Assembly: GCA_041651155.1 (NCBI GenBank)
Contig: JBAZJU010000008.1
Location: 1,932-65,931 of the forward strand
Reading direction: 5' to 3'
From: Patescibacteria group bacterium
Lineage (GTDB): Bacteria > Patescibacteriota > Patescibacteriia > CAIXNZ01
DNA: 64,000 nucleotides
Below are positions 1 to 64,000 of this stretch, one piece after another. How positions within the stretch are numbered: position 1 is the stretch's first letter; each line of letters opens with the position of its first letter. The translations under genes and the position numbers were made by a program. The notes under the pieces are model-generated. The model had not been told where the DNA came from. It worked only from the letters and a program-made list of their open reading frames with translations, and searched no databases.

Positions 1-1341
1 AAATTTTAAAATATTTTTCCAGACCCTCAATGCCCAAGCCTTTAAAATCTTCATAACCGCCGCCAATCATGTAAAAAAAGGTATTGACTGACCAGGCAAT
101 TGCTTTATAAACATTAGTTATGCCATGCCCGCCGGCAGCCCAGTCAGGAAAAAACCAGCGGTTATAAAGCCATAAGCCGCCAGTGCTATTAACCGTGGTT
201 TTATCAGTGATAATGCCTTCCTGCAAAGCGCCGGCGGCAATAACCGGCTTTATCGTTGAACCAGACGGATATTCGCCCTTGACTGCCCTATCAAAAAGAG
301 GCTGATTCTCATCATTTAGCAAATTATTATAATCTTGTTCAGAAATGCCTTGGGCAAAAAGGTTAAGATCAAAATCAGGATAGCTTACCAGCGCCAGGAC
401 TTCCCCATTCTGAGGATTTAACATTATGACAGCCCCCTTTTTTTTATTAAGGCTATGCAAATGATTAATTAAAATTTCCCGCACTTTATTTTGCACCTTT
501 TGATCCACGCTTAAAACCAAACTTTTACCATTAACCGGATCCTCATGATAAAGGACTTTGTCCTCATGACCTGCCGCATCAACTTCAATCCCCTCTTGCC
601 CGAATTTTCCCCTTAAAACAGATTCGTAGCTTAATTCCAAACCAGTCTTGCCAATATAATCATTCAAGTTATAGCCATCCTGGCTGTGCTGGTCTAATTC
701 TTTTTCCGTTATTTTTCCTTCGTAGCCCAAGATATGGGCAAAATCAACAGGGCTAAAATATTGCCGCTGGTCCTGAGCATCAATAGATAAGCCCGTAAAT
801 TGAGCTGCTTTAATCTTTAAATCAATGGCTTCTTCATAACTCAGGTTTTCTTTAATTAAAAGCGGATATTTAAAATTTTTTGGATATTTGGCTAAAAGAT
901 CTGCAATTGGCTGGCTGGCAATGTTTAAAATCTGGCTGATACTATTTATCTCTTCCAGTCTTTTATCATTATTTAATGACAAATCTTTGGGTAAAATCAT
1001 GGCGTTGAAAATCGGCAAATTTTTCACTAATGGCTGGTTCTGGCTGTCATAAATCAAGCCTCTGGCCGCCGGCAAGATTTTTTCCCTGGTTCTGTTGGAG
1101 TCAGCCAAAAGCTGGTAATATTGGCCCTTGAAAATTTGCAAATACATTGTCCTGCCTAAAAGAATAAGCAGGCAGGCCATAACCAGATAGGAAAAAAAAT
1201 TTATTTTGTTTTCACTTATAAATTTGCCTAAAAATCCATGGCCAGACTGGCTGATCTTTTCACCCTCTAAATTATCATCAAAAAAATCAGCCTCAATTTC
1301 TTGGGCTCGCCTGTATTCTCTATTAACAAATAAGTCTCTCA
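1..1341 (-). CDS. mrdA: penicillin-binding protein 2 (transpeptidase). The N-terminal part is present; the C-terminus lies beyond the window start
   Basis: Minus-strand translation of 1-1341 reads MRDLFVNREYRRAQEIEADFF...GSTIKPVIAAGAL, containing the SxxK active-site motif (STIK). The ATG at 1341 overlaps the mreD stop. The position downstream of mreBCD is canonical. The ORF runs off the window edge, so it is absent from the ORF track. Confidence 0.75.
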
Positions 1342-1863
1342 TTTTTTTATTAAAAAGACTAAATTTAATTTTTTAATTGTTAATTTGGCAATGACAAAAA
1401 TCAAACTGATCAAAGCCACATTAAGGATATTCTGCCACAAAAAATTTATTAAAAAAATGCTGTCAACTGAGATATAAATTCTAATCATCCCTAATAGATA
1501 GGCCAGATAATTAATTAAGACCAATAAGCAATTGTACAAAAAAGTGGCCATGACAATTAAAATTATATTGGTCAAATATGAAAAATTAATTAAAACATGC
1601 TTATATAAAAAATTAACCAGGCTTATTATTAGTAAAAATATGATTATTAATGAACCGAATGGCAAATATGAATAAAGGCCGGCAATTAAACCGATAATCA
1701 CCGAGAAAATGAAACCCAGATTAAAGCCGGAAATAATGGTGATAAAAACTAAAAAAACCAATAAGATGTTCAGATTCGCAGTATAGCCAAAAACCATTAA
1801 AATGCTTTGCTGAATAAAAACCAAAAATAATGAGATAAATATGTAATAAAGATATTTAATCAT
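1339..1863 (-). CDS. mreD: rod shape-determining protein MreD (polytopic membrane protein)
   Basis: 174-aa, highly hydrophobic multi-TM protein immediately downstream of mreC and translationally coupled to it. The call rests on context plus composition. Confidence 0.55.
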   Translation of the reverse strand: MIKYLYYIFISLFLVFIQQSILMVFGYTANLNILLVFLVFITIISGFNLGFIFSVIIGLIAGLYSYLPFGSLIIIFLLIISLVNFLYKHVLINFSYLTNIILIVMATFLYNCLLVLINYLAYLLGMIRIYISVDSIFLINFLWQNILNVALISLIFVIAKLTIKKLNLVFLIKK

Positions 1864-1878
1864 AGAAATTAAATCTAA

Positions 1879-2688
1879 TTAATAGCTTTTTGGCAAAATT
1901 ACGCTTAAAATAGTAATTTCTTCATAATCAAGCAAAGGGCTGAGCGTCGCACTTTTAAACAATTCGTTTTCCTGGCTGATAATACGGTTTATCTTGCCTA
2001 AGATTAGCCCACGAGGTATGTTTTTTTCTAAGCCTGAAGTAATGAATAAATCACCTTCTTTTATTTCTAAATCTTGAGGAATTAATTCTACTTTTATGCT
2101 TAAGCCGTACTCGCCGATTGCCATGCCCGTTGTTTTATTATTAGCCAGCGTGCTGACGGCCAATTCGCTCATTTTGTCAGTAATCAGTAAAACCGTCGCT
2201 AAATGGTCACTAGCGGCAATGACCTTGCCGACAATAATACCATTATCAACAACTACGGGATAACCCTCGGCAATACCATCCAATTTGCCTTTATCAAGCA
2301 ATAAGGTATTCAAACGATCCTGATCACGGCCAATAACTTTAGCCAGGACAAGATCATAATTCTGGCTGGTTTTAAAATTTAAAGTCGTTCTTAATTTTTC
2401 ATTTTCTGTTTTATAATCATTGAGCTGGGTATTGGCAAAAAGCAGCTCATCATACTGGCGTTTTAATTCAATATTTTCCTTTTTTAAATTTTGCGCTTCC
2501 TGATAATTTATAAACGAATATTTTAATTTGGTCAAAAAGGCATAAGTCTGATGCTGGGACTCATTTAAAATTCCCATGATGAAATTTTCAGGCGCTGCTA
2601 AAATTCTTAAATAATGGAAAAAAATAAGCAGTATGATAACTGCCAAAATATAAATTTTTAGATATTGATTTTTTTTCTTTTCAATCAT
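1879..2688 (-). CDS. mreC: rod shape-determining protein MreC
   Basis: 269 aa with an N-terminal TM, a coiled-coil segment (NLKKENIELKRQYDELLFANTQL) and a C-terminal beta-rich domain. Lies directly downstream of mreB. Confidence 0.75.
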   Translation of the reverse strand: MIEKKKNQYLKIYILAVIILLIFFHYLRILAAPENFIMGILNESQHQTYAFLTKLKYSFINYQEAQNLKKENIELKRQYDELLFANTQLNDYKTENEKLRTTLNFKTSQNYDLVLAKVIGRDQDRLNTLLLDKGKLDGIAEGYPVVVDNGIIVGKVIAASDHLATVLLITDKMSELAVSTLANNKTTGMAIGEYGLSIKVELIPQDLEIKEGDLFITSGLEKNIPRGLILGKINRIISQENELFKSATLSPLLDYEEITILSVILPKSY

Positions 2689-2719
2689 AATTTAAGCTCC
2701 ACGAGCTTAGGCCCGTGGA

Positions 2720-3778
2720 TTACATTTTTGAACTTTGCTCCATGGTTGAAGGCGAGGCAACATTTTTAAGCAAAGGCAGATCATCAAGCAAATAGCCGGT
2801 GCCTCTGACTACAGCAGTTAAGGGATCATCAGCCACAAAAACCGGAATTTGAGTGGCTCGGGAAATGGCAATGTCTAGAGATTTTAAAAGCGCGCCGCCG
2901 CCAGTTAGCAGGATGCCTCTCTCATAAATATCTGCCACTAATTCCGGCGGAGTAATTTCCAGGGTAGCTTTGACATTATCAATAATTATTCTGACAGATT
3001 TTGCCAAGGCTTCCCTGATCTGGCTGTCATTAACAATAATTTCTTTGGGCAGGCCAGTCACCAAATCACGGCCTCTCATCTGGGCTTCAAGGGGCTGCTT
3101 TAATTCTGCGGCTGAACCGATTTTAATTTTAATTTCTTCAGCAACTTTTTCGCCTAAAAGCAAGTTGAATTTGCTGCGCGCATATTGAATAATATTTTTG
3201 TTCATTTCATCACCGGCGATTTTTATAGTTTTCCAGGTCACAACGCCGCCTAAAGAAATTACTGCTATCTCAGAAGTACCGCCGCCAATATCAACAATCA
3301 TATTGCCCAAAGCTTCTTCAATCGGCAAACGGCAACCGATGGCCGCTGCCATTGATTCTTCAACCAGATAAACCTCGCGCGCACCGGCAGAATAAGCCGC
3401 ATCTTCAACTGCTTTTCTTTCCACTTCAGTAATATCCAATGGCACCCCTATAACTACTCTTGGTCGAGGCAGCAAATTAAAGCCTTCAGCATGGATTTTA
3501 TCAATGAAATATTTAAGCATTTTCTCAGTCACTTCAAAATCAGAAATTACGCCGTCAACCAAAGGTTTAATCGCAATAATATGGGCCGGAGTTTTGCCGA
3601 CCATTTTTTTGGCTTCACCGCCCACTGCTAAAATCTGATCAGTTTTAGAATTAATGGCCACGACTGATGGCTCATTAATCACAATCCCCTTATCTTTGAC
3701 ATAAACTAAAGTATTGGCAGTGCCTAAGTCAATGCCAATATCTTTGGAAAATCTGCCTAGAATTCTATCAAAAATCAT
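2720..3778 (-). CDS. mreB: rod shape-determining actin homolog MreB
   Basis: 352 aa, MIFDRILGRFSKDIGIDLGTANTLVYV...; actin/Hsp70 fold phosphate-binding motifs (DLGTANT, DIGGGTSE). Confidence 0.95.
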   Translation of the reverse strand: MIFDRILGRFSKDIGIDLGTANTLVYVKDKGIVINEPSVVAINSKTDQILAVGGEAKKMVGKTPAHIIAIKPLVDGVISDFEVTEKMLKYFIDKIHAEGFNLLPRPRVVIGVPLDITEVERKAVEDAAYSAGAREVYLVEESMAAAIGCRLPIEEALGNMIVDIGGGTSEIAVISLGGVVTWKTIKIAGDEMNKNIIQYARSKFNLLLGEKVAEEIKIKIGSAAELKQPLEAQMRGRDLVTGLPKEIIVNDSQIREALAKSVRIIIDNVKATLEITPPELVADIYERGILLTGGGALLKSLDIAISRATQIPVFVADDPLTAVVRGTGYLLDDLPLLKNVASPSTMEQSSKM

Positions 3779-3780
3779 AA

Positions 3781-3812
3781 TGATACTAATTTACAAATAT
3801 TATACTAATGAT
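3781..3812. promoter_or_regulatory. conserved 24-nt leader motif GATACTAATTTACAAATATTATAC (two ATACTAA repeats; contains TATAAT on the minus strand), immediately upstream of the mreB start
   Basis: 23/24 identical to the copy at 5626-5649, which sits upstream of the 5208..5600-proS operon. Confidence 0.5.
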
Positions 3813-3957
3813 ACAAATAGTTCCCCTGTTTTAATTCCAGATACCTGTCCATTTTACCTTTCTTACCTGTCATCCGACCTGTCTGCCATAGCTTAAGCGG
3901 AGGCAGAAGCTTTAGCGTAGGATGACCCCTTTTACCCTTCTTTCTCTTTTTACTCTT

Positions 3958-5211
3958 TTAAATTAATCCTTTAAGGTATTTTATCAGTTTATCCAGCTTA
4001 ACTATTTCCAGCTTATCAGAATTTCTCGGCTTTATTTCCACGCTTTTAGCTTGCAAAGTTTTTGCGCTTAAAACAAGCCTGAACGGAATACCGATTAAAT
4101 CACTGTCTTTTAATTTAATTCCAGCTGATTCTTCCCTATCATCATATAGCACTTCAAAGCCAGCTTTAACCAGCTCATTATATAACTTGTCCCCATTTTT
4201 TGCAAGTTCCTTTTCTGAACCTAAAGTCAGTAAATGCAGGGCAAAAGGAGCCACTTCTTGGGGCCAAATAATACCCTTATTATCATGATGAATTTCAACT
4301 ATAGTCCCCATAAGTCTGCCCAAACCCATACCATAACAACCCATAGTAATAATAACTTCCTGCCCCTCGCTATTATTTACTTTTAAATCAAAAGGAAGTG
4401 AGTATTTTGTCTTAAGCTTAAAAATATTGCCTGTTTCAATGGCCTTGGCTTCTTTAAAATCTTTAACAGTCAGATTGCAGGTTTCACATTTAGTTATAAC
4501 CTCAATAATTTCTTTATTATAAGCAATTTTACATTTTGGGCAGATATAAATTGTATCTTCACCGGCTGGCGTGACTGTTTGAAATTCATGTGAATATTTT
4601 GAGAATGAAGATCCAGAAGCCAAAGTCAGATATGTTTCTGCTCTAATCCCTGCTCTTTGAAAAATCTTAAAATAAGCATCTTTAGCTTTTTCATAATATT
4701 CATCCAAATCTTTTTCGTCTAAATGGAAAGAATAAAGGTCTTTCATGACAAATTCCCTGCCACGCAAAATGCCGGACTTTGAACGCAATTCCATTCTGAA
4801 TTTATTTTGAAATTGATAAATATAGACCGGTAAATCTTTGTAGGAATTGATGAATTTTTTCATTAATGGCACAACCACTTCTTCATGAGTCGGTCCCAGC
4901 GCAAATTCATGGCCGCTTGAATCTTTAACTTTGTATAAATCATCCATGCTTGACCAACGGCCTGTTTTTTCCCAATTATCTTTAGGATGCAATGAGGGCA
5001 TCACAATTTCCTGGCCGCCAATATTATTCATTTCTTCACGAATAATATTCTCAAGCTTTTTAAAAACTCTTAAGCCCAGTGGCAATAGAGTATAGACGCC
5101 GGCTGCCAATTTATCAATAAAGCCTGCCCTAATTAATAATTGGGCATTAAGGCTTTTTTCCTCCTCCCCTATTTCTTTTTTAGTTTTGGTAAATAAAAAT
5201 GATTGTTTCAT
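3958..5211 (-). CDS. proS: prolyl-tRNA synthetase, short bacterial type without the INS editing domain; carries a CxxC...CxxC insertion
   Basis: 417 aa. Aligns closely to the ProRS N-terminus and class II motifs (LIRAGFIDKLAAGVYTLLPLG, LGPTHEEVVVPL, FRMELRSKSGILRGREFVMKDLYSFH). Contains the insert CPKCK...CETC. Confidence 0.9.
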   Translation of the reverse strand: MKQSFLFTKTKKEIGEEEKSLNAQLLIRAGFIDKLAAGVYTLLPLGLRVFKKLENIIREEMNNIGGQEIVMPSLHPKDNWEKTGRWSSMDDLYKVKDSSGHEFALGPTHEEVVVPLMKKFINSYKDLPVYIYQFQNKFRMELRSKSGILRGREFVMKDLYSFHLDEKDLDEYYEKAKDAYFKIFQRAGIRAETYLTLASGSSFSKYSHEFQTVTPAGEDTIYICPKCKIAYNKEIIEVITKCETCNLTVKDFKEAKAIETGNIFKLKTKYSLPFDLKVNNSEGQEVIITMGCYGMGLGRLMGTIVEIHHDNKGIIWPQEVAPFALHLLTLGSEKELAKNGDKLYNELVKAGFEVLYDDREESAGIKLKDSDLIGIPFRLVLSAKTLQAKSVEIKPRNSDKLEIVKLDKLIKYLKGLI

Positions 5212-5600
5212 ATTTTTATGCTTGGTTTAGATTTATAGCCCATGAAAAATATTTCTAAGATGACAAAGGCCAGAATTAAGAAAAAAATGTTTCTCCAGAT
5301 TAACAAATTAGCGCTTTTTAAAAACAAGCTGATGACTATTAACAAAGAAAACCAAACTGCCTGGCGGAATGAGGTAATAACTTTTCTGAAGATTAAATGC
5401 TCTGAGGTAAAAAATATCCTGGCAATCAGGCCAATTATGGAAAAAATCCCGATTAAAGTCAGCAATAAGCTGAAATAAAACAAAATTAATGCTAACAGAT
5501 TGGCCTTTGTCGGATCAAAAAAATAAACTACTGCTAAAAAAGCAAAAAAGCAGGCAATGGTGCATAAAAGCATTAAAATAATATAAGATCTTAATGTCAT
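5208..5600 (-). CDS. small polytopic membrane protein, function unknown
   Basis: 130 aa, about 4 predicted TM helices. Its stop overlaps the proS start, so it is probably co-transcribed with proS. Confidence 0.45.
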   Translation of the reverse strand: MTLRSYIILMLLCTIACFFAFLAVVYFFDPTKANLLALILFYFSLLLTLIGIFSIIGLIARIFFTSEHLIFRKVITSFRQAVWFSLLIVISLFLKSANLLIWRNIFFLILAFVILEIFFMGYKSKPSIKI

Positions 5601-5610
5601 AATTATGACT

Positions 5611-5696
5611 TAGTATATTAAGTAGGGATACTAATTTACGAATATTATACGAATAATACTAATTGGAACCGTATGAAAATTTGAGAACTATTAGTA
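5611..5696. promoter_or_regulatory. cluster of four ATACTAA/TTAGTAT heptamers including the 24-nt conserved leader motif, upstream of the membrane-protein-proS operon
   Basis: ttagtat (5612), atactaa (5626), atactaa (5654), ttagtat (5690). Read directly from the sequence. Confidence 0.5.
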
Positions 5697-5702
5697 TATT
5701 TT

Positions 5703-5744
5703 GCCTGCCTGCCCTGCCTACCGGCAGGCAGGCGGCAGGCAGGT
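5703..5744. other. GC-rich imperfect palindrome (gcctgcctgccctgcctaccggcaggcaggcggcaggcagg) in an otherwise AT-rich 390-bp intergenic region
   Basis: Read directly from the sequence. GTAG is present in the loop on the minus strand. Confidence 0.5.
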
Positions 5745-5987
5745 ATTGAATTCGTACATTAGTATCCAAATATAGATAATGGCGTTTTACCAAATTTAGG
5801 CAAATACGGCACTAAAACAAAAAAACGCTAAGAACAAGTTAGCTTAATTTTAGCAAATTTATATAAATTTAGCAATTGCCAAAATGGCCCAAGAACATTA
5901 TTTAAATACCTTAATTTTCTTAAATTAACTAAATAAAAAACACCACGCAACGCGTGACGTTTTTGCAATAAAATCAATTTATACAAA

Positions 5988-6413
5988 TTAGCTTTGGCTA
6001 GCTTGCATCTTCTGCACTTTAATCTCCAGATCCGCTAATTGCTTTTTCATAATTTCAATATCGCGATAAGCAGCTGAGATATCCTCGCCTTCAAACGTTT
6101 CTATATTATCTAGCCTTTCTTTAATTTCTTTTAATTCAAGCCTAATATCAGCCAATTCCTGTTTAATTGGAACCAATAGATCTTCAAACGTAGATAGAAC
6201 TCTTATTTCCATTTGTTTTAAGTCTTCTTTAGTCGCAAAACGGTCCAAGTCTTCTTTGGTCGCAAAACGGTCCAAATCTTCTTTGTTAGCAAAACCATCC
6301 AAATCTTCTTTGGTCGCAAAACGGTCCAAATCTTCTTTGTTAGCGGCATTGTCTTTAATAAAAGTTACAATGTCTAATATATCTTTTATATTTTGTTCCT
6401 GGCTATTGTCCAT
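5988..6413 (-). CDS. coiled-coil protein with five tandem 9-aa repeats (ATKEDLDRF)
   Basis: 141 aa. Carries a 27-bp tandem repeat at nucleotide level, with a heptad-rich C-terminal half. Confidence 0.5.
   Translation of the reverse strand: MDNSQEQNIKDILDIVTFIKDNAANKEDLDRFATKEDLDGFANKEDLDRFATKEDLDRFATKEDLKQMEIRVLSTFEDLLVPIKQELADIRLELKEIKERLDNIETFEGEDISAAYRDIEIMKKQLADLEIKVQKMQASQS
6222..6356. repeat. 27-bp tandem repeat, about 5 copies, inside the coiled-coil protein gene
   Basis: Unit t[ca]gcaaaac[gc][ga]tccaa[ag]tcttctttg[gt] is repeated head to tail and encodes KEDLDRFAT repeats. Confidence 0.8.
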
Positions 6414-6512
6414 AAAATTTATTTTTCTTTATACTAACAGTATACGATTTAATTATTTAATAGTCAAAATTGCGCAAATCACTATAAATAATTTGCTATG
6501 TTAAATTAACCG

Positions 6513-6803
6513 CTATATTACCAGCCTGATATCCTTGATAAAATCTGGGCTAAACTTGGCGTTTATTTTCTCAAGGATTTCTGCTTTTCTAAAATTCATT
6601 TCCTGGGCCATCACAGAACTTAAGCAAGCCACTGTCAGGATATTATTTTTAATATATAATGGTTTAATTTTTTTACCAAGATTAGAGCCGAATATTTTAA
6701 TAATAATCTCTTTAAATTCTTCAATTATTAAAGAGGTTTTAACCTGTTGGCTAAAACCTTGCTGAGTAATCCGTTTAGATAAAAATTTACTTATGTGTTC
6801 CAT
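6513..6803 (-). CDS. DUF721/DciA-like small protein
   Basis: 96 aa. The pattern KPLYIKNNILTVACLSSVMAQEMNFRKAEILEKIN resembles the DUF721 family signature (G.L.V.V.SS.WAQEL...IL.KIN). This is a weak, motif-only call. Confidence 0.4.
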   Translation of the reverse strand: MEHISKFLSKRITQQGFSQQVKTSLIIEEFKEIIIKIFGSNLGKKIKPLYIKNNILTVACLSSVMAQEMNFRKAEILEKINAKFSPDFIKDIRLVI

Positions 6804-6905
6804 AAGCTTGCTTGTAAAACAATAGTAATAGATTGTAATACAATTGTCTTACAATTTATTACCATATCTTACAACAATAAAACAAATAAAAAGCCTAAAA
6901 ACGAT

Positions 6906-7115
6906 TTATTTAATATTTGTTTTTAGCTGACCCAGGACTGTATTAATTGCCTGCGCAATTGCTAAATCATCTGCTTTTAATTTTTCAACTTCTTTTTGCA
7001 AAGACATGTTGTTTATAAATAAAAAAACATTGCTCAAAACCAAAGCGCCTAAAATAAAAATTATTAGAACTTGAAGCCAGTCTATTCTATTTCCCTCTTT
7101 ATTAATTAATTTCAT
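6906..7115 (-). CDS. small TM plus coiled-coil protein (FtsB/DivIC-like architecture)
   Basis: 69 aa with one TM followed by a coiled coil (LQKEVEKLKADDLAIAQ). Architecture only. Confidence 0.3.
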   Translation of the reverse strand: MKLINKEGNRIDWLQVLIIFILGALVLSNVFLFINNMSLQKEVEKLKADDLAIAQAINTVLGQLKTNIK

Positions 7116-7162
7116 AATTTTCTAATTAGTAGATTAGTAATAAATTAGCTGATTAGTAACCT

Positions 7163-10100
7163 TTATTTTTCATAGACCACAAAAATCGTTATCACATCCC
7201 CTTCTGTCCAGGTACCGCCCAATTTATCCACTCTGATAGCCGAGCCGTCATATTCAATCCTGTTTTCCGTATTAGTACTCCAAAAATCCTGATCGCCATA
7301 AACATTGCCGCTGACCACATAATGAACGCCATGCAAACTGGCAATTTTGTCTTTTGTGGCTTTTGCCCATGATTCTGAAAAATATGTATTTGTAACATCA
7401 TCGCTGGTTATTGTATGCCTGATTAGATCAGAAGCTAAAAATTCGTTGTCATTTGTCTTTAAATAATTTGAGGCTAAATCTCCTGTTGTTTTTAAACTTT
7501 GATCAAAAATGAATTGCGTATTAGTGGCATCCCAGATTAAATTGCCATAGTTGCTGCCCATATTGCCAAAAGATATCAAATTATAAATAGTATCGCTGCC
7601 TGAAACAGAAGAAGCCGCATTCCAAATTTTTAGAGGGTAAGTTGTGTTATTATTACTGTTAAAAAGTCCGGCAATAATTCCGTCACCGCTAGTATAATTG
7701 TTTAAAACTAATAATGAAGCCAGGCCTGAAATACCGCCTCTGCTGTTTATAACCATCTTATCAGGGTTGTCTGTTGCTCTGGCAATAATGTCTCCTAAAT
7801 TTAAAAGCTGGCTTTTATAAATAACTAGACTGTCCAAAATGCCTTTATAAAAATTACCGGACGAATCTTTGCCAATGTATAAATCAGCCGCATTATCCAG
7901 ACTGCCGGTTACACTGGTAATATTTTGGATGTATGTTAATGAACCATCATAAGCCATAGTGACATTACTGGAACGATCAAAGGCAATTAAAACATGATGC
8001 CACTTGCCATCATTTAAAGCATATCCGCCTGCTACATTTGTGCTATAAGTATTGGTGCCATCTCCGATAAAAAAACCGATTTTATTATTAGAATCAAAAT
8101 AAACTTCATAGCCGGCATCCCCGCTTCTTTTGGAAATAATCCTTTTATTTGTCTGGTCACTTGAATCTGCTTTGAGATAAAATTCCAGAGAAAAATTATC
8201 AGTGCCCATATTTAAATTAGCGCTGTCTGTCAAAGTCAGATAATCTGAAAGTCCGTTAAATCCCAAACCATAGCCATAATATCCTTTTTGCCAGGTTGTG
8301 CCTGTAATCGTAGGATCATCAGCCAGGGTAATATTTGAGGTAGTTGTCCCCTGCCCTTCGGCAAAGGCCAGGCCGACTGCCTTGCTATCATTGCTAAAAT
8401 AAACCGGATCTGCCTTATCTTTTTCATTAGTACTGGCTGGCAAGCCGATTAAACTGCCGACAGGCGAAGAAATATTGCCATCGCTCAAATTATTAGCCAC
8501 ATAAAGATTTTCAAATGCAGAATTAAAATGATTTTTGACTTCTGCAGGCGTTAAAACATCATCATAAATAGCGACACTATCAATTTCACCATCAAGTGAA
8601 GTATTTGGGCTGCCTGCTGAACCAAGATAGAATTTATCAAACCTGCTTATGTCTAAATTTGAATATGCAGTACTTAAGGCAAATTGCCCGTCACCATAAA
8701 AAGATACATTCCCTGAATCCCAGGCAATTACAACATAATGCCAGCTAGTATCCGGGATACTGCCCAGAGGAATCTTTGTGTCTCCTACCTTGAAATACAT
8801 ATCGCTCTGATTTTCTTTGGCAAACACAATTTCATTGGAAGTGCTTTCCGCCAGTCTAAAAGCATAATTATCAGCTGAGGCGGTTATATCATTAAATTTT
8901 ACCCAAAACTCAATTGAACCCTGAGTTGATGATAAGCCGGGATCTGCAAAAGACACTGAATCGCCATCAGCGCCAAATTTCATGCCATAGCCAATATAGC
9001 CTGAATTTGTCCAGTCAGCATTGCCATTGACAGTACCATTGGCATTGCCAGCCAGATCCGTGACAGTGGAACCGACAGAATCAGAAAAATCATAGGCTAA
9101 TTTTTTATTTTCATCACTATAATGCGTGTAATCCTGCGAATTTGCGCGATTTGCTAAATAAGGCATTTGATTCGGCAGATAAGTTTCAGCGCTGAATTTA
9201 ATACGCTGATAAAAATTATCCCAGGCCAGATAGCCCTCGCCTGTATTTTCATCATCGCTAGATTCAAGATAAATTGTGTGGGTTGTAATTTTGTTGCTAT
9301 GGATATTTTGCCTATTGTCATCTGCATATATTCTTTTTATTTCATCCGGGCTTAAAGCTCTATTAAAAACTTTAACTTCATCAAATTGTCCCCTGGCATA
9401 ATTGGCCGCATAATTGCCGATATTAAATGCGCCGGTCAAATTTTCCATGCCAGCATATGATGAGCTGTTGCTTTCATTGACAGTATCATCAACTTCTATT
9501 CCATTAATATATAATTTTATTCCGGCCGATGTTTTTGAACTATCATAAGTCGCAATCACATTAGCCCACTCCCCTTCATAGCTTGTTAAGGCGGTATTAA
9601 ACATTCTACCCAAATAAGTATTGGTCTGGCTTTGATCAATCAGCTGCAGATTAATCTTATCATCAGCATTAATATAAAATTTATATTCGTCATCAGCAGA
9701 ACCTGTGCCTTTGCTGGCAATTATAAAATTAGTGGCTTCATCCATTTTTATCCAGGCTGACAATGTGAAAGCCGAATCATCTGTGCCATTGCCAAAGCTT
9801 AATTTATCATCATCAGCTACTGAAAAATATTGATTAAGACCATCAAGAGTCAAAACATCATTAGCAGCACTGGCGCTGTTTTCCAATGTTCCAGTTAAAC
9901 CATTGGGGCTGCTATCATCTGAATTCCCATTAAAGCCATAATCTGCGACCAAAGAACTATCTATAATTTTTGGCACGCTCAAATTTCCGGTCATTTCACC
10001 GCCTTCAATCTGAACAAAATCTGCAGATCCCTTGCCATTCAATTTGTCAGCATTCATGGCATAAGGCGTAGCTGTAAATCTTTTTCTGGGCAAAAATACT

Positions 10101-10675
10101 TCTTCAAAAGTGCCATTAGCGTCATAATCCAATTCAACTTGCAAATAAAAACTGTCAGTGGAAAATGTTACGCCGCCATTGGAAGCGCAAGTGCCGACCC
10201 AGTTGCCGCACAACGAATTTAATTCAACTGTAAAAATGCCGTCATTCACCTGAACTTTACTGCCGCTTGTGCCTTGATTTGTGCCATCCCAATTTTCCGC
10301 CCAAAGAAGGTTTCCGCTGGTAGCTTGGCTGTATATCCTAAAACGCATATCATAAAGTCCGTCCGGCGGAGGCACTCCGTCGGCATTGGTTATTTTACCC
10401 TGATAGGTCAAAGTATCACGGATGCCTTCAGTCGCAAAAATTGTATTTCTATAAATAAAATAAAGATAGCCTATTATTAAGGCAATCTGCAGGCCGATTA
10501 CAAAAATAATCAAAAATGATTTTAAAGACCTTTTAATACTGCTAAAAAATATCCCTAAAAATTTAGGCCTGTTACCCCCAGCCCTTTTAGCTCCTCCCTG
10601 CGCTATTTTTTTATTTTTCTTTAACATAAGCAAATTAAAAGTTGCCCACGGCTGTAACAGTAACTGTTTGGGCAT
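7163..10675 (-). CDS. giant membrane-anchored surface protein with three LamG-like (concanavalin A-like lectin) domains
   Basis: 1170 aa. N-terminal TM. Three copies of the LamG_3-type motif (GQFDEVKVFNRALSPDEIKRIY, GEIDSVAIYDDVLTPAEVKNHF, GILDSLVIYKSQLLNLGDII), S/T/N/G-rich. The first 14 codons overlap the upstream gene; an alternative start ATG at 10627 (MLKKNKK...) avoids the overlap. Confidence 0.7.
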   Translation of the reverse strand: MPKQLLLQPWATFNLLMLKKNKKIAQGGAKRAGGNRPKFLGIFFSSIKRSLKSFLIIFVIGLQIALIIGYLYFIYRNTIFATEGIRDTLTYQGKITNADGVPPPDGLYDMRFRIYSQATSGNLLWAENWDGTNQGTSGSKVQVNDGIFTVELNSLCGNWVGTCASNGGVTFSTDSFYLQVELDYDANGTFEEVFLPRKRFTATPYAMNADKLNGKGSADFVQIEGGEMTGNLSVPKIIDSSLVADYGFNGNSDDSSPNGLTGTLENSASAANDVLTLDGLNQYFSVADDDKLSFGNGTDDSAFTLSAWIKMDEATNFIIASKGTGSADDEYKFYINADDKINLQLIDQSQTNTYLGRMFNTALTSYEGEWANVIATYDSSKTSAGIKLYINGIEVDDTVNESNSSSYAGMENLTGAFNIGNYAANYARGQFDEVKVFNRALSPDEIKRIYADDNRQNIHSNKITTHTIYLESSDDENTGEGYLAWDNFYQRIKFSAETYLPNQMPYLANRANSQDYTHYSDENKKLAYDFSDSVGSTVTDLAGNANGTVNGNADWTNSGYIGYGMKFGADGDSVSFADPGLSSTQGSIEFWVKFNDITASADNYAFRLAESTSNEIVFAKENQSDMYFKVGDTKIPLGSIPDTSWHYVVIAWDSGNVSFYGDGQFALSTAYSNLDISRFDKFYLGSAGSPNTSLDGEIDSVAIYDDVLTPAEVKNHFNSAFENLYVANNLSDGNISSPVGSLIGLPASTNEKDKADPVYFSNDSKAVGLAFAEGQGTTTSNITLADDPTITGTTWQKGYYGYGLGFNGLSDYLTLTDSANLNMGTDNFSLEFYLKADSSDQTNKRIISKRSGDAGYEVYFDSNNKIGFFIGDGTNTYSTNVAGGYALNDGKWHHVLIAFDRSSNVTMAYDGSLTYIQNITSVTGSLDNAADLYIGKDSSGNFYKGILDSLVIYKSQLLNLGDIIARATDNPDKMVINSRGGISGLASLLVLNNYTSGDGIIAGLFNSNNNTTYPLKIWNAASSVSGSDTIYNLISFGNMGSNYGNLIWDATNTQFIFDQSLKTTGDLASNYLKTNDNEFLASDLIRHTITSDDVTNTYFSESWAKATKDKIASLHGVHYVVSGNVYGDQDFWSTNTENRIEYDGSAIRVDKLGGTWTEGDVITIFVVYEK

Positions 10676-12707
10676 AAGAGCCTGCTTCTGTCGTACCAGT
10701 TATGACAGCGGCATGGCATAAGGTCGTTGAATCAGAACTGATCGGCCCTGTAGCAGAAGCAAATGATTGATCGCTGGTTAATAAAACTGAAGCTGGCATA
10801 GCTGTAGCCAATTGATTGGCTAAATTACTGCAAGCAGAGCCTGAATTATTTTGTGTAATTGTTTCACCGGCCTTTGAAGTTGAAACTCCGTATTCTTCTT
10901 CTGTAGAAACTCCTCCAATATTTGTCACTCCCACATCGCCATCAGCCACATCGCTTATTTGATTGGCGGCATTTCTCAGCATGCCATCTGCTCTAATATA
11001 GGCAGTATAGCCTAAGCTGCCATTGGTGCTAATTTGCGTATCATAATTGCAAGTGCTCAAGCCAGCAGCGCTGAAAGTGCCTAAACTGCAGTTTGCGGCT
11101 GACAATGACAGAGTTAAAGTTGCATCAACTGCGGCTGAGATATCAACTGTATCTTCCTGATCAATTATCCAATGGGTAAAATAAATTTCATTATTGCCGT
11201 CAATGTTATCCTGCCAAATGACATTGGGCAGATTGGTATTTCTTAGCACAATTTCAGGATAATCCGAAAAACTGTTGCCATTATCAGATAAATTATCTGT
11301 GCCTGCTACATCCCCCATTTTGGTCCAGCCAAGGCCTGGAGTCCATTTGCGAAAATATATTTCGTAATTATAAACGCTCACGGCTTCCCGCCAAACAATA
11401 TTCGGAAAGCCCTGAGAGCTAAGTCCTATTTTGGGATATCTTGAAGCAGTTGCCGTGTTTGAGACATTATCATGCCCCAGAGTGCCATCCATTTTTGTCC
11501 AGCCAACACCCCCAGTCCATTTAGTGAAATAAATATCTCTAGTGCCTGTGGTGGCATCATCCCAGACAACGTTGGGTATGTTTGATTGGTCAAGTTTAAA
11601 ATCAATGCTATCGGAATCGCCCAAGGTATTGGAAATATTTTCATAGCCTAAAGTGCCATCCATTTTTGTCCAGCCTGTGCCTGGCTGCCACTTGGTAAAA
11701 AATATCTCCCCATTTGCGCTTGTGACATCTCTCCAGATAATAATAGGAAAGCCTAATGAATCAAGACGCATTTTTGGCAAACCTGATGCAGATGAATTAT
11801 TGGAAACATTATCCGCGCCTGGAGTACCGTCCATTTTGGTCCAGCCAACTCCCTGAGTCCATTTCTTAAAATAAATATCACCATTTCCTGTTAAATCAAC
11901 AGACCAAGTAAGGCAAGGGTTATTTGAGGAATCAATCGCAAATTGTGCTAAATGTGAATTATTGCCGCTATCATTTGAAACATTATCAGTGCCTGGAGTA
12001 CCATCCATTTTGGTCCAGCCAACTCCAAAAGTCCATTTACGGAAATAAATCTGCGTTTTACCATTAACAGGTTCTTCCCAAGCAATATAAGGATTATTAT
12101 CATTATCTATGGCAAATTGAGTTGAGCCAGAATTTAAAGCCGTACCAGAAACATTATCAGTACCAGCCGACCCATCCATTTTTGTCCAGCAATCATCAAT
12201 CCCAGCACCGCAGACACCTGAGCCGGCACCCACTGTCCATTTTCTAAAAAAAATTTCATAATTTCCAGTGGAATTATCCAGCCAGACTAAATAAGGAGTA
12301 CCTGAATCTGTCAGTGAAAATTTTGGCAAAGTTGAGCTGCCAGAATCATTAGAAACGTTTTCTGAACCTTCACTGCCATCCATTTTTGTCCAGCAACCAT
12401 TACCTCCACATCCAGTCGCTGTCCACTTGCTAAAAAAAATATCACTATTTCCAGTAGTACTATCAATCCAAATTGCATATGTATTATTATAAGCATCAGC
12501 CATAATTTGCGGTGCGATGGATGAGCCTGTATTATTGGAAATATTTTCACTAATATCTGTCCTGTCCATATTTTTCCAAGAGGCAAAAACTTCTTTGGTA
12601 AAAATCTGGCTGGTAACAATAATTACAATACCAAAGCAAAAAAGCCCAATTTTTCCTATTTTCCATTGGTTATTTAAATTAAAATACAATGGCTTTCTTT
12701 TAGTCAC
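10635..12707 (-). CDS. secreted repeat protein: about nine ~48-aa propeller-like repeats plus the conserved C-terminal VVGNF-family domain
   Basis: 690 aa with a signal/TM N-terminus. Repeats share IYF(R/T)KWT.G.GWTKMDGT.G.DNVSN; the repeat is also visible as a ~144-bp periodicity in the DNA. The C-terminal ~170 aa is homologous to the C-termini of 12745..13791, 13845..14930 and 16616..17686 and ends AVGNF. Confidence 0.7.
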   Translation of the reverse strand: MTKRKPLYFNLNNQWKIGKIGLFCFGIVIIVTSQIFTKEVFASWKNMDRTDISENISNNTGSSIAPQIMADAYNNTYAIWIDSTTGNSDIFFSKWTATGCGGNGCWTKMDGSEGSENVSNDSGSSTLPKFSLTDSGTPYLVWLDNSTGNYEIFFRKWTVGAGSGVCGAGIDDCWTKMDGSAGTDNVSGTALNSGSTQFAIDNDNNPYIAWEEPVNGKTQIYFRKWTFGVGWTKMDGTPGTDNVSNDSGNNSHLAQFAIDSSNNPCLTWSVDLTGNGDIYFKKWTQGVGWTKMDGTPGADNVSNNSSASGLPKMRLDSLGFPIIIWRDVTSANGEIFFTKWQPGTGWTKMDGTLGYENISNTLGDSDSIDFKLDQSNIPNVVWDDATTGTRDIYFTKWTGGVGWTKMDGTLGHDNVSNTATASRYPKIGLSSQGFPNIVWREAVSVYNYEIYFRKWTPGLGWTKMGDVAGTDNLSDNGNSFSDYPEIVLRNTNLPNVIWQDNIDGNNEIYFTHWIIDQEDTVDISAAVDATLTLSLSAANCSLGTFSAAGLSTCNYDTQISTNGSLGYTAYIRADGMLRNAANQISDVADGDVGVTNIGGVSTEEEYGVSTSKAGETITQNNSGSACSNLANQLATAMPASVLLTSDQSFASATGPISSDSTTLCHAAVITGTTEAGSYAQTVTVTAVGNF

Positions 12708-12744
12708 TAAATTCTTTCAATAAATTATTCTTAAAATTTATACT

Positions 12745-13791
12745 CTAAAAATTACCTACGACTGTAATCGTCACTGTCTGAGCATAAGCGCCTGCCGGGG
12801 TTGTGCCAGTGATCACTGCCGCATGGCATAAGGTAGTTGAATCAGCACTCACGGGCGCTGAAGAAGTGGCAAATGACTGGTCACTTGTTGTTAAAGCTGA
12901 ACCTGGCATGGCAGTTGTCAACTGACCATCCAAAGTTGCACAATCAGAGCCTGAATCATTGTCTACTATCGTAGATGATGCATTTGTTGTAGAAATGCCA
13001 TATTCTTCTTCTGTAGAAACTCCGCCGCTATTGGTTACACCCACGGTCGCATCTGCCACATTGGTTATGCTATTTGTGGCATTTCGCAAATTGCCGTCTG
13101 CTTTAATATACGCTGTATAGCCTGAATCAGCATTGGTGCTTACTTCTGTATCATAACTGCAGGTGCTTAAACCTGTTGTGCTTAATGTGCCTAAAGTGCA
13201 GGTAGAGGTAGATAAGGACAGAGTTAATGTTGGCTCAACTGTAGCCGAGATATTTACCTGGTTTAAGCCAACAACTATGGCTGCGCCGCCGCTATCTTCC
13301 TGGGTATCAGCATTGGTATCGCTGCCGCCCCAGGCATTATCAGCGCCCAAATCCCAGGTTGTAATAGCAAAAGAAGCTGAACCGGCAGTAGGATTGGTGA
13401 TATGGTTATTTGAAATCGTAATAGTAATTTGGCCTGAAACCTGATCGCCTTCTGTTGTAATCGGAATTTGCAAATTTTGTCCACTCACACTGGCTGTCCC
13501 CTTGGTGATATCTGTGGTTGTATGAGTTTGAGTAACTGCCACATCACCGTTAACTACGTTAGAAATGACATAGCCTGCCGGAAAAGTAATTTTAATGCCA
13601 TCCCCGCTATTTATATTGCCGTCAGGATTAAAAATAATCGTGGCATTTGTCGCTGCGCTGGCAGTGTAATTTGATAAAGTAATGCTCACCACGCTTATAC
13701 CGCCGGCTAAGGCTGGCAAAGCAGTAAAAGTGTTTAATACCATCAATAAAACCGCCAGTACAATTGAAAAAAATTTAAAATGTTTGTTCAT
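12745..13791 (-). CDS. secreted surface protein, paralog family (variable N-domain plus conserved C-terminal domain ending VVGNF)
   Basis: 348 aa. Signal peptide MNKHFKFFSIVLAVLLMVLNTFTALPALA. TWDLGADNAWGG motif. The C-terminal ~170 aa is nearly identical to the paralogs, with conserved Cys pairs. Confidence 0.7.
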   Translation of the reverse strand: MNKHFKFFSIVLAVLLMVLNTFTALPALAGGISVVSITLSNYTASAATNATIIFNPDGNINSGDGIKITFPAGYVISNVVNGDVAVTQTHTTTDITKGTASVSGQNLQIPITTEGDQVSGQITITISNNHITNPTAGSASFAITTWDLGADNAWGGSDTNADTQEDSGGAAIVVGLNQVNISATVEPTLTLSLSTSTCTLGTLSTTGLSTCSYDTEVSTNADSGYTAYIKADGNLRNATNSITNVADATVGVTNSGGVSTEEEYGISTTNASSTIVDNDSGSDCATLDGQLTTAMPGSALTTSDQSFATSSAPVSADSTTLCHAAVITGTTPAGAYAQTVTITVVGNF

Positions 13792-13844
13792 AACTTTTTT
13801 TATAAATTAATTTTATTCAATCTTTATTTTAATTATTTATTTTT

Positions 13845-14930
13845 TTAAAAATTTCCGACAACAGTGACAGTCACAACCTGGGCATAAGCGCCTGCAGGTG
13901 TTGTGCCCATAATAACAGCTGCATGGCACAAAGTCGTTGAATCAGCGCTCACTGGACTTGTCGCTGTGGCAAAAGACTGATCGCTGGTTGATAAGGCTGA
14001 ACCGGGCATCGCAGTTGTTAATTGGCCATCTAAAGTTGCGCAATCTGTGCCTGAATCATTTTCCACTATTGTAGAAGATGCATTAGTCGTGGAAATGCCA
14101 TATTCTTCTTCTGTAGAAACTCCGCCGCTATTAGTTACGCCCACGGTCGCATCAGCCACATTGGTTATGCTATTTGTGGCATTTCTCAAATTGCCGTCTG
14201 CTTTAATATAAGCTGTATAGCCTGAATCAGCGTTTGTGCTAACCTCAGTATCATAGCTGCAGGTGCTTAAACCGGTTGTGCTTAATGTACCCAAAGCGCA
14301 GGTCGTGCCTGACAAGGTTAAAGTTAAGGTTGGATCAACTGTGCCTGAAATATTAACCTGGTTTGTGCCAATCACTACCGCTGCATAAGAACTGTCTAAT
14401 ATTGTATCAGCATCAGCTCCAGTTCCCCCCCAAGCCTCATCAGCGCCTAAATCCCAAATTCCAAGTGTAATTTTCTGAGTGCCTGAAGATGAAGGCGTAG
14501 TAATATGGCTGTTGGCAATTGTAATCGTCACTGCTCCGCTGGGCGTATCACTTTCTGTGGTAATGGGAATTGCCAGTACATTTTGGAGGCCAATGCCACC
14601 TACGATTGCTGTTCCTTTAGTGATATCTGTGGCAGTATGCGCCTGAGTTACTGTCACGTCTCCATTGACAACTGGGGCAGTGGAAAGATCAGAATTATCA
14701 AACTGAACCGTTATCCCATCTCCAGTATTAATATTACCGTCTGGATCAAAGCTAACCGTTGTTGTGTTAATAGCTGTATTGACAGCTGAGACATTGTTCC
14801 CGCTGGCATCGTGATAAGTAACAGAAATATCGGCCAAACCGGCATTAGCGTAATTTTGGGCAAGACCACTTCCTCCTAAAATGATTACCATTGCCATAAA
14901 AATGTAAAAAAGCTTCGTTTTCTTAATCAT
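13845..14930 (-). CDS. secreted surface protein, paralog family (conserved C-terminal domain ending VVGNF)
   Basis: 361 aa. Signal peptide. IWDLGADEAWGG motif. The 3' half is near-identical at DNA level to 16616..17686. Confidence 0.7.
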   Translation of the reverse strand: MIKKTKLFYIFMAMVIILGGSGLAQNYANAGLADISVTYHDASGNNVSAVNTAINTTTVSFDPDGNINTGDGITVQFDNSDLSTAPVVNGDVTVTQAHTATDITKGTAIVGGIGLQNVLAIPITTESDTPSGAVTITIANSHITTPSSSGTQKITLGIWDLGADEAWGGTGADADTILDSSYAAVVIGTNQVNISGTVDPTLTLTLSGTTCALGTLSTTGLSTCSYDTEVSTNADSGYTAYIKADGNLRNATNSITNVADATVGVTNSGGVSTEEEYGISTTNASSTIVENDSGTDCATLDGQLTTAMPGSALSTSDQSFATATSPVSADSTTLCHAAVIMGTTPAGAYAQVVTVTVVGNF

Positions 14931-15110
14931 AGATTAATTATTAATTATTTATTAAAATTATTAGATATTTTATTTTATAATCTCATATCTTAGCCAAATT
15001 TTAACTCATCCATATCACAATTATATCATAAATTCAGCCGTAAAAAAAGTTAGCCTGTGAATAAAATTTTAACCTGCTGAAATAAAATTCCGTCATAATG
15101 ATGGCTTATC

Positions 15111-15473
15111 TTAATCTTTTTTATACTTTAATACACGTAAGTACGTATCAACAAATCTTAAAATTATAACCAAGATTAATGCTAAAATTACCATGATTAA
15201 CGCCATCAGCCCCCAACTGGCTGCTTGATCATAAATTGTCTGAACTTCCCCGGTGACTTCTTTTTGTTGCAAACCCAATGATTTTTCAAAAAAATATTGG
15301 TATTTATTTTCTTTGGTCATTACGGACTGGGTTGGCTGAGTGGAAATATTTTTATTTAATTCTGTTTCTGGCACAATGCCGTAAACATTCACATCCGTCT
15401 GCCCATGACTTACGGATAAATAAAAAAAATTTATCAATATTGCCGCTAAACCAATTAAAATAATTTTACGCAT
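15111..15473 (-). CDS. small secreted protein with a C-terminal TM anchor and basic tail
   Basis: 120 aa. Signal peptide MRKIILIGLAAILINFFYLSVSHG. C-terminal TM followed by RFVDTYLRVLKYKKD. Confidence 0.45.
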   Translation of the reverse strand: MRKIILIGLAAILINFFYLSVSHGQTDVNVYGIVPETELNKNISTQPTQSVMTKENKYQYFFEKSLGLQQKEVTGEVQTIYDQAASWGLMALIMVILALILVIILRFVDTYLRVLKYKKD

Positions 15474-15496
15474 ATAATAACTCCCCAGCTTGATAT

Positions 15497-15531
15497 AAGA
15501 AGAGGCTTTTAAGTATTAAAAGCCTCTTCTT
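15497..15531. terminator. 14-bp perfect-stem hairpin (aagaagaggctttt / aaaagcctcttctt) between the DUF916-like gene and the 120-aa gene
   Basis: Read directly from the sequence. T-rich flanks on both sides. Confidence 0.55.
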
Positions 15532-15563
15532 TTCAAAGTCCTTATAAATTGGGATTAATACTT

Positions 15564-16538
15564 TTATTTCTTAGCTTTGCCGTATTTCTTCAAAATCCAT
15601 TTGTTATATTTCTTGATAGCAAAATACAAGATTACAACAATAATGACTATTATTAACAAATTAACAATAATTATATTCCATGGGATTACCATGAATGTAG
15701 TTGAGGCTGTTAAAGTATTGCCTGCTGTGCCATAAGCCAAGCTTAAATCAGCGGTATAACTGCCAAAAGCAAAATTTTCTTTTTCCTGCATATATTTGCC
15801 CCAGAATGTGGTTGCGCCTACTGCATTAGGATCTTTTAACCAGCCAGCATCAAATTTTCTGATTTGGTCAGGCAGGACATTGCCACCTGCTTCATTGACA
15901 GCAACTTTGCCGGCAACAGCTCCCCACATGTTTTTAATCGTAATTGTTCCCATTGGCTTTAAATGGACATTACCGTCATTTTTTACTCTCACGCTAAAAT
16001 CTACTGGCAGTGAACTAAAAGTTTTACCAGCTGTGCTGAATTCTGCAATTTGCGCGCTTTCTTTAATTTCACCTGCAATTCTAACCAAAATCAAAGTGCC
16101 AATACGGCTGGCAATAGATACTTGAGAACCTGCATTGGCAGCTTCCGGAGGCGCAGTGCTCAAAAATATAGCAGCATAATGACCGCCTGGCCCGGCATAA
16201 TTAGGTACGATAATTGAAAAAGGCACTTCCACTGTAGAACCTGCTGGAACAGTGATACTCTGGAATGGAAACTTTATCCAGGTAGCTAAATCCACGTCTT
16301 CACCTGTAAAAGATGGTTCTCCTGCTTCACCGCCTGCCACAAATCGTTCTGCTGATAAGTAATAAGTGGCTGCTGCCGCACCTTCATTACGAACCTTAAT
16401 TGATTGATTTATCACATCGCCTTTCGCAGCGTCAATCTCAATTATAGGCGGTGATACTGTAACAGCAGAACTTGCTAAAGGCAGAAGTAAGCCGACAGCA
16501 AGCAGGGCAATTACCAATGAGAAAATTTTTGTTTTCAT
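15564..16538 (-). CDS. DUF916-like cell-surface protein: signal peptide, beta-rich ectodomain, C-terminal TM anchor with KK-rich tail
   Basis: The ORF track extends to 16559. The likely start is the second Met (MKTKIFSLVIALLAVGLLLPLASSA, a good signal peptide), preceded by GGAGGGTGAGGGG. The C-terminus is IIIVNLLIIVIIVVILYFAIKKYNKWILKKYGKAKK. The architecture matches DUF916/CscA-type proteins of WxL clusters; the assignment is by architecture, not by a strong motif. Confidence 0.55.
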   Translation of the reverse strand: MKTKIFSLVIALLAVGLLLPLASSAVTVSPPIIEIDAAKGDVINQSIKVRNEGAAAATYYLSAERFVAGGEAGEPSFTGEDVDLATWIKFPFQSITVPAGSTVEVPFSIIVPNYAGPGGHYAAIFLSTAPPEAANAGSQVSIASRIGTLILVRIAGEIKESAQIAEFSTAGKTFSSLPVDFSVRVKNDGNVHLKPMGTITIKNMWGAVAGKVAVNEAGGNVLPDQIRKFDAGWLKDPNAVGATTFWGKYMQEKENFAFGSYTADLSLAYGTAGNTLTASTTFMVIPWNIIIVNLLIIVIIVVILYFAIKKYNKWILKKYGKAKK

Positions 16539-16615
16539 ATTTTTCCCCTCACCCTCCATTGCTTAAAGCAGCGGAGGGCAAATTTAATTTTTATAATTTA
16601 TTTTAATTATTTATT

Positions 16616-17686
16616 TTAAAAATTACCAACAACTGTAATTGTCACAACCTGAGCATAAGCGCCTGCAGGTGTTGTGCCCATAATAACAGCGGCATGACAC
16701 AAAGTCGTTGAATCAGCGCTCACTGGACTTGTCGCTGTGGCAAAAGACTGATCGCTGGTTGATAAGGCTGAACCCGGCATCGCAGTTGTTAATTGGCCAG
16801 CTAAAGTTGCGCAATCAGAGCCTGAATCATTGTCCACTATTGTAGAAGATGCATTTGTTGTGGAAATACCGTATTCTTCTTCTGTGGAAACACCGCCGCT
16901 ATTAGCTACGCCCACGGTTGCGTCAGCAACATTGGTTATGCTATTTGTGGCATTTCTCAAATTGCCGTCTGCTTTAATATAAGCTGTATAGCCTGAATCA
17001 GCGTTTGTGCTAACCTCAGTATCATAGCTGCAGGTGCTTAAACCGGTTGTGCTTAATGTACCCAAAGCGCAGGTCGTGCCTGACAAGGTTAAAGTTAAGG
17101 TTGGATCAACTGTGCCTGAAATATTAACCTGGTTTGTGCCAATCACTACTGCCGCATAAGAACCATCTAAGACTGAATCAGCATTTTCGCCAGTGCCGCC
17201 AAAAGCATTGTCAGCGCCTAAATCATAGAGAACAATTGTGATTTTATAGGTGCCTGATGTAGTAGGGGTTGTAATGTGACTATTGGAAATAGTAACCGTC
17301 ACTGCGCCACTCGGCGTGTCGCTTTGGGTGGTAATTGGGATTAAAACGCTTTGGATAACTCGAACCGCAGTACCTTTTATTATATCTGTGCCGCTATTTG
17401 CCTGGGTGATAGCAACATCACCGTTAACAACGCTAGCAACGCCAAAATTATCTTGGAATTGAATCTCTAAAGCATCTCCTGTGCTGAGATTGCCATCGGG
17501 ATCAAAGCTAATTGTGGTTGTGTTAACAACCGTATTAACTGCTGAGATATTATTTCCGCTGCCATCATGCAATGTAACGGAAACTGCGCTTAACCCGGCG
17601 TTAGCGACATTTTCTGCAAAAAACCCTCCCCCTAAAATTGTCACTATTGCCATAAAAATGTAAAATAGTTTTGCTTTCTTTACCAT
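16616..17686 (-). CDS. secreted surface protein, paralog family (conserved C-terminal domain ending VVGNF)
   Basis: 356 aa. Signal peptide. The N-domain resembles that of 13845..14930. The C-terminal domain is near-identical to the paralogs. Confidence 0.7.
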   Translation of the reverse strand: MVKKAKLFYIFMAIVTILGGGFFAENVANAGLSAVSVTLHDGSGNNISAVNTVVNTTTISFDPDGNLSTGDALEIQFQDNFGVASVVNGDVAITQANSGTDIIKGTAVRVIQSVLIPITTQSDTPSGAVTVTISNSHITTPTTSGTYKITIVLYDLGADNAFGGTGENADSVLDGSYAAVVIGTNQVNISGTVDPTLTLTLSGTTCALGTLSTTGLSTCSYDTEVSTNADSGYTAYIKADGNLRNATNSITNVADATVGVANSGGVSTEEEYGISTTNASSTIVDNDSGSDCATLAGQLTTAMPGSALSTSDQSFATATSPVSADSTTLCHAAVIMGTTPAGAYAQVVTITVVGNF

Positions 17687-17890
17687 AGTTTAATCTTCAT
17701 TTGTTAATTAAAAAATACTAAAAGATTTAGTATTTAGATATTTTAAATATTTATTTTCCTGACTATTTCTTAAAATAAAATTCAAAGCTAAATCCATTGC
17801 TAAAATTTAGATTAAATAATTATTATATGTTTTTATTATAACATAAAAACATATAACTAACTATGATTTTAACCTGTGGAAAAGTCATGC

Positions 17891-18601
17891 CTAAAAAACT
17901 GGAATAAATTCATAAGTCAAAGTAGCGCCATAATTGCCAGCGTTTGTTTCAGGAGCAATATTCACAATTACCGAAACAGTAAAATCAGTCTGGTAAGAAA
18001 AACTTAATGACTGGGCAATAATATCACCGTCGTTATAAGCAAATTTATTTGTTGTATTATAATTTGGCGTTGCCCAACCAATCCCGCCCAAAGGGTCTGA
18101 GCCGATTAAAGGCACAGAATTACTCACTAAATTAATGCCAAATTGTTCAGTCCCCGGCTCAGAATCTGCAGCGACACTGCCTATTGGAGTGACGGCATGT
18201 TCCGAACTATGCAAAGATTCACCGATTATTTTTATAGTATAACCAGCTTTGGAATTTGTGTATGCTGAAAAAGTATGGCTGGAATAGGCTGTTGACGACG
18301 GAGAAAGCTCTCCAAAATTTAAACTGACTAACTGAACGCTAAATCCAATTGTCGGCTCAGCGCCAATGCCTGAAAAGCTTGGCTTTTCTTTAAAATTCAT
18401 GCTTTGGGAATTGGCGCCAGCTTGATCTGTGAAATTTGAGTCAATTGCATAATTTTCTGAAGACAAAGCGCCTCCGCCTGAACTTAAATTATCCAGCCAG
18501 ACTTTATAATTATTGCTGGACATGGCGGCTATTGCTTGTTTGCCAAAAGCCGCAAAACCAAACAATAAAAAAAGTATTAAAATTTTATTTAACTTGACCA
18601 T
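17891..18601 (-). CDS. secreted protein with a WxL-like C-terminal end (ends AGNYGATLTYEFIPVF)
   Basis: 236 aa. Signal peptide MVKLNKILILFLLFGFAAFGKQAIA. VWLDNL motif near the N-terminus. The C-terminal pattern parallels the AGAYAQTVTITVVGNF end of the paralog family. Confidence 0.5.
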   Translation of the reverse strand: MVKLNKILILFLLFGFAAFGKQAIAAMSSNNYKVWLDNLSSGGGALSSENYAIDSNFTDQAGANSQSMNFKEKPSFSGIGAEPTIGFSVQLVSLNFGELSPSSTAYSSHTFSAYTNSKAGYTIKIIGESLHSSEHAVTPIGSVAADSEPGTEQFGINLVSNSVPLIGSDPLGGIGWATPNYNTTNKFAYNDGDIIAQSLSFSYQTDFTVSVIVNIAPETNAGNYGATLTYEFIPVF

Positions 18602-18619
18602 GTTTATTTTTAGATTTTT

Positions 18620-20830
18620 CTATTTTTTTGCGCCCTTCTTTATTATCTTCTTTCTTAAAGCCAACAAAGCTGCAAAAAATAACAGAATTATTAAGAATAC
18701 AAGCCAAAACCACCAGGGAATTTTTAATTCTTGTCTTGGCACGAATTTTTCTTTTAGCGTTAGAGAAACCTGTTCCGATGGTTCTGAATTAAGCCCATTT
18801 ATACTGGCAATAGCGTATAAAGTATAACGGCCCGGCTCTAAAATTTTTTCTAAACTAATCATCCATAATCCCTGTTCGCTTGCTTTAGTTGAAACAATTA
18901 TTTCAGGCGAGGCTGCTAAGTGCAGAGTAACAAGGGAATTTTTCTCAGCCCGTCCGGTTATCATTAGCACATTTTTTACAAAAAACCTGCCGATCTGTTC
19001 AGGCATTATAATATGATCGATAAAGGGAGGAGCCACTGCTTTAATAGCAGGCTGGATTAAATTATATGTTGCCGGTTCTTTGTTTATGACTGTAAAATTT
19101 TGCAAATCAATATAAGCTTCAATGGCATTGCCGGCATTGTCAACTGCACGTAAAGATAATATTTTGCCAAGTTTGTCTGATTCATTTAAAACATAAGGGC
19201 TTTGCGCCTTTTGCCACTCTCCATTATCAATTTTCATTTCATAATAAGCAACCCCGGAACTCTTATCCAAAGCTGAAAAATAGAGTTTATATTGCTTGCT
19301 GCCGTCTGCTAAAATTCCTGTCTCAATGCTGGGTTTAAAAAATTCCGGCGGAGAGGTATCAATCTTAACTTGATAATGCGCTGTCGGACCCCAGCCATCA
19401 ATATATTTGACTTTAAGGTGAAAATACCAAAACCCATCAGCAATATTACTAAAAGCAAAAAGCTTATCCTGGCTGGAATAATAGCCAATGCTTGGATCAG
19501 CTAATGGATTTTGATCTAAATTAAAAGTATAACCTAGGCCTTCATCGGCAACTTGCCAGGCAAACTGAGGTTGATTATTGGCATACCATTGATTTTGCTC
19601 AGGATGGCTTGGCGAACTAATTATTGGCGATGTTTTATTGGACGTTTCTGTAAAATTTTGTTCTGCGCATACAGGCAATGGGCAACTAAACGACCCTCCT
19701 CCGCAAGGAGGACACTGGCCACCAAAAACAGTAACTCTAACGCTTAAATTAGAGCTCAAAGGATTAGTAATATTATTATCAAGAGCTTTAAAAACAGCAT
19801 AGTAAATCCCAGAATTTGTTGGTGCCCAACTAAATCTTGAAGTTGAAGTTATACCCGTAATAATTGGGTTTAAAGTTGCATTTTCCAGAGGTTCCAGGCT
19901 CAAAACAATATTATCATTATCTGGATCAGTGGCAGTTATATTAAATGTCAAAGTTTCGCCGGCATTAACTGTTTTTTCCGGGATTGGATCAAAGACAGGC
20001 TGATGGTTTTGTGGCGGAACTGGTTCTGAAACTCCAATACTTACTGTTAACGTAGAACTTTTTGATCCCAAGTCACTATCATCTACTGCGACAAATGAAG
20101 TTGTAAATACTCCCTTGCTTTGGGGTGTCCAATTGAAATCACCATAAACAATACTGGCGTTATTTGTAATGTTGGCCATCGTGGCATCTGCAGGAATATT
20201 CCAATTTAAATTGACAATATCATCATCAGGATCAGCGGCTTGAAGATGAAAACTTACTGTCTCCCCCAAATTAATTTGCTTATTGCCAACCGGCTGAAAA
20301 ACCGGCGCCAAATTTGCCGGAGGTGGTGGTGGCGGCGCGCCAATGACATTAATTGTAATTCCCTGGCAACCGCTTAAATCAATTTGTTCTGTTTGATCCA
20401 CTGCAATTAAATGCGAACCGGCAGCAAAGGAAATTGTTGAGGAGCCAACCTGAGAAGCTTTAAAAATCAAAGTGCCGAACAATGAATTAGAATTCACGGA
20501 ATCAACCAAAACAAAGCCACCGACATTAATATGATTGCTGGAATTATTCAATTCCCTGCCAGGACTTTGATTTGGCCAAGCAGTACCCAAACTAAAATCG
20601 TTAATGGAAATGACATTGCCGCTTGTATAATCCAAAATTGCCCTGACTGTATTTAAAGCAGCGCCATTAGGCTCAACCATAATATCAACATAAATGGTAT
20701 CTCCCACATAATAATCTGTTTTAGCTGAAATTAGCCTCATTATAGCACTCCCAGCTGCTTGGACTGGAATAATAGGCAAAATAAAACTAACTAGCAATAA
20801 AGATAGAATGATTTTTATTATTTTTTTCAT
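18620..20830 (-). CDS. membrane-anchored surface protein: N-terminal cohesin-like domain, Pro-rich linker, cadherin-like/Ig repeats, C-terminal TM with basic tail
   Basis: The ORF track extends to 20896. The probable start is MKKIIKIILSLLLVSFILPIIPVQA (signal peptide) at 20830. The cohesin-like segment is AIMRLISAKTDYYVGDTIYVDIMVEPNGAALNTVRAILDYTSGNVISINDF...GTLIFKASQVGSSTISF. PPPPPP linker. Repeats with ADPDDDIV / TDPDNDNIV. C-terminal WWFWLVFLIILLFFAALLALRKKIIKKGAKK. Confidence 0.6.
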   Translation of the reverse strand: MKKIIKIILSLLLVSFILPIIPVQAAGSAIMRLISAKTDYYVGDTIYVDIMVEPNGAALNTVRAILDYTSGNVISINDFSLGTAWPNQSPGRELNNSSNHINVGGFVLVDSVNSNSLFGTLIFKASQVGSSTISFAAGSHLIAVDQTEQIDLSGCQGITINVIGAPPPPPPANLAPVFQPVGNKQINLGETVSFHLQAADPDDDIVNLNWNIPADATMANITNNASIVYGDFNWTPQSKGVFTTSFVAVDDSDLGSKSSTLTVSIGVSEPVPPQNHQPVFDPIPEKTVNAGETLTFNITATDPDNDNIVLSLEPLENATLNPIITGITSTSRFSWAPTNSGIYYAVFKALDNNITNPLSSNLSVRVTVFGGQCPPCGGGSFSCPLPVCAEQNFTETSNKTSPIISSPSHPEQNQWYANNQPQFAWQVADEGLGYTFNLDQNPLADPSIGYYSSQDKLFAFSNIADGFWYFHLKVKYIDGWGPTAHYQVKIDTSPPEFFKPSIETGILADGSKQYKLYFSALDKSSGVAYYEMKIDNGEWQKAQSPYVLNESDKLGKILSLRAVDNAGNAIEAYIDLQNFTVINKEPATYNLIQPAIKAVAPPFIDHIIMPEQIGRFFVKNVLMITGRAEKNSLVTLHLAASPEIIVSTKASEQGLWMISLEKILEPGRYTLYAIASINGLNSEPSEQVSLTLKEKFVPRQELKIPWWFWLVFLIILLFFAALLALRKKIIKKGAKK

Positions 20831-20837
20831 AGATTGA

Positions 20838-20928
20838 AATAAGTAATAAGAAATAAGAAATATGGAATTGGAATTATTTAAATAATCATTTTTCACTTTT
20901 CCTTATTACCTATTTCCTATTACCTATT
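20838..20928. repeat. inverted arrays of AATAAG / CCTATT hexamers between the cohesin-like and dockerin genes
   Basis: aataagtaataagaaataagaaata ... ccttattacctatttcctattacctatt. Read directly from the sequence. Confidence 0.5.
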
Positions 20929-20931
20929 ATT

Positions 20932-22248
20932 TCAATATATTCCATCCCAATGTGCTGCCAAACCCGATAAATCAAAATCATCAACAATACTATCTTCATT
21001 AAAATCAGCATAGCACCAATTTGCCTGCCAGTGATAAGCCAAACCAGCTAAATCAAAATCGTCTATTTTGCCATCATTATTTGTATCACCTGTTTTGCTA
21101 CGTACCACTGTGGCGTTTAAAATATCGCTATTTTGGCCATAGCTATCGCGAGCAAAAATCAAAAAAAGATTATTCCCCAAAATCAAATTAACCAATGTAT
21201 TCCAAGTTGTCTGAGTCGGATAATTAATAATTCCTGATAAATCATTAATCTGAATAATAGTATTGTCTGGCTTTGTCCCGCTTAAAGTTGCGGTTGGCAA
21301 AAAAATCGGGCATGCTCTAGCGTCTAGTGTTGGCATCGCTGGCCGAGGCGGATAAATATGTCCCCCTCCCGTTATAAAACCGTGCACTTCGTTTGAAGGG
21401 GCAAAAAGACTTTCTGTATCATAAACATAAACTTTAAAATAGTAATCCTCATTAACATCCAAATCATTAATTGTGTACGTTGTCTGCGTCCTGTTATTAA
21501 AGGTTGCCACCAGATCTCCGGTCAGGTTAGTTAAGCCTGGCGTTTCAGACATATAGACCTCGTAGCGTTCAAAATCTAAATCAATATTTTGCGTCCAATT
21601 TAAAATTGCTGAAAGTGTTTGGGTATATTCTGCTTCACTTAAAATAACTGGATTAGGCGGTGCTCCAGCTGTCTGGCCGCCCACGCCAATTTGATCAACA
21701 AAAATCGCTACTGCCAATTTGCCAGAGTCTCCATAATTTCCAGACAAAGTAATTATTTTTGAACCGATTGTGGCTGGATTAATGATCTGATGACTGCCGC
21801 CATTGGCGTTTAGGCCGATTCTAATTACGACTTTGTCATTTGGTAAAATATCGCCATTGGCATTATCAGTCGGGTGCATTAAATCTAGATGACTGCCAGA
21901 AATAGTTATCCCCCAATTAGTGGCATTGGCGCTTGAAGCTAAAGTTTCATTGGTTTCCAGGCCAGTTATAGGTCCATGCAATAAATCAATATCTGCGAAA
22001 GTAATTGCGGATAAATTAAACCCACTGTCAAAAATTATTCTTAAATATTGTCCGCTTTCACCTATTCCACCTGGCGTGTTAAATTTTATTTCATGATTTG
22101 CAGCCACCAAAGGCGCCTGTCGGTTCATTCTATCGCTCAAAGCGCTTAAACTGGAAGCCTTGGAATTTTCCGGCAACACAAAAATTATAGTGATTAAAAA
22201 AATACTAAAAATTATCCAAATTTTATTATTTCCTCTATGTTTAAACAT
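20932..22248 (-). CDS. secreted protein with a fibronectin type III domain and a C-terminal type-I dockerin
   Basis: 438 aa with a signal peptide. FN3-like segment (YEVYMSETPGL...YYFKVYVYD). Duplicated Ca-binding dockerin repeats: DTNNDGKIDDFDLAGLAYHW and DFNEDSIVDDFDLSGLAAHW. Confidence 0.7.
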   Translation of the reverse strand: MFKHRGNNKIWIIFSIFLITIIFVLPENSKASSLSALSDRMNRQAPLVAANHEIKFNTPGGIGESGQYLRIIFDSGFNLSAITFADIDLLHGPITGLETNETLASSANATNWGITISGSHLDLMHPTDNANGDILPNDKVVIRIGLNANGGSHQIINPATIGSKIITLSGNYGDSGKLAVAIFVDQIGVGGQTAGAPPNPVILSEAEYTQTLSAILNWTQNIDLDFERYEVYMSETPGLTNLTGDLVATFNNRTQTTYTINDLDVNEDYYFKVYVYDTESLFAPSNEVHGFITGGGHIYPPRPAMPTLDARACPIFLPTATLSGTKPDNTIIQINDLSGIINYPTQTTWNTLVNLILGNNLFLIFARDSYGQNSDILNATVVRSKTGDTNNDGKIDDFDLAGLAYHWQANWCYADFNEDSIVDDFDLSGLAAHWDGIY

Positions 22249-22356
22249 TTTTATTTTATTTGAAATTTGGATTTTGTTATTTGAAATTTATATTTATATT
22301 ATACCTTAAATATAAAAAAATTCCTAAAATAAAATTCGCAGATTCGCATTATTCGC

Positions 22357-22388
22357 CTGCCCGCCGTAGCTTTAGCGAAGGTGGGCAG
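22357..22388 (-). terminator. hairpin with a GTAGCTTTAGCGAAGG loop directly after the helicase-nuclease stop; probable terminator
   Basis: ctgcccgcc / ggtgggcag stem with a U-rich tract downstream on the minus strand. Flanked by direct repeats of gcagattcgcattat. Confidence 0.45.
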
Positions 22389-22398
22389 ATTCGCATTA

Positions 22399-25300
22399 TC
22401 AAATCCTAAATTCACAAATTTCCCTAAAATCACAAAAGCTGCATTTGTGGTACTCAGGGCTGGCTGAAAACTGGCTAGATTTAATTTCTTCAATTGTGGT
22501 AATAAATTCATTTTCAAGCTTGTCTAATTCTTTGTCCGATCCTAAAAATGACAACTGAGAATTATTATCAATGTAATAAAATGTTAATTTGCCAACCGGA
22601 TTCCCGCCTGTTATTTCTGGTAAATTCAAACAGGCAAATTGATATAAAAGTAATTGCGTTTTTTCATCTAAACTTAATTTATCTTTTGGCGAACCAGTCT
22701 TGTAATCAATTAATTCCACTGTTTTATCAGGCAATAAATCAATGCGATCAATAAATCCCCTAATTGTATAAAATTCATTTTTAGAACGAGACATTTTAAT
22801 GTTAAAACCTTTTTCCAGACTAAGCGTATTTAAAATTTTATCCTTATTTTCTTCATAGAATAATTTTATGAATTCCCTGCCTTTTTTAAGATATTTTTCT
22901 TTATCCTCTTTATTATTAAACCATTCATCAATCCAGGAATCTGCAAAGATTTTTTTAAATTCTTCAAAACTGACCAGGTCGCCTATTTTTTTGCTTTCAC
23001 CTTTGGAGCTAGTTTTAGGGCTAAATAAATCTGTTTGGGCACTTTGAATCTTTGAATTTGCTAAAACATAAAATTTCTGTAAAGCAGTATGCATGCTTTT
23101 GCCATAAGAAAATACGCCCTTGCCCAAAACCGGAATTTTAAATATATGGGCCAGTTTATACTGATAAGGACAGGTGCGAAAGGCCGTAATTTGGGAAAAA
23201 GAAAATTGGGTCGGCAAAGCAAAAACTTCTTTTTGTTTTTTCTTACTGGCAACCTGTATTTCTGCTTTATTGCCAATACTTTTTTCTGTAGCCTTGGAAA
23301 CTTGCTGATCAAGCTTAAACCCTTTATTTGTTTGAGCTAATTCTGCCAAAAACTGAGAAATTTTCTTTTTTCGCGCGCCGCCATAATCATCTGCAGACGT
23401 TAAAAATAAGCCTTTTTTAGCGCGCGTCATTGCCACATAAAACAAACGTCTTTCTTCCTGCAAATGAAAATCTCCTTCTGGCAAAATATCTTTAACTAGT
23501 GGCTCGGGAATTTCAATAGGCTCTCCTCTTTTCACAGTTGGAAATCGCTGTTCAACTAAATTTGGAATAAAAACATATTCAAATTCCAGGCCCTTGGCAG
23601 AATGCACAGTCATAATTTTAATCACATCCGGCCCCATTTCCAGATCAAATTTCAATGGACCGCTTTCGCCTGATTCTAATTCCAGCTCCAGTTCAGCCAT
23701 AAAATTCTGCAACGATGGATCACTGGCGCCTTCTTCAAAAGTTTTTATCCTGTTATAGAATTGGTTTAAATAATCAGCATTTTGCTTGGCCAAAGCTTCG
23801 TCAGCGCCCAAAATCTTGGCCAGATATTTGGAATCCTGCATAAAAGCCAGCATTATCTCGCCGACTGTTTTTTCGCGGGTTAAAGCAGAATGCTTTTGGA
23901 TTAAAGATAAAAAGAAATTAATTTGCGAAACTGTTTCAGCAGAGATGCCGAAAATTGTAGAAGCTAATTTTAAGGCCTCGTATAAAGAAAAATTCTTCTT
24001 ATTGGCAAAATGGCAAAGTTTGGTTAATTCCTCGTCAGAGATATTGACAATCGGCGAGCGCAACAGCCGAAAAACCGCCGGGCTTTCATGATAATTATCT
24101 AAAAGCTTAAAATAATTTAAAATATCCAGAATAATCGGCTTATTATATAAGCCGCGCAAAGCCACAAATTGGTAAGGCAGGTTTGTTTTGCGCAAAAAAT
24201 TAATAAAGGTCGTGGCTGAATCATTGGCGCGAACTAAGATTGCAAAATCCGACCAATTTAATTCTTTATTCTTTTTTCTTAATTCTAAAATTTTATTTAT
24301 CACTCCCCTTACCTCTTCATCAAGAGTTTTAAAATGCAAATGCTCAATTTCAGACACACATTTATTATTGGCCTTTAGTTGTTTTTTAATCTTTGAACCT
24401 TTTTGCGCCTCTAAACGGTTTGGATTATTTAATTGGATAAAATTGTAAGACAAATCCAAAATATCCTGGCAGGAGCGGTAATTTTCAGTTAAAACAATAT
24501 TTTGTGCTTTAAGATAATCTTTTTGAAATTGCAAAATATTGGAGACGGAGGCGCCCCTAAATTTATAAATTGATTGGTCATCATCAGCCACAACTGTTAA
24601 ATTAGCCTTCTCCCCTGCCAAAAGTTTGACCAAATTATACTGGGCAAAATTTGTGTCTTGGAATTCATCAACTAAAATGTATTCAAATTGTTTCTGATAT
24701 TTTTGCAATATATTTTTGCGCTGTTTAAATAATCTTAAAGTGTAATTAATCAGATCTCCAAAATCAAAAGCATTATTATCCAAAAGTAATTGCTGATAAA
24801 CATGATAAGCATTGGCAATTTCTTTTAAACGCCTGACTTCCTCAACTAATCCTTCGTCGCCCTGTTTTGTATCCAAATCCAATTCCCTTTTTTCTGCATA
24901 AGCCAGATAATCTTCTGGATAAATTTCCTCATCTTTACAGCGGGAAAAATGAGTTAATAGCGCATGAATAAATTTTGTGGGATTGCCTAATGGCTTATAA
25001 TAATCCAAATCAAACTTATCCAAATTCTGCCTCACCAAAAGCCAGGCGCTCGTTTGATTTAGCAATTTAAAATCATTGCTTAAGCCAATATCCAGAGCAT
25101 GTTGTTCCAAAATTTTCTGGCAAAAAGAATGAAAAGTGGAAATCCACAAATCAACATAACCATAAGGCAAAAGCTTATCTACTCTTTCCTGCATTTCCCC
25201 AGCTGCTTTGTCAGTAAAAGTTAAAGCCAAAATCGCATCGGTTTTCACATCTTTATCCAAAATCAAATGGCTGATTCTTTGGGTAATGACCATTGTTTTG

Positions 25301-25434
25301 CCAGTGCCTGCGCCTGCCACAATCAAAAGAGGACCATTGCCAAAGGTAATGGCTTTTTTCTGCTGGAGATTAAATTTAGGTTTATTTTCAGACATATTTA
25401 ACTTAATTTTACAGGAAAAACTGAATTTAAACAA
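22399..25434 (-). CDS. UvrD/PcrA-family DNA helicase fused to a C-terminal PD-(D/E)XK nuclease with a Cas4/AddB-like 4-Cys cluster
   Basis: 1011 aa. Helicase motifs: GAGTGKT (Walker A), DEFQDTN, VVADDDQSIYKFRGA. The nuclease segment has GFIDRIDLL...DYKTG and cysteines C...CSFCDFREIC. The start may instead be the Met at 25395 (MSENKPKF...). Confidence 0.8.
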   Translation of the reverse strand: MFKFSFSCKIKLNMSENKPKFNLQQKKAITFGNGPLLIVAGAGTGKTMVITQRISHLILDKDVKTDAILALTFTDKAAGEMQERVDKLLPYGYVDLWISTFHSFCQKILEQHALDIGLSNDFKLLNQTSAWLLVRQNLDKFDLDYYKPLGNPTKFIHALLTHFSRCKDEEIYPEDYLAYAEKRELDLDTKQGDEGLVEEVRRLKEIANAYHVYQQLLLDNNAFDFGDLINYTLRLFKQRKNILQKYQKQFEYILVDEFQDTNFAQYNLVKLLAGEKANLTVVADDDQSIYKFRGASVSNILQFQKDYLKAQNIVLTENYRSCQDILDLSYNFIQLNNPNRLEAQKGSKIKKQLKANNKCVSEIEHLHFKTLDEEVRGVINKILELRKKNKELNWSDFAILVRANDSATTFINFLRKTNLPYQFVALRGLYNKPIILDILNYFKLLDNYHESPAVFRLLRSPIVNISDEELTKLCHFANKKNFSLYEALKLASTIFGISAETVSQINFFLSLIQKHSALTREKTVGEIMLAFMQDSKYLAKILGADEALAKQNADYLNQFYNRIKTFEEGASDPSLQNFMAELELELESGESGPLKFDLEMGPDVIKIMTVHSAKGLEFEYVFIPNLVEQRFPTVKRGEPIEIPEPLVKDILPEGDFHLQEERRLFYVAMTRAKKGLFLTSADDYGGARKKKISQFLAELAQTNKGFKLDQQVSKATEKSIGNKAEIQVASKKKQKEVFALPTQFSFSQITAFRTCPYQYKLAHIFKIPVLGKGVFSYGKSMHTALQKFYVLANSKIQSAQTDLFSPKTSSKGESKKIGDLVSFEEFKKIFADSWIDEWFNNKEDKEKYLKKGREFIKLFYEENKDKILNTLSLEKGFNIKMSRSKNEFYTIRGFIDRIDLLPDKTVELIDYKTGSPKDKLSLDEKTQLLLYQFACLNLPEITGGNPVGKLTFYYIDNNSQLSFLGSDKELDKLENEFITTIEEIKSSQFSASPEYHKCSFCDFREICEFRI

Positions 25435-25443
25435 TTTGATGTT

Positions 25444-25515
25444 ATTTGAGGCTAAGCCTTGAACTAAAGCTTAACTTTCTGGAGTCTCAAATTACTTCAA
25501 GGCTTAGCCTCAAAC
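25444..25515. promoter_or_regulatory. 20-bp perfect inverted repeat (tttgaggctaagccttgaa ... ttcaaggcttagcctcaaa) with a 32-nt spacer containing CTAAAGC, in the divergent region between the helicase-nuclease gene and the small-gene run
   Basis: Read directly from the sequence. Confidence 0.6.
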
Positions 25516-25594
25516 GTAATCCAGTCAATTTGACCAAATTTGAAAATATTGCTTTAATAAAGACAACTTTGAACCTTAAAAAGGAGACGCAAAA

Positions 25595-25843
25595 ATGCCA
25601 CAAGAAAAGCAGAACAGAATAAAAGGAATTGGCTTGGTTTTAGCTTCTGAAGCAGCTATTCGGGAAATAGAAACTAAAGATAAAATTTTCCCCTCATCTT
25701 TCGTTCGTCCACCAAATTTTGACAAGGTTATGCCTGATCGGGGTAGCCCAATATCCGAAATAATTGATCCTGAAATGGCAAATTGGAAAAGAGACTGCGA
25801 AAAAAAGAAACGAAAAGCAAAGCCAAAAAAAGGAGGAAAATAG
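25595..25843 (+). CDS. small basic protein, unknown function
   Basis: 82 aa. Consensus SD AAGGAG 8 nt upstream. K/R-rich C-terminus. First gene of a plus-strand run of tiny genes. Confidence 0.45.
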   Translation: MPQEKQNRIKGIGLVLASEAAIREIETKDKIFPSSFVRPPNFDKVMPDRGSPISEIIDPEMANWKRDCEKKKRKAKPKKGGK

Positions 25844-25846
25844 AGT

Positions 25847-26141
25847 GACAAATGAAGAACGTCGGGAATTTAAAAAAAAGTATAAGTCACAACCCTACAC
25901 ACCACCGCCTATAAAAAAACGTCACATTACTCAGACAACCTTCACAAAACAGATAGGAATTAACAAAGAAACAGCAAGGGAGCTGAAGGAGATTCAGGCT
26001 AAAGCCAAAAAGAAAAAAGGTAAGACCAGCTTTGCAAAGGATTTAAAGAAAGCCTTCAAAGTGGCTGAAAAGGTCCAAAAGCGGCTTAAAGAAATATCCA
26101 GAGTAGATGAAGACCGACTCCGCACCAGGATGACAATTTGA
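25847..26141 (+). CDS. small basic protein, unknown function (GTG start inferred)
   Basis: The ORF frame is open from 25764. The only well-placed start is the GTG at 25847, preceded by AAGGAGG; the in-frame ATG upstream would overlap the previous gene. Product VTNEERREFKKKYK...RLRTRMTI is very basic. Confidence 0.4.
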
Positions 26142-26169
26142 TCTTTCAGGACGCCAAAGGAGGTTTAAA

Positions 26170-26346
26170 ATGTCTGAGAAAAAAATCGATCGCTTGGGGC
26201 GAAAAGAAAATATCTGGCCCAGGAAGGAACTTGAACGAATTTTTGAATTAGCTAAACGAGATGAAATACGATGGGAAAAGATGCAAAAAATTGACGAATC
26301 CAAACTTCGCCAAAGAATCACTTTCCCTGGCTTTGAAAACTTATAA
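26170..26346 (+). CDS. small charged protein (58 aa), unknown function
   Basis: SD AAAGGAGG 7 nt upstream of the ATG at 26170. Product MSEKKIDRLGRKENIWPRKELERIFELAKRDEIRWEKMQKIDESKLRQRITFPGFENL. Below the 60-aa ORF-track cutoff. Confidence 0.4.
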   Translation: MSEKKIDRLGRKENIWPRKELERIFELAKRDEIRWEKMQKIDESKLRQRITFPGFENL

Positions 26347-26356
26347 GGAGCTGAAA

Positions 26357-26800
26357 ATGAGGAAAAAGCTTGACAGAGAGCAATTTCTAGGCCCCAAGGG
26401 TTCTGAATTAAGAAAGTTCATGGAGCGACCTGGCTGTTATTACCCAGGCTCGGATGGAATTGACGAAGAAACAGCAAGAAAGCTCAATGAGCACATAGAT
26501 AAAGCTCATCGAGGCGAATTAAAAGGAGGATTCCCTAAAGAAGTGCTGGAAAGAGAAAAGCGACTCAAGTTTCCCAGAAAGAGAAAAAGTTTCAACAGAG
26601 ATAAATTCCTCGGACCTCCGGGTTCTGAATTAAGAAAACTCATGATGCGACCTGGGCGTCTGGAGCTAGGTCCGGAAGGAATTGACGAAGAAACTGCCAA
26701 GAAACTAAATGAACTATTCGAAAAAGTCGAACGTGGCGAAGTCCCCGAAGGAATTCCACAGCACGTTCTTGAACGGGAAAAACAACTAAGATTCTGCTAG
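26357..26800 (+). CDS. small protein made of two tandem ~65-aa repeats (FLGPxGSELRKxMxRPG...GIDEETAxKLNE...VLEREKxLxF), unknown function
   Basis: The ORF track begins at 26261. The likely start is ATG 26357 (MRKKLDREQFLGP...), preceded by TAAGGAG. The internal duplication is obvious in the translation. Confidence 0.5.
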   Translation: MRKKLDREQFLGPKGSELRKFMERPGCYYPGSDGIDEETARKLNEHIDKAHRGELKGGFPKEVLEREKRLKFPRKRKSFNRDKFLGPPGSELRKLMMRPGRLELGPEGIDEETAKKLNELFEKVERGEVPEGIPQHVLEREKQLRFC

Positions 26801-26809
26801 TGCAAAACT

Positions 26810-26835
26810 AAAAGGCGCCAATAAGCGCCTTTTAA
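26810..26835 (+). terminator. intrinsic terminator after the four-gene small-protein run
   Basis: aaaaggcgc-caataa-gcgcctttt hairpin followed by a T-rich tract. Confidence 0.5.
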
Positions 26836-26903
26836 AATTGGCTTTTGTGCTTGACAACCAGCTAAATTTTTGCTTAACTTAAAGCAAATTTAAACAAAGG
26901 TCT

Positions 26904-26930
26904 CCTTCGTCCCGCGGAGCGGGACTACGG
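26904..26930. repeat. REP-like GC-rich hairpin element, copy 1 (CCTTCGTCCCGC-gga-GCGGGACTACGG); GTAG head on the minus strand
   Basis: 7-bp stem gtcccgc / gcgggac. 24/27 identical to the reverse complement of 37383-37409. Confidence 0.7.
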
Positions 26931-26950
26931 CGGACCGAGGGGAGGGAAAA

Positions 26951-27145
26951 ATGAGCGACATGTTGCTGGTTGAAGAACATCTTTGCCTAAACTGCAAAGA
27001 AACGTTCAGAATTGTGGTGATTGAAGAATCAGTCAAATTGACCAAAGAAGACAAGCGACTACTTAAAAATGACGGAATCTTTACTATCAAAAAAGGCAAA
27101 AAATTCGAATGCCCGAATTGCCTGCACAAAGTAGAAGTAAAATAA
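26951..27145 (+). CDS. zinc-ribbon mini-protein (CxxC...CxxC), tandem paralog 1
   Basis: 64 aa. Motifs CLNC...CPNC. SD GGGGAGGG. Upstream leader is similar to that of the paralog at 27226. Confidence 0.5.
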   Translation: MSDMLLVEEHLCLNCKETFRIVVIEESVKLTKEDKRLLKNDGIFTIKKGKKFECPNCLHKVEVK

Positions 27146-27225
27146 GTTCGCCGTCGCTTTGGCCTAGGCTTGCCTTGCAAAACAGGTCAAGACGGGTAAA
27201 GCTATAGCGACCGAAGGGAGGGAAA

Positions 27226-27429
27226 ATGACAGAGCCAGATGAAAAATTTACAACCAAAGACATTGATTGTCCGAATTGCCACAAAACAAATCGCCTTGTA
27301 ATCATTGAAAAAGGCCATGCGTTAAGTGAAAAATATCAAATCCTATTGACAAACGCCGGCTGCACAATCACTAATTCTGAATCAGAATTTGTCTGCAACC
27401 ATTGCGACCAGAAAAATGAAATAAAATAA
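27226..27429 (+). CDS. zinc-ribbon mini-protein (CxxC...CxxC), tandem paralog 2
   Basis: 67 aa. Motifs CPNC...CNHC. SD GGGAGGG. Followed by a strong intrinsic terminator. Confidence 0.5.
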   Translation: MTEPDEKFTTKDIDCPNCHKTNRLVIIEKGHALSEKYQILLTNAGCTITNSESEFVCNHCDQKNEIK

Positions 27430-27437
27430 TTTCCAGC

Positions 27438-27473
27438 AAAAAAGCCGTCCCGAAAGCGAGACGGCGTTTTTTA
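27438..27473. terminator. bidirectional intrinsic terminator between convergent genes
   Basis: aaaaaagccgtc-ccgaaagcga-gacggcgtttttt: a GC stem flanked by an A-run and a T-run. Confidence 0.7.
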
Positions 27474-28493
27474 TTGATTAATCCTTTTTTTGATCTCTTT
27501 ATCCAATTTATGCAAATAAACTTTAAATAAACTCTTTTTCATTGGCACGCCAGTAATTTCTAAAAATCCCTGACCAGAAACCTTTTTACCATTACATTCC
27601 CCTTCTATCTTTATAGCGCCTTCCCAATAATTTAAAGGCCCGAAAACCATTTCTTGCTTTTTATTTATTGGCTGAACTTCTAATTTTATATCCCAGTCAG
27701 GCAAATAAATTTCATAGCCAAGTTGGTATGTCGCGCCAGTCTCATGGCTGGTATATTTATTTAGTCTTGGTTTTAAAAACATATTATCAGTTATTTTCTG
27801 GCGGCCATTTTTATCCAGCGAAGTTGCATGATAAATCTTATTCTGATCGCCATAAACAAAACAGATAATATCAACTCCGTTATTTAGCTGCAATGAAAAC
27901 CAGGTCCATTTATCGCTTTTTGTCAGCGGTGTATTGGCCCATTGATGGTCCATCCAGGAAATCCCTGAAACTTCCAGCCATTTTTTATTGACATTAATCA
28001 GGCCTTTTGTTTTTAAACGGCTTAAAGAATAATAATACGTGGACTTTTCCACCAGATCAATAAAGCCCTTATTGTTAACTAAAAGGGGTTTTTTTGTCGC
28101 AGATAAATTCAGATCAATAAAATCATTGACAATTTTATAATTAAAAAGTTTTGTTTCCTCAATTAAGCAGGAATTGTCATATTGCGCCCAAAGCAAGGGC
28201 AAGGTAAAACTTTTTTTATCCACAAATGAAACCGGCATGATTTTGCTCCACTCTTTATGCTTTTTGTTGTCTGTCAGTAGATAATGGCTAAAATACCAGG
28301 CTTTAAAAGGCAATCTTTTGGCATAAGGAATGGCAACCTTTTTCGGCTTGGCCGCAAAAAGAGTGTTCATGTAGGAAAATTCCCTGCCGTCTTTTGTTTT
28401 TAAATGACCGTTAAAATACCACCATTCAATCGTATGATCATGCTTTTGCTCATCACGCGGAAATTTGAGGGGTTTAAATTTTTCTTTGGGCAT
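27471..28493 (-). CDS. AttH/CrtC-like lipocalin-fold protein (COG5621 family)
   Basis: 340 aa. N-terminal signature H..EWWYFNGHL typical of the AttH/hydroxyneurosporene-synthase-like family. Confidence 0.55.
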   Translation of the reverse strand: MPKEKFKPLKFPRDEQKHDHTIEWWYFNGHLKTKDGREFSYMNTLFAAKPKKVAIPYAKRLPFKAWYFSHYLLTDNKKHKEWSKIMPVSFVDKKSFTLPLLWAQYDNSCLIEETKLFNYKIVNDFIDLNLSATKKPLLVNNKGFIDLVEKSTYYYSLSRLKTKGLINVNKKWLEVSGISWMDHQWANTPLTKSDKWTWFSLQLNNGVDIICFVYGDQNKIYHATSLDKNGRQKITDNMFLKPRLNKYTSHETGATYQLGYEIYLPDWDIKLEVQPINKKQEMVFGPLNYWEGAIKIEGECNGKKVSGQGFLEITGVPMKKSLFKVYLHKLDKEIKKRINQ

Positions 28494-28497
28494 AAAT

Positions 28498-29172
28498 TTA
28501 AGTTTCTATATTATCAATTAATTCGGGGGAATTTAAACTCGTGTATTGCCAATTTTTTGGCAGGCCATGCTTCAAATGGTTATAAACCGTGTAATCATAA
28601 TGGTTGTCCCAATCCTTCTGTTTTTTCAAATGGTTATCATGGAAACGGATGTAATGGTCGTAAAATTTTCTCTGCCACTTGAATTTAGGGTACGGCGTTC
28701 CATTTTTAAATTTTTGATTAAATAAATCTTGATACCGCTGAACATCAAATTTCCATACATATAATTCATGGGGATTTAATATGGGTAGTCCAATAATCTT
28801 ACCTTTAAAAACATCCCCCATTCCCCGTAGGCCACACAATATTGTGTGGCCTACGGGGTTATTGGGATAATTATTTGTATAACCCATTATAATATTAATA
28901 TTGCGAGAAACATTTCTTTTCAAAGATTTCATCACGTGCGAAATATCAAATTTATTGTTTGGTTCAATCATCAAATTCACATGATCATAAATAATTGAAA
29001 AGGCATATAATTTAAATCCTTTCAATACTTTACAAATCTTTAAATTCTCAATAAATAAATCACAAAAAATTTGCTCCTTAAAATATGGGTAATTATTTTT
29101 CGTCTTAAACACGACGTAATAAATCGCGCCCGGGAAACAAATTCGCCTTATGGAATTTTTATGCAACATCAT
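28498..29172 (-). CDS. IS200/IS605-family Y1 (HUH) transposase-like protein, RAYT-like, probably catalytically degenerate
   Basis: 224 aa. Aligns to IS200 TnpA blocks: IYYVVFKTKNNYPYF matches YHIVFAPKYRR; YDHVNLMIEPNNKFDISHVMKSLKRNVS matches ADHIHMLLEIPPKMSVSSFMGYLKGKSS. The HUH motif reads HVN and the catalytic Tyr block is disrupted. Contains a 36-bp perfect palindrome. Confidence 0.6.
   Translation of the reverse strand: MMLHKNSIRRICFPGAIYYVVFKTKNNYPYFKEQIFCDLFIENLKICKVLKGFKLYAFSIIYDHVNLMIEPNNKFDISHVMKSLKRNVSRNINIIMGYTNNYPNNPVGHTILCGLRGMGDVFKGKIIGLPILNPHELYVWKFDVQRYQDLFNQKFKNGTPYPKFKWQRKFYDHYIRFHDNHLKKQKDWDNHYDYTVYNHLKHGLPKNWQYTSLNSPELIDNIET
28823..28858. repeat. 36-bp perfect palindrome inside the transposase-like CDS, with a GTAG head (ccccGTAGgccacacaatattgtgtggcCTACgggg)
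   Basis: Read directly from the sequence. In frame (12 codons, PVGHTILCGLRG) and located where the catalytic Tyr block of IS200 TnpA should be. Confidence 0.9.
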
Positions 29173-30343
29173 TTTCTTCCTTTAAAAAATAATTCTTCAA
29201 CTGCGAAATCTGCCAAATCAAAACCGTATTTAAAGTTAAAATTATTACAAATATTAAAATCAAGGAATTGCCGCCTAAAAATATACCGCCCATAATTGCC
29301 ACAATTGAGGCGCCAATAATCGTCACTATATTATCCATGGCCACGCCAACCACAGCATCCCCTATTCTGCCATTGGGATGGACGGAAAAATTATGTACCA
29401 CAATCATTTCACCTAGACAGCCAATAACACCGGCTAAAACACCGGCAATCACATAAGGCAAGTTGGTTATTTCACACAAAGTTTCAATTGAGCGAACCAT
29501 GCTTTCAGCTGCCATCAAGATTGCCAAGCCGCTGATTAATAAATATCCCCAGATAATTAAATTACTCTTGGTTTTAAAATATCCTTCCTCTTCAACAATT
29601 TCTTCAACCGGACTTTTAGCTCTTTTAGTTTTCCTAAAATAATATAAAATAAAAATTCCCAAAAGCAAAATTAAAAAACCAACCGGCCTAATTAACTGGT
29701 AAAGATCAGATTCAATCCCAGCTGGTTTTATTTTTACCTGGCCAAAAATAACCATGCTTAAAGCAACTATTGCGGTTAGAATAGTCAGAGCCATTGAAAT
29801 ATTAATTGCAGTGTCAAATTCTGATAGCAATGGCTTGCGCTGATGATCTTTAATCGGCTTAACAGTTCCGCCAAATTTTAATTTGGGAAACATCAGGACA
29901 CTAACGCCTTTGGCATTTGCTAAATTTTGCCGAAAAATGCACCAGGCAGCATGTCCAATATTATAAACATTTGAGCCAAAAGTTGTGGCCGCGGCAATTA
30001 TGGCATAATTAATAGCTAAAGCAAAATCTGTTTGTCTTAAGCTAACGCTGACAAGAGCGGCCACAATGCCTAAAACCATATCAGGAAAGGCAGTGCCAAA
30101 AGATTGCAATAAGCCTCCGGCCAATTTTGTTCTTTCCGTTAAAACACCCGTTGTTTCTTCAATAATTTTGGCAGTCCCTCTTAAAATAAAGAATGCGCCC
30201 AATCCCAAAATAGCAACAACTGCAAATATTCTGATAAAAATATTATGCGGCTCCCCTAATAAATTCATGAGGTAAAAACGCAAAACAAAAGCGCCTGCCA
30301 ATAAGACCAAAACATAAATTAAGTGATTTTTAAATAATTTCAT
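29159..30343 (-). CDS. Ca2+/cation antiporter (CaCA, YrbG-like) family membrane protein
   Basis: 394 aa, polytopic. Two alpha-repeat-like motifs: GTAFPDMVLGIVAAL and GCLGEMIVV. Confidence 0.6.
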   Translation of the reverse strand: MKLFKNHLIYVLVLLAGAFVLRFYLMNLLGEPHNIFIRIFAVVAILGLGAFFILRGTAKIIEETTGVLTERTKLAGGLLQSFGTAFPDMVLGIVAALVSVSLRQTDFALAINYAIIAAATTFGSNVYNIGHAAWCIFRQNLANAKGVSVLMFPKLKFGGTVKPIKDHQRKPLLSEFDTAINISMALTILTAIVALSMVIFGQVKIKPAGIESDLYQLIRPVGFLILLLGIFILYYFRKTKRAKSPVEEIVEEEGYFKTKSNLIIWGYLLISGLAILMAAESMVRSIETLCEITNLPYVIAGVLAGVIGCLGEMIVVHNFSVHPNGRIGDAVVGVAMDNIVTIIGASIVAIMGGIFLGGNSLILIFVIILTLNTVLIWQISQLKNYFLKEENDVA

Positions 30344-30365
30344 GAGTCCCTAATTATTCAATTTA

Positions 30366-31292
30366 TTATGGCTGTAAAATATCTTCTGTCCGGCCATTAA
30401 TCGAAATAATAACTTGTTTAATACTGGTAAATTGTTTTAAAGTTGTCACAATCTGCGAATTAATGGCTGCCACGCGGCATGAACCTCCCACCTGAAATTC
30501 TAATTGCTTGTCAAAATCAACCCTAGCTACACCATCAACGATAGTCAATTTTTGAATTTTAACTCCGCTATTTATTGAAGTATAATAACCATTGGCTTTT
30601 TCCTCTTCAGTCGGACCTTTTAATAATTCCTCCAAAGCTGCCCTGGCAGTTGAAACTGTTTTGGCAATTTTACGATCAACTGGATAGACTAAACGGCAAT
30701 CCATGGCATTTGGATTTTTCTTGGCATTGCCAAAAAAGACTTTAATCACTAATGTGGCGACACCTTTTAATTTTACTGGCAAACGAAATTCCTTTTGCAA
30801 TTCTGGTAAGCCTGACGGATTATCATTCATAAAAACCAAAGTTCCTGCCTGGTCTTTATCAACTAAAAATTCCAAATTTGCTTTAAACGGTACAAAATCA
30901 GTTGTCATCCAATCACTCTGAGCTTGGGCAATGGCCGTGGCTATTTCTTTACCACTTTCGTCAAGCAATTTTACAGGAAAACTTGCTTCAAAATACCAGC
31001 CCGCTGCTTGCCCAGTGAGAATATATGGGCTAGCTATTTCTTCATTTGCCTTTGGGTTATCTACAATAATTTCTTTTACAGCCGGGACTGTATTGGAATT
31101 TTCTACTGGCTGATTAATATTTGCGCCAGGGCAAGGCGTAGTTGGCATTGGCGCGCTAGGCTGGCCATGTTTGGTCCACTCGCCATTTTGACAAATCCAA
31201 TTATCTTCTCCGCTAAAAAAACGGACGCCTAAAATAATTCCGCCTAATACTATAATTAAAACAATGATAATTATTAAAATTTTTTGAGTCAT
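30366..31292 (-). CDS. membrane-anchored GerMN/Gmad2-domain protein
   Basis: 308 aa with an N-terminal TM. C-terminal GerMN-like segment: GYYTSINSGVKIQKLTIVDGVARVDFDKQL...GGSCRVAAINSQIVTTLKQF. Confidence 0.5.
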   Translation of the reverse strand: MTQKILIIIIVLIIVLGGIILGVRFFSGEDNWICQNGEWTKHGQPSAPMPTTPCPGANINQPVENSNTVPAVKEIIVDNPKANEEIASPYILTGQAAGWYFEASFPVKLLDESGKEIATAIAQAQSDWMTTDFVPFKANLEFLVDKDQAGTLVFMNDNPSGLPELQKEFRLPVKLKGVATLVIKVFFGNAKKNPNAMDCRLVYPVDRKIAKTVSTARAALEELLKGPTEEEKANGYYTSINSGVKIQKLTIVDGVARVDFDKQLEFQVGGSCRVAAINSQIVTTLKQFTSIKQVIISINGRTEDILQP

Positions 31293-31420
31293 AAACTTAA
31301 GGTTAATTTTTAATAACTAATTTATAATTTTTAAATAATTTCTAATGATCTAATGAGATAATTAAAACATTAATACATTATAAAATTCACCAAAAAATTA
31401 TCCATTAAAAATTTCAATGG

Positions 31421-32434
31421 TTATTGTTCACCTTTTTCGCCAGCAAGTTGCCCGCAAGCTGCCTTTATATCCTGGCCAAAACGATAACGCTGTGTTACTT
31501 TAATTTTGCTCCTGATTAAAACTTCTTTAAACTTCTTTATTTTAAGGGCTGGCGAGGGTTTAAAGCCTTTCGTAGGATTGTAAGCAATTAAATTTACTAC
31601 AAAAAGAGAGCTTGGCAAAAACCGCAATAACTCCACAAGTTCTTCAGCCTGTTTTTCTGAGTCATTATAATCATCAATCATTAGATATTCAAACATTACC
31701 TGCCTATTTGTTTTTTTAAGATAATAATCAACAATTTTTAAAATACTTTCAATTGGGTATGACTGGTTCATAGGGACAAGCTTGTCTCGCAACTCATTGT
31801 TTGGTGCGTGCAGAGAAATCGCCAAATTAATCTGCAATGGTTCGCCAGCCAGCATTTTAATGCCTTCAGTTATTCCAATCGTTGAAATAGAAATATGCCT
31901 GGCTCCGATATTCAGACTATCTTTATCATTTAAAATTTTAATAGCAGAAATCACATTGTCATAATTTAAAAATGGCTCGCCCATGCCCATAAAAACTAAA
32001 TTGCTGACCCTCTCCCCTACTTTCTTTAAATCCCTAGCAAAGAATAAAACCTGATTGACAATTTCCCACTCAGTCAAATTTCTTTTAAATCCCATTTTGC
32101 CTGTTGCGCAAAAAAGACAGCCCAAAGGACAGCCGACTTGAGAAGACACACAAACCGTATTTCTGCCATCTTCATGCCGCAGTAAAACTGTTTCAATTTT
32201 AGAATCATCATTTAAAGTCAGCAAAGCCTTCTGGGATTCTTTTGTTTTAGTTTCAACAACTTTAGCTTTTATACTTAGTGGAAATTCTTTATTTAGTTTT
32301 TGGCGGATTTCTAAGGGCAAGTTGGTAGCCTTTTCCCAGTCATCAGCTAAATCTTTAAAAATAAAAGCATAAGCCTGTTTAATTCTATAAACTGGTTCGT
32401 TTTTTAAAATCTTATTTAATTTATCTAATTCCAT
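31421..32434 (-). CDS. rlmN: 23S rRNA (adenine2503-C2)-methyltransferase, radical SAM
   Basis: 337 aa. CVSSQVGCPLGCLFCATG radical-SAM cluster and RlmN-type overall alignment. Confidence 0.9.
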   Translation of the reverse strand: MELDKLNKILKNEPVYRIKQAYAFIFKDLADDWEKATNLPLEIRQKLNKEFPLSIKAKVVETKTKESQKALLTLNDDSKIETVLLRHEDGRNTVCVSSQVGCPLGCLFCATGKMGFKRNLTEWEIVNQVLFFARDLKKVGERVSNLVFMGMGEPFLNYDNVISAIKILNDKDSLNIGARHISISTIGITEGIKMLAGEPLQINLAISLHAPNNELRDKLVPMNQSYPIESILKIVDYYLKKTNRQVMFEYLMIDDYNDSEKQAEELVELLRFLPSSLFVVNLIAYNPTKGFKPSPALKIKKFKEVLIRSKIKVTQRYRFGQDIKAACGQLAGEKGEQ

Positions 32435-32475
32435 AGTATAATCGTAGCTTATATATAAATTTAAGTAAACAAAAG

Positions 32476-32501
32476 GCCCTTTTCCATTCGGAGAAAAGGG
32501 C
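32476..32501 (-). terminator. intrinsic terminator downstream of the 84-aa gene
   Basis: gcccttttc / gaaaagggc stem, followed on the minus strand by a U-rich tract. Confidence 0.5.
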
Positions 32502-32504
32502 GCA

Positions 32505-32759
32505 TTAATCGCGGGGAAATTCCCAGCAGATTAGCTTGTATTGCCCTTTGGCAGTTAAGTTATTTGGGTCGGCGAACTCAATTTTAGCCAGCTGCAGAGT
32601 TTTCAGCTTAAGGTCAGCCACAATTTTTGTTAAATCTGCTTTGTTTCCACTTAAATTCAGGCCAACATATTCTTTTTTTCCCAAAGTATAGATTTCAATA
32701 CCTTTATCTAACTTGTCTTTGAGCTCAGCTGGTCTGCAGAGCATAAACATGACAAGCAT
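32505..32759 (-). CDS. hypothetical small protein (84 aa)
   Basis: ORF with a downstream terminator. Sits in the GC-elevated block. No recognisable motif. Confidence 0.3.
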   Translation of the reverse strand: MLVMFMLCRPAELKDKLDKGIEIYTLGKKEYVGLNLSGNKADLTKIVADLKLKTLQLAKIEFADPNNLTAKGQYKLICWEFPRD

Positions 32760-32835
32760 AAGAACCTCCTTTTTTTGTTTGATTTGAATTTTAATTTAGC
32801 TGATTTTTGAAAAAATGTCAAGAAAAAGCTGACCC

Positions 32836-33072
32836 CTATTTAGAGTCAGCTTGTGGCAAAAATTCGCTGGCAATAGAACAATCTAATCTTTTTTCGCAGA
32901 TATAGCCGCAATATAATTCACGCATGATCCAGCCGAATTTTTCAATAAAATCACTCGTTGCTTGTTGTTTGTCAACAATGTGTGCAAACCATTTGTGCTT
33001 GTCAATATGCTTTTTGATTATTGTGCTTTGAACGCTGGCCAGTTGTCTTAAGTTTGTGCAATGATCAAGCAT
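32836..33072 (-). CDS. hypothetical small protein (78 aa)
   Basis: ORF only. GC-elevated. Cys-containing C-terminus. Confidence 0.25.
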   Translation of the reverse strand: MLDHCTNLRQLASVQSTIIKKHIDKHKWFAHIVDKQQATSDFIEKFGWIMRELYCGYICEKRLDCSIASEFLPQADSK

Positions 33073-33117
33073 ATCGCACCTCCTGCAGATATTTTAAAAC
33101 ATAATTTAAAAAAAGAA

Positions 33118-33147
33118 AAGCGCTCCGACGTATTTGTCGAAGCGCTT
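33118..33147 (-). terminator. intrinsic terminator downstream of the glycoside-hydrolase lipoprotein gene
   Basis: 12-bp stem aagcgctccgac / gtcgaagcgctt, followed on the minus strand by uuucuuuuuuuu. Confidence 0.6.
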
Positions 33148-33157
33148 GCATTTAATC

Positions 33158-34795
33158 CTAATAACCAGCGTACCAATCGCGCAGAATCAGTTCTGCCGGT
33201 TTATTCCAAACATCAAATCTATTGATGTCCTGAGCCGGATTCCAGTACCACATCCAGCCGTACATGCCTTTGAACCAAGGCTGATTGTAGGCGCTTTCCA
33301 TAATCGCCTGATAGCAATCTGCCTGTTCTTGCAGATCAATTGTGCCACTCGGCGCCCACCAGGGTGAAATATTAGTGCCGTTTAAGCTCTGGTAGCCAAA
33401 TTCCGTAAAGACAATGTCCTGGCCATACGCTTCCGCAAAGTTTTGCAAAGCGCTTATATATGGCTGCCAGGCTATCTTTAATTCTTCCACGGTTGGCGAG
33501 TAACTGCTGGTCAAAGGGAAATAGGCATCCACTCCAATGAAATCCAGAGCGTCCCACCAAACGACATTGAAATAACTGTCGTGATTGGCGCCGTAAGTCA
33601 GTTGTCCTGAAAAGCTTGTCCGGGCATTGGCTATTTCATCACGCCAGTTTGTTTCTCTGTGTTCAGTAGCTTTGAATTCAGTTCCAATCACAAATATCTC
33701 AACCTGATTTGCTTCTGCCAGATCAAGATAGTGGTTGAGAAACTGGCGATAACTTGCAAACCAGGCTTGCCAGTCGGCTTCTGAAGAAAAGGTAATTTCT
33801 CCGCGCCAGGCGCCTGATTGCACATCAACATGAGGTTTTAGCATTACACTTAGGCCAGAATCATGAATGTAGGTTATTATTTGGGCTAAACCAGCATCAC
33901 TTGGAGTTTTACTGGAGATCGGGTATATGGTTGTAGAATTAATCGCATCCTGATATTGGGTAACCAGGACGGCGATAACTTCACATCCATCGGCTTTCAT
34001 CTTGTCAACAGTTTGATTGGAGGTAAAATTCTGGTAATCATTGTACCACCATGAGGTGAGAGTACAGCCGCGCTGGAATGTTATACCATTGTCGCTTGGA
34101 ATTACTCTGATGGCAAATTTTTGCGTGTCGCTAAACTCCCCATCAGTGACAGATACTTCAACTTTGTAATTACCTATCTGTGCAGATGTGGAAGTCCAAG
34201 TAATTTTGCCAGAAGCTGAATCAATGGTCATGCCAGTGGGAAAAGTTACCAGCGAATAAGTTAAAATGTCACCCTCCGGATCATCAGCACCCACAGTATA
34301 GGTATATTCAACCTCGGCTGTAGCAACTGTAACAGGGCCAGAAATAATTGACGGCCCTACGTTCGGCGGGGGTAATGTTACTTTCAGAGTATATTCCTGC
34401 CAGACCACTATTTTTCCATCACTAACTCTGAGTTTAACCTGCTGCTCCCCGACTTGTGTGTCATTAGGCAGCCAGGACACCAGACCAGTACTGGCATTAA
34501 TGGTCATGCCAGCCGGTCCAACGTCTAAGCCATAAGTCAGAACATCATTGTCAGAATCTGTCGCGCTCAGAGCATAACCATACAGTTCGCCAGAAATCGC
34601 TGTAGTGATCGGCAATGAGGTTATAACTGGAGGTTGATTGTCTGCTGGCGGTATAATCGGCGGGATATAATTCGTGCTGTCGTCTCCGCCACCTCCGCCC
34701 GAAGAAACACAGGCTGTGAGTAATAACACCAGCGCAAGCACCCATAACGACGCAAATCTTACAATGTTTACTTTCATTTCTTTCCTCCTTTTCAT
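33158..34795 (-). CDS. lipoprotein with two cadherin-like/Ig-like domains and a C-terminal TIM-barrel glycoside hydrolase (clan GH-A-like) domain
   Basis: 545 aa. Lipobox LLLTAC followed by a G/S linker. Repeated VSDG/VTDGEF Ig-like modules. The catalytic-domain candidate contains IGTEFK and VFTEFGYQS. GC is ~48%, against ~35% in the surroundings. Confidence 0.55.
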   Translation of the reverse strand: MKRRKEMKVNIVRFASLWVLALVLLLTACVSSGGGGGDDSTNYIPPIIPPADNQPPVITSLPITTAISGELYGYALSATDSDNDVLTYGLDVGPAGMTINASTGLVSWLPNDTQVGEQQVKLRVSDGKIVVWQEYTLKVTLPPPNVGPSIISGPVTVATAEVEYTYTVGADDPEGDILTYSLVTFPTGMTIDSASGKITWTSTSAQIGNYKVEVSVTDGEFSDTQKFAIRVIPSDNGITFQRGCTLTSWWYNDYQNFTSNQTVDKMKADGCEVIAVLVTQYQDAINSTTIYPISSKTPSDAGLAQIITYIHDSGLSVMLKPHVDVQSGAWRGEITFSSEADWQAWFASYRQFLNHYLDLAEANQVEIFVIGTEFKATEHRETNWRDEIANARTSFSGQLTYGANHDSYFNVVWWDALDFIGVDAYFPLTSSYSPTVEELKIAWQPYISALQNFAEAYGQDIVFTEFGYQSLNGTNISPWWAPSGTIDLQEQADCYQAIMESAYNQPWFKGMYGWMWYWNPAQDINRFDVWNKPAELILRDWYAGY

Positions 34796-34931
34796 GGTGT
34801 TTTGTGGTTGTAAAAGGTCGCTATTATTAATCTAATCTAATAACTATTCAGATAAAATGTCAAGCCACAAAAAAAAGCCGCAAAAAAAAGCACCCCGAAC
34901 ATGGAAGCGCTTTAATCTAGATTATTTTAAT

Positions 34932-35363
34932 TTACTCAGCAATTTCTTCAAATTCCCAGCCATCATCACTTTTTTTGATACGGAAACTCTTGACTTCAGC
35001 GTCAGGATATTTTTCTTTTAAAAAATCCCGCACTTTTTTCATGTCTGTCAGATGCTTACTTGTTTCAGCTTCAGCCGAAACAAAAGCGCTTTGGCCGCCA
35101 TAAGCTCCGCAATCTTCGTGCATGGTCAGAAAAAAGCGTCGTACTCCGTGTTTTTCATAAGACAAACGGATGCCATCAAGAATTAAGCCTGCTTGGCAGC
35201 CTTCCTGATTTTCAGCCACTACCTTACAGGATCCTGGCACTAAAATAATGTCTGTATCACCAGTATATCCATTTACTGAAAGCCAGTTAATAATTGCTGT
35301 CTGCAAGCGAAAATCCATGCAGCAGAGTAAAAAATTTTTACAGTTGTGTGACATATTTTTCAC
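34932..35363 (-). CDS. beta-class carbonic anhydrase-like protein (short)
   Basis: 143 aa. Zn-ligand motifs CCMDFR (CxDxR) and HEDCGAYGG (HxxCG). Confidence 0.5.
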   Translation of the reverse strand: MKNMSHNCKNFLLCCMDFRLQTAIINWLSVNGYTGDTDIILVPGSCKVVAENQEGCQAGLILDGIRLSYEKHGVRRFFLTMHEDCGAYGGQSAFVSAEAETSKHLTDMKKVRDFLKEKYPDAEVKSFRIKKSDDGWEFEEIAE

Positions 35364-35383
35364 CTCCTAATTTAAATTATTAA

Positions 35384-35836
35384 TTATTCGTTGGCATGAA
35401 ATTGCTCTTGGCCAGGCAACTTTTTATATTTTCTTTTGCGCACGACTTTAAGGCGCGCTAATTCTTTTTCAATTTTAGCTGATAAGGCTGCAAATTCCTG
35501 ATCATCAAAACTTTTTTCTTTTTGCAATTCCAAAGCTCGCACTCTTGCTTCTTCAGCTCGCTTTTCATCTATTTCTTCAGCATGCTCAGCAGAATCTGCT
35601 AAAATTGTTATCTTATTTGGTAAAACTTCAATAAAACCTCCGGAGACAGCCATTAATATTTCTTCTTTATCTTTGATAATTCGTAATTCTCCTGGAACTA
35701 AAACTGCAACCAGCGGAATATGTTCTGGCAAAATAGTAATCTCCCCCATTTGAGTAGGAATGCTGACCTGATTAGCTTCAGCTGAAAAAACATTCCTTTC
35801 CGGAGTAGTAATTTCAATTTTAATTTTTTTCTCCAT
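35384..35836 (-). CDS. atpC: F1 ATP synthase epsilon subunit
   Basis: 150 aa. The N-terminal beta-sandwich sequence is epsilon-like (ITILPEHIPLVAVLVPGELRI). Last gene of the atp operon. Confidence 0.85.
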   Translation of the reverse strand: MEKKIKIEITTPERNVFSAEANQVSIPTQMGEITILPEHIPLVAVLVPGELRIIKDKEEILMAVSGGFIEVLPNKITILADSAEHAEEIDEKRAEEARVRALELQKEKSFDDQEFAALSAKIEKELARLKVVRKRKYKKLPGQEQFHANE

Positions 35837-35928
35837 ATTTTAACTTGTCATGGTGAGCCCTTCGGCTAAGCTCAGGGCAGGCACTGAAAGTTTACAGTGA
35901 GCGTAGTCGAACTGAACCATTACATTAA

Positions 35929-37317
<1,389 letters not shown>

Positions 37318-37382
37318 TTAAATGATTAAATTGTTAATTGCTAAATTGATATTTGAATTTATTTTGTTTTTTGCCTTCGCAA

Positions 37383-37409
37383 ACCGTAGTCCCGCTGGGC
37401 GGGACGAAG
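37383..37409. repeat. REP-like GC-rich hairpin element, copy 2 (ccGTAGtcccgc-tgg-gcgggacgaagg), in the atpD-atpG spacer
   Basis: Same element in the opposite orientation. The GTAG tetranucleotide lies immediately 5' of the stem. Confidence 0.7.
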
Positions 37410-37431
37410 GTTTGAATTTTAGCATTTGTCA

Positions 37432-38337
37432 TTACTCAAGGGCTGCTTTGCCTCCGGCGATTTCTGCAATTTCTCTGGTAATCGCTGCCTGCCTTAATTG
37501 GTTATATGCCAATGTTAATTCTGAAATCATATCACCGGCAGCTTCATTGGCATTTCTCATGGCCAGCATCCTGGCTGAATGTTCAGCAGCATTGCTTTCC
37601 AAAACCGCCTGATAAATCTGGACCTCAAGCAGCCTGGGCAATAATACATCTAAGATAATTTGCGGCTTGGGTTCAAATAAATACTCAAAACTTTCTTTCT
37701 TGTTTTCCTGAATAACGTCTCCAATCTCTCCTAAAAATTTATCTCTAATTGTTTTAATGGGTAATATTTGCTTTACTCTGGGCACTTGTTTTAAGGCTGA
37801 AACATAATCAGTATAAACCAAGGCAATCTGATCATATTTTTTCTGTAAAAAATCAGTTAAAATCATTTTTTGGATTGGTCTTATTTCTTCTGAGTCTTTT
37901 AAAATATCAGGCTTAATAAATTCAGCCGCAACCTTTTGTCCTGATCTGGACATTGCTCTCGCTCCTTTTTTACCTAAACAAATTAATTCAACCTCCAAAT
38001 TTTCCTTAAGACTCTTTTGCTGTTTGATATATTCCACCGCAGTTTTAATCACTTGTTGGTTAAAAGATCCGCACAAACCGCGATTTGAAGTAATCAAAAC
38101 AACTGCCATTTTTTTAATTTCCTTACGGTTTCTTAATAATGGGTGGCGCTGAATTTTAATTTTTTGCGCCACATTTAAAATTAACTGCCAAGCCAGACTG
38201 GAATATGGCCTAGTCGCCAGAACAGAATTAACAGCACGCCGCATTTTTGAAGATGCGACCATTTCCATGGCTTTGGTAATCTTTTTTGTATTGCCAATTG
38301 ATTTTATTCTGTGCCTAATGTCCTTTGTATTTGGCAT
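37432..38337 (-). CDS. atpG: F1 ATP synthase gamma subunit
   Basis: 301 aa. Conserved C-terminus ITREIAEIAGGKAAL. Confidence 0.9.
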   Translation of the reverse strand: MPNTKDIRHRIKSIGNTKKITKAMEMVASSKMRRAVNSVLATRPYSSLAWQLILNVAQKIKIQRHPLLRNRKEIKKMAVVLITSNRGLCGSFNQQVIKTAVEYIKQQKSLKENLEVELICLGKKGARAMSRSGQKVAAEFIKPDILKDSEEIRPIQKMILTDFLQKKYDQIALVYTDYVSALKQVPRVKQILPIKTIRDKFLGEIGDVIQENKKESFEYLFEPKPQIILDVLLPRLLEVQIYQAVLESNAAEHSARMLAMRNANEAAGDMISELTLAYNQLRQAAITREIAEIAGGKAALE

Positions 38338-38402
38338 ATTTGAATTATGAGATATGAATTATGAAATCTTTAATCTATCATCTATAATCTAAAATCTACA
38401 AT

Positions 38403-39926
38403 CTATTTCACCAAGAAATCCAAGGTCTGTTTATACTCCTCAATTACTTTATTTAATTCTTTTACAATTTCTTCAGTTAATTCTTTTTTATCTGCGATTT
38501 GCTTTAATAATTTTTGGGAATTTAATTTTAGATATTTATGAAAACCAGTTTCAAAAATTTGCACTTTTTCTACAGGCACATCATCAAGCAACCCGTTAAT
38601 ACCGGCATAAATAATGGCAATTTCATGTTCAACAGCCATTGGCACGTATTGGTCTTGTTTTAAGATTTCCTGCATGCGCAAACCAAGGTTTAATTGTTTT
38701 TTGGTCGTTTCATCCAAATCAGAGCCAAACTGGGCAAAAGCAGCTATTTCCCGAAATTGAGCCATGTCTAGTTTTAATTTGCCGGCCACTTTTTTCATGG
38801 CCTTAACCTGGGCTGCTGAACCGACGCGCGAAACAGACAAGCCAGTATTTAATGCCGGGCGAATTCCCTGGTAAAAAAGATCCGATTCCAAATATATTTG
38901 GCCGTCAGTTATAGAAATTACATTAGTCGGAATATAGGCAGAAACATCTCCAGCCTGAGTTTCAATGATTGGCAAGGCTGTTAATGAACCGCCGCCATAT
39001 TTGGCATTTAATTTAGCGGCTCTTTCTAATAAGCGGGAATGCAAATAAAAAATATCTCCTGGATATGCTTCACGTCCTGGCGGTCGTCGTAAAAGTAAAG
39101 AAATCTGACGATAAGCCACAGCATGTTTAGAAAGATCATCATAAATGACTAAGACATCCTTACCCTGATCCATAAAATATTCACCCATGGCGCAGCCCGC
39201 ATAAGGCGCAATATATGATAAAGCAGCCGGATCAGAAGCGCCGGTCAGAACCACAATGGTATAATCCATGGCGCCGAATTTTTCCAGTTCAGCCACAATA
39301 CGCGCTACTTTTGATTCTTTTTGCGCAATCGCGACATAAATGCAAATTACATCTTGTCCTTTTTGATTAATAATTGCATCAATCGCAATCGCAGTTTTGC
39401 CTGTCTGTCTGTCGCCAATAATTAGTTCGCGTTGGCCGCGGCCAATTGGAATCATGCTGTCAATGGCTTTGATTCCGGTTTGTAATGGCTGTCTGACTGG
39501 TTCGCGGGTAATTACTCTGGGAGCGATTTTTTCAACAGGATAATTTTTATCGCTTTTAATTTCGCCTTTGCCATCCAAAGCCTTGCCCAAGGGATTAATT
39601 ACCCGGCCAATTAGCTTTTCACCAACAGGCACTGATAGAATCTTGCCGGTAGTTTTAACTTTATTGCCTTCTTTAATTTCCAAATAGTCGCCCAAAATTA
39701 TAGCGCCGACAGTATCTTCCTCCAAATTCAAGGCTAAGCCATAGACAGGCTCTTTCTCTGTCTCAAATTCCAACATTTCAGCAGACATGCAGTCAGCCAA
39801 GCCGGAAATCCTAGCAATGCCATCACCTACCTCAATTACTGAGCCGGTCTTTTCAACTTTAGCTTTGGCTTTAAAATCTTTAATTTGGGTTCTAAGCGCT
39901 TCCAGTACAAAATCTTTTGTAGACAT
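38403..39926 (-). CDS. atpA: F1 ATP synthase alpha subunit
   Basis: 507 aa. GDRQTGKT Walker A. Alpha-subunit alignment. Confidence 0.97.
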
Positions 39927-39964
39927 ATAATTTAAATATGAATTATGAATTATGAACTATGAAA

Positions 39965-40369
39965 TTATGATTTAAATTGATTCCTTAATAGCTCCAGTCT
40001 GGTCTTTATACTGTCATCATAAATAGTATCACCGATTTTAACAATCAAGCCGCCAAGCAAAGAAGCATCTGTCTGCTCAATAAAATTGATTTTTTTAACG
40101 CCTCTGGATTCCTTGAATTTTTTCTCTAAGCTTTCTTTTATTGCCTTATCAACAGCTTTAGCTGAAAATAATTCCACATCTAAAATTCCTTCCTGTTTTT
40201 TACTATACGTATCAAAAGCTGACACAATCTCATCAGCATTTTTTAAATTTTTATTTTTAACCAGATAACTAAATAAATTCTCAACTTTAAGCTTAATTTG
40301 TTTTTTGTCCAAATCTTTAGTTTCTTCATACAATGCCTGCGCAATTTTTTTAGCTGATATTTTTTTCAT
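39965..40369 (-). CDS. atpH: F1 ATP synthase delta subunit (short form)
   Basis: 134 aa. Position between atpF and atpA. The C-terminus is delta/OSCP-like. Confidence 0.65.
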   Translation of the reverse strand: MKKISAKKIAQALYEETKDLDKKQIKLKVENLFSYLVKNKNLKNADEIVSAFDTYSKKQEGILDVELFSAKAVDKAIKESLEKKFKESRGVKKINFIEQTDASLLGGLIVKIGDTIYDDSIKTRLELLRNQFKS

Positions 40370-40386
40370 AAAATGGCTTTATGGCC

Positions 40387-40893
40387 TTATGGCTTAACGC
40401 CAATATCTTTTACCGCCTCATTAATTATTTTCTTATCAATTTCTTTGTTTAGTTCCACGGACAAAACTTTTTTTGTCGCCGCAACCACCAAATCACCTAT
40501 TTCAGCCTTGACCTCGCCAACCATTTTGTCTTTTTCACTGGCTAATTGTATTTTCCCGCTGGCCACTAATTTTTCAATCTCTCCTTTGGCTTGACTTATC
40601 ATCTGTCTTTTATTGTTTTCAGCTTCCTGGCTGGCTTTTTCTAAAATTAATTCCGATTCTTTTTTTGCTGCGTTTAAAGTTTTCAATCTGTCTCTTTCAG
40701 CCTGAGCCAGTTTTTCTTCAAAATTTTTGGCATCTTTCAGGCCATTTTCAATCTTAGCAGTTCTTTCTCTCATTATTTTCATTAAAGGTTTGAGCGCAAA
40801 AAACCACAAAACCACGGCCACTATCAAAAAATTAACTAATTGGGCAATAATAAGCTTTAAGTCCAGATGAAATGTTTGTATTAATGAATTCAT
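40387..40893 (-). CDS. atpF: Fo ATP synthase b subunit
   Basis: 168 aa. Single N-terminal TM followed by a long charged helix. Confidence 0.75.
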   Translation of the reverse strand: MNSLIQTFHLDLKLIIAQLVNFLIVAVVLWFFALKPLMKIMRERTAKIENGLKDAKNFEEKLAQAERDRLKTLNAAKKESELILEKASQEAENNKRQMISQAKGEIEKLVASGKIQLASEKDKMVGEVKAEIGDLVVAATKKVLSVELNKEIDKKIINEAVKDIGVKP

Positions 40894-40925
40894 AATGTTG
40901 ATAAATAATAATAGAAAACTTATTA

Positions 40926-41004
40926 CTACAGATTACAGATATTTACAGATTTACAAATTTTTGAGATTTTCATTAGTATTTCTGTATGAATCTGTAATCT
41001 GTAG
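40926..41004. mobile_element. 79-bp MITE-like element with perfect 15-bp terminal inverted repeats (CTACAGATTACAGAT ... ATCTGTAATCTGTAG), between atpF and atpE
   Basis: Read directly from the sequence. A second copy lies at 43674-43754. Confidence 0.65.
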
Positions 41005-41060
41005 TCAAAATAATTACTTGCTCAAGGAGGCAAATTTTGTCTCCTTGGTGTAAATAATCA

Positions 41061-41318
<258 letters not shown>

Positions 41319-41336
41319 TTAAAGTCGTTCGCCAGC

Positions 41337-41402
41337 AGAATTAAGAATTAAAAGTTAAAAACTAAGTTATTCCCTAATTCTTAATTCTAAATTCTTAATT
41401 CT
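41337..41402. repeat. inverted-repeat element between atpE and atpB (agaattaagaatt ... aattcttaattct x2)
   Basis: 13-bp arm with two tandem copies of its reverse complement. Read directly from the sequence. Confidence 0.55.
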
Positions 41403-41410
41403 AAATAATT

Positions 41411-42292
41411 TCAATGCTCTTCTTTAGTAGTTGCAATCGTCATATAAACCAGAGTCAAAATCGCAAAAATTAAAGCTTGAATCATACCTACAACTAATTC
41501 TAAGAACATAAAAGGTATTGGCACCAAAAACGCGAACAAAGCTGCCATGGATGCCAAAAGCACTTCGCCTGCAAAAATATTACCAAAAAGACGAAATGAC
41601 AGCGAAGCAACCTTGGCAATCTCGCCTATTATTTCCACCAAGCCCACAAAGGCCTTAATTGGATTAACCAAAACTACGGTCGGTTCTTTAATTATCTTCT
41701 TGGGAATCTCTAAAAATGCTTTAATATTGATAAATTTATTAACGTAAGTCCACGTCCCGACCATGATCATGCCTACTATATTAGCGCCGATAACTGAGAA
41801 TAACGCCAAGGCCAATGTTGTATTTAAATCAGCCGTGCCGCCGCGAAAAAATGGAATGAAAACCTTATGGCCTTCTTCCAGCGCGTAAAAACCGATTGAA
41901 CCAATACCAGGCAATAGGCCGAGCCAATTATTCAATAAAATAAAAACAAATAACGCGAAAACAATGGGGAAAAATTTTAAAGTTTTTTCTCGGCTGCCAG
42001 TAACTGAATCACATAAATCTAAGGCTCCTTCCACAATAATTTCCATGGCATTCTGAATTCCTTTTGGTATTTTTTTTATTTTCCAATGCAGGACCAAAGA
42101 AACAATAACTACAATCATCACTACCAACCAGCTATTTAACAGCGAATTAGTCACCGTAAATCCGCCTAAATTAAAAACCGGCTCAGCAAATAAAGTCGGC
42201 TTTTCTCCAGTGCTAGCCTGGGCTTCACTAGTTGCAGCCGCATTATTTTCAAAATCAAATATATTTTGTCCTTGTTCACTATTTTCGGTCAT
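41411..42292 (-). CDS. atpB: Fo ATP synthase a subunit
   Basis: 293 aa. Conserved R-containing helix (LSFRLFGNIFAGE). Confidence 0.85.
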   Translation of the reverse strand: MTENSEQGQNIFDFENNAAATSEAQASTGEKPTLFAEPVFNLGGFTVTNSLLNSWLVVMIVVIVSLVLHWKIKKIPKGIQNAMEIIVEGALDLCDSVTGSREKTLKFFPIVFALFVFILLNNWLGLLPGIGSIGFYALEEGHKVFIPFFRGGTADLNTTLALALFSVIGANIVGMIMVGTWTYVNKFINIKAFLEIPKKIIKEPTVVLVNPIKAFVGLVEIIGEIAKVASLSFRLFGNIFAGEVLLASMAALFAFLVPIPFMFLELVVGMIQALIFAILTLVYMTIATTKEEH

Positions 42293-42599
42293 CTTTTTTA
42301 TTTATTTCTTTATTATTGAATTTTTCCATTTGCTTAATCGCCCCTGTCGCTTCTTTAACCATGCCAAACATGGAAATCGTAAAAGCCACAATCACCGTGG
42401 CTAAAAATAACCAGGGCTTGGTATTGAATCTCTGATCCAGCCATCTGCCTAAAAATACCCCGATTATAATCGGCGCTACAATCCAGCCGCTTAACTGAAC
42501 AAAGATAGTAATTCCTGGCTGCCACCAGGGTACATTTACTTTTTGCTCTATTTTCTTTTCATCTTCCATCTTCTTTTTTCTTAATTCTAAAGTCTGCAT
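42279..42599 (-). CDS. AtpZ/AtpI-like small membrane protein at the head of the atp operon
   Basis: 106 aa, two TM helices. Overlaps the atpB start. Confidence 0.45.
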   Translation of the reverse strand: MQTLELRKKKMEDEKKIEQKVNVPWWQPGITIFVQLSGWIVAPIIIGVFLGRWLDQRFNTKPWLFLATVIVAFTISMFGMVKEATGAIKQMEKFNNKEINKKDDRK

Positions 42600-42794
42600 T
42601 CTAAATAAAAAAAGCTCCTCACGAGTCTTATGTTTTTACCTAAAATAGTTTTCCACAATTTTAGGATTCACTCCTAATTTTATAACAAAAAGAAGAAAAA
42701 ATCAAGCCTCCTGAAAAATTATCCCCACAAATTTGCAAAAAATCTTCGGCTTAAAATTTTAAAAGGCTAATTTTAGCCAAATTATAAGTAATAT

Positions 42795-43670
42795 TTATAG
42801 TTTAAATAAATTGCTTGCGTTCTCAAAGGTGGCCCTTTCAACTTCTTCAAACGTCATTTGTTTTAAATCAGCAATTTTCTGCACAACATATTGCACATAA
42901 GAAGGTTCATTTCTCTGTCCGCGATAAGGCTCTGGCGCCAAAAATGGCGCGTCTGTTTCCACTAAAATTTTATCTAAGGCAATCTCACTAGCTATCTGCT
43001 GTAATTCTTTGGCATTTTTAAAAGTCACAATGCCAGTAAACCCAATATAAAATCCTAAATCAATAAATTTTAAAGCCTGATCTAATGTCCCGCCAAAACA
43101 ATGAACAACTCCCCTTTTCCCGTCTGAACGCCAATCGCCAAGTACCAATTCCAAAACTTCCAGCATTGTATTATAAGCGCCATAAGGATCTTTTTCCTCG
43201 CCTCGGCAATGCAAAATTAATGGCAAGTCAGTTTCTTTGGCTAAATTAATAAATTCGCGAAAAATATTTATCTGCATTTCTTTAACTTCAGTGAGCGGAT
43301 GTTTAGAATCTGCTAAACGGAAAAAATCCAAACCAGTTTCACCCAAGCCCACTACCCTATCGCTTGATTTGGCTAATTCCAAATATTTATTATAATTAAA
43401 TTTTTCTCTGGGAGTAAAAAAAACAGTTTCTTTGCCATCAAATTCAGATCTTTCTTCTATATCTTTAATTAAGTGGATTGGATGCACACCAACAGCAGCC
43501 CAAACCCCCAAGCCAAATTTATTCGCAATTTCTACTGCTTTTTGGCTAGATTCATAATTAGAACCAACATTAATCAGCCAGGTTTTATTATCTAAAGAAC
43601 GCTGAATTACCTCATTTAATTCAGCGTCGTATTCTTTAAAATTTATATGCGCGTGCGAATCAATAAGCAT
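42795..43670 (-). CDS. tatD: TatD-family metal-dependent DNase/hydrolase
   Basis: 291 aa. MLIDSHAHIN start. TatD motifs: HCRG, GETGLD, VETDAPFL. Confidence 0.8.
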   Translation of the reverse strand: MLIDSHAHINFKEYDAELNEVIQRSLDNKTWLINVGSNYESSQKAVEIANKFGLGVWAAVGVHPIHLIKDIEERSEFDGKETVFFTPREKFNYNKYLELAKSSDRVVGLGETGLDFFRLADSKHPLTEVKEMQINIFREFINLAKETDLPLILHCRGEEKDPYGAYNTMLEVLELVLGDWRSDGKRGVVHCFGGTLDQALKFIDLGFYIGFTGIVTFKNAKELQQIASEIALDKILVETDAPFLAPEPYRGQRNEPSYVQYVVQKIADLKQMTFEEVERATFENASNLFKL

Positions 43671-43673
43671 AGG

Positions 43674-43754
43674 CTACAGATTACGGATAAATACAAATTT
43701 ACAGATAAATATAACTTTATAATTCGTATATCTGTACAAATCTGTAATCTGTAG
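43674..43754. mobile_element. 81-bp MITE-like element, second copy (TIR ctacagattacggat ... atctgtaatctgtag, 14/15 match), between tatD and cvpA
   Basis: Read directly from the sequence. Terminal repeats are shared with the element at 40926-41004. Confidence 0.65.
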
Positions 43755-43756
43755 AA

Positions 43757-44266
43757 TTAAATTACAGAATGAATCTGCCTTAATAATTCTGGCAGCATCA
43801 GCTGGAGGATCTTTGAGGTTGTAATAAACCAAGGCGCGACTGTGGAAGCTTCCAAAACAGAAGTAAACCAATCTGACAAAGGGAATCGAGCTATGATAAA
43901 TAAAGATAGGCCAATAACTAAGACCCCTTCAAAAAACCCCAAAATACCGCCGAACAAGCGATTTATTGTTTTTAAAAAAGGGATTATTGTCAAAAAATTA
44001 AAAATTTTATTCAGCACATAAAAAGCAAAACCGATTAAGCGATTTAAAATAATAAAAATGAAAATAAAAGCAAAAATACGCATCAAATTCGGATGGCCAA
44101 AAATTGATTCCAACCAGCTGCCCAATGGTTCAAACCACAGTCCGGCGAAAAAAGCCCCGGCAAATGTGCCGATAATCGCGCCTAGAGTATGAATTAACCC
44201 AAACCATAAGCCAAACATCACAAATCCACCCAAGAGTATTAACAAAACAACATCAAATATTGTCAT
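43757..44266 (-). CDS. cvpA: CvpA-family membrane protein
   Basis: 169 aa, 4 TM. CvpA-like pattern. Confidence 0.6.
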   Translation of the reverse strand: MTIFDVVLLILLGGFVMFGLWFGLIHTLGAIIGTFAGAFFAGLWFEPLGSWLESIFGHPNLMRIFAFIFIFIILNRLIGFAFYVLNKIFNFLTIIPFLKTINRLFGGILGFFEGVLVIGLSLFIIARFPLSDWFTSVLEASTVAPWFITTSKILQLMLPELLRQIHSVI

Positions 44267-44513
44267 AAAATTGAGTTATTAAATGATTTTATATTTATAG
44301 TCTGCAGCTCTGCTTTGCAGAACAGAGGACTACTCGTAGTCCGAAGCTTTAGCGAAGGACTACATCCACTCCTTCATGAACCAATAAAGCAAGACCAAAA
44401 CCAAAACAATCAAAAAATAAATATAAAATGGGACGTGCACCATATTTTTTTATTAAAAAATTGCTTTAATAAGCTGTTTTTATTATACCTCAATTCATTT
44501 TTTAAATAAAGTC

Positions 44514-44542
44514 TTGACATTTTTAAGCAGATTTTTTATAAT
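44514..44542 (+). promoter_or_regulatory. perfect sigma70 consensus promoter: TTGACA, 17-nt spacer, TATAAT
   Basis: ttgaca at 44514-44519 and tataat at 44537-44542. Spacer is exactly 17 nt. About 45 nt upstream of the small ORF at 44587. Confidence 0.6.
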
Positions 44543-44586
44543 ACAATTAATTTGTAAAATCTACCAAAAAAGGAGGACGCCAAGAA

Positions 44587-44670
44587 ATGAAAGCCAAACG
44601 AGGGGGCATTCCGTTAAATCCGGAAGACGAAGAAGAAGAACAAAAAAAACAAGAACCCGAAGAATATTAA
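44587..44670 (+). CDS. 27-aa acidic peptide (MKAKRGGIPLNPEDEEEEQKKQEPEEY)
   Basis: Consensus SD AAAGGAGG 8 nt upstream of the ATG. Consensus promoter upstream. Strong terminator directly downstream. Below the ORF-track size cutoff. Confidence 0.35.
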   Translation: MKAKRGGIPLNPEDEEEEQKKQEPEEY

Positions 44671-44710
44671 TTCAAACCCCTTAACTCAACATTTTCATTT
44701 CCAAGAACCA

Positions 44711-44742
44711 ACAAGCTGCGCCTAGGCGCAGCTTCTTTTTTT
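44711..44742 (+). terminator. strong intrinsic terminator (22-bp perfect palindrome aagctgcgcctaggcgcagctt plus a T8 run)
   Basis: Read directly from the sequence. May also serve convergent metG weakly. Confidence 0.8.
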
Positions 44743-44745
44743 AAA

Positions 44746-46296
44746 TTATTCTAATCTTGGAAATAAGGCTGAACCTTTTTTAATTTTCTGACCCAAAGGC
44801 AGACTCGCCCAGGTTCTCAATTCTTCAATAGACTTTTTTTCTTCTTTGGCAGGATCAAAACCTAACTGGCTTAAGATTTCATTGCCGGTTTGAGGCATAA
44901 ACGGCCAGATCATGATTGCTGTCTGGCGCAAGGTTTCTAAAAGATTATACATTACGTCAACTAATACCTTGGGATTGCTCTTTGCCAGTTCCCAGGGTTT
45001 TTCCTTATCAATGTAAGCATTGCAACGCCTGATATTTTCCCAGGCAACGTTCAGAGCTTCGTCAAACTTTAAATTCCTCAGGAAAAAGTCATATCTGTCC
45101 CAGTCTGTTTTTAAATCAAAAGCAAAAAATTTGTCATAATCAACATTGTATTTTGGCACCACGCTATTATTATATTTTTCAGACATGGACAGCACTCGCG
45201 AAAGCAGATTGCCAAATTCATTAGCCAGGGCAGAATTATACTGTTGGTCTAATCTGGCTTTATTAAAATCACCGTCAGTCCCAAAGCCAAACTGCGATAA
45301 AAGCAGATACCTGGTGGCATCAGTGCCATATTTGGCGATTAATTCCTCAGGCAAAATCACATTGCCAATTGTCTTACTCATTTTCTGGCCATCCACAGTA
45401 AAAAATCCATGGGCAAAAACTATTTTTGGCAAAGGCAATTTTAAGGCCAAAAGCATGGCAGGCCAAATCACTGCGTGGAATTTTAAAATATCTTTAGCCA
45501 TTAAATGTACATTGGCAGGCCAGAATTTTTTATATAATTTTCCTTTTGGGCCGCCCAGGGCAGAGACATAATTTATTAAAGCATCAAACCAGACATAAAC
45601 TACTTGCTTTTCATCAAACGGCAATTTAATCCCCCATTTTACCTGTTCGCGTGAAATGGAAACGTCTTTTAAGCCAGTATTAATCAAACCCAAAATTTCA
45701 TTTTTTCTTGATTCAGGCATGATTAATAATTCATTTTTTTCAATCAGCTCTTTTAATTTTTGCCCGTAATCAGAAAGCCTGAAAAACCAGTTTTTTTCCT
45801 TAATCATCTGGCAGACTTTCTGGTGATCAACGCATTTATCATCAACTAATTCACTCTCAGTTTTGAATGATTCACAACCAACACAATACAAGCCTTCATA
45901 TTCCTTCTCATACAAGCAGTCATTGCCTAAAGGAGTTTTGGCTTTTTTCAGCTGCTTTAAAAATTCCACTACAACTTTCTTATGCCTGCTTTCAGTTGTG
46001 CGGATAAAATCATTATTGGAAATATCCAGGCTATCCCAGACAAGCTGAAATTTAGCTGCTTCCATATCAACAAATTCTTGCGGGCTCATGTTGTTCCTCT
46101 CTGCTGCCTGCGCTATTTTTGCTCCATGTTCATCTGTGCCTGCTAAAAAATAGACGTTGTCAGCGCCTAAAAGCATGCGATGATAGCGCGCTAAAACATC
46201 TGCGGCAATTGTGGTATAGGCATGCCCAATATGTGGCACATCATTCACATAATAAATCGGCGTGGTTACGTAAAATGTTTCTTGTTTTTTCGGCAT
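44746..46296 (-). CDS. metG: methionyl-tRNA synthetase
   Basis: 516 aa. HIGH motif (PHIGHAYT) and KMSKT motif. Zn knuckle CVGCESF...C.DH. Confidence 0.93.
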   Translation of the reverse strand: MPKKQETFYVTTPIYYVNDVPHIGHAYTTIAADVLARYHRMLLGADNVYFLAGTDEHGAKIAQAAERNNMSPQEFVDMEAAKFQLVWDSLDISNNDFIRTTESRHKKVVVEFLKQLKKAKTPLGNDCLYEKEYEGLYCVGCESFKTESELVDDKCVDHQKVCQMIKEKNWFFRLSDYGQKLKELIEKNELLIMPESRKNEILGLINTGLKDVSISREQVKWGIKLPFDEKQVVYVWFDALINYVSALGGPKGKLYKKFWPANVHLMAKDILKFHAVIWPAMLLALKLPLPKIVFAHGFFTVDGQKMSKTIGNVILPEELIAKYGTDATRYLLLSQFGFGTDGDFNKARLDQQYNSALANEFGNLLSRVLSMSEKYNNSVVPKYNVDYDKFFAFDLKTDWDRYDFFLRNLKFDEALNVAWENIRRCNAYIDKEKPWELAKSNPKVLVDVMYNLLETLRQTAIMIWPFMPQTGNEILSQLGFDPAKEEKKSIEELRTWASLPLGQKIKKGSALFPRLE

Positions 46297-46312
46297 AATA
46301 AAAATTTTTATA

Positions 46313-46349
46313 CCCTGCTTTAGCAGGATAATAGCCCACTAAAGTGGGG
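46313..46349. other. twin hairpin with TTTA and TAAA loops (ccctgcTTTAgcaggg + cccacTAAAgtgggg), 17 nt upstream of the metG start
   Basis: Read directly from the sequence. Same design as the inner hairpins of 48129-48224. Confidence 0.6.
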
Positions 46350-46386
46350 TGTAAATTATGATAATTTAAAAATCAAAAATAAAATT

Positions 46387-46779
46387 TTATCTTTTCCATT
46401 CTTTAATATCCGGGGAAAAATCTAATTGATAATCGGGAATACCTAAAGAAATCCCATATTTAGTTACCTCGTCATATTCAGCTTTTTCACTGCGATTAAC
46501 TTTAAAAACTTTATCTCTAAAAATAATATAATGAAATTGATCGTTTTTAAAATCAGCATACCAATTCCCATGACTTATATCCAATGATTGACTAATCTTT
46601 TCTGCAATCTCCTGAATCTCATTTTCCGGAATTTCAACGGTATGCAATGTCCATTGTTTAAGATGAGGAGTATGATGTTCTTCGGTTACAGTTTCAATTT
46701 TAGTATCCAAAATTTTGACTTTTTCCAAAATGTCTTTATTAATTAAACTTTCTTCAATTATTGTACCCTGAAAATTCAT
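46387..46779 (-). CDS. hypothetical protein (130 aa)
   Basis: ORF only. Confidence 0.3.
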   Translation of the reverse strand: MNFQGTIIEESLINKDILEKVKILDTKIETVTEEHHTPHLKQWTLHTVEIPENEIQEIAEKISQSLDISHGNWYADFKNDQFHYIIFRDKVFKVNRSEKAEYDEVTKYGISLGIPDYQLDFSPDIKEWKR

Positions 46780-46785
46780 ATTATT

Positions 46786-47130
46786 TTATTTTTTATTAAT
46801 AGATAATCTTTTAGTAATTTTACTAATAGCTAGCAATAAAAAGAAAATTGGTACTGCAAAAATTAAAAAATCTATTATAAAAATAAAAACATTTATATGT
46901 GTATTACCCCATGCATTATTTCCAAATTCTAATGGATAGCCTCGATAAGACGTGGCGCAATCTAGGCAAGAGAAGTGCGTAAGGCCAGTTGTCGGATCAT
47001 ATTGAGACACTCCTGTTGAAAATTCAAAATTTAACTCAAAAATCATTATCGCCGAAGCAATTAATAAAGATATTATTAAAATTAAATAATTCTTTTTAAA
47101 AAAATTTTCTTTTGATAAATTTTGATTCAT
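46786..47130 (-). CDS. hypothetical membrane protein (114 aa)
   Basis: Two TM helices. ORF only. Confidence 0.3.
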   Translation of the reverse strand: MNQNLSKENFFKKNYLILIISLLIASAIMIFELNFEFSTGVSQYDPTTGLTHFSCLDCATSYRGYPLEFGNNAWGNTHINVFIFIIDFLIFAVPIFFLLLAISKITKRLSINKK

Positions 47131-47159
47131 AGTTTTAATGTTAAAAATTTAAGTTTAAA

Positions 47160-48086
47160 TTATATTATTTTATTTTTTAAACTTACGACATTTTTATTTA
47201 ATTCCTCATCTGCAGGTAATCCATATTTTTTCCTAAAATTAATAATTCTTATTAAATTTTCTTCATCTGCCGAAGCATTTATTTTTGCCAAATTATTCAG
47301 AGCGCCTTTGCCTAGAGACATTATTAATTTAGCAATTTTTTCTATTCCACCATTGAAATAGACCCTTATAAACTCACGTATGATAGGCTCTTCACTTTCA
47401 TAAATAGTGCTATTAAGCATGGCAAGTTTTCGACATAAATCAAAAAATAAATTTTCAAAACTTTTATAACAATCAAATTTTTCTTTGTTGCTTAAATTTT
47501 CAATTGCTAAAGACGGAGCAGAAACTGGAAGCTCTATTTTATCTTTAACATAATCAAAATAACATACATTCGTTAAAAAAACAGTCATTGCTTCGTTTAA
47601 GCCTTGGAAGTCAGGCTCATTTAAATCCACCCTCAGCCCAACTTTTAAATTTTTCAACTCAAATTGTTCTTTATTCCTTTTAATTCTTGTTTTTTGATTA
47701 GAACTGGCATGAAGTAATTCATGGCAAAATATCATTAATTTTGTTAATTCATCCCATTTTTTGTACCGTTGTTCATTTACATAAATCCCTCCGCTCCTGT
47801 AAAAAGCTCCTACTTGCTCATTAGATTCTTTAATAAAATCTTCGCGTGGCAATAGATGCAGCATTTCTAATTTAATATCCAGTGGTTTTACCCCATAATT
47901 ATTTGCCAAGTCAGTAACTATCTCCTTGGCTTTTGTAAAAAATTTTATAAATTGTGGATCTTTTTCCAATTCATTTTCATTTTTTACAGAAGCATACCCT
48001 TCTAAATAATCACTCGCTTCGCTATCAGTCTTTTTTTTACCTTCATCTATTATTTGAATGTTAAATTTTGGTTTTTCTGAATTCAT
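47160..48086 (-). CDS. hypothetical protein with an HExxH motif (putative zinc metallopeptidase-like)
   Basis: 308 aa. FCHELLHASSNQ contains HELLH. No further support. Confidence 0.3.
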   Translation of the reverse strand: MNSEKPKFNIQIIDEGKKKTDSEASDYLEGYASVKNENELEKDPQFIKFFTKAKEIVTDLANNYGVKPLDIKLEMLHLLPREDFIKESNEQVGAFYRSGGIYVNEQRYKKWDELTKLMIFCHELLHASSNQKTRIKRNKEQFELKNLKVGLRVDLNEPDFQGLNEAMTVFLTNVCYFDYVKDKIELPVSAPSLAIENLSNKEKFDCYKSFENLFFDLCRKLAMLNSTIYESEEPIIREFIRVYFNGGIEKIAKLIMSLGKGALNNLAKINASADEENLIRIINFRKKYGLPADEELNKNVVSLKNKII

Positions 48087-48128
48087 AAATCCTTTAATTT
48101 TTCAGCCTATATTATCTTATTTTTTATT

Positions 48129-48224
48129 GGGCGAAAACGCTCGGTCTTATTCTACCGGCGACTTTAGTCGCCGTTCAACCGCCACTAAAGTGGCGGTTAG
48201 GAAATTGAGAAGGCGTTTTCGCCC
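48129..48224 (-). ncRNA. candidate structured RNA element (96 nt, three stems) in the 5' leader of the 47160..48086 gene, or 3' of rsmI
   Basis: 12-bp closing stem gggcgaaaacgc / gcgttttcgccc. It encloses two 7-bp hairpins, cggcgacTTTAgtcgccg and ccgccacTAAAgtggcgg. Strand assignment is uncertain. Confidence 0.35.
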
Positions 48225-48261
48225 TTCCATATTTCATAATTCAGATCTCAGCTATCAGAAT

Positions 48262-48924
48262 TCATCCCACCACCACCACAAACTCCCCTTTTGTCACCCC
48301 CTTTTCCAGTTCAGCCAAAACCTCAGCAATGCTCCCCCGATAAACTGTTTCAAATTTCTTGGTCAATTCACGACAAACCACAACATGCTTATCCAAACCC
48401 ATTTCTTTTAACTTATTCAAAGTCTTCAAAATCCTGTGTGTTGACTCGTAAAAAACAGAAGTGAATTTATTATTAATGATTTCTTTTAAAATTGTTTCCT
48501 TGCCTTTTTTATGAGGTAAGAATCCATAAAAGACAAATTTATCAGTTGGCAAGCCAGAAATTGATAAGGCAGAAATTGCAGCATTTGCGCCTGGGATTGG
48601 TTCAATTTTTAGTTCTGGAATTTCTTTAAGCACCAATTCAATCAGCTTATTCCCCGGGTCAGAAATTCCTGGCGTACCAGCGTCAGAAACTAAAGCCAGA
48701 TCTTTGCCTTGTTTAAGCAAATCAATTATCTGATTAACCTTAGCCAAGCCAGAATGCTGAAAATAAGAAATTGTTGGAGTTTTAATCCCGTATTTGTCCA
48801 AAAGTATTTTAGTTGTACGCGTATCTTCGCACAAAACAAAATCAACTTCCTTAAGTATTCTTAAGGCTCTTAAACTAATATCTTCCAAATTCCCGATCGG
48901 AGTAGCGACAATATATAATTTCAT
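48262..48924 (-). CDS. rsmI: 16S rRNA 2'-O-methyltransferase RsmI
   Basis: 220 aa. MKLYIVATPIGNLEDISLRALRILKEVDFVLCEDTRTT is the canonical RsmI N-terminus. Confidence 0.85.
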   Translation of the reverse strand: MKLYIVATPIGNLEDISLRALRILKEVDFVLCEDTRTTKILLDKYGIKTPTISYFQHSGLAKVNQIIDLLKQGKDLALVSDAGTPGISDPGNKLIELVLKEIPELKIEPIPGANAAISALSISGLPTDKFVFYGFLPHKKGKETILKEIINNKFTSVFYESTHRILKTLNKLKEMGLDKHVVVCRELTKKFETVYRGSIAEVLAELEKGVTKGEFVVVVG

Positions 48925-49505
48925 ACAGGGTAGTCAATTGTTATTTTACCAGCCTTATAATCCTCAACTCGTTTTAAAAATTTTTCTCCGTCAATTAATT
49001 CCAAACCAAGCTCTTTTAATATTGCCAGCAAATTTGGTTCATGCAATTCACTGTCATCTTTATCTGCCAAAAATTCCACTTCTAATAAGTAGGCAAAATT
49101 TTCAATATGCTGCAAGCAAAGGCAATAATCATAATCCCTAAATTTATAGATAAATTCCTGCTTATGCTTCAAGGTTTTCGGCTGTTTTTCTAAAGGCAAA
49201 AAATCAAGTACTTGTTTTAAATGCTCTAAATGTTCCATTGAAGCCAACGGGATTTTAATCTCTTTACGGCAAATTTTAGTCACCAGACCCTTTTTACAGA
49301 CAAGCTCAATTGTTTTGTCAGAATTGCGTAATCTGATGTCTGTTTTATCCGCATCAGCTTTATAAAATTCCGTGGTAATGCTTTCCGTATTAAATAGCTT
49401 GAATTTTTCATTGCTATTTAAATAATCATTCAGCTGGTCATATTTTGCCTTATCAAAGACTGATTTTAGCTCAATTTCATAGAAATTTTCGGGTTTTTTC
49501 TCCAT
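48921..49505 (-). CDS. CYTH-domain protein (triphosphate tunnel metalloenzyme)
   Basis: 194 aa. N-terminal EIELK motif (FYEIELKSVF) typical of CYTH. Confidence 0.5.
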   Translation of the reverse strand: MEKKPENFYEIELKSVFDKAKYDQLNDYLNSNEKFKLFNTESITTEFYKADADKTDIRLRNSDKTIELVCKKGLVTKICRKEIKIPLASMEHLEHLKQVLDFLPLEKQPKTLKHKQEFIYKFRDYDYCLCLQHIENFAYLLEVEFLADKDDSELHEPNLLAILKELGLELIDGEKFLKRVEDYKAGKITIDYPV

Positions 49506-49603
49506 ACATAATGTCCGTCATTTATTAGGTTATTTGCCCTAAGCTTATCAAAAATATGATTTTTTTTCAAATCAAAAACGCCCATTTAATCGGGGCGTTC
49601 TTT

Positions 49604-49711
49604 TTACTCTTCATCATCTCTATCCGCAGTAGTAGGCTCGTGAAAAATATAATCTTGCTCGCAAGTGCAAGGATCTTGTTCGCAAATGGGACATGGATCA
49701 GACATAGTCAT
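49604..49711 (-). CDS. possible 35-aa Cys-rich peptide (MTMSDPCPICEQDPCTCEQDYIFHEPTTADRDDEE)
   Basis: ORF followed on the minus strand by the hairpin aacgcccc / gggcgtt plus a U-run. No clear SD. Speculative. Confidence 0.2.
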   Translation of the reverse strand: MTMSDPCPICEQDPCTCEQDYIFHEPTTADRDDEE

Positions 49712-49929
49712 TGGCTAATGAACATTTAATATTTAATGAAAAAATTATTCTTAAAAAGAATAATAAAATAAATTAAAAAATTATGCAAGAGGAAACTGTG
49801 CATAACTTTGATAAATCACAAAATCCAAATACCAAACTTCAAATAAATTTTAAAATCCAAGCACCAAATACAAAACAAGTTTGTAATTTGTAATTTAAAG
49901 ATTGGGATTTATTTGTGATTTGAGATTTG

Positions 49930-50910
49930 TTATTTGGTGCTTAAAATGGTTATTCTAACTTTCCCTAAATCACTTTGTTTGGGTAAGTGTTTTAATAAAC
50001 CATTTTTGGCTCCCATTCTCTGGATTACCCCATTGGCGTTTAAAATTGCTAAACGCAAACCATAATCCCAATCATTTTTTAATATCATCCCGGTACAAAA
50101 ACCAGAACCAAAAGCATCGCCAGCGCCTGTTGTATTAATCGCTTTGCTGCTTAGAGCCTTTGTATAGTAAATTAAGGTGCCATCACTTAAATAAGCGCCA
50201 TTAGCGCCATCTGTGACAAGATTATAACCCGGGCTTAAGTGATTTAATTCCTTAAAAATTGCTTTAATTTCTTTTTGGCCAGTTAACTTTTGCGCCTCCT
50301 CTTTATTTAGATTAAAAATATAAGTCTGCCTAATTAAGTTTTTTAATTTTTTAATTCCTAAATTCAACTCATCACTTCCCGGGTTCCAGCTGATTTTAAT
50401 TTTCTTCTTTTTGGCAAATGCAAAAATTTTATTCAATAATTTTAAATTGCCGGCTAAAGAAGTGAGATAAAACCATTTGGTTTTTAATTTTGGCCAATTA
50501 ATTTCTTTTTCAGAAAAATTAGCGCTGGCGCCGCGATAAACCAAAACTGTCCGATCTCCTTCGGGCATTAATAAAATTGTAGAATAGGCGGTTTTATGAT
50601 TTTTGTCAGCGATTAACTGGCTGATATCTATTTTTTTATCAGCCAAGGTGTGCATTATCTCCAAGCCATAGATATCCTTGCCCACGCGCGAAACAACCGC
50701 CGGGCTTAAGCCCAAATTGGCAAAAGTGTAAACGGAATTAGTGGCTCCCCCGCCTGTATCAAAATAAATATCACCTAATTCAACTTTGGAGCCATAAGCA
50801 AAGCATTCCCCCACTCCGGTTTTAAATTCACTGGATTTAATTAATTTAAAATTTTTGGATACTAAAAATACATCTTTAGTGGAAGAACCGATGGATATAA
50901 TGTCGTGCAT
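49930..50910 (-). CDS. PfkB-family carbohydrate/nucleoside kinase
   Basis: 326 aa. Motifs GGGATNSVYTFANLG and TTGAGDAFGSGFCTG. Confidence 0.8.
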   Translation of the reverse strand: MHDIISIGSSTKDVFLVSKNFKLIKSSEFKTGVGECFAYGSKVELGDIYFDTGGGATNSVYTFANLGLSPAVVSRVGKDIYGLEIMHTLADKKIDISQLIADKNHKTAYSTILLMPEGDRTVLVYRGASANFSEKEINWPKLKTKWFYLTSLAGNLKLLNKIFAFAKKKKIKISWNPGSDELNLGIKKLKNLIRQTYIFNLNKEEAQKLTGQKEIKAIFKELNHLSPGYNLVTDGANGAYLSDGTLIYYTKALSSKAINTTGAGDAFGSGFCTGMILKNDWDYGLRLAILNANGVIQRMGAKNGLLKHLPKQSDLGKVRITILSTK

Positions 50911-50949
50911 AAGTATAGGTTAATTTTGTTATTAATGAAAACTATTAAA

Positions 50950-51418
50950 CACGGATTATTTTCACGGATGCGCACGGATATTTTTCTAGTTAATTATTCG
51001 TTTAACTCTGACCCCATCCTTATTAAATATTATCAGTAAACCCAGCCTTAAATGATTCGCTTTTAAATAACTAAGGACTTGCTTAATATCCTTAGTATAG
51101 AATTCATTTGCCAGTTTTAATTCCACAACAATTTTATTTTCAATTACAAAATCCATGTAATATTTGGCTATAATCCTGCCATCGTACTTAATGTGCACAC
51201 AACATTCTTTCTTAAACTTTAAACCAGCATTTTCGTATTCAATTTGATGTGCCCTTTGAAGTACCTTCTCTCTATGCCCAAAACCCAACATATTATGAAC
51301 AGTATAAGATACGCCAATTATCTGTCGGGTCAATTCATAATATAATAAATCTTCTTCCCTAACTTTATTGTAAAAAAATCTGATAGATATCCGTGAAATC
51401 CGTGATTAAAATCCGTGA
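50950..51418. mobile_element. ~470-bp cassette bounded by inverted arrays of three CACGGAT heptamers, carrying a GxxExxY gene
   Basis: Left array: cacggatt (50950), cacggatg (50963), cacggata (50973). Right array: atccgtga at 51389, 51398 and 51411. Each array abuts the gene within 5-55 nt. Confidence 0.5.
50986..51333 (-). CDS. GxxExxY-family protein (PD-(D/E)XK-like), paralog 1
   Basis: 115 aa. The C-terminal 60 aa are near-identical to 52403..52774 (KQVLSYLKANHLRLGLLIIFNKDGVRVKRIIN). The N-terminal GxxExxY motif is degenerate here (GFGHREKVL). Confidence 0.55.
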   Translation of the reverse strand: MTRQIIGVSYTVHNMLGFGHREKVLQRAHQIEYENAGLKFKKECCVHIKYDGRIIAKYYMDFVIENKIVVELKLANEFYTKDIKQVLSYLKANHLRLGLLIIFNKDGVRVKRIIN

Positions 51419-51425
51419 TTCATAG

Positions 51426-52310
51426 TTAACCTTTCTTTTGTCTTACCCACAATTCAATAAAATACATAAAATTCTTCGCAATCAAACCAATCGCCTTTTG
51501 TTTATTTATTTTTTTATCCCTCCATCTTTCCAAAGGCCCATAAAAAATTGTTCGTCCCACAGCAAAACCAATAATTTCTTTAAACTTGTCTGCTGTTTTT
51601 AACCATTGGCTCACCAACTCTTTTGAACCAGCTCGACCCAAGACAATTATTTTTTCATCCTTGCCAATTAGTTTAATAATTTTTTGCCAGTCACTGTCTT
51701 TGTACATTGCTTCCAATTTCCAAATATCTGGTTTTACACCAAAAGCGCGTATTTCTTTAATTGCCTGGCAAGTTAGAGCCGGCCGAGCTTTGAGGTCATA
51801 ACTCTTTTTGTATTTTTTTAACTGAGCTGGTTCGCTCGGCACCAGGAGTTCAAAGAGAAATCCAATTTTCTTTCTTTTACAAAAGTCATTCAAAACTTTT
51901 AAACGTTTCAATTGAATCTGATTATCTTTTTTATTTATCGGATTATAACGTACCAAAACTTTGGCATAATCTGGCTTAAACTTCAAAATATGCGCGCCAA
52001 ATGTAGAACCATACTCAAAATCAAAAACATTCTGACCGCTTTTTTCAGTGGTTAAAATAGTTACTGCACCAAATTTCTTGGCTGAGCGTAAAATTTCTGT
52101 GCCAAACTCTTCATCAACTAAAACCCCCAACGCTTCCTTGCTTTTACTTTTGCTCCAAACTGCTTTAAACGCCTGCCAGATCATTTCTTTAGCTTCTTTT
52201 ACCTTATTATGCTGAGCTTTTGTCAAAGGCTCCTTAAAGCCAAATAAACCAGTGGCAAATGTCGCCCGATGGTCAAAAGGTAAGATGTAAAGTTGTTTAG
52301 GATCTTTCAT
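51426..52310 (-). CDS. class-I aldolase-like TIM-barrel protein (LacD / DUF2090-like)
   Basis: 294 aa. LYILPFDHRATF resembles the LacD/DUF2090 N-terminus (ALAFDQRGAL). Sandwiched tightly between the two GxxExxY cassettes. Confidence 0.4.
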   Translation of the reverse strand: MKDPKQLYILPFDHRATFATGLFGFKEPLTKAQHNKVKEAKEMIWQAFKAVWSKSKSKEALGVLVDEEFGTEILRSAKKFGAVTILTTEKSGQNVFDFEYGSTFGAHILKFKPDYAKVLVRYNPINKKDNQIQLKRLKVLNDFCKRKKIGFLFELLVPSEPAQLKKYKKSYDLKARPALTCQAIKEIRAFGVKPDIWKLEAMYKDSDWQKIIKLIGKDEKIIVLGRAGSKELVSQWLKTADKFKEIIGFAVGRTIFYGPLERWRDKKINKQKAIGLIAKNFMYFIELWVRQKKG

Positions 52311-52342
52311 ATATAAAGTAATATAATTAGAATTCTATGAAA

Positions 52343-52866
52343 CACAGATTTATACTCACTGATTACACTGATAAAATAAATAATCCACAGTCTGGAATAA
52401 TATTAATTTATTATTCTTTTTACTTTTACTCCATCCTTATTAAATATTATCAACAAACCTAATCTTAAATTATTAGCTTTCAAATAGCTCAAAACTTGTT
52501 TTACGTCTTTTGTATAAAAATCATTAGCTATCTTTAATTCTACCACCACTTTACCCTCTACAACAAAATCCATATAATACTTGCCAATTAATCTATCGAG
52601 ATAGAAAATTCTTACAGGAAATTCACTTTTAAAACTTATCCCTTGATCTTTAAATTCTTCCGCATATGCCCGATGATAAACCTTTTCCCGATAACCAAAC
52701 CCCAATTCGTTATAAACTTTAAATGAAATCCCAATAATCTTCTCCGTCAAATCTTCGTATAAAAACTCTTCCATACAAAATTTTTAAATGCAAATTATAA
52801 TTTATAGTATCTGTGAGCAGAATCAATGGTTCTTAAATCTGTGCAATCAGTGAATCAAATCAGTGG
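52343..52866. mobile_element. ~520-bp cassette bounded by inverted arrays of CACAGAT/CACTGAT heptamers, carrying a GxxExxY gene
   Basis: Left array: cacagatt (52343), cactgatt (52357), cactgata (52367), cacagtct (52386). Right array: atctgtga (52809), atctgtgc (52837), atcagtga (52846), atcagtgg (52859). Confidence 0.5.
52403..52774 (-). CDS. GxxExxY-family protein (PD-(D/E)XK-like), paralog 2
   Basis: 123 aa. Canonical motif GFGYREKVY (G-x-x-E-x-x-Y). Confidence 0.65.
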   Translation of the reverse strand: MEEFLYEDLTEKIIGISFKVYNELGFGYREKVYHRAYAEEFKDQGISFKSEFPVRIFYLDRLIGKYYMDFVVEGKVVVELKIANDFYTKDVKQVLSYLKANNLRLGLLIIFNKDGVKVKRIIN

Positions 52867-52876
52867 TTCCGTTATC

Positions 52877-53833
52877 CTATTTAAGTAATTTTCTTACTGC
52901 CTCAATTATTCCTTTAGTGTTCAAACCATATTTATCCAAAAGTTCTTTTCCCGTTCCCGATTCCCCAAATTTATCAGGCATACCAATTATTTTCATGGCT
53001 ACTGGATAATTTTGCGCCAAAACTTCTGCCACTGCGCTGCCTAATCCCCCATTTACCTGATGATCTTCAATTGTCACGACCCGATTTGTCTTTTTAGCTG
53101 ACTTAATGATTGTCTGCTTATCAATTGGTTTAATTGTATGGCAATTAATCACTTCTGCGCTAATTTTCTGTTTAGCTAATTCATCAGCAACCAAGAGAGC
53201 ATCATAAACCAAGGCACCGCAAGCAATAATTGTAATATCTTTTCCAGCGCGCAAAATTTCTGCGTGGCTGATTTTAAATTTTGAATTTTTATTTGTAATG
53301 ACAGGACTTTTGTCCCTGCCATAGCGAATATAAACAGGACCTTTGAATTTTGCAGCTGCCAAAACTGCTTTTTTTGTTTCCTCATAATCACAAGGTGCAA
53401 TTACAATCATATTGGGTAAAACTCGCATTAAAGCTATATCCTCTAAAGCCTGATGAGTGGCACCATCTTCGCCAACATTTAAACCAGCATGAGAACTGAC
53501 TATTTTAACATTGGCATTATTATAGCAAACTGAAAGGCGAATTTGTTCCCAATTTGTGCCAGGTGAAAAGACCGCAAATGAACAGATGAAAGGAATTTTC
53601 CCTTCCAAAGCCAAACCAGCTGCGACTCCTGCCATATTTTGTTCAGCGACACCAACTTCAATAAATCGACTTTGATATTTTTTCCCAAATTCAAGACAAC
53701 GAGTTGATTCAGCTAAATCAGCGCTGACAACTACCACATTTTTATTCTTTTTACCCAAAACCAAAAGCGCCGTGCCCAACCCATCTCGGCAAGCCTTTAA
53801 TTCTGGCTGTTTTGTTATTTGTGATTTGATCAT
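52877..53833 (-). CDS. transketolase, C-terminal subunit (pyrimidine-binding and C-terminal domains)
   Basis: 318 aa. Transketolase Pyr-domain alignment (FIEVGVAEQNMAGVAAGLA). Confidence 0.9.
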   Translation of the reverse strand: MIKSQITKQPELKACRDGLGTALLVLGKKNKNVVVVSADLAESTRCLEFGKKYQSRFIEVGVAEQNMAGVAAGLALEGKIPFICSFAVFSPGTNWEQIRLSVCYNNANVKIVSSHAGLNVGEDGATHQALEDIALMRVLPNMIVIAPCDYEETKKAVLAAAKFKGPVYIRYGRDKSPVITNKNSKFKISHAEILRAGKDITIIACGALVYDALLVADELAKQKISAEVINCHTIKPIDKQTIIKSAKKTNRVVTIEDHQVNGGLGSAVAEVLAQNYPVAMKIIGMPDKFGESGTGKELLDKYGLNTKGIIEAVRKLLK

Positions 53834-54006
53834 TGGATACTGTACTAATTACTAATTTTTAATTTATAATTTTAAAATAATTTCTAATGTTATAATTTTA
53901 AAATTTAGACATTAAATCATTTACTAAAAATTAATCATTTAATCATTAGATCATTGATTAAAAATTAAAAATTTATAATTAAAAATTAAACACAAGCAAT
54001 ATAGAC

Positions 54007-54828
54007 CTAACGGCTCAATTCCTCAAGTGCTTTTTCTGCCTCAATTTTTGATGGAGCTTTCCCGTGCCAGTTATAATCATTTTCCATAAAACTCACGCCT
54101 TTGCCGGGAATTGTGTGGGCGATTATAACTTTTGGCTTACCTTTTGTTTTTTTTGCCTTAATTAAGGCAGCCAAAATTTCTTTCATATTATTGCCATCAA
54201 TTTGCTGCACATGCCATTTAAAAGCTAAATATTTTTGATGCAAATGAGTCAAGGGCATTATTTTTTCAGTAAACCCGTCAATCTGAATCATATTGCGGTC
54301 TAAAATAAAAATTAAATTATCCAATTTGTATTTGGCAGCTGTCATGATTGCTTCCCAGGTTTCGCCTTCATCATGTTCTCCGTCACTAGTTACGCAATAA
54401 ATAAAATGTTTTTGTTTATTCATTTTCGCAGCCAAGGCCTTACCCACTGCCACTGAAACTCCTTGACCAAGTGGGCCTGAAGAACTTTCTAAAGCTGGCA
54501 GATCAAGATATGAAGGATGGCCTTGTAGTTTAGACCCTAATTTACGCAAGGTTTTTAACCAAGACAAAGGGAAATAACCAGCCCTAGCCATGGCAGCATA
54601 TCTAATTGGGCAAATATGGCCACATGATAAAATCAAACGATCTCTTTTGTCCCACAGCAGCTTTTTCGGGTCATGATTTAAAACATTAAAATATAAAGCG
54701 CTAAAAACATCAGCCATGCCTAAAGGACCCGCTGTATGGCCACTCCCTGCCTCAACCAGCATTTTAATCACATCTTGACGCAAAGTATTGGCCATTTTCT
54801 TAAGTTGTGCTAGGTTATATTTTTTCAT
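54007..54828 (-). CDS. transketolase, N-terminal subunit (TPP-binding)
   Basis: The ORF track extends to 54879. The likely start is MKKYNLAQLKK at 54828. Motifs GSGHTAGPLGMADV and GDGE-type TSDGEHDEGETWEA. Confidence 0.85.
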   Translation of the reverse strand: MKKYNLAQLKKMANTLRQDVIKMLVEAGSGHTAGPLGMADVFSALYFNVLNHDPKKLLWDKRDRLILSCGHICPIRYAAMARAGYFPLSWLKTLRKLGSKLQGHPSYLDLPALESSSGPLGQGVSVAVGKALAAKMNKQKHFIYCVTSDGEHDEGETWEAIMTAAKYKLDNLIFILDRNMIQIDGFTEKIMPLTHLHQKYLAFKWHVQQIDGNNMKEILAALIKAKKTKGKPKVIIAHTIPGKGVSFMENDYNWHGKAPSKIEAEKALEELSR

Positions 54829-55249
54829 TTTTATTAAAATACTCTCTATTTCTAAAAAGATAAATACTGCAGATGCCAAAAATAAATTTAGTTATAAATA
54901 TACCGTTTAATAATGATATTTCTTCATAATAACCGTAAAGAAACAAAAATATAATTTTAAAAATTTCCCAAAAGAATAAAAATAAAGCCGGAATAATTAC
55001 AAAGTATAGAGCCCAATTTCTTAATCTGTACAAAAAAATTCCTCCTATAAAACAATAAATAACAATTGCTATTGATTCAATAATCATTTCAAATAATGCT
55101 GGAAAATAATTTATAAAAACATCATACTTTATTATCAAATAAATAGTAGCAAGAAAATAAACAATACCAACAAATAATAAAATAACTGCAAAAATTCTGG
55201 CGAATTTATTAACATTTTTTATTTTATTCATATATTTATATTTCTTCAT
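54815..55249 (-). CDS. hypothetical membrane protein (144 aa)
   Basis: Four TM helices. Very AT-rich. ORF only. Confidence 0.3.
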   Translation of the reverse strand: MKKYKYMNKIKNVNKFARIFAVILLFVGIVYFLATIYLIIKYDVFINYFPALFEMIIESIAIVIYCFIGGIFLYRLRNWALYFVIIPALFLFFWEIFKIIFLFLYGYYEEISLLNGIFITKFIFGICSIYLFRNREYFNKNEKI

Positions 55250-55485
55250 CTTTATTTCTAGAAAATAACATTTACTATTTAGGTTGCACTAAACAATTAG
55301 ACCAATGATCCACACCCCAGGCGCTTGAATATCTCTCATATTTTCCACCAACATAATCGCAGACAACTTTACTCGGAACTCCTTTATAAAATTGTTTATA
55401 ACATGACGGCTCTTCTTGTTTAGACCCTTGGGGCTGAAGATTATCTGAAGACAAATTGCATACATATGCTTCGTATGTCTCAACT

Positions 55486-56214
55486 TTAAAATTTGCTAAA
55501 AAAAAATTTTATTTCAATATTATTTGAAAGTAAGGTTAACAGAGTGAATAATATAATTAAAATTACAAATAAAATCGCGTAAAATTTTATTGAAATAATT
55601 TCAGAACCTTTTTTAAATAATAAATAAATACTCAATGGTATCAAGCCGAGCAGGCAAAAGATGCTTAAAGGCAAAACAATGGCCAATACACTTTCATATG
55701 TTATAAAATTCGCTGATGCAGTAAAATGTGTATTCTGTAATATTTTAGCTAATAAAGATAAGGAGACAAAGTCAATAGTAAAAAAAATTAGTCCTAAGGC
55801 AATTTTTTGAGAAAAATTTATTTTTGGCTTGCCAGTTAATATATATATTACAGCTAAGACAGCTAGAACTATTAGCAATGGAATTTGGGCCAAAAAAAGT
55901 AAAAAAATCCAACCTTTTATAATAATGAATAGAATGATTAGGCCCAGAACTACACCAGCAAACCATTTACCAATTAAATGATAATTAATTTTTAATTGAC
56001 CTTTAATTTTTTGCTGGATCAAATAAATAATTATAAAAACAAAGCACACAATAATAAAGATTAATGCTGGCCATGACAGAATAACGATCCAGTCTTTAAC
56101 AAAATCAACAGCCGCTAATATCAAGCTGTCAGTGGATAATATTTTAAAAAATTGCAATAAAACAAAAACCACTGGGAGAAATATAGCGATTAAAATTTTA
56201 CTCAAATACTTCAT
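55486..56214 (-). CDS. hypothetical polytopic membrane protein (242 aa)
   Basis: ORF plus hydrophobicity only. Confidence 0.35.
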   Translation of the reverse strand: MKYLSKILIAIFLPVVFVLLQFFKILSTDSLILAAVDFVKDWIVILSWPALIFIIVCFVFIIIYLIQQKIKGQLKINYHLIGKWFAGVVLGLIILFIIIKGWIFLLFLAQIPLLIVLAVLAVIYILTGKPKINFSQKIALGLIFFTIDFVSLSLLAKILQNTHFTASANFITYESVLAIVLPLSIFCLLGLIPLSIYLLFKKGSEIISIKFYAILFVILIILFTLLTLLSNNIEIKFFFSKF

Positions 56215-56228
56215 AAATTTAAATATTA

Positions 56229-57281
56229 CTAATTATTTTTTTCAATATTCTTCTGATGATATTCTTCAATTATTTTGGCATATACTTTTTCATAGCCGGT
56301 AACCATTTTCCCCACGCTAAAATAAGTCTCTGCCCGCTTTCTGGTTTCTTCTCTGCTGATTTTATCAATCTTGTTAATAGCCTTCACCATATCAGCAACG
56401 CTTTTAACAATGTAGCCGGAGTGGCAATGGGATATAACTTCCGGCACAGCGCCGTTTCGCCAGCCAATGACGGGAGTGCCACAGGACATGGCTTCAATCA
56501 TTACCAGGCCAAAAGATTCATTATATTGAGTCGGAAATAATACCGCCTTAGCATTTTTCAAATATTTAATTTTTTCTTCCAATCCAGCCTCGCCCACATA
56601 TTTAATAGTTTCGCCGTCAATATTTTTTTCAATTTTTTCATGCCAATAGCCTTCCTGCGAATAGCTTGTACCTGCAATAATAAGTTTAACATTAGCGCCT
56701 TTAGCTGCTTCAATTGCCAAATGCACGCCTTTTTCTTCAGTAATCCTGCCCAGATACAAAAAATAATCTTTGGGGTTGGGATTAAAAGCGAATTTTTTCA
56801 AATCCAAGCCATGATAAATATTAGCCACCCAATTTAATTCAGGGGCCAATTTGCGCTGGGCAAGAGAAAAAGAGATGTAATTATTATTTTTAAAAAATTT
56901 AAGGATCTTTTTTGTTTCGCTGTCAATCGGACTATGGATTGATTGAACAGTCGGCACATGCGCCAAATAGGAATAAAAAGAAGATAACAGAGTAAAATGA
57001 GCGTGAATGATGTCAAAATTATCGCTATTTTTATAACATTTGGATAATAATAAATTCAAATAATTCCTTTTTAAATTATCGGAAATAGCCATTTTGGCGA
57101 CTGAATATTTATTAATATATTCCAATTTTGCCTTGGTTACAGAATTGCCGGCCGCATATAAGCTCACCTGATGCCCATGGTCAACCAAATGATCAGTCAA
57201 ATACGCAACATGCGAATAAATGCCTCGATTTGAATTCGGCGAAACCGCATAAAAATTTGAAGCTACTTGTGCTATTCTCAT
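56229..57281 (-). CDS. GT4-family glycosyltransferase
   Basis: 350 aa. C-terminal EX7E region ESFGLVMIEAMSCGTPVIG. Confidence 0.8.
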   Translation of the reverse strand: MRIAQVASNFYAVSPNSNRGIYSHVAYLTDHLVDHGHQVSLYAAGNSVTKAKLEYINKYSVAKMAISDNLKRNYLNLLLSKCYKNSDNFDIIHAHFTLLSSFYSYLAHVPTVQSIHSPIDSETKKILKFFKNNNYISFSLAQRKLAPELNWVANIYHGLDLKKFAFNPNPKDYFLYLGRITEEKGVHLAIEAAKGANVKLIIAGTSYSQEGYWHEKIEKNIDGETIKYVGEAGLEEKIKYLKNAKAVLFPTQYNESFGLVMIEAMSCGTPVIGWRNGAVPEVISHCHSGYIVKSVADMVKAINKIDKISREETRKRAETYFSVGKMVTGYEKVYAKIIEEYHQKNIEKNN

Positions 57282-57311
57282 AAGTTTAGTAATAAATTAA
57301 TTCATTAACTG

Positions 57312-58499
57312 CTAATTTTTAAAGAGCTGCAAATAGGCATCAAAAATATATTTTTTATCATGTTTTTTATTTAAATTTGAAAACATTTTATTTATCTTAG
57401 CAAATGAAACAGCCTTGCTAATTTTTTTAATTCTGCCGATTACTGCTTTTGGCTTAGCAAAATCAACAATCAAGTCAGCGCAGTGGTTTCTACGATATTC
57501 ATTGACCCAGCCGACATTTGGCGATATTAAGGTAATTTTTCCTTCATTCGCGGCTTCAATCACTACATTCGGCGAAACATCAAAATGCGAGGGCAAAATT
57601 AACAAGTCCATTTTTTGTAAAAATTTAATAATATGATTATAATCCATTGGCGCAATAACTTCAACCAAATTTCGGTACTGCTTTTTAAAATCAGATCTCA
57701 CGGCTGTTTCCGGTATTTTAGTGACGGAATAAATTTTCCATGGCAATCCGTTTTTTCTTAACGCCTTGGCCAGTTTCAAAATTGCTTCATGATTTTTAAT
57801 TCTGTCCCAACGGGCAATCGCTCCAATTTTTAAGGATTTATCACTATTGAATGCTTTAAACTTTGGCCGAATATTTTTTTTGCCGGAAAATGGCAAAGGA
57901 ATCACGAAAGCTTTTTCCGATGGCACTTTGCGAACAAGTTTAAAATAAGTCTGCTTGCTAAACTCATTCAAAAAAATTTCAACTGCCACCGAATCAGTAA
58001 TATCTTTTTCCATTTGCAACAGTAATTTTCTACCCCAGGGTGAAAAAAAATCAGCATAGATATTTATTTCCTTGGCCAAAATTCCCGCATGCTGAATCAC
58101 GATTTTCTTATTTTCATCAAAAGCAGCCTTCAAAATTATCCAATTAAAAATAGAAAATCCATTAAGAAAAATGATGTCGGGCTTAAACTTTTTTATTATC
58201 CTGCGAATTTGCTCAATAACGGGCTGTAAAATCTTTCCTGGGTCAACTTTGGTTTTTGCATCACAAACCGCCTTAATTAATTTTTGATCCATTGACACCA
58301 GCCAAAAAAATTTGCCTTTGCGTTTTATCTGCTTAATTTTTATATTTGAATCTGCACTGGCAACAAGAGAAATCCCCTGCCAAATATTTTTCTTATTTAT
58401 CGCGTAATCTGAAAATTCTTTGGCAAACCTGGCCGGTCCACCTGTAGAAACTTTATCAGCCAGAAAATTAGATCTATAATCATTGGAAAATATTATCAT
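57312..58499 (-). CDS. glycosyltransferase-like protein (GT-B/GT4-like)
   Basis: 395 aa. HFDVSPNVVIEAANEGKITLISPNVG resembles the GT4 C-terminal motif. Confidence 0.45.
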   Translation of the reverse strand: MIIFSNDYRSNFLADKVSTGGPARFAKEFSDYAINKKNIWQGISLVASADSNIKIKQIKRKGKFFWLVSMDQKLIKAVCDAKTKVDPGKILQPVIEQIRRIIKKFKPDIIFLNGFSIFNWIILKAAFDENKKIVIQHAGILAKEINIYADFFSPWGRKLLLQMEKDITDSVAVEIFLNEFSKQTYFKLVRKVPSEKAFVIPLPFSGKKNIRPKFKAFNSDKSLKIGAIARWDRIKNHEAILKLAKALRKNGLPWKIYSVTKIPETAVRSDFKKQYRNLVEVIAPMDYNHIIKFLQKMDLLILPSHFDVSPNVVIEAANEGKITLISPNVGWVNEYRRNHCADLIVDFAKPKAVIGRIKKISKAVSFAKINKMFSNLNKKHDKKYIFDAYLQLFKN

Positions 58500-58504
58500 A
58501 ATTC

Positions 58505-59155
58505 TTATTTTCTATTCAAACTTGCCAGCGCTCGTTTAATATCATTTGGCCGGCTCAAAGCTTCACCCATGGCTAAAATATTTGCGCCTGCATTAATAAT
58601 TTCCCCTGCATTTTCTAGATTAACTCCTCCATCAACTTCAATGTCCAATTTAGGATAAGCTTTTCTAATCTCTTTAATTTTATTTAAAACTTTAGGCTGA
58701 AATTTTTGTCCGCCCCACCCAGGTTCAACTCCTAAAATTAAAATCAAATCAAGAATTGGCAAAAATTTCTTAAAGATCTCAAACTTAGTTTCTGGATTAA
58801 CCGCCAAGCCAACCTTAATTTTGTGCTTTCTCAAATAATCAATCAGACCCAAAATTTTTTTATCATTTTTAACTGCCTCGTAATGAAAAAATATTTTTTT
58901 AACTTTTTTAAAATTTTGCCATTTTTTTATAACTTTTAACGGATCATTGACCATTAAATGCAATTCTAAATCAGCGCTAAAAATTAAGCTTTTTATCTTA
59001 TCAATATCGAAAAATGTTTTATTTTTTACAAATTCGCCATCTGCGCAGTCAATTTGCACTAAATCAAAATACTCATCCAGTTTTTCCAGTTTTGACTTAA
59101 ATTCTGCAAAAGATTGAGTTAATAACGTTGGAACTAGTTGTATCTTTTTTTTCAT
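58505..59155 (-). CDS. rpe: ribulose-phosphate 3-epimerase
   Basis: The ORF track extends to 59221. The likely start is MKKKIQLVPTLL at 59155. Motifs DCADGEFV, HLMV, GVEPGWGGQKF, DGGV. Confidence 0.85.
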   Translation of the reverse strand: MKKKIQLVPTLLTQSFAEFKSKLEKLDEYFDLVQIDCADGEFVKNKTFFDIDKIKSLIFSADLELHLMVNDPLKVIKKWQNFKKVKKIFFHYEAVKNDKKILGLIDYLRKHKIKVGLAVNPETKFEIFKKFLPILDLILILGVEPGWGGQKFQPKVLNKIKEIRKAYPKLDIEVDGGVNLENAGEIINAGANILAMGEALSRPNDIKRALASLNRK

Positions 59156-59189
59156 GGATATAAAACCATTATTTTCAGCCGAAGGCTGA

Positions 59190-59651
59190 TCAGCCTCTGG
59201 CTGAAAATTCCTTATTCTCAATTAGTTTAATTTTTCTCACTCGTCGTTGATGCCTGGCCGCTCTTGAAAAAGGCGTATTTAACCAGGTTTTAATAATTTT
59301 TTGAGCTAAATCTTTTTTTAAATTCCAGCCAGATAAGCACAAGACATTGGCATCATTATGTTCGCGTGACAAAACAGCATCATAGGTTTTATCAAGAGAG
59401 ACAGCTCTCACGCCTTTTACTTTATTAGCTACAATACAAACCCCAAAAGAACTGCCACAAATTAAAATCCCCCGATTTTGAGGATTTTTAGCCACAGCCT
59501 TGGCAACTTTATAACCGAATTCTGGATAATCATCATTTTTATCCAATTTAAAATTACCCAGATCAATAAATTTAATTTTTCGGGTTTGAAAATATTTTTT
59601 AATTTGTTCTTTGAGCTTAAATCCTGCGTGATCTGCTCCCAAATAAACCAT
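59190..59651 (-). CDS. rpiB: ribose-5-phosphate isomerase B
   Basis: 153 aa. Motifs GADHAG, ICGSSFG, REHNDANVL. Confidence 0.85.
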   Translation of the reverse strand: MVYLGADHAGFKLKEQIKKYFQTRKIKFIDLGNFKLDKNDDYPEFGYKVAKAVAKNPQNRGILICGSSFGVCIVANKVKGVRAVSLDKTYDAVLSREHNDANVLCLSGWNLKKDLAQKIIKTWLNTPFSRAARHQRRVRKIKLIENKEFSARG

Positions 59652-59759
59652 TTGTCTAATTTTAAATTATAAATTTTTAATTTTTAATCAATTATTAAAT
59701 GACTAAATTTTAAATTATTCTTCCAATAATTAAAATTTTAAATTTAGACTTTAGCCTTT

Positions 59760-62204
59760 TCACAATTCAACTGTCTCCCCTTCATTAACTTTCTTTGCAT
59801 CCCCCAGCAAGTCAACTGACGGCATTTTTTCTTTTTTAGGCAGCTCCTCTTTCTTTACAATTTTAACTTCAGGTTCCTTCTTAACCTCCTTGCTTTTATC
59901 TATAGTGAGTTCTGGCTTAACTACTTTTATTTCCGACTCTTTTACTGGCTCTTTTGGTTTTTCCACTTTATTTTCAAGAGTTGGCTTCTTTTCCATATCC
60001 TCCCTAGCCTTTTTATCCACCATAGCTTTCCTGACTTCCGTAGCTTTTTTATCAGCCATAGCTTTAGCGTCGGCTGAAGCGTAGGAAGTAGCGGAGGTGG
60101 AGGCGAAGGAGGGCTTAATTGCCTCATTTTTAATTTCTGGCATTTTAATTTCTTTTGGTTTTTCTACGGGTTTTATCTCCACCTTAATCTTTGGGGTCTC
60201 AATTTTAGCTTTCTCTGGCTTTTCTAAAATAGGCTTGGCCGGTTCAGCTTTAACTTCTTGGACTTTCAACGCCTTAATCTCTGGCTTGAAAATTTCTTTT
60301 GGCTTGGCCATTGGTTTTATTTCTGCTTTAATTACAGGCTTTGACTCGGCCATGACTCTTGGTTTTTCAACTTTTTTTTCATCTTTCTTAATTTCTGGTT
60401 TATCTGGCTTCTCTGTCGGATTAGCTTTAATTTCCCATGGTTTAACTATTTCCTTTTTCCAAGCCTCGTCTTTTTGTTGCCCTTCTTCCCCTTTTTGCTC
60501 CTTTCTCCCGTTTTGCCCTTCTTTTATCGGCTTACCCCCAAAATCCACTGTTTGTTTTTTTATTTCAACCAAAGAAACGGGCGGCTTTTCAACCTTTTTA
60601 ATATCCTCCGAAGCCTTGGCGAAGGAGGACATTTTAATGTCACCGCGACGCGCTTTTTTCAAACAATCCTTACAATAAACTGGCCTAACATTATCAGGCT
60701 TAAATGGCACCTCAACTTCATTTCCGCAATTATAACAAAGAGCCTGATACTTTGGCCCGGTTGAAGATTTTGACATTTCTTCTTCATTTTTTTTGCCAAT
60801 AGGCCGTTCTTCTCTTCTACCTTCCTGTCTTTTGGCAAAAACATCAACTGTGACGCCTGACTCCCTATCTTTGTCAGTTAATTTTGCCTCGGCTTTGTTA
60901 CCAGAACTCCAGCGCATTATTTTATCTTCTACCACATCACGCGGTTTAGTATAGCGCTCACGCGAGGCACGAATAGCTTTTTCTTCATTACCCAAAGATT
61001 CGCCATAAACCGGGGGCAAGCCTTTGGCTGAAAAAGGCTCTGAGGTTACGCCATCAATCATCAACTTTGTATAAAAATTATATTTCGGCAAATTAACTAA
61101 ATCTTCTGGCAAAATATTTGGCGCAAATTCATTTTCCAAAAATTCAGCATCTTCTGCTCCCACGCGAAAACAAATAATGGTGCCCACATTGCCAAAAACA
61201 GCAGGCTTAACCACTTCACCCAGCTGTTCAATATATTGGTGGGCGATTATCAAGTTTAAACGGTATTTGCGGGCTTCTGATAAAATATTGGCAAAAGAAT
61301 CGGTAGCAAAATTTTGAAATTCATCCACATATAGGTAAAAATCTTTTCTGATATCTTCTTGAATATCAACACGGCTCATGGCTGATAATTGTATTTTAGT
61401 AACCATCATTGCGCCCAATAAAGCTGAAGCATCCTCGCCGATTCTGCCTTTAGATAAATTTAAAATTAAAATTTTCCCCTCATCCATGACCTTGCGCAAG
61501 TCAATTGATGATCTGACCTGTCCAACAATATTTCTGATTAAAGCAGTTGATAAAAACTGGCCGACCTTATTTTGAATAGGCGAAATAACCTCTTGCAAAA
61601 CGCGATCATTCCACTTAGTAAACTCATCCAGCCAAAAGGAGCGCACCACAGGATCCTGGACTTTATCTACTACTTTTTTACGATAAACCTTATCTACTAA
61701 AATGCGGTTAATCCCGAGCAAGGTGCTATCGGGATATTCTAACAAAGCCAAAATAGCATTGCGCAAAATATATTCCAAACGAGGCCCCCAAGAATCAGCC
61801 CACTGTTTTTTAAATACCCCGATCAAGCCTGAAGAAATTAAGTGCCGATATTCTGGCGCGACTTTTTCCAGCACATTGAAAGAAATGGGGAAATTAATAT
61901 CAGACGGATTAAAATAAATCACATCATTAATACGATTGGAAGGAATCCAACCCAGCATTTTTTCTGCGGTATCACCATGAGGATCAACATAACAAACGCC
62001 ATGCCCGGCAATAATATCAGAATAAACCATATTTTCAATCAAAGTGGTTTTGCCCATGCCGGTTTTTCCAATTACATAAACATGGCGCCTGCGGTCATCT
62101 ATTTTAATGCCAAAAACCCTTTCGCGATTTCTAAAAGTGGTCACCGCAAATGGCGTAACTCCGGCTTGCATTGCCTTATGCATTTGTAATCTTTCTTCTG
62201 ACAT
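59760..62204 (-). CDS. AAA_10 (VirB4/TraG-VirD4/HerA-like) P-loop ATPase with a zinc ribbon and a ~300-aa K/E/P-rich repeat tail
   Basis: 814 aa. Walker A YVIGKTGMGKTT, then CYVDPHGD (the AAA_10 D-P-K/H-G-E/D box). Walker B YLYVDEFQNF. HQ motif LIIAHQYIEQL. Zinc ribbon CYNCGNE...CKDC. C-terminal PEIK/KPxE repeats. Confidence 0.6.
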   Translation of the reverse strand: MSEERLQMHKAMQAGVTPFAVTTFRNRERVFGIKIDDRRRHVYVIGKTGMGKTTLIENMVYSDIIAGHGVCYVDPHGDTAEKMLGWIPSNRINDVIYFNPSDINFPISFNVLEKVAPEYRHLISSGLIGVFKKQWADSWGPRLEYILRNAILALLEYPDSTLLGINRILVDKVYRKKVVDKVQDPVVRSFWLDEFTKWNDRVLQEVISPIQNKVGQFLSTALIRNIVGQVRSSIDLRKVMDEGKILILNLSKGRIGEDASALLGAMMVTKIQLSAMSRVDIQEDIRKDFYLYVDEFQNFATDSFANILSEARKYRLNLIIAHQYIEQLGEVVKPAVFGNVGTIICFRVGAEDAEFLENEFAPNILPEDLVNLPKYNFYTKLMIDGVTSEPFSAKGLPPVYGESLGNEEKAIRASRERYTKPRDVVEDKIMRWSSGNKAEAKLTDKDRESGVTVDVFAKRQEGRREERPIGKKNEEEMSKSSTGPKYQALCYNCGNEVEVPFKPDNVRPVYCKDCLKKARRGDIKMSSFAKASEDIKKVEKPPVSLVEIKKQTVDFGGKPIKEGQNGRKEQKGEEGQQKDEAWKKEIVKPWEIKANPTEKPDKPEIKKDEKKVEKPRVMAESKPVIKAEIKPMAKPKEIFKPEIKALKVQEVKAEPAKPILEKPEKAKIETPKIKVEIKPVEKPKEIKMPEIKNEAIKPSFASTSATSYASADAKAMADKKATEVRKAMVDKKAREDMEKKPTLENKVEKPKEPVKESEIKVVKPELTIDKSKEVKKEPEVKIVKKEELPKKEKMPSVDLLGDAKKVNEGETVEL

Positions 62205-62207
62205 ATT

Positions 62208-63995
62208 TTAATCTATAAAAGGTAAATTCCCAGGAATCCCTGATTTTTCCTTGCCCTCAGTCCTGTCTGCCCCGGCCTTAGCAAAGGCAGAAGATTTACT
62301 CGTCTTGGCAGAGGCCGGAGCAAAGGATGATTTTTCTGCTTCAGTTTTATCAGCCTCTTTCAGCGGCGATTTCTTTGTATTTTTATCTTTAGTTTTTTTA
62401 TCAGCTTTTATTGCCTCCATCTCTGTTTTTTTAATCTTCTCTAATCTAACAGCATCTTCTTTGGCTACCTCTTTAAGCTTTTCTTCTCTGGCTGGCCTGC
62501 CTTTTTTAAACGCCTCCTTATCTTTGGCAAACTGCATTTCAAAAGTATCATTATCATAATCAAACGATGGAACAACCTGGGTCTTTTCAGCAATAACCTC
62601 GCTCACCTGCTTTGGCCTTGCGGCTTGAGTGGCAACACCAAACGGCAAATCAGCTGGCGCCGCTGCTTTTCTAAATTCAGTTTTTCTAAGCAATGGCGAT
62701 TTAACATACATGCTTGGGAAGTGCCATAAAGAAGCCAATTCTTCACTGCACATAGGCTTGGCAGGATCGCCCATGACCCCATCTCTTGAGATATAACCGC
62801 CCAATAGCCAGTTTCTTCTGGTATTGCGCCTATATTCAATTAAAATATACTGGGGCGCATTTGTCCCAGTAGGTTTTAAGTCTGGTTTTAAGCTGTTTGC
62901 ATTCATATCTGACCATTGTTTAATTACCCCAACCATGCCATTAACACCTAAAGATTTATTCATCTTGTCTTTTTCAGCGACATAAATATATCTTATCTTT
63001 GTATTAAAAGCTAATTTAGAAATTTTACGTTCAATTAGTTCAAGCTGTTCCTTTTGCCCAGGCGTTAAATTCATCATGCGAAAGGGCTGATCCTCTTTTT
63101 TATTATTACCAGTTTCATCGGTTGATGGTCCGAGTATCTGGTTAGAAAATTCGCTGGCAATACCTGTCCCCATTTCAGCCATCCCTCCCAAAATGCCCTT
63201 TTTTTTCTCTTCCGGCGGTATTTTTAAAATTTTATTTATAACCTTTTCTCCGCCTTCTCTGCCCCAATCTACAGCTAATGGTCTAATTAGAATCTGCAGC
63301 CACATCTGTTCGCCTGGACCAATCTGGCTCATATTTTCAAGCATCGCAGCCATGGGATCAACAAAAACCTCTGAAAATCTATGCTCAAATTTAGTATAAG
63401 TTTTAATCGGCAAGTAAACATTTTTATTACTTAACGTAAATTCACAGCCCCAAATATCATGGGTATCATTAGGATACCAACGCGGCACTGAATGAGTATA
63501 ATCTTCAACTTCTGTTATTTCAGCATCAGGAAACTGTGACCATACTGCTGCTTCCACTAAATTTCTCCAGTGGCTTGGAGTTCTAATTATAAACTGGACA
63601 TTGCCTTCAATGCTGACAATTTCGCACGAAAAGCTAAGCTGAAAAACGCCAACAATGTATTTTTCCCATTTATTAATGGTAGCATGAGCACCTTGCAAAT
63701 GGTCAAAAAAATTTTCCATGGCTTGGACGCTCTGCTCATTCATTTTTGGCACATCTATAGCCAAATAAGTCATTTTAACCGTTTGAGCAAACCACCTGTT
63801 CTGGATATAATCCATATATTCCGGAAAAATTAATTCTACTATAAATACATATACAATAAGCAGCCAACCCCAGTATTTAAACAAAAACAACCAGACCACT
63901 GCATAGGCAGTAGGCGCAGTCGTAAAATCATAAGCCACTTGATTTACAAATTGGCTAATGAAAGATATAATTGGACTTAAATCAATCACAAACAT
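62208..63995 (-). CDS. large membrane protein, unknown function, translationally coupled upstream of the AAA_10 ATPase
   Basis: 595 aa. N-terminal TM helices. The K/E-rich C-terminal tail ends ...SSFAPASAKTSKSSAFAKAG..., resembling the PSFASTSATSYASADAKA motif in the ATPase tail. Confidence 0.4.
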   Translation of the reverse strand: MFVIDLSPIISFISQFVNQVAYDFTTAPTAYAVVWLFLFKYWGWLLIVYVFIVELIFPEYMDYIQNRWFAQTVKMTYLAIDVPKMNEQSVQAMENFFDHLQGAHATINKWEKYIVGVFQLSFSCEIVSIEGNVQFIIRTPSHWRNLVEAAVWSQFPDAEITEVEDYTHSVPRWYPNDTHDIWGCEFTLSNKNVYLPIKTYTKFEHRFSEVFVDPMAAMLENMSQIGPGEQMWLQILIRPLAVDWGREGGEKVINKILKIPPEEKKKGILGGMAEMGTGIASEFSNQILGPSTDETGNNKKEDQPFRMMNLTPGQKEQLELIERKISKLAFNTKIRYIYVAEKDKMNKSLGVNGMVGVIKQWSDMNANSLKPDLKPTGTNAPQYILIEYRRNTRRNWLLGGYISRDGVMGDPAKPMCSEELASLWHFPSMYVKSPLLRKTEFRKAAAPADLPFGVATQAARPKQVSEVIAEKTQVVPSFDYDNDTFEMQFAKDKEAFKKGRPAREEKLKEVAKEDAVRLEKIKKTEMEAIKADKKTKDKNTKKSPLKEADKTEAEKSSFAPASAKTSKSSAFAKAGADRTEGKEKSGIPGNLPFID

Positions 63996-64000
63996 ATTGT

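Follow-up and report, generated by a model that had tools for sequence, protein, structure and literature searches.

A 30-nucleotide tagged hairpin unit, probably a mobile REP-like DNA repeat, in a Patescibacteria genome

The window analysed here, the whole stretch of 64,000 nt from an ultra-small Patescibacteria bacterium, contains at least 12 copies of a 30-nt hairpin unit at eight loci (Table 1). Four of these loci closely follow stop codons in co-directional operons. The nested pair at 3866–3925 occupies the spacer that follows a class II aaRS gene (stop at 3958) and precedes mreB (start at 3778), and the single unit at 22356–22385, which is flanked by ATTCGC repeats and whose stem reaches 9 bp (22357–22365 with 22380–22388), lies 10 nt after the stop codon of a UvrD/PD-(D/E)XK helicase gene. 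The long-apex variant and the degenerate copy occupy the atpG-atpD and atpD-atpC spacers, respectively, and a conserved ORF of 27 aa (44360–44443, minus strand) has its stop codon in the 3′ arm of the unit at 44333–44362. The remaining loci lie within genes: the four-level nest and the unit at 60600–60629 in ORF 59760–62204, which encodes a VirD4-like CxxC-x17-CxxC protein, and the diverged unit in ORF 62208–63995.

Table 1. Hairpin units and the candidate partner gene in the window (CM, covariance model)
Feature	Position	Strand	Evidence
Two nested 30-nt units	3866..3925	+	Sequence, CM 38.8 bits, excision, DNA fold, Pfam
Inner unit, CCTG TCTGCC ATAGCTTAAGCGGA GGCAGA, within the outer unit	3878-3907	+	
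Outer unit, CCTG TCATCC GA|AGCTTTAGCGTA GGATGA, split by the inner unit	3866-3877 + 3908-3925	+	
Single unit, CCTG CCCGCC GTAGCTTTAGCGAA GGTGGG	22356..22385	+	CM 43.6 bits, fold
Y1 (IS200-like) tyrosine transposase homolog, 224 aa, candidate partner	28498..29172	-	Pfam PF01797 E = 3e-8; NCBIfam
Degenerate copy, GCC CTG CCC TGA GC TTA GC CGAA GGGC	35857..35883	-	Sequence reading only; below CM reporting threshold
Long-apex variant, CAAACC-GTA-G TCCCGC TGG GCGGGA C-GAA-GGTTTG	37376..37414	+	CM 16.1 bits, fold z = -4.2
Unit CTCG TAGTCC GAAGCTTTAGCGAA GGACTA (44333-44362) with upstream arm copy	44327..44363	+	CM 39.4 bits, fold
Four-level nest of 30-nt units: 60048-60077; 60030-60047+60078-60089; 60012-60029+60090-60101; 59994-60011+60102-60113	59994..60113	+	Iterative excision, translation
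Unit AATA TCCTCC GAAGCCTTGGCGAA GGAGGA	60600..60629	+	CM 34.9 bits, fold
Diverged unit, CCTG TCTGCC CCGGCCTTAGCAAA GGCAGA	62262..62291	+	CM 12.7 bits, fold

An earlier note on this DNA had pointed to a recurrent motif, and its frequency is indeed well above the expectation from composition. The structural pattern CCNNAGCNNNNGCGNNGG has five matches in the window against 0.01 expected, and AGCTTTAGCGAAGG with up to two mismatches has six against 0.46 expected, a number reached in none of 100 shuffles; all matches lie on the plus strand. Three of the four sites listed in that note were misplaced by 5–8 bases. The first, given as 3912–3927, lies at 3906–3921 and the third, given as 44335–44350, at 44343–44358; the second was placed correctly. 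The variant given at 27207 is at 27199–27217, where it has no flanking stem and is not reported by the covariance model, and it is therefore not a family member. The GCTTTAG/CTAAAGC core, proposed as a shared feature, is a 7-mer about as frequent as chance predicts (15 observed, 13.1 expected), and the hairpins at 25464, 46318 and 48160 that had been joined to the family through it are ordinary TTTA/TAAA-tetraloop stems or a 19-bp inverted repeat, scoring at most 15 bits with the covariance model. Missed altogether were the units at 3878–3907, 60600–60629 and 62262–62291, the nest, the long-apex variant and the degenerate minus-strand copy at about 35857–35883; the sites, described as dispersed and intergenic, are so in some cases and lie inside ORFs in others.

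Each unit opens with an unpaired 5′ tag of 4 nt (CTTG/CCTG-like), which is followed by an arm of 6 nt with CC at its end, a core of 14 nt (RWA-GC-TTTA-GC-GDM) and a complementary 6-nt arm with GG at its start; conservation is limited to positions −8 to +22. A conserved loop presented on covarying stems had been suggested previously; the conservation and the covariation stand, but the 14 nt do not form an open recognition loop. They fold into a 3×3 internal loop, with RWA facing GDM, that encloses a GC/GC mini-stem and a TTTA loop, and the mini-stem apex can be replaced by a covarying stem of 5–7 bp. In the long-apex variant the CC/GG closure and a GTA/GAA internal loop are kept and the apex is a 7-bp stem, whose sequence TCCCGC..GCGGGA recurs at 11572–11616 of the related locus L322.

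Stems differ between copies and are complementary within each, as the note had also observed. Window arms pair at 5–6 of 6 positions and vary from copy to copy, yet the units at 3878–3907 and 62262–62291 share tag and arms; the presence of copies with different, fully compensated arms makes copy-and-paste from a single master insufficient. Among 60 selected sequences, 72 double-change cells are seen in the stem against 21 in shuffles, with none of 500 shuffles matching, and for viral copies that were not selected (107), Watson-Crick pairs make up 67–81% at the four variable positions of the stem, compared with about 20–28% just outside it. Stem cells that are not Watson-Crick are more often G.T than A.C (54 versus 27, p = 0.004), from which it follows that the motif strand is the folding strand.

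The unit behaves as a discrete insertion. At 3866–3925, excision of 30 nt restores a canonical core, and the DNA fold is an outer stem enclosing the inner hairpin. In the nest at 59994–60113, every insertion has entered an apical loop, at offset 18|12, and serial removal of exactly 30 nt recovers a canonical unit four times, with 5–6 of 6 stem pairs at every step. Independent nests of 30–31 nt are found in L108 (two), L172, L220, L213 and L292. Self-insertion occurs at two fixed offsets, 12|18 and 18|12, directly 5′ of AGC or GGC and with no target duplication; of 172 copies, 21 have AGC immediately 3′ of the unit, compared with 0–3 at other offsets. Local replication slippage alone would give the inner and outer units of a nest identical arms, and the arms seen differ.

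Presence of the unit varies at orthologous sites of close relatives. In the syntenic relative L324 the spacer orthologous to 22356–22385 has no unit and the atpG-atpD spacer no variant, and the atpD-atpC spacer, the site of the degenerate copy in the window, holds an intact long-apex unit. L002, whose MetRS is 81% identical, has the small 27-aa ORF and no hairpin beside it. Five strong copies are present in the 64-kb window against seven in 1.31 Mb of related loci, and densities are about 1 per 5–10 kb in the window and about 1 per 190 kb in relatives; the unit has expanded in the window's lineage.

With a length of 30 nt, which equals 10 codons, and with four of its six frames open, the unit persists in frame within genes, where it adds decapeptides such as SSFAKASEDK. 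The 120-nt nest is translated as 40 in-frame codons (PSFASTSATSYASADAKAMADKKATEVRKAMVDKKAREDM); in the ortholog P0122 one unit (PSFAKATADR) takes its place. The unit at 60600–60629, directly after the zinc finger, encodes SSFAKASEDI and shows a compensatory T-A to C-G change in its mini-stem; at the orthologous site of L322 the TCCTCC/GGAGGA arms and the GTA/GAA loop are kept and the apex is 9 nt longer. It is present in P0125 and P0126 and decayed in P0122, P0127 and P0128. The unit at this site is old, is maintained in some orthologs, and has exchanged its apex in frame. The unit at 62262–62291 encodes SSAFAKAGAD, and the tails of orthologs differ by insertions bearing units. In-frame copies in both orientations also lie inside IleRS, ThyA, SufS and PCMT, and in the ThyA genes of L225 and L294 the core is kept and the flanks have diverged. 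Maintenance after the zinc finger and conservation of the core in ThyA indicate selection on the sequence, beyond selfish spread.

Beyond the window, over 240 contigs from viruses and metagenomes, of 29–71% GC, carry the unit, both between genes and in frame within IleRS, ThyA and SufS. It is common to cellular and viral contigs and frequent in environmental metagenomes; no unit was found in cultured phages or plasmids, no match in Rfam even at permissive thresholds, and no paper describing it in a literature search.

We consider it probable that the motif is the core of a mobile family of 30-nt tagged hairpin repeats, REP-like and acting as DNA. Discreteness, self-nesting, presence or absence in relatives and in-frame copies point to a mobile DNA repeat of this kind, unlike a regulatory RNA site. 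Counting against this reading are the tag, whose conservation is moderate (CTTG or CCTG in 29% of copies) and whose sequence is neither GTAG nor CGTC, the varied arms of the window copies, and the signs of selection after the zinc finger and in ThyA.

The invariant core with covarying stems, the apex that is interchangeable while the CC/GG closure and a GNA/GNA-type loop stay, and the excess of G.T on one strand would also suit a structured RNA under selection, such as an mRNA 3′-end stabiliser, a processing site or a site for an RNA-binding protein that recognises the internal loop. The loci just past stop codons and the ThyA genes are consistent with such a function. Orientation relative to flanking genes, however, is random among 76 viral copies (21 same, 20 opposite, 35 mixed). 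In the window, the strand that folds, which is purine-rich, runs antisense to all host genes, and the copies in IleRS of L227 point both ways. A regulatory site would not predict self-nesting or exact 30-nt modularity either, and with neither a U-tract nor an Rfam match a functional RNA appears unlikely.

At 44327–44363, the three-segment arrangement described in the note is confirmed (GGACTAC 44327–44333, TC, GTAGTCC 44336–44342, core 44343–44356, GGACTAC 44357–44363), a 6-nt direct copy of the unit's own 3′ arm (GGACTA, 44327–44332) preceding the tag. Such a copy directly 5′ of the tag is seen in 14 of 171 family members, against about one at other offsets, and the X-tag-X′-core-X pattern is that expected of a snap-back intermediate; CTTG could itself serve as a tetraloop. 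These features would suit units made in place by templated repair or replication (fold-back or template-switch), each acquiring a new complementary arm from local sequence, which would account for the matched arms of every copy. We regard this as quite improbable, given that the upstream copy is missing from 92% of copies, that nested insertions lack such a duplication, that the invariant core would still require a templating source, and that the process has no known enzyme.

A DNA signal recognised in trans, for uptake, recombination, replication priming or packaging, and spread by selection through genome and phages, is highly improbable. Uptake sequences are known to look similar, being short, conserved, dispersed in both orientations and tolerated within genes; the unit shares these properties, in particular reading frames, as well as its occurrence in both cellular and viral contigs, and all seven independent window loci lie on the C-rich strand. 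However, 138 loci show no significant bias with respect to GC skew, the densities are too sparse and uneven for an uptake- or Chi-type sequence, and a recognition word needs neither a hairpin with covarying arms nor self-nesting. Ordinary Rho-independent terminators, or chance inverted repeats sharing a loop, would fit the several copies directly after stop codons but are refuted, as the note had anticipated in setting simple termination aside, by the lack of a T-run after the stem in any copy, the 14-nt loops, at least six units within ORFs, the excess of pattern matches and the identical core in so many unrelated contigs.

If the unit is a mobile DNA repeat, it would move as folded single-stranded DNA and target unpaired loop positions, and an HUH/Y1 enzyme of IS200/RAYT type would cut and join it in trans. 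Like REPs, for which such a role has been proposed, intergenic copies downstream of genes may have a secondary role as 3′ hairpins of mRNAs. The note had envisaged recognition by a protein or RNA partner. Retention of the same 14 nt across the wide range of GC fits a conserved trans-acting factor, and a conserved partner for the core is plausible, if unproven; since the unit is discrete, self-nesting, variably present and in frame in both orientations, as REP-like mobile DNA would be and an RNA regulatory site would not, that partner is more likely a DNA transposase or nuclease than an RNA-binding regulator.

The window encodes a candidate. The product of 28498–29172 best matches the RAYT (REP-associated tyrosine transposase) model NF047646, at 60.8 bits against a cut-off of 80, and scores 26.3 bits with the IS200 model; its HUH motif reads H-V-N. 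The gene is single-copy and syntenic in relatives, with no flanking units, and unit-bearing loci from viruses and metagenomes, about 1.7 Mb in total, yielded no RAYT-like ORF. Loci picked solely through its homologs hold three unit copies in 82 kb, an enrichment confounded by phylogeny. This transposase may possibly mobilise the 30-nt units.

Among known systems, intrinsic terminators likewise place a hairpin soon after a stop codon, as at four window loci, but the unit has no U-tract, its 14-nt 'loop' and its copies inside ORFs are foreign to them, and it combines random orientation with a core conserved across hundreds of unrelated contigs. The ribosome skips byps, the GC-cluster hairpins of yeast mitochondrial genes, which often disrupt the reading frame; they were reportedly described as mobile by Lang and colleagues in 2014. 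They too are short (about 30–50 nt), hairpin-forming mobile inserts within protein-coding genes, whereas all in-gene units are open and a multiple of 3 nt, which makes read-through translation the simpler reading.

Rickettsia palindromic elements (RPEs) are about 100–150 bp long and restricted to Rickettsia. Ogata and colleagues are said to have described them in 2000 as selfish palindromic DNA lying in frame in protein-coding genes. Like the unit, they are palindromic and occur between genes and in frame in conserved housekeeping genes of reduced-genome bacteria, with their peptides in tolerant loops; the unit differs in its 30-nt length, its self-nesting and its spread across many Patescibacteria-like and viral contigs, and there is no sequence similarity.

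The subterminal hairpins of IS200/IS605 elements and their MITE derivatives (PATEs) are folded single-stranded DNA recognised by the Y1 HUH transposase TnpA. The unit resembles them in forming an imperfect hairpin whose irregularities are conserved, as is a short sequence at its foot, in insertion beside a short specific sequence (AGC for the unit) with no target duplication, and in the Y1-family gene in the genome. The IS608 hairpin, which we take to be CCCCTAGCTTTTAGCTATGGGG, may have TAGCTTT..AGC in common with the core. The unit is, however, a single hairpin, with no distinct left and right ends around a cargo and no tnpA/tnpB pair nearby.

Closest in kind are REPs with their RAYTs. REP families are usually genus- or order-specific and tagged GTAG or CGTC, whereas the unit spans a wide range of GC and viral contigs, has a length of exactly 30 nt, inserts itself into its own loop, is commonly in frame within genes, and has a weakly conserved CYTG-like tag, its RWAG (often GTAG) lying inside the hairpin. 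The RAYT-like gene of the window, unflanked by units and with H-V-N replacing HUH, departs from the usual association, but its presence as a single syntenic copy is itself REP-like. The E. coli-type GTAG-3 REPs are imperfect palindromes of 20–40 bp with an unpaired terminal tetranucleotide, a 6–9 bp stem with complementary variants, non-complementary trinucleotides separating the stem from a short loop flanked by GC, and some longer inner stems; most copies follow co-directional ORFs and some are within genes, and they occur singly, in tandem or as inverted pairs (Di Nocera et al. 2013; PMC3733652). In these respects the likeness to the 30-nt unit is close.

The recurrence of the motif at dispersed sites, as reported in the earlier note, is real. 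Within the window, AGCTTTAGCGAAGG has six matches at two or fewer mismatches against 0.46 expected, and the structural pattern CCNNAGCNNNNGCGNNGG has five against 0.01 expected, on the + strand every time. The three-segment arrangement described at site 3 is likewise present. The feature is, however, larger and more structured than first noted. All copies have a stem of at least 6 bp with a CC/GG closure around the 14 nt RWAGCYTWRGCGDM, and these 14 nt, formerly taken as a loop, are not open; GC..GC forms a mini-stem within the core, and RWA opposite GDM forms a 3x3 internal loop, predicted to be of the tandem sheared G.A type. DNA folding returned this shape for all copies. The single unit further along the VirD4-like gene carries a compensatory T-A to C-G change in the mini-stem, and in the long-apex variant the apex is a 7-bp stem, TCCCGC-TGG-GCGGGA, with the CC/GG closure and a GTA/GAA loop kept.

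Re-reading of the sites moved the motif by 5-8 nt at site 1, site 3 and 27207, the last of which was listed as a variant; it has no stem, is missed by the covariance model and is no longer counted as a member. The bare 7-mer GCTTTAG occurs at chance frequency (15 against 13.1 expected), and the hairpins at 25464, 46318 and 48160 that were grouped through it are unrelated; each is either a stem capped by a TTTA/TAAA tetraloop or part of a 19-bp inverted repeat.

Coordinates of the hairpin units and of neighbouring features (window positions unless a contig locus is named)
Feature	Position	Strand	Sequence
Site 1	3866-3925		
Inner unit, site 1	3878-3907		CCTG TCTGCC ATAGCTTAAGCGGA GGCAGA
Site 2	22356-22385		
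Site 3	44327-44363		
Variant with long apex	37376-37414		
Four-level nest, VirD4-like gene	59994-60113		
Single unit, VirD4-like gene	60600-60629		
VirD4-like ORF	59760-62204		
VirD4/TrwB-like and DUF8128-like pair	59760-63995		
RAYT-like ORF	28498-29172	-	
Palindrome in RAYT-like ORF	28823-28858	-	CCCCGTAGGCCACACAATATTGTGTGGCCTACGGGG
Hydrophobic small ORF	44360-44443; L002 11568-11666	- (window)	
Unit with ATTCGC(N2-3) repeats	22333-22398; L322 2730-2810		
Long-apex units of relatives	L324 4829-4880; L326 10548-10599		
Inverted repeats around gatC-gatA	L204 1222-1327 and 3055-3160		
Dense repeat array	L307 1200-2280		
GC-rich hairpin	5702-5736		
Inverted repeat at strand switch	25445-25514		TTTGAGGCTAAGCCTTGAA ... 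TTCAAGGCTTAGCCTCAAA
Possible three-way junction	48130-48230		outer stem GGGCGAAAACGC/GCGTTTTCGCCC

Position-wise information restricts conservation to positions -8..+22, with the consensus C-T-T-G / YCCKCC / core / GGMGGR, a unit of 30 nt with four covarying pairs in its 6-bp stem. The four variable stem positions are Watson-Crick in 67-81% of cases, with many double changes, compared with ~20-28% just outside, and in the selected alignment double-change cells number 72 against 21 in shuffles, none of 500 shuffles being as high. Core positions 2 and 15 also covary, G with A and A with C (165 + 38 against 26 exceptions). Among non-Watson-Crick stem cells G.T exceeds A.C (54 against 27, p = 0.004), which indicates that the motif strand is the one that folds as a single strand. 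The terminal tag, scored in 229 copies, is CTTG in 42, CCTG in 24 and variable in the others; RWAG is found inside the hairpin rather than at its end, with GTAG in 97 of the 229.

Units are also found inside other units. At site 1, removal of the inner unit joins GA/AGCTTTAGCGTA; the result is a canonical core flanked by TCATCC and GGATGA and furnished with a CCTG tag of its own. In the VirD4-like gene, cutting out 30 nt at a time from a stretch of 120 nt restores four canonical units in turn, each with its own tag and matched arms; all of these insertions lie at offset 18/12, in the apical loop, directly before AGCG or GGCG. The 120 nt begin on a codon boundary and encode PSFASTSATSYASADAKAMADKKATEVRKAMVDKKAREDM, and the orthologous protein P0122 has a single unit (PSFAKATADR) in place of the four-level nest. 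Independent nests of 30-31 nt occur at other contig loci, namely L108 (two), L172, L220, L213 and L292. AGC directly abuts the 3' end of the unit in 21 of 172 copies (12%, background ~1%), and any other offset has it in 0-3. This enrichment at one offset fixes the 3' boundary of the unit, and suggests a target preference for AGC. No target duplication is seen at the nested insertions, which lie immediately 5' of AGC or GGC; the 13-15-nt direct repeats at sites 1 and 2, considered as target-site duplications, result from nesting and from local ATTCGC repeats. ATTCGC(N2-3) repeats flank CCTGCCCGCC-type units at non-syntenic places in the window and in the related locus L322, and this subfamily may be accompanied by a longer composite repeat.

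In-frame units are present in the genes for IleRS, ThyA, SufS, PCMT and the VirD4-like protein. IleRS carries two, oppositely oriented. Its 47-aa insert is missing from 57 of the top 60 Patescibacteria orthologs aligned, and a second loop of IleRS is a hot spot with both intact and decayed units. Two ThyA orthologs have the unit at the same site, with the core intact and the flanks diverged. The unit that follows the zinc finger of the VirD4-like protein has the same internal loop and the same arms, TCCTCC/GGAGGA, in the window and in L322, the apex differing by 9 nt, in frame, and other VirD4-like orthologs have a decayed 10-residue remnant. The VirD4/TrwB-like coupling protein, with its treble-clef zinc finger, adjoins a DUF8128-like membrane protein; the pair is kept in relatives beside a sigma-70-like gene, and in-frame units accumulate chiefly in the Lys/Glu-rich tails of the two proteins. 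A protein-repeat reading of S-[FY]-A-K-A-[ST] was rejected: these nucleotides recur in four frames, in both orientations and in non-coding DNA, and third-codon positions are invariant even at 70% GC.

The 64-kb window contains at least 12 units, spread over 8 loci of which 5 are intergenic and 3 intragenic; nearly all of its genes are encoded on the minus strand, the + strand being rich in C along its whole length. It comes from a Patescibacteria (Parcubacteria/Buchananbacteria-like) genome, and the relatives of its MetRS all belong to that group. Pattern scans returned at least 120 stretches in viral contigs and likewise at least 120 in metagenome contigs, and among the metagenome matches listed 122 of 127 have at least 4 of 6 stem pairs, at a GC content of 29% to 71%. 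Copies in low-GC viral contigs are intergenic in 25 of 35 cases (~70%), and the remainder lie inside real ORFs only in four stop-free frames, most commonly as x-[FYSAD]-A-K-A-[TSML]-x-[DG]-K. Orientation with respect to flanking genes is random in viral contigs (21 same, 20 opposite, 35 mixed). With respect to GC skew it is positive for 66 and negative for 72, a bias that is not significant, with a trend (37 to 22) toward the C-rich strand at absolute skew > 0.05. No true match was found in cultured phages (50,697 records) or plasmids (72,556). Rfam 15 gave nothing at the gathering threshold for the window, and for the loci L109 and L204 only chance-level matches at E up to 10. When the ORFs near 240 units were clustered all against all, the only recurrent neighbours were phage structural or housekeeping genes, and our full-text literature search found no paper with the repeat sequence or its peptides and no description of the repeat.

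Larger arrangements that include the unit are seen at two contig loci. In L204, two 106-nt inverted repeats, 88% complementary, bracket gatC-gatA, with the unit inside a larger three-way junction (z = -6.2) that has GTCATYCTGAGG/CCTCAGRATGAC arms; they look like a composite MITE-like element. The metagenome contig L307 has a dense array of several repeat types over ~1 kb, comprising four hairpin units, TTCGAAGTTCGRCG tandem repeats and a CCCCGAAATAATCGGGATG hairpin.

Comparison with relatives shows that individual copies come and go. With the covariance model, strong copies number 5 in the 64 kb of the window, compared with 7 (at least 19 bits) in 1.31 Mb of MetRS-anchored relatives. In L002, whose MetRS is 81% identical, the 27-aa ORF upstream of cvpA is kept and the hairpin is missing. 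The syntenic locus L324 has no unit after the helicase gene and none in the atpG-atpD spacer. Its atpD-atpC spacer does have a unit; the sole copy of the window there is degenerate and on the minus strand. L322 has a 240-nt insert bearing a degenerate unit at a place without a unit in the window. The small ORF between metG and cvpA, unannotated in both the window and L002, encodes a conserved hydrophobic peptide of 27-32 aa ending in …YWF[MI]KEW[ML] and a stop.

The proposal of a protein or RNA partner was only partly right. The candidate partner, judged from its sequence, is the RAYT-like ORF, a Y1 transposase homolog of 224 aa (PF01797, E = 3e-8, 34 bits, above the cut-off). Its best NCBIfam model is RAYT NF047646, at 60.8 bits against a cut-off of 80 (IS200 model, 26.3), and its HUH motif is H-V-N; the homolog P0274 has H-F-H. 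Its Patescibacteria homologs, labelled RayT by JGI, are single-copy and syntenic. Loci picked solely through such homologs have 3 units in 82 kb; adding L322 and the window brings this to 11 units in 169 kb, a figure confounded by relatedness. Of the four RAYT-homolog loci only L326 has a unit variant, at the 3' end of the gene. No unit lies within 6 kb of the gene in the window, and no RAYT homolog was found in ~1.7 Mb of unit-bearing viral and metagenome loci; together with the H-V-N motif, these absences weaken the link to the unit.

The RAYT-like ORF itself contains a perfect 36-bp palindrome, in frame (NPVGHTILCGLRG). Homologs have VG[DEH]T..[CF]RLRG at the same variable position, which suggests that the transposase gene carries a conserved GTAG...CTAC hairpin. 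In the long-apex units of L324 and L326 the inner stem GTTGGC/GCCAAC repeats the outer arm CCAACC/GGTTGG, so that alternative pairings are possible; the L326 unit coincides with the divergent C-terminus of the homologous protein P0262.

Three further structures in the window can be distinguished from the unit. Between ORFs 47160-48086 and 48262-48924, ~100 nt form a possible three-way junction, in which a long outer stem surrounds GGCGAC-TTTA-GTCGCC and CCGCCAC-TAAA-GTGGCGG; Rfam has no match (best E = 0.07, chance). A perfect 19-bp inverted repeat with a 32-nt spacer lies at a gene-strand switch, with the start of the helicase gene on one side and a short run of + strand ORFs on the other, and could be an operator or bidirectional signal. 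A terminator-like hairpin of 77% GC, made of GCCTGCC/GGCAGGC repeats and lying in an AT-rich spacer, is unrelated to the unit family.

We conclude that the best explanation of the feature is a mobile hairpin of 30 nt that is REP-like, self-nesting and frame-neutral. Such a tagged hairpin, 10 codons in length, would travel as folded single-stranded DNA and integrate site-specifically at unpaired loop positions, its own apex included, giving 'Russian-doll' nests, and would have spread through the Patescibacteria and their phages while keeping its 14-nt core. As the reading frame would never be shifted, decapeptide modules could lengthen or remodel protein tails and surface loops, 40 residues of the VirD4-like protein coming from four successive insertions. 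The GNA/GNA internal loop may be read by a conserved enzyme, of host or phage, which would be the engine. That all of this defines a new minimal class of mobile DNA, a tagged 30-nt hairpin of Patescibacteria and phages that generates decapeptides and is read by a GNA/GNA-specific enzyme, is a possibility that we advance tentatively, with rather more doubt than confidence.

Two rivals are kept alive by observations that the mobile hairpin leaves unexplained: a templated-synthesis origin of the units, and a selected function of the unit. The arms differ between all copies in the window, each pair being matched; a 6-nt copy of the 3' arm stands exactly upstream of the tag in 8% of the family, including site 3; and the core is conserved across contigs of 29-71% GC. 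A CRISPR-like solitary repeat was rejected, there being no arrays or spacers and the tandem copies in L109 being 28 nt apart, and a sequencing adapter or assembly artefact is contradicted by the compensated arm variation and the in-frame copies in orthologous genes. Hammerhead, twister, pistol, K-turn, sarcin-ricin, tetraloop-receptor and SRP motifs, compared by eye, do not fit.

If the mobile-hairpin explanation is correct, the unit would be one of the smallest pieces of DNA for which sequence evidence shows insertion as a discrete entity, and would be abundant in a vast, uncultured section of the bacterial tree and in the viruses of that section. It would offer a natural system for how lone REP-like hairpins move, where the question of REP singlets versus REPIN doublets is unsettled, a model of a selfish repeat harmless in coding DNA (30 nt, four open frames, Ala/Ser/Lys-rich decapeptides), and a system for protein-tail evolution in genome-reduced symbionts. 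The unit accounts for the recurrent 'SFAKA(S/T)xDK', 'AVALAKA' and 'RRSFSEGG' peptides and for spurious small ORFs in Patescibacteria annotations. The covariance model can be used for masking or tracking it, and the exact nests carry their own record of the relative timing of insertions, for use in population studies at strain level.

Intrinsic terminators are GC-rich hairpins with a loop of 3-8 nt followed by a U-tract. The unit has 14 nt in the loop position and no T-run after any copy, and a terminator scan of 1-20000 listed no unit copy, which bears out the earlier view that this is not simple termination. In IS200/IS605-derived elements (PATE) distinct left- and right-end hairpins bracket the element, whereas here a lone hairpin is the entire conserved span. 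Such elements insert beside a specific short sequence and do not duplicate the target; for the unit, the AGC or GGC next to nested copies speaks for this behaviour, and the 6-nt arm repeat upstream of 8% of copies speaks against it. Rickettsia palindromic elements are sequence families of Rickettsia, ~100-150 bp in length; the unit resembles them in lying in frame inside conserved protein genes, and differs in its length of 30 nt and its Patescibacteria host. GTAG-3 REPs (Di Nocera et al., PMC3733652) have a stem, non-complementary trinucleotides, a GC-flanked loop of 2-4 nt and an unpaired terminal tetranucleotide, with some longer-inner-stem variants, and are found downstream of co-directional ORFs and occasionally within genes; the unit is like them in stem, trinucleotide, loop, inner stem and the presence of an unpaired tag, and perhaps in location. 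Like REPs in general, which are imperfect palindromes of 20-40 bp, it has compensated stem variants. REPs occur in many copies per genome, chiefly outside genes and downstream of ORFs; the figures for the unit are the 12 or more copies at 8 window loci, 5 of these intergenic. The REP terminal tetranucleotide is GTAG or CGTC, >90% conserved in most families (PMC3733652), whereas the tag of the unit, the defining point of comparison, is CYTG-like and 29% exact. In REP systems the RAYT binds and cleaves the folded REP, and its gene is flanked by REPs; the RAYT-like gene here is not flanked by units, and we found no link of RAYT or REPIN to Patescibacteria in the literature. We assign the unit to neither family; it appears to act as REPs do and, in coding DNA, as Rickettsia palindromic elements do.

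What the first reader, a model, noticed from the sequence alone, without database searches (positions are those of the whole stretch)
10635..18601. Surface-protein family with variable N-domains and a near-identical C-terminal domain ending VVGNF, co-clustered with a DUF916-like anchor protein (WxL/csc-like architecture)
Four minus-strand genes (10635..12707, 12745..13791, 13845..14930, 16616..17686) encode signal-peptide proteins. Their N-terminal domains differ: one is a nine-blade repeat protein and three are ~180-aa beta-rich domains. Their last ~170 aa are almost identical. That shared domain has two Cys pairs, a TWDLGAD motif at its start, and ends ...AGAYAQTVTITVVGNF. Interleaved with them are a 331-aa protein with signal peptide, ectodomain and a C-terminal TM with KK-tail (DUF916/CscA-like), a 120-aa signal+TM protein, and a 236-aa protein ending AGNYGATLTYEFIPVF. 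This gene mix and the C-terminal pattern parallel the Gram-positive WxL / csc surface clusters. Those clusters combine WxL-domain proteins that bind peptidoglycan non-covalently with a DUF916 TM-anchored protein and small anchored proteins. Here the second WxL tryptophan is missing and anchoring uses TM+basic tails instead of LPXTG. If related, this is a divergent WxL-like cell-wall display system in a reduced-genome bacterium. If not, it is an unclassified C-terminal sorting or attachment domain.
Basis: partly seen in the sequence, partly recalled or inferred. Interest (0 to 1): 0.8.

Follow-up and report, generated by a model that had tools for sequence, protein, structure and literature searches.

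The report
Pam-type pilus operon in CPR bacterium
This gene cluster from an ultrasmall candidate-phyla-radiation (CPR) bacterium most likely builds a thin surface fibre of the recently described Pam type, and its membrane-anchored helper protein proves to be a relative of the WxL-interacting proteins of Gram-positive bacteria, which links two surface systems that had been described separately.

Summary
Four secreted proteins share a roughly 170-aa C-terminal domain. It is 91-97% identical among three of them and 68-69% identical to the fourth.

That domain is the pilin C-terminal domain of the CPR "Pam" pilus (2026 preprint; NCBIfam NF058581), not a detectable WxL domain. The 236-aa protein is the domain-only tip subunit, PamT.

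Three points are new here:
- The 120-aa protein follows the chaperone in all ten loci where that position could be read. Its mature N-terminus copies the pilin donor/linker strand and is followed only by a spacer and a membrane anchor. It is probably a minimal fibre terminator and anchor that replaces PamR.
- Gene conversion keeps the shared C-domain alike (dS 0.16 versus 1.46 in the N-domain).
- The system occurs in Parcubacteria-group lineages that the preprint's main text does not name.

Verdict: a new variant of a very recently described kind. The mechanism is inferred by homology, not shown.

The parts
17891..18601 (-). PamT-like tip subunit (236 aa). It has a signal peptide, a ~55-aa N-terminal extension and a single Pam pilin C-domain. 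It lacks the VNISxTV linker motif.
   Evidence: NF058581 CPR_Pam_pilin_C at 138.8 bits (cutoff 55). NF058579 CPR_pilus_PamT at 163.7 bits, E 4.8e-48 (cutoff 240, so below the equivalog cutoff). 62 homologues, mostly 225-250 aa, in Parcubacteria-group MAGs.
16616..17686 (-). Pam-type pilin paralogue (356 aa): beta-sandwich N-domain, linker NQVNISGTVDPT, C-domain.
   Evidence: NF058581 over the full profile at E 1.9e-7, 31.3 bits, below cutoff. Local pilin C-domain HMM E 4e-71. C-domain 97% identical to the 361-aa paralogue.
15564..16559 (-). Membrane-anchored two-Ig-domain chaperone (331 aa), PamC/D-like, member of the DUF916/WxLIP superfamily.
15111..15473 (-). Small anchored protein (120 aa): signal peptide, mature N-terminus QTDVNVYGIVPE, ~55-aa spacer, TM helix, basic tail. 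Proposed fibre terminator and membrane anchor.
   Evidence: Found directly after the chaperone in 10 of 10 loci that have sequence there. The family has only 24 representative clusters among 1.84 billion proteins, and 22 of them are 105-160 aa long. The N-terminal motif is conserved.
15363..15401 (-). Donor-strand-like N-terminus of the mature 120-aa protein (residues 25-37, QTDVNVYGIVPET).
   Evidence: The regex [VIL][NT][IV]x[GA]xV[DEP]x matches only this protein and the three pilin linkers among all 242 window ORFs. Family consensus is Q[TS]N[VI]N[VI]x[GA]xVPxT, against the pilin linker NQV[NT]I[ST][GA]TVDPT.
13845..14930 (-). Pam-type pilin paralogue (361 aa).
   Evidence: NF058581 E 2.6e-7. 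Local HMMs. Against the 356-aa paralogue, dS is 1.46 in the N-domain and 0.16 in the C-domain.
12745..13791 (-). Pam-type pilin paralogue (348 aa), the one modelled here.
   Evidence: AF2 pLDDT 89.7: N-domain beta-sandwich at 33-172, unstructured linker at 173-188, C-domain at 189-348. NF058581 E 1.5e-8, 34.9 bits. hhalign of the C-domain to the PamT C-domain gives Prob 98.9.
13231..13266 (-). Linker, the presumed donor strand of the 348-aa pilin (residues 176-187, NQVNISATVEPT).
   Evidence: The V at position 185 is invariant in 50 of 50 homologues, and V/I alternate around it. No strand is predicted here and confidence drops (pLDDT 62 over residues 171-180) in the monomer model. In PamA/B the linker strand completes the neighbouring subunit's C-domain (preprint 10.64898/2026.03.03.709456).
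10635..12707 (-). Large pilin (690 aa): eight-repeat propeller-like N-domain, linker DTVDISAAVDAT, Pam C-domain.
   Evidence: Eight WTKMDG...IYFxKW repeats. Local pilin C-domain HMM E 3e-62. NF058581 E 3.3e-5. C-domain 68-69% identical to the small pilins. Equivalent large pilins of 670-1068 aa occur in related loci.
7163..10675 (-). Conserved neighbour: 1170-aa fibre-like protein with three LamG/ConA-like domains.
   Evidence: PF13385 Laminin_G_3 at 2e-65, three stretches. Weak hits to Bdello_MAT_N and TafC. The preprint reports a 'tail fibre-like protein' as a constant Pam neighbour.
18620..20896 (-). Conserved neighbour: 758-aa protein with PKD/Ig-like domains, a C-terminal TM helix and a KK tail.
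   Evidence: PKD_4 and Big_9 reach their Pfam cutoffs; OmpL47-type barrel (NCBIfam) falls just below its cutoff (36.9 bits, cutoff 40). Homologues sit in the same position in L011, L014 and L015. Role unknown.
20932..22248 (-). Conserved neighbour: 438-aa protein with a pilin-type N-domain, a half-conserved linker, an Fn3 domain and a dockerin-like domain. It has no acceptor C-domain.
   Evidence: Pilin N-domain HMM E 1.7e-16. Fn3 at 4e-6 and Dockerin_1 at 3e-4. Present upstream of PamT in 7 related loci.

Best explanation
This is a Pam-type pilus operon of a Parcubacteria-group CPR bacterium. All parts are exported by Sec.

Proposed assembly:
1. Each pilin has a variable beta-sandwich N-domain, a short linker strand and an incomplete Ig-like C-domain.
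2. The 331-aa chaperone is tethered in the membrane by its C-terminal helix. It holds newly exported pilins by filling the gap in their C-domain.
3. The fibre starts with PamT, which has a C-domain only and sits at the tip.
4. The fibre grows at its base. Each incoming pilin inserts its linker (NQVNISxTV[D/E]PT) into the C-domain of the previous subunit. This is donor-strand exchange, and there is no usher.
5. Three paralogous pilins have almost the same linker and C-domain, kept alike by gene conversion. They can therefore follow one another in any order while showing different N-domains. A fourth pilin carries an eight-repeat propeller-like head.
6. The 120-aa protein carries a copy of the donor strand but no acceptor domain, only a spacer and a membrane anchor. 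It would plug the last subunit, stop growth and tie the fibre to the cell.

What is shown and what is inferred: the homologies, the domain architecture, the synteny and the conversion signal are shown here. Donor-strand polymerisation is shown only for PamA and PamB of Ca. Mycosynbacter amalyticus and is inferred for this locus. The chaperone and terminator roles are inferred.
For: Pilin identity:
- NCBIfam puts PamT above the Pam pilin C-domain cutoff (138.8 bits against 55).
- The four pilins match the same model end to end at E 1.5e-8 to 3.3e-5.
- hhalign of the PamT C-domain against the pilin C-domain gives Prob 98.9, E 3e-17.
- The AF2 pilin model shows the PamA/B architecture: an N-domain sandwich, a free linker and a C-domain. 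The C-domain holds four conserved Cys.

Chaperone:
- It has two Ig domains plus a TM helix.
- Homologues lie next to Pam pilins that pass the NCBIfam cutoff in Saccharibacteria locus L019. That locus has two chaperones, as M. amalyticus has PamC and PamD.

Context:
- The source is a Patescibacteria MAG.
- An ATP synthase operon and a LamG fibre protein lie nearby, as the preprint reports for pam operons.
- Gene order is conserved in most of the 11 related loci.

Terminator:
- Its position is conserved in 10 of 10 loci.
- Its N-terminus matches the pilin linker, and the motif occurs nowhere else in the window.
- The PamR-like protein of L019 likewise starts with SGSIGLEGVVEGEPP, close to its own pilins' linker EQVELTGTVPP.

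Gene conversion: dS is 0.16 in the C-domain against 1.46 in the N-domain for the 361/356 pair.
Against: - The four two-domain pilins score 24-35 bits on NF058581, below its cutoff of 55.
- PamT scores 163.7 bits, below the PamT equivalog cutoff of 240.
- No multimer model could be run, so insertion of the linker, of the chaperone strand or of the 120-aa N-terminus into the C-domain is untested.
- PDB fold searches with the pilin model return only generic Ig-like matches (YweA, TasA-like TLP-2, sortase pilins, MSCRAMMs, some chaperone-usher adhesins). PamA and PamB did not appear among the hits.
- No RbmA-like PamR and no second chaperone are present in the window.
- The chaperone and terminator roles in the preprint itself rest on AlphaFold predictions, not experiments.
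- No filament has been seen in this organism.
Confidence: 0.8

Rival explanations
1. This is a WxL/csc-type display system. The shared C-domain would be a divergent WxL domain that holds proteins non-covalently on peptidoglycan, and the 331-aa DUF916-like protein would act as a surface anchor or adhesin rather than an assembly chaperone. No fibre would be formed.
For: - The 331-aa protein is homologous to WxLIP/DUF916.
- The parts list matches the WxL clusters described in PMC10599100 and seen in plasmid loci L004-L008 and L024.
- The C-terminal strand AGxYxxTLTYxF resembles YxxTLTWxL.
Against: - There is no PF13731 hit for the window proteins (pilins at E<=1, PamT at E<=10) or for 50 homologues at E<=10, while real WxL proteins score around 1e-57.
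- hhalign gives Prob 2.6-9 on about 25 columns only. The same PxxxAGxY motif also aligns to the chaperone, so it is generic.
- The C-domain is homologous to a domain that cryo-EM shows polymerising by strand donation.
- There is no LPXTG motif anywhere in the window.
Confidence: 0.1
2. The C-domain is an unclassified sorting or envelope-attachment module, for example an S-layer-type anchor. The terminal VVGNF would be recognised by an unknown processing enzyme, and the neighbouring genes would be unrelated surface proteins.
For: All family members end in an aromatic residue after a conserved G-x-Y...T-x-T strand. The proteins have no Pfam annotation.
Against: - The last residues form a confidently modelled beta-strand (340-345, pLDDT about 96) inside the C-domain, not a free tail.
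- The domain matches the Pam pilin model end to end.
- No peptidase or sortase-like gene is among the cluster genes scanned.
- The chaperone and the small donor-strand protein are conserved in synteny.
Confidence: 0.05
3. This is a sortase-assembled Gram-positive-type pilus or a type IV pilus.
Against: - There is no LPXTG motif in any window ORF.
- None of the cluster proteins scanned matches a sortase or a type IV pilus assembly component; the rest of the window was not scanned for these.
- The signal peptides look like ordinary Sec signals, not class III.
Confidence: 0.02

Closest known systems
Pam pili of Ca. Mycosynbacter amalyticus (Troman et al. 2026, bioRxiv 10.64898/2026.03.03.709456; NCBIfam NF058579 and NF058581)
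   Same: - CPR host.
- Sec-exported pilins built as N-domain sandwich, linker strand and truncated Ig-like C-domain with paired Cys.
- A domain-only tip subunit, PamT.
- A PapD-like chaperone with a C-terminal TM helix, and no usher.
- ATP synthase and a fibre-like LamG protein nearby.
   Different: - The host belongs to the Parcubacteria group (relatives are Falkow-, Buchanan- and Uhrbacteria), not to Saccharimonadia or Microgenomatia.
- There is one chaperone instead of two.
- There is no RbmA-like PamR. A 120-aa protein made of donor strand, spacer and TM takes that place.
- Three pilin paralogues have a conversion-homogenised C-domain, and a fourth pilin carries a propeller head.
- The pilins fall below the NCBIfam cutoff.
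WxL / csc clusters of Firmicutes: small WxL, large WxL, WxLIP (DUF916 + DUF3324 + TM) and a small LPXTG protein (PMC10599100)
   Same: - The chaperone is homologous to WxLIP by structure and by profile.
- The parts list is the same, and the small subunit is about the same size (Listeria small WxL 237 aa, PamT 236 aa).
- AF2 predicts that a WxLIP strand completes the WxL sandwich, just as the preprint proposes for PamC/D and the pilins.
- The small anchored protein copies the subunit's N-terminal or linker strand in both systems.
   Different: - No similarity of the C-domain to PF13731 can be detected, and there are no W-x-L motifs.
- The strand-like segment shared with the anchor protein sits N-terminal in small WxL proteins (a candidate donor strand, by analogy only) but internal in Pam pilins.
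- The anchor is a TM helix, not LPXTG plus sortase.
- No member matches PF11797 (DUF3324).
- WxL proteins are held to bind peptidoglycan and have not been shown to polymerise.
Chaperone-usher pili of Gram-negative bacteria (Pap, Fim, Csu, CFA/I)
   Different: - There is no usher and no outer membrane.
- The chaperone is membrane-tethered.
- The donor strand is an internal linker, not an N-terminal extension.
- Each pilin has an extra N-domain.
- There is no Pfam match to PapD_N, PapD_C or the usher.

Membership tests
Pam pilus system (CPR) | Pilin C-terminal domain matches NF058581 (CPR_Pam_pilin_C) | tested here: met
   PamT scores 138.8 bits (cutoff 55). The four pilins match the whole profile but score below the cutoff (24-35 bits, E 1.5e-8 to 3.3e-5). 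hhalign to the PamT C-domain closes the gap: Prob 98.9, E 3e-17.
Pam pilus system (CPR) | Two-domain pilin: beta-sandwich N-domain, single linker strand, truncated Ig-like C-domain with paired cysteines | tested here: met
   AF2 model at pLDDT 89.7, with domain boundaries 33-172, 173-188 and 189-348. Four conserved Cys in the C-domain.
Pam pilus system (CPR) | Domain-only tip pilin PamT (NF058579 equivalog) | tested here: inconclusive
   The match runs the full length at E 4.8e-48, but 163.7 bits is below the curated cutoff of 240. The architecture fits: a C-domain only, without the VNISxTV linker.
Pam pilus system (CPR) | PapD/FimC-like chaperone with a C-terminal TM helix (PamC/PamD) | tested here: met
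Pam pilus system (CPR) | RbmA-like PamR (two FnIII domains, TM helix, N-terminal strand) as terminator and anchor | tested here: not met
   None of the cluster proteins has this architecture. The 120-aa protein keeps only the N-terminal strand and the TM helix. A PamR-like 310-aa ORF does exist in L019.
Pam pilus system (CPR) | Polymerisation by donor-strand exchange into a filament | not testable with these tools
   This needs multimer prediction or microscopy.
WxL cluster (csc) | WxL domain (PF13731) with two Trp-x-Leu motifs in at least two proteins | tested here: not met
   No hit for the window proteins (pilins at E<=1, PamT at E<=10) or for 50 homologues at E<=10. Positive controls score 1e-57 and 4e-53. 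hhalign gives Prob 2.6-9. A WxL HMM ranks PamT first among the window's ORFs, but only at E 0.1.
WxL cluster (csc) | WxLIP first domain: DUF916 (PF06030) | tested here: met
WxL cluster (csc) | WxLIP second domain: DUF3324 (PF11797), followed by a TM helix | tested here: inconclusive
WxL cluster (csc) | Small LPXTG-anchored protein and sortase dependence | tested here: not met
   No LPxTG motif occurs in any of the 242 window ORFs. The small protein is anchored by a TM helix instead. The rest of the genome was not available.
Chaperone-usher pili | Outer-membrane usher and periplasmic PapD-family chaperone (Pfam PapD_N, PapD_C) | tested here: not met
   No usher or PapD Pfam hit in any cluster protein. 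The similarity is at fold level only.

The most novel reading that the evidence does not exclude
Pam operons of CPR bacteria and the WxL clusters of Firmicutes, together with the DUF916 clusters of Actinobacteria and Deinococcus, may be one old family of usher-less, chaperone-assisted donor-strand surface fibres of bacteria without a classical outer membrane.

On this reading:
- WxLIP (DUF916-DUF3324-TM) is the membrane-tethered assembly chaperone, not a host-binding adhesin.
- The small WxL protein corresponds to PamT.
- The large WxL proteins are cargo-bearing subunits.
- The small anchored protein copies the donor strand and terminates and anchors the chain. It is LPXTG-anchored in Firmicutes and is the 120-aa TM protein here.

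Evidence in hand:
- The chaperones are homologous.
- AF2 predicts that a WxLIP strand completes the WxL domain.
- In two Enterococcus clusters the LPXTG protein's N-terminus closely matches that of the small WxL protein (ATEVRSVKTEGSIGFTG against ADETRQVTTNGNIEFTP).

Missing evidence: any detectable similarity between the WxL domain and the Pam C-domain.
Probability: 0.35. Interest if true: 0.85.

Novelty: new variant of a known kind. Interest (0 to 1): 0.6.

Why it matters
Pam pili were described only in 2026, from one cultured Saccharibacterium, and may be a main tool by which ultrasmall CPR bacteria reach their hosts.

This locus adds three things to that picture:
- The system also exists in Parcubacteria-group lineages, which have no cultured members.
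- It has a stripped-down terminator and anchor, and a set of pilins whose polymerising half is kept uniform by gene conversion while the exposed half diverges. That pattern is what one expects for varying host recognition or escaping recognition.
- It gives a concrete, testable candidate for how an usher-less fibre is stopped and tied to the membrane.

Separately, the firm homology between the Pam-type chaperone and WxLIP/DUF916 connects the CPR system to WxL clusters of Enterococcus, Listeria and lactobacilli. Those clusters are linked to virulence and colonisation, and their mechanism is still unsettled. The link suggests an assembly-chaperone role for WxLIP that can be tested directly.

Tried and rejected
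- Sequence searches of the pilin, PamT and chaperone against the PDB found nothing. Only the chaperone-family profile found EfmWxLIP1.
- The AFDB fold library was not available. The pilin and chaperone models could therefore not be compared with predicted WxL or DUF916 structures.
- PDB fold searches with the pilin model gave only generic Ig-like matches.
- I tried to bridge WxL and the Pam C-domain through actinobacterial WxL-like proteins found next to DUF916 genes. These join to Firmicute WxL (Prob 96.8) but not to Pam (Prob 4-9).
- The shared last-strand motif PxxxAGxYxxTxT is generic. It also aligns to the chaperone.
- I suspected a cohesin-dockerin pairing between the 758-aa protein's N-terminal domain and the 438-aa protein's dockerin. 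Pfam gave no support in four homologues.
- Promoter and terminator scans were at chance level.
- The first related-locus search with the wide alignment failed for lack of conserved stretches. A narrower alignment worked.
- No search paired the WxL terms with pilus, donor-strand or chaperone terms in one paper, except a 2013 review that mentions each once. The Pam preprint never mentions WxL or DUF916.

Full report
**1. Observation**

The 348-, 361-, 356- and 690-aa proteins share their last 170 residues, starting at V(N/D)IS. Identity over that stretch is 91-97% among the three small proteins and 68-69% to the 690-aa protein. The N-terminal parts of the small proteins are 47-68% identical. Four cysteines occupy conserved positions in the shared domain.

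Two details need correcting. The 690-aa protein has eight repeats of 57-68 aa, not nine. The TWDLGAD motif lies in the variable N-domain, about 30 residues upstream of the shared part, and the 690-aa protein lacks it.

No other gene in the 64-kb window carries the shared domain or the chaperone fold.

**2. What the shared domain is**

Pfam finds nothing in these proteins, and in particular no WxL domain. NCBIfam gives the decisive lead:
- The 236-aa protein matches NF058581 'CPR_Pam_pilin_C' at 138.8 bits (cutoff 55).
- It also matches NF058579 'CPR-type pilus protein PamT' at E 4.8e-48, 163.7 bits (below the equivalog cutoff of 240).
- The four larger proteins match NF058581 from end to end at E 1.5e-8 to 3.3e-5, below the cutoff.

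A profile-profile comparison closes that gap. The C-domain of the 236-aa family aligns to the pilins' C-domain with Prob 98.9, E 3e-17 over 153 columns.

These NCBIfam models derive from a 2026 preprint (10.64898/2026.03.03.709456). It solved cryo-EM structures of two filaments of the Saccharibacterium Ca. Mycosynbacter amalyticus. According to the preprint:
- The pilins PamA and PamB have a nine-strand N-terminal sandwich, a single linker strand and a truncated Ig-like C-domain with paired cysteines.
- The linker strand of one subunit completes the C-domain of its neighbour.
- From AlphaFold models, the authors also propose a domain-only tip subunit (PamT), two PapD/FimC-like chaperones that carry a C-terminal TM helix (PamC and PamD), and an RbmA-like TM protein (PamR) whose N-terminal strand caps and anchors the fibre. 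There is no usher.

My AF2 model of the 348-aa protein (pLDDT 89.7) has that pilin architecture. It shows a signal helix, a beta-sandwich at 33-172, an unstructured linker at 173-188 whose confidence drops to pLDDT 62 over residues 171-180, and a C-domain at 189-348. The final VVGNF stretch lies at the end of the confidently modelled last strand, so it is not a free sorting tail.

**3. The 331-aa protein**

Its AF2 model (pLDDT 88.7) has two beta-sandwich domains followed by a TM helix at 294-327.

Sequence evidence agrees:
- 19 of 43 family members hit PF06030 at E<=0.01.
- The family profile finds only EfmWxLIP1 in the whole PDB.
- tblastn of a homologue finds annotated DUF916 proteins of Clavibacter and Streptomyces.
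- hhalign gives Prob 97.3, E 2e-11 (214 columns, both domains) against six Firmicute WxLIPs, and Prob 99.4, E 4e-21 against actinobacterial DUF916 proteins. Control alignments score Prob 0.2-23.

The same family is the Pam chaperone. In a Saccharibacteria locus (L019), two homologues (HMM E 8e-71 and 4e-19) flank pilins that pass the NF058581 cutoff at 94.5 and 180.9 bits. The L019 chaperone itself almost reaches the PF06030 threshold (25.9 bits against 27.3).

The Pam-type chaperone family (shown here for this window and for a Saccharibacteria pam locus) belongs to the WxLIP/DUF916 superfamily. The preprint does not mention this link: it contains no occurrence of 'WxL' or 'DUF916'.

**4. Is the pilin C-domain a WxL domain?**

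I collected true WxL clusters from Listeria, Lactococcus, Lactiplantibacillus and Enterococcus plasmids. Their small WxL proteins hit PF13731 at 1e-57 and 4e-53. PamT gives nothing at E<=10, and neither do 50 pilin homologues.

hhalign of the Pam C-domains against ten WxL domains gives Prob 2.6 and 0.6. It aligns only the last strand or the first strands. A WxL HMM does rank PamT first among all 242 window ORFs, but only at E 0.1.

Actinobacterial WxL-like proteins sit next to DUF916 genes (a Streptomyces 177-aa protein, a Clavibacter 208-aa protein, and the C-terminus of a Streptomyces GH43 enzyme). These join to Firmicute WxL (Prob 96.8, E 3e-10) but not to Pam (Prob 4-9). The shared motif PxxxAGxYxxTxT also aligns to the chaperone, so it is generic.

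Membership in the WxL family was therefore tested and is not met. A structural comparison could not be made, because the AFDB library was unavailable and no WxL chain appeared in the PDB searches.

**5. Source and conservation**

The 331-aa protein is identical to a 'hypothetical protein' of a Patescibacteria MAG. Eleven related loci come from Parcubacteria-, Uhr-, Falkow- and Buchananbacteria MAGs, one unclassified Patescibacterium and one Saccharibacterium. NCBI places Falkowbacteria in the Parcubacteria group. The preprint's text reports Pam pilins mainly in Saccharimonadia and Microgenomatia and nowhere names ABY1, Parcubacteria or Paceibacteria.

Gene order is conserved:
1. a large pilin;
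2. a protein with a pilin N-domain, Fn3 and a dockerin-like domain;
3. a TM-anchored PKD/Ig protein;
4. PamT;
5. a pilin;
6. the chaperone;
7. the small protein;
8. further pilins, including large ones of 590-1068 aa.

An ATP synthase operon lies at 35384-40893 and a three-LamG fibre protein at 7163-10675. Both are neighbours that the preprint reports for pam operons.

**6. The 120-aa protein**

A homologue follows the chaperone in all ten loci that have sequence at that position. An exhaustive HMMER search of 1.84 billion representative proteins finds only 24 clusters, and 22 of them are 105-160 aa long.

All members examined share the same plan: a signal peptide, a mature N-terminus Q[TS]N[VI]N[VI]x[GA]xVPxT[ED], a conserved KENKYxYFFEK box, a TM helix and a basic tail.

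The N-terminal motif mirrors the pilin linker NQV[NT]I[ST][GA]TVDPT, in which the second V is invariant in 50 of 50 sequences. For example, the small protein of L012 reads NINISATVPQT where the 348-aa pilin reads QVNISATVEPT. A regular expression for the motif matches only the three pilins and this protein among all 242 window ORFs.

In the Saccharibacteria locus, the PamR-like 310-aa ORF likewise begins with ...SGSIGLEGVVEGEPP. That is close to the linker EQVELTGTVPP of its own pilins.

A protein with a donor strand and a membrane anchor but no acceptor domain is what a terminator and anchor should look like. This reading is an inference. It was not tested by modelling.

**7. Evolution of the paralogues**

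For the 361/356 pair, synonymous divergence is 1.46 in the N-domain and 0.16 in the C-domain. For the 348-aa gene against either of them it is 1.8-2.9 in the N-domain and about 0.84 in the C-domain.

Purifying selection alone does not lower dS. The polymerising half is therefore being homogenised by gene conversion or recombination while the exposed half diverges. This keeps the subunits interchangeable in the chain.

**8. A parallel in WxL clusters**

In two Enterococcus mundtii clusters, the small LPXTG protein's mature N-terminus closely matches that of the small WxL protein of the same cluster:
- ATEVRSVKTEGSIGFTG against ADETRQVTTNGNIEFTP;
- AKEVQQVETEGSIRFTG against ADEVRKVTTEGKIEFRP.

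Three facts now point the same way: this match, the chaperone homology, and the published AF2 prediction that a WxLIP strand completes the WxL sandwich. Together they make it plausible that WxL clusters work like Pam operons. That is the most novel reading the evidence leaves open. It is not established, because the subunit domains show no detectable similarity.

**9. Verdict**

The locus is a Pam-type pilus operon. It is a new variant of a kind described only months earlier. The variant features are a single chaperone, a minimal terminator and anchor in place of PamR, conversion-homogenised pilin paralogues, and a pilin with a propeller head.

It is right about DUF916 and the cluster architecture. 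It is wrong, or at least unproven, about the WxL domain and the non-covalent wall-binding mechanism.

Noticed in passing
window 20932-22248 (-): The 438-aa protein has an N-domain homologous to the pilin N-domain (HMM E 1.7e-16). A half-conserved linker follows (DQIGVG against NQVNIS), then Fn3 and a dockerin-like domain. There is no acceptor C-domain. It is conserved upstream of PamT in seven related loci and always ends in HWDxxY. It could be a second kind of chain-ending subunit.
   Followed up: partly
window 18620-20896 (-): The 758-aa protein has PKD/Ig-like domains, an OmpL47-type barrel hit, a C-terminal TM helix and a KK tail. It is conserved between the 438-aa gene and PamT in three related loci (L011, L014, L015). 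Its ~140-aa N-terminal domain has no Pfam match, and a suspected cohesin identity was not supported.
   Followed up: partly
window 35384-40893 (-): An F1Fo ATP synthase operon (epsilon, beta, gamma, alpha, delta, b) lies about 13 kb from the cluster. This matches the conserved pam/ATP-synthase neighbourhood reported in the preprint. L019 carries ORFs of ATP-synthase-subunit size upstream of its pilins, but these were not checked.
   Followed up: partly
window 22399-25434 (-): The 1011-aa protein is a PcrA/UvrD-type helicase with a C-terminal Cas4/AddB-like nuclease segment (TIGR00372 cas4 at E 3.5e-8 over residues 863-1008).
   Followed up: no
L007 4524-5682; L024 4505-5720 (Enterococcus mundtii plasmids): In WxL clusters, the small LPXTG protein and the small WxL protein share nearly the same mature N-terminal segment (EV[RQ]xV[KET]T[EN]G[SNK]I[GRE]F[TR]). 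I found no mention of this in the WxL paper read here (PMC10599100). It suggests a shared strand-donating element.
   Followed up: partly
L001 5101-6915; L002 3807-6855; L020/L022 ~4230-5830; L021 and L023 ~3750-9600: DUF916-type TM proteins also occur in Clavibacter, Streptomyces and Deinococcus plasmids. They sit beside small proteins, or GH43 enzymes, that end in a WxL-like domain (GW(V/S/Y)(V/L) ... AG(D/T)YxxTIT). These clusters lie outside Firmicutes, and several of the genes are annotated only as hypothetical.
   Followed up: partly
L011 (CAZPVP010000003.1); protein P0063: A contig that carries this CPR-type operon is labelled 'uncultured Gammaproteobacteria', and one chaperone homologue is labelled Bathyarchaeia. 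These are probably binning or labelling errors in the public records.
   Followed up: no
window 17891-18601, residues ~27-85; L019 12040-13500: PamT carries a ~55-aa N-terminal extension with a repeated S-x-N-Y...G pattern (SSNNYKVWLDN...SSENYAIDSN). A similar pattern opens the LamG-type 486-aa protein of the Saccharibacteria locus. Its function is unknown.
   Followed up: no
window 33158-34795 (-): The 545-aa protein gives weak hits to a tandem-95 repeat and to a GTA baseplate 'megatron' model. It is another large surface-type protein, lying between the cluster and the ATP synthase operon.
   Followed up: no

What the first reader, a model, noticed from the sequence alone, without database searches (positions are those of the whole stretch)
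12745..17686. Near-identical DNA in the 3' halves of three paralogous surface genes suggests ongoing gene conversion or cassette-type variation
The 3' ~500 bp of 12745..13791, 13845..14930 and 16616..17686 are almost base-for-base identical. For example, ...gagcataagcgcctgcaggtgttgtgcccataataacagc... is shared by 13845.. and 16616... The 5' halves diverge. Synonymous sites would not be conserved to this degree without recent duplication or concerted evolution. The arrangement is conserved anchoring module plus variable exposed module. That arrangement is typical of phase- or antigenically variable or host-interaction surface proteins.
Basis: seen in the sequence. Interest (0 to 1): 0.55.

Follow-up and report, generated by a model that had tools for sequence, protein, structure and literature searches.

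The report
Pilus subunit genes sharing a converted tail
Three neighbouring genes in an uncultured ultra-small (CPR/Patescibacteria) bacterium most likely encode subunits of the recently described Pam pilus, and the part that would join subunits together has been copied between two of them recently, which is ordinary concerted evolution and not an antigen-switching system.

Summary
Genes B (13845-14930) and C (16616-17686), both on the minus strand, are 95% identical over their last ~530 nt. This includes a 221-nt perfect run. Their 5' halves are only 71% identical. Gene A (12745-13791) is only 84% identical to B or C in that region, with synonymous divergence (dS) of about 0.83, so it is not near-identical. 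A fourth gene, D (10635-12707), carries the same C-terminal domain at 70-72% identity.

The locus looks like a divergent Pam-type pilus operon of CPR bacteria. It has a PamT-like tip subunit, several pilins built as head + linker + C-terminal Ig-like domain, one membrane-anchored chaperone-like protein, and a small candidate anchor. The shared 3' module is therefore probably the polymerisation unit (donor strand plus acceptor domain), not an anchoring module.

Gene conversion or recombination between B and C is well supported:
- dS is 0.16 in the C-terminal domain against 1.15 in the N-terminal domain.
- The breakpoint is sharp (p<=5e-4).
- The two domains give different trees.
- The differences between A, B and C are patchy.
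- An independent assembly breaks exactly inside the repeat.

I found none of the hallmarks of cassette or phase variation that I looked for. Verdict: a new member of a known kind, of moderate interest.

The parts
12745..13791 (-). Pilin A (348 aa): signal peptide, N-terminal beta-sandwich head of the 'DLG' class, linker 'NQVNISATVEP', and a C-terminal Pam-pilin-like domain (linker + C-terminal domain = 12745-13263).
   Evidence: ORF. NCBIfam CPR_Pam_pilin_C, E 1.5e-8, residues 195-348 covering model positions 3-148. C-terminal domain is 83.7% nt identical to B and C, dS 0.82-0.84.
13845..14930 (-). Pilin B (361 aa), same architecture (linker + C-terminal domain = 13845-14363).
   Evidence: ORF. 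AF2 model pLDDT 89.3 with two beta domains; the linker, residues 188-201, is modelled as unpaired coil. NCBIfam CPR_Pam_pilin_C, E 2.6e-7.
16616..17686 (-). Pilin C (356 aa), same architecture (linker + C-terminal domain = 16616-17134). It occupies the first pilin position after PamT.
   Evidence: ORF. NCBIfam CPR_Pam_pilin_C, E 1.9e-7. Synteny.
13848..14392 (-). Homogenised tract, copy in B. It covers the end of the N-domain, the whole linker (donor strand) and the C-terminal domain. The perfect 221-nt run is 14158-14378.
   Evidence: Maximum chi-squared breakpoint at B 14392 / C 17163 (chi2 121, p<=5e-4). Differences are 30.2% on the 5' side and 4.8% on the 3' side. Mismatch map.
16619..17163 (-). 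Homogenised tract, copy in C. The perfect 221-nt run is 16929-17149.
   Evidence: The independent contig L014 ends at 17009, 140 nt into this run.
10635..12707 (-). Pilin D (690 aa): a head of ~57-aa (171-nt) repeats that looks like a beta-propeller or BNR domain, followed by the same linker and C-terminal domain (about 10635-11153).
   Evidence: Repeat families D4 and D5. Weak BNR_4 and beta_prop_Msarc hits, plus CPR_Pam_pilin_C at E 3.3e-5 over residues 538-690. C-terminal domain 70-72% nt identical to A, B and C.
17891..18601 (-). PamT-like single-domain tip subunit (236 aa). It has the C-terminal domain but no linker or donor strand.
   Evidence: NCBIfam CPR_pilus_PamT, 163.7 bits (below the 240 cut-off). 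CPR_Pam_pilin_C, 138.8 bits (above the 55 cut-off). The alignment shows the linker is absent.
15564..16559 (-). Chaperone-like protein (331-aa ORF; the NCBI start gives 324 aa): signal peptide, two Ig-like domains and a C-terminal transmembrane helix.
   Evidence: AF2 pLDDT 88.3 with helix 287-323. Foldseek top hits are WxLIP 9i25_C and 9i1y (E 8.6e-12), then the chaperone-usher chaperones CsuC, CfaA, DraB, Caf1M and FimC. 22 of 58 family members hit Pfam WxLIP_PGBD.
15111..15473 (-). Small protein (120 aa): signal peptide, mature N-terminus 'TDVNVYGIVPE' that resembles the pilin linker, and a C-terminal transmembrane helix. It is a candidate fibre terminator or membrane anchor (inferred).
   Evidence: The motif [TS]x[VI][ND][VI]x[GA]xVP is conserved in 7 orthologues. 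The gene position between chaperone and pilins is conserved.
18620..22248 (-). Conserved upstream neighbours: a 758-aa PKD/Big-domain protein with a C-terminal transmembrane helix (18620-20896) and a 438-aa fn3 protein with a sub-threshold dockerin hit (20932-22248). Their role in the fibre is unknown.
   Evidence: Domain hits. Synteny.
7163..10675 (-). Conserved downstream neighbour: a 1170-aa protein with three Laminin_G_3 domains. Its start overlaps the end of D. It has no pilin C-terminal domain.
   Evidence: Laminin_G_3, E 2e-65. Synteny.

Best explanation
The window comes from a Patescibacteria (CPR) genome assembled from a metagenome. The region from about 7.2 to 22.2 kb is best read as a divergent Pam-type pilus operon.

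What the parts are:
- A, B, C and D are secreted pilins. [quoted passage not shown]
- By analogy with the cryo-EM structures of PamA and PamB, the linker of one subunit fills the open groove of the neighbour's C-terminal domain (donor-strand exchange).
- The 236-aa PamT-like protein, which has no linker, would cap the tip.
- The 331-aa two-Ig-domain protein with a transmembrane helix would act as the membrane-anchored chaperone.
- The 120-aa protein, with a linker-like N-terminus and a transmembrane helix, may terminate and anchor the fibre.

What the shared 3' DNA is. It encodes the polymerisation module, meaning donor strand plus acceptor domain. It is conserved at the protein level by purifying selection (dN/dS about 0.06-0.08). 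At the DNA level it is also homogenised from time to time by recombination between paralogues. A recent event of about 0.5 kb made B and C 95% identical from just upstream of the linker to near the stop codon. Shorter and older exchanges link A with both B and C. A 7-aa insertion shared by every C-terminal domain of this lineage shows that D took part earlier.

Shown here: the sequence patterns, domain homology, predicted folds, synteny and recombination signals. Inferred: donor-strand assembly in this organism, the anchor role of the 120-aa protein, and the idea that homogenisation keeps subunits compatible with each other and with the single chaperone.
For: Identity of the system:
- NCBIfam CPR_Pam_pilin_C matches the full model in A, B, C and D (E 1.5e-8 to 3.3e-5) and exceeds its cut-off in the 236-aa protein. 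That protein also matches CPR_pilus_PamT at E 4.8e-48.
- 43 of 45 family members hit CPR_Pam_pilin_C.
- AF2 of B gives two beta domains joined by an unpaired linker.
- The top 50 Foldseek hits are two-domain surface adhesins and integrin ectodomains. They include chaperone-usher tip adhesins (CfaE, FocH, CupB6) and a Saf pilus subunit complex (5y9h).
- The chaperone-like model hits WxLIP and chaperone-usher chaperones and has a C-terminal transmembrane helix. This matches PamC and PamD as described in bioRxiv 10.64898/2026.03.03.709456.
- The C-terminal domain has conserved cysteines.
- Homologues with a source name are all Patescibacteria.
- 3033 representative clusters match the profile. Many match only the C-terminal domain, placed at the extreme C-terminus behind other heads.

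Recombination:
- B-C dS is 0.16 in the C-terminal domain and 1.15-1.30 in the N-terminal domain.
- Breakpoint p<=5e-4, with a 221-nt perfect run.
- B's N-domain groups with L003 p1 (94% bootstrap; dS 0.80). B's C-domain groups with C (98%; dS 0.16, against 1.51 to L003 p1).
- C-terminal domains cluster by genome across unrelated head classes. In L006, five of them cluster at 100% bootstrap.
- A lineage-specific 7-aa insertion is present in all C-terminal domains of the window, L003 and L005.
- The A=B and A=C patches are non-random (runs test p~0.001).

Not an artefact:
- Independent k141 contigs L014 and L013 are 100% identical to window 26601-17009 and 14298-6745.
- Each stops 140 nt into the repeat.
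Against: - The pilin hits to CPR_Pam_pilin_C (24-35 bits) are below the curated 55-bit cut-off, and the PamT hit is below its equivalog cut-off.
- There is no direct comparison with the PamA or PamB structures. They were not among the listed PDB hits, and no multimer modelling was possible.
- I found no RbmA-like PamR orthologue and no ATP-synthase neighbourhood, and there is only one chaperone.
- The direction and mechanism of the B-C exchange cannot be told apart. It could be intragenomic conversion of the C-terminal domain, or replacement of B's N-domain by DNA from a related strain.
- In L011 and L012 the C-terminal domains of co-resident pilins are highly diverged (55-66% nt). Homogenisation is therefore not required for function, which weakens the compatibility argument.
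Confidence: 0.75

Rival explanations
1. Mosaic by N-domain replacement. B began as a recent duplicate of C (or the reverse). Its 5' half was then replaced by homologous recombination with DNA from a related strain. On this reading the shared C-terminal domain is the remnant of the duplication, not the product of conversion.
For: B's N-domain is closer to the p1 pilin of another genome (L003; dS 0.80, 94% bootstrap) than to C (dS 1.15). Relatives carry other pilin classes at the B and A positions, so the content of these slots does turn over.
Against: B's N-domain is still far from L003 p1 (dS 0.80), so no close donor is known. The A=B and A=C patches inside the C-terminal domain and the insertion shared by all four C-terminal domains show repeated intragenomic exchange. 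A single replacement does not explain these.
Confidence: 0.15
2. Programmed cassette-type, antigenic or phase variation. One expressed surface gene is diversified from donor copies, or is switched on and off.
For: The layout of variable exposed half plus conserved half, in tandem paralogues with recombination between them, resembles bab/sab in Helicobacter pylori and pilE/pilS in Neisseria (my own knowledge).
Against: - All copies are intact, with start codons and signal peptides.
- The conserved part, not the variable part, is what is exchanged.
- There are no silent truncated cassettes, no long simple repeats, no inverted repeats around an intergenic (promoter) region and no recombinase next to the locus.
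- The N-domain classes are old and shared between genomes.
- Two independent assemblies give identical sequence.
Confidence: 0.05
3. No recombination. The similarity only reflects strong purifying selection and codon preference on an essential domain.
For: For A against B and C, dS is 0.82-0.84 and dN/dS is about 0.06. Most of that similarity does track protein constraint.
Against: This cannot give a 221-nt perfect run or dS 0.16 for B-C, when the same domain has dS 0.8 against A and 1.0-1.7 against orthologues. It also cannot explain trees that group C-terminal domains by genome.
Confidence: 0.03
4. Assembly artefact. The identity arose from collapsed or chimeric assembly of strain variants.
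For: The source is a short-read metagenome assembly. Repeats longer than k are hard to resolve. One relative (L005) shows a suspicious shortcut across the repeat.
Against: - An independent assembly reproduces both flanks at 100% and breaks k-1 = 140 nt into each copy. That is the behaviour expected of a true two-copy repeat.
- The copies still differ at 24 sites over the 531 nt from the start of the identical run (26 sites 3' of the statistical breakpoint).
- The gene order matches that of relatives.
Confidence: 0.02

Closest known systems
Pam pilus of Candidatus Mycosynbacter amalyticus (PamA, PamB, PamE, PamT, PamC/D, PamR; Troman et al., bioRxiv 10.64898/2026.03.03.709456; NCBIfam NF058579 and NF058581)
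   Same: - Restricted to CPR bacteria.
[quoted passage not shown]
- Linker and C-terminal domain are the most conserved parts.
- A single-domain PamT-like tip subunit without a linker.
- A chaperone with a C-terminal transmembrane helix.
- No usher and no ATPase.
- Several pilin paralogues in one operon.
   Different: - Pilin hits fall below the NCBIfam cut-offs.
- The host lineage is different. Named relatives are Buchanan-, Falkow-, Uhr- and Parcubacteria, whereas the preprint reports Pam pilins mainly in Saccharimonadia and Microgenomatia.
- There is one chaperone, not two.
- No RbmA-like PamR was found; a 120-aa protein with a linker-like strand and a transmembrane helix is the candidate substitute.
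- Some pilins have large beta-propeller heads.
- The neighbours are a helicase, DciA and MreB, not ATP synthase.
- Concerted evolution of the C-terminal domain is not mentioned in the preprint.
WxL gene clusters of Firmicutes (small WxL, large WxL, WxLIP = DUF916-DUF3324-TM; Hassan et al. 2023, PMC10599100; PDB 9i25, 9i1y)
   Same: The chaperone-like protein is the best structural match to WxLIP (E 8.6e-12), and 22 of 58 relatives hit Pfam WxLIP_PGBD. The cluster logic is parallel: a small protein with only the C-terminal domain, large proteins with a head plus that domain, and a membrane-anchored two-Ig protein predicted to insert a strand into its partner.
   Different: The pilin C-terminal domain gives no HMMER match to Pfam WxL or to any PDB chain. 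WxL proteins are described as peptidoglycan-bound surface proteins, not as fibres.
Classical chaperone-usher pili (Pap, Fim, Csu, CFA/I)
   Same: The subunit has an incomplete Ig fold, assembly would be by donor-strand exchange, and the chaperone has a two-Ig-domain fold (for the Pam parallel).
   Different: There is no outer membrane and no usher. The chaperone is membrane-anchored. The donor strand is an internal linker between two domains, not an N-terminal extension.
Gene conversion among paralogous surface-protein genes, for example Helicobacter pylori babA/babB/babC and Neisseria pilE/pilS (my own knowledge, not tested here)
   Same: Paralogues have near-identical conserved segments, divergent exposed segments, and tracts of non-reciprocal exchange.
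   Different: In this locus the exchanged segment is the conserved assembly module, every copy is a complete gene, and nothing indicates switching of the expressed variant.

Membership tests
Pam pilus system (CPR) | [quoted passage not shown] | tested here: inconclusive
   A, B, C and D match the whole 148-position model at E 1.5e-8 to 3.3e-5, but at 24-35 bits against a cut-off of 55. The 236-aa protein scores 138.8 bits, above the cut-off. 43 of 45 relatives match.
Pam pilus system (CPR) | Two-domain pilin: beta-sandwich N-terminal domain, single linker strand, C-terminal domain, and a Sec signal peptide | tested here: met
   AF2 of B: pLDDT 89.3, N-terminal helix, two beta domains, and linker residues 188-201 left unpaired. 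The alignment shows that the linker motif is conserved.
Pam pilus system (CPR) | PamT: single-domain tip pilin lacking the donor strand | tested here: met
   NF058579, E 4.8e-48, full length (163.7 bits; the equivalog cut-off of 240 is not reached). The linker is absent in the alignment.
Pam pilus system (CPR) | PapD/FimC-like chaperone with a C-terminal transmembrane helix | tested here: met
   The AF2 model has two Ig-like domains plus helix 287-323. Foldseek hits include CsuC, CfaA, DraB, Caf1M and FimC, and WxLIP.
Pam pilus system (CPR) | PamR: RbmA-like anchor with two FnIII domains, an N-terminal strand and a C-terminal transmembrane helix | tested here: not met
   No such protein was recognised. 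A 120-aa protein with a linker-like N-terminus and a transmembrane helix is a possible functional substitute.
Pam pilus system (CPR) | Assembly into filaments by donor-strand exchange | not testable with these tools
   This needs multimer modelling or cryo-EM. Only the unpaired linker in the monomer model and the analogy to searches are available.
Gene conversion / concerted evolution between paralogues | Local drop in synonymous divergence with a sharp boundary | tested here: met
   B-C dS is 0.16 against 1.15-1.30. Breakpoint chi2 121, p<=5e-4. A 221-nt identical run.
Gene conversion / concerted evolution between paralogues | Phylogenetic incongruence: the converted part groups by genome, the rest by orthologue | tested here: met
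   Neighbour-joining trees with bootstrap, the shared 7-aa insertion and the dS table. No maximum-likelihood topology test was run.
Cassette-type antigenic variation (pilE/pilS, vls, msp2 type) | One expression site plus silent, truncated or promoterless donor cassettes carrying the variable part | tested here: not met
   All four genes are complete, with start codons and signal peptides. The segment exchanged is the conserved one. No further copies were found in the 9-22 kb region searched for repeats.
Phase variation | Simple-sequence tracts in the coding region or promoter, or an invertible promoter with a recombinase | tested here: not met
   Only short AT-rich low-complexity repeats in the intergenic DNA. 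None of the three weak inverted repeats found brackets an intergenic (promoter) region. No recombinase beside the locus.
WxL cluster (Firmicutes) | WxL domain (dual Trp-x-Leu motif, Pfam PF13731) on the secreted proteins | tested here: not met
   No Pfam WxL hit at E<=1 and no PDB sequence hit at E<=10 for the C-terminal domain profile. The C-termini end in VVGNF.
WxL cluster (Firmicutes) | WxLIP (DUF916-DUF3324-TM) partner protein | tested here: met
   Foldseek top hits are 9i25_C and 9i1y. 22 of 58 relatives hit WxLIP_PGBD; the window protein itself reaches only E 0.079.
Classical chaperone-usher pathway | Outer-membrane usher | tested here: not met
   No usher-like protein appears among the locus ORFs scanned with Pfam and NCBIfam.

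The most novel reading that the evidence does not exclude
Recurrent gene conversion may keep the polymerisation module (donor strand plus acceptor groove) interchangeable among pilin paralogues. That would let very different and ancient heads (beta-sandwich, beta-propeller, Kelch-like) be threaded into one chaperone-assembled fibre and be reshuffled between lineages. A second possibility is that this CPR system and the WxL clusters of Firmicutes are one ancient family of usher-less, donor-strand surface assemblies in bacteria without an outer membrane.
Probability: 0.3. Interest if true: 0.65.

Novelty: new member of a known kind. Interest (0 to 1): 0.38.

Why it matters
- It assigns a likely function to a block of roughly ten 'hypothetical' genes in an uncultured Patescibacteria genome.
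- It suggests that Pam-type pili extend into lineages beyond those stressed in the 2026 preprint. The profile matches 3033 representative protein clusters.
- It shows that the subunit-joining module and the exposed heads of these pilins have separate evolutionary histories. This matters for predicting which subunits can co-assemble and for how host-contact structures of episymbiotic bacteria diversify.
- As a practical point, the near-identical module breaks short-read assemblies inside these operons, which can produce false deletions.

Tried and rejected
- Pfam gave nothing for the pilins.
- PDB sequence searches with the full-length profile and the C-terminal-domain profile gave nothing useful.
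- Pfam at E<=1 on the C-terminal domains gave no WxL hit.
With the single protein it found only one GTDB locus, so relatives were collected through the look-up of encoding contigs instead.
- The PamT homologue search gave only unnamed CPR proteins and no link to WxL.
- The promoter and terminator scan was uninformative: 59 promoter-like sites against about 40 expected, and terminators at the chance level.
- A Biopython bootstrap run timed out and was replaced by my own distance and neighbour-joining code.
- I considered and rejected recent whole-gene duplication followed by fast head divergence, because dS in the N-terminal domain is 1.15.
- I also rejected selection alone, assembly collapse, and programmed cassette or phase variation; see the rival explanations.

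Full report
**1. The observation**

The three ORFs are real, and all lie on the minus strand: A 12745-13791 (348 aa), B 13845-14930 (361 aa) and C 16616-17686 (356 aa). I built codon alignments and computed Nei-Gojobori estimates.

| Pair | Region | nt identity | dS | dN |
|---|---|---|---|---|
| B-C | last 172 codons | 95.3% | 0.16 | 0.013 |
| B-C | N-terminal half | 71-72% | 1.15-1.30 | about 0.2 |
| A-B, A-C | last 172 codons | 83.7% | 0.82-0.84 | 0.05 |
| A-B, A-C | N-terminal half | 55-56% | >1.7 | about 0.5 |

- 'Almost base-for-base identical' therefore holds for B-C only.
- A fourth paralogue was missed. D (10635-12707, 690 aa) has the same C-terminal domain at 70-72% nt identity.

**2. 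Where the similarity starts and whether it is chance**

- A maximum chi-squared scan of B against C puts the breakpoint at B 14392 / C 17163. Differences are 158/523 (30.2%) on the 5' side and 26/545 (4.8%) on the 3' side. Chi2 is 121 and p<=5e-4 from 2000 permutations.
- A perfect 221-nt run follows directly: B 14158-14378 = C 16929-17149. Within the domain alone its permutation p is 2e-4.
- The run begins in the codons for 'YAAVVIGTNQVNISGT'. The tract therefore covers the inter-domain linker and the whole C-terminal domain (CTD).
- The 24 differences between B and C downstream of the 221-nt identical run are not scattered. Eight consecutive sites have A=B, then five have A=C, then two A=B, then five A=C. 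A runs test gives p~0.001.
- This patchwork shows that short exchanges have involved all three genes.

**3. What the genes are**

Pfam finds nothing for A, B and C. NCBIfam gives the following:

| Protein | Model | Result |
|---|---|---|
| A, B, C, D (C-terminal ~150 aa) | CPR_Pam_pilin_C (NF058581) | full model, E 1.5e-8 to 3.3e-5, 24-35 bits, cut-off 55 |
| 236-aa ORF 17891-18601 | CPR_Pam_pilin_C | 138.8 bits, above cut-off |
| 236-aa ORF 17891-18601 | CPR_pilus_PamT (NF058579) | 163.7 bits, cut-off 240 |

- 43 of 45 homologues of B also match the pilin-C model.
- These models derive from the Pam pilus of Ca. Mycosynbacter amalyticus (bioRxiv 10.64898/2026.03.03.709456).
- In that system, two-domain pilins (beta-sandwich N-terminal domain, or NTD; linker strand; truncated Ig-like CTD) polymerise by donor-strand exchange.
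- PamT is a linker-less tip subunit. PamC and PamD are PapD/FimC-like chaperones with a C-terminal transmembrane helix. The linker and CTD are the most conserved regions.

**4. Tests of that reading here**

- AF2 of B (45-sequence alignment, pLDDT 89.3) gives a signal helix and two beta domains. The segment 188-201, 'GTNQVNISGTVDPT', has no intramolecular partner and shows a dip in confidence.
- Among the top 50 Foldseek PDB hits, all two-domain surface adhesins or integrin ectodomains, are the chaperone-usher proteins CfaE/CfaB, SafD, FocH and CupB6. Their TM-scores are low.
- The alignment of CTDs with PamT-like proteins shows shared motifs (TN..GY, E.YG, T.AG.Y). It also shows that PamT lacks the linker.
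- The neighbouring 331-aa protein (15564-16559) has more than 600 homologues and is 88% identical to its closest listed orthologues, whereas the closest pilin from another genome is 77% identical to B.
- Its AF2 model (pLDDT 88.3) has two Ig-like domains and a C-terminal helix at 287-323.
- Its best PDB matches are E. faecium WxLIP (9i25_C, 9i1y; E 8.6e-12), followed by the chaperone-usher chaperones CsuC, CfaA, DraB, Caf1M and FimC.
- The 120-aa ORF (15111-15473) has a signal peptide, a conserved mature N-terminus 'TDVNVYGIVPE' and a C-terminal transmembrane helix. The N-terminus resembles the pilin linker 'QVNISGTVDP' in all seven orthologues examined.
- I infer that this protein may donate a strand to the last subunit and anchor the fibre. 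That would be the role proposed for PamR, for which I found no orthologue.

**5. Context**

- The window is a Patescibacteria MAG contig, with NCBI locus tags WC460_05685, WC460_05690 and WC460_05705.
- The gene order is conserved in at least six related genomes: fn3 protein, PKD protein, PamT, pilin, chaperone, small TM protein, pilin(s), big-head pilin(s), LamG protein.
- The number and class of pilins vary between these genomes.
- A profile search over 1.84 billion representative proteins finds 3033 clusters (1543 at E<=1e-10). Many match only the CTD, placed at their extreme C-terminus behind other heads in proteins of up to 1259 aa.

**6. Concerted evolution across genomes**

N-terminal domain tree:
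- The NTDs fall into classes that are each shared by several genomes: 'DLG', 'YVG' and an 'ANY-type'. The big-head pilins carry separate beta-propeller (BNR-like) heads, seen in several genomes in the locus tables. The paralogues are therefore old.
- B's NTD groups with the p1 pilin of locus L003 (94% bootstrap). A's NTD groups with the p1 pilins of L009, L011 and L012.

C-terminal domain tree:
- The CTDs group by genome instead. B and C pair at 98%.
- All CTDs of the window, L003 and L005 cluster together whatever their head (71%).
- Five CTDs of L006, attached to three head types, cluster at 100%.

Other evidence:
- Every CTD of the window/L003/L005 lineage has a 7-aa insertion (VGVTNSGGVSTEEEYG) that is absent elsewhere.
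- B against L003 p1 has dS 0.80 in the NTD and 1.51 in the CTD. This is the reverse of B against C.

Homogenisation is episodic. CTD pairs within other genomes:

| Pair | CTD nt identity | dS |
|---|---|---|
| L006 p3 - big660 | 88% | 0.43 |
| L001 up727 - up356 | 86% | 0.54 |
| L011 and L012 pairs | 55-66% | saturated |

**7. Artefact check**

- An independent MEGAHIT-style (k141) assembly of sample ERZ27247363 yields two relevant contigs.
- One is 100% identical to window 26601-17009. The other is 100% identical to window 14298-6745.
- Each ends exactly 140 nt (k-1) inside the C or B copy of the 221-nt run.
- That is how a de Bruijn graph assembler behaves at a true two-copy repeat. It also confirms the flanking sequences, including the B-specific sites downstream of the run.

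**8. What is not there**

- The repeat search of 9-22 kb shows no truncated or silent copies.
- There are no long simple-sequence tracts, only short AT-rich intergenic repeats.
- The repeat search reports three weak inverted repeats, and none brackets an intergenic (promoter) region.
- No site-specific recombinase lies next to the locus. The neighbours are MreB, MreC, a class II tRNA synthetase and a UvrD/PD-(D/E)XK helicase. An IS200-like gene lies about 6 kb away.
- The segment that recombines is the conserved one, not the variable one.
- Cassette-type, antigenic or phase variation is therefore not supported.

**9. Explanation and limits**

- The shared 3' DNA most likely encodes the polymerisation module of Pam-type pilins. 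It is kept similar by selection and, in this lineage, by recurrent recombination between paralogues. The B-C event is recent.
- I cannot separate intragenomic conversion of the CTD from replacement of B's head by foreign DNA. The patchy A/B/C pattern and the shared insertion favour repeated intragenomic exchange.
- Homogenisation may preserve mutual compatibility of subunits and of the single chaperone. This is an inference, and it is weakened by genomes in which co-resident CTDs are very different.
- Donor-strand assembly itself was not tested here.

**10. Novelty**

- The Pam pilus and its domain models already exist. This locus is a divergent member in another CPR lineage, with sub-threshold pilin scores, one chaperone, a small candidate anchor and beta-propeller heads.
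- Concerted evolution of the assembly module is not discussed in the preprint. It is, however, a familiar process.
- The most interesting by-product is the structural and weak sequence link between the chaperone and Firmicutes WxLIP.
- Interest is moderate.

Noticed in passing
window 15564-16559: The chaperone-like protein's best structural matches are Enterococcus faecium WxLIP (PDB 9i25_C, 9i1y), and 22 of 58 relatives hit Pfam WxLIP_PGBD (DUF916). CPR Pam-like operons and Firmicutes WxL clusters have parallel architectures. The Pam preprint does not mention WxL or DUF916. The pilin C-terminal domain itself shows no sequence match to WxL.
   Followed up: partly
window 15111-15473: A 120-aa protein with a signal peptide, a conserved linker-like mature N-terminus (TDVNVYGIVPE) and a C-terminal transmembrane helix. 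It always sits between the chaperone and the downstream pilins. It may be the fibre terminator or anchor.
   Followed up: partly
L005 1-7022: A related k141 contig has PamT, one pilin and a BNR-head pilin, with the chaperone, the small TM gene and the other pilins missing. This is either a real deletion by recombination between C-terminal domain repeats or an assembler shortcut through the repeat.
   Followed up: no
L013 and L014 (window 6745-14298 and 17009-26601): Independent contigs of one sample end exactly 140 nt inside the two copies of the 221-nt identical run. These operons will routinely fragment or mis-join in short-read assemblies.
   Followed up: yes
L006 12593-13630, L009 12467-13441, L010 12558-13586, L011 12561-13595, L012 12581-13618: A third small-pilin class, with its own C-terminal domain type ending in ...ANY/ANF, follows the small TM gene in five relatives (in L009 that small gene was not called). 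It is absent from the window and from L001, where 'DLG'-class pilins fill that slot.
   Followed up: partly
window 10635-12707: Pilin D has a head of about six 171-nt (57-aa) repeats that look like beta-propeller or BNR blades. A relative (L012) has a 929-aa Kelch-like head on the same C-terminal domain. An 8-aa Asp-rich loop insertion in the C-terminal domain is spread patchily across head classes and genomes.
   Followed up: partly
window 18620-22248: The 438-aa protein has fn3 plus a just sub-threshold Dockerin_1 hit. The adjacent 758-aa protein has PKD/Big domains, an OmpL47-type barrel and a C-terminal transmembrane helix. Both are conserved upstream of PamT in all relatives, and their role is unknown.
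   Followed up: no
window 22399-25434: A UvrD/PcrA-type helicase fused to a PD-(D/E)XK nuclease (AddA-like) is a conserved neighbour of the pilus locus in L006, L010, L011, L012 and L014. This may be plain synteny.
   Followed up: no
window 28498-29172: An IS200-like Y1 transposase domain protein lies about 6 kb from the locus.
   Followed up: no
window 1-64000: Nearly all ORFs of 120 aa or more are on the minus strand. GC skew is negative in all but one 2-kb bin (26001-28000), and no tRNA genes were found in 64 kb.
   Followed up: no
window 10635-10675: The 3' end of pilin D overlaps the predicted start of the 1170-aa LamG protein by 41 nt. The LamG start codon may be mis-called, or the two genes may be translationally coupled.
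   Followed up: no
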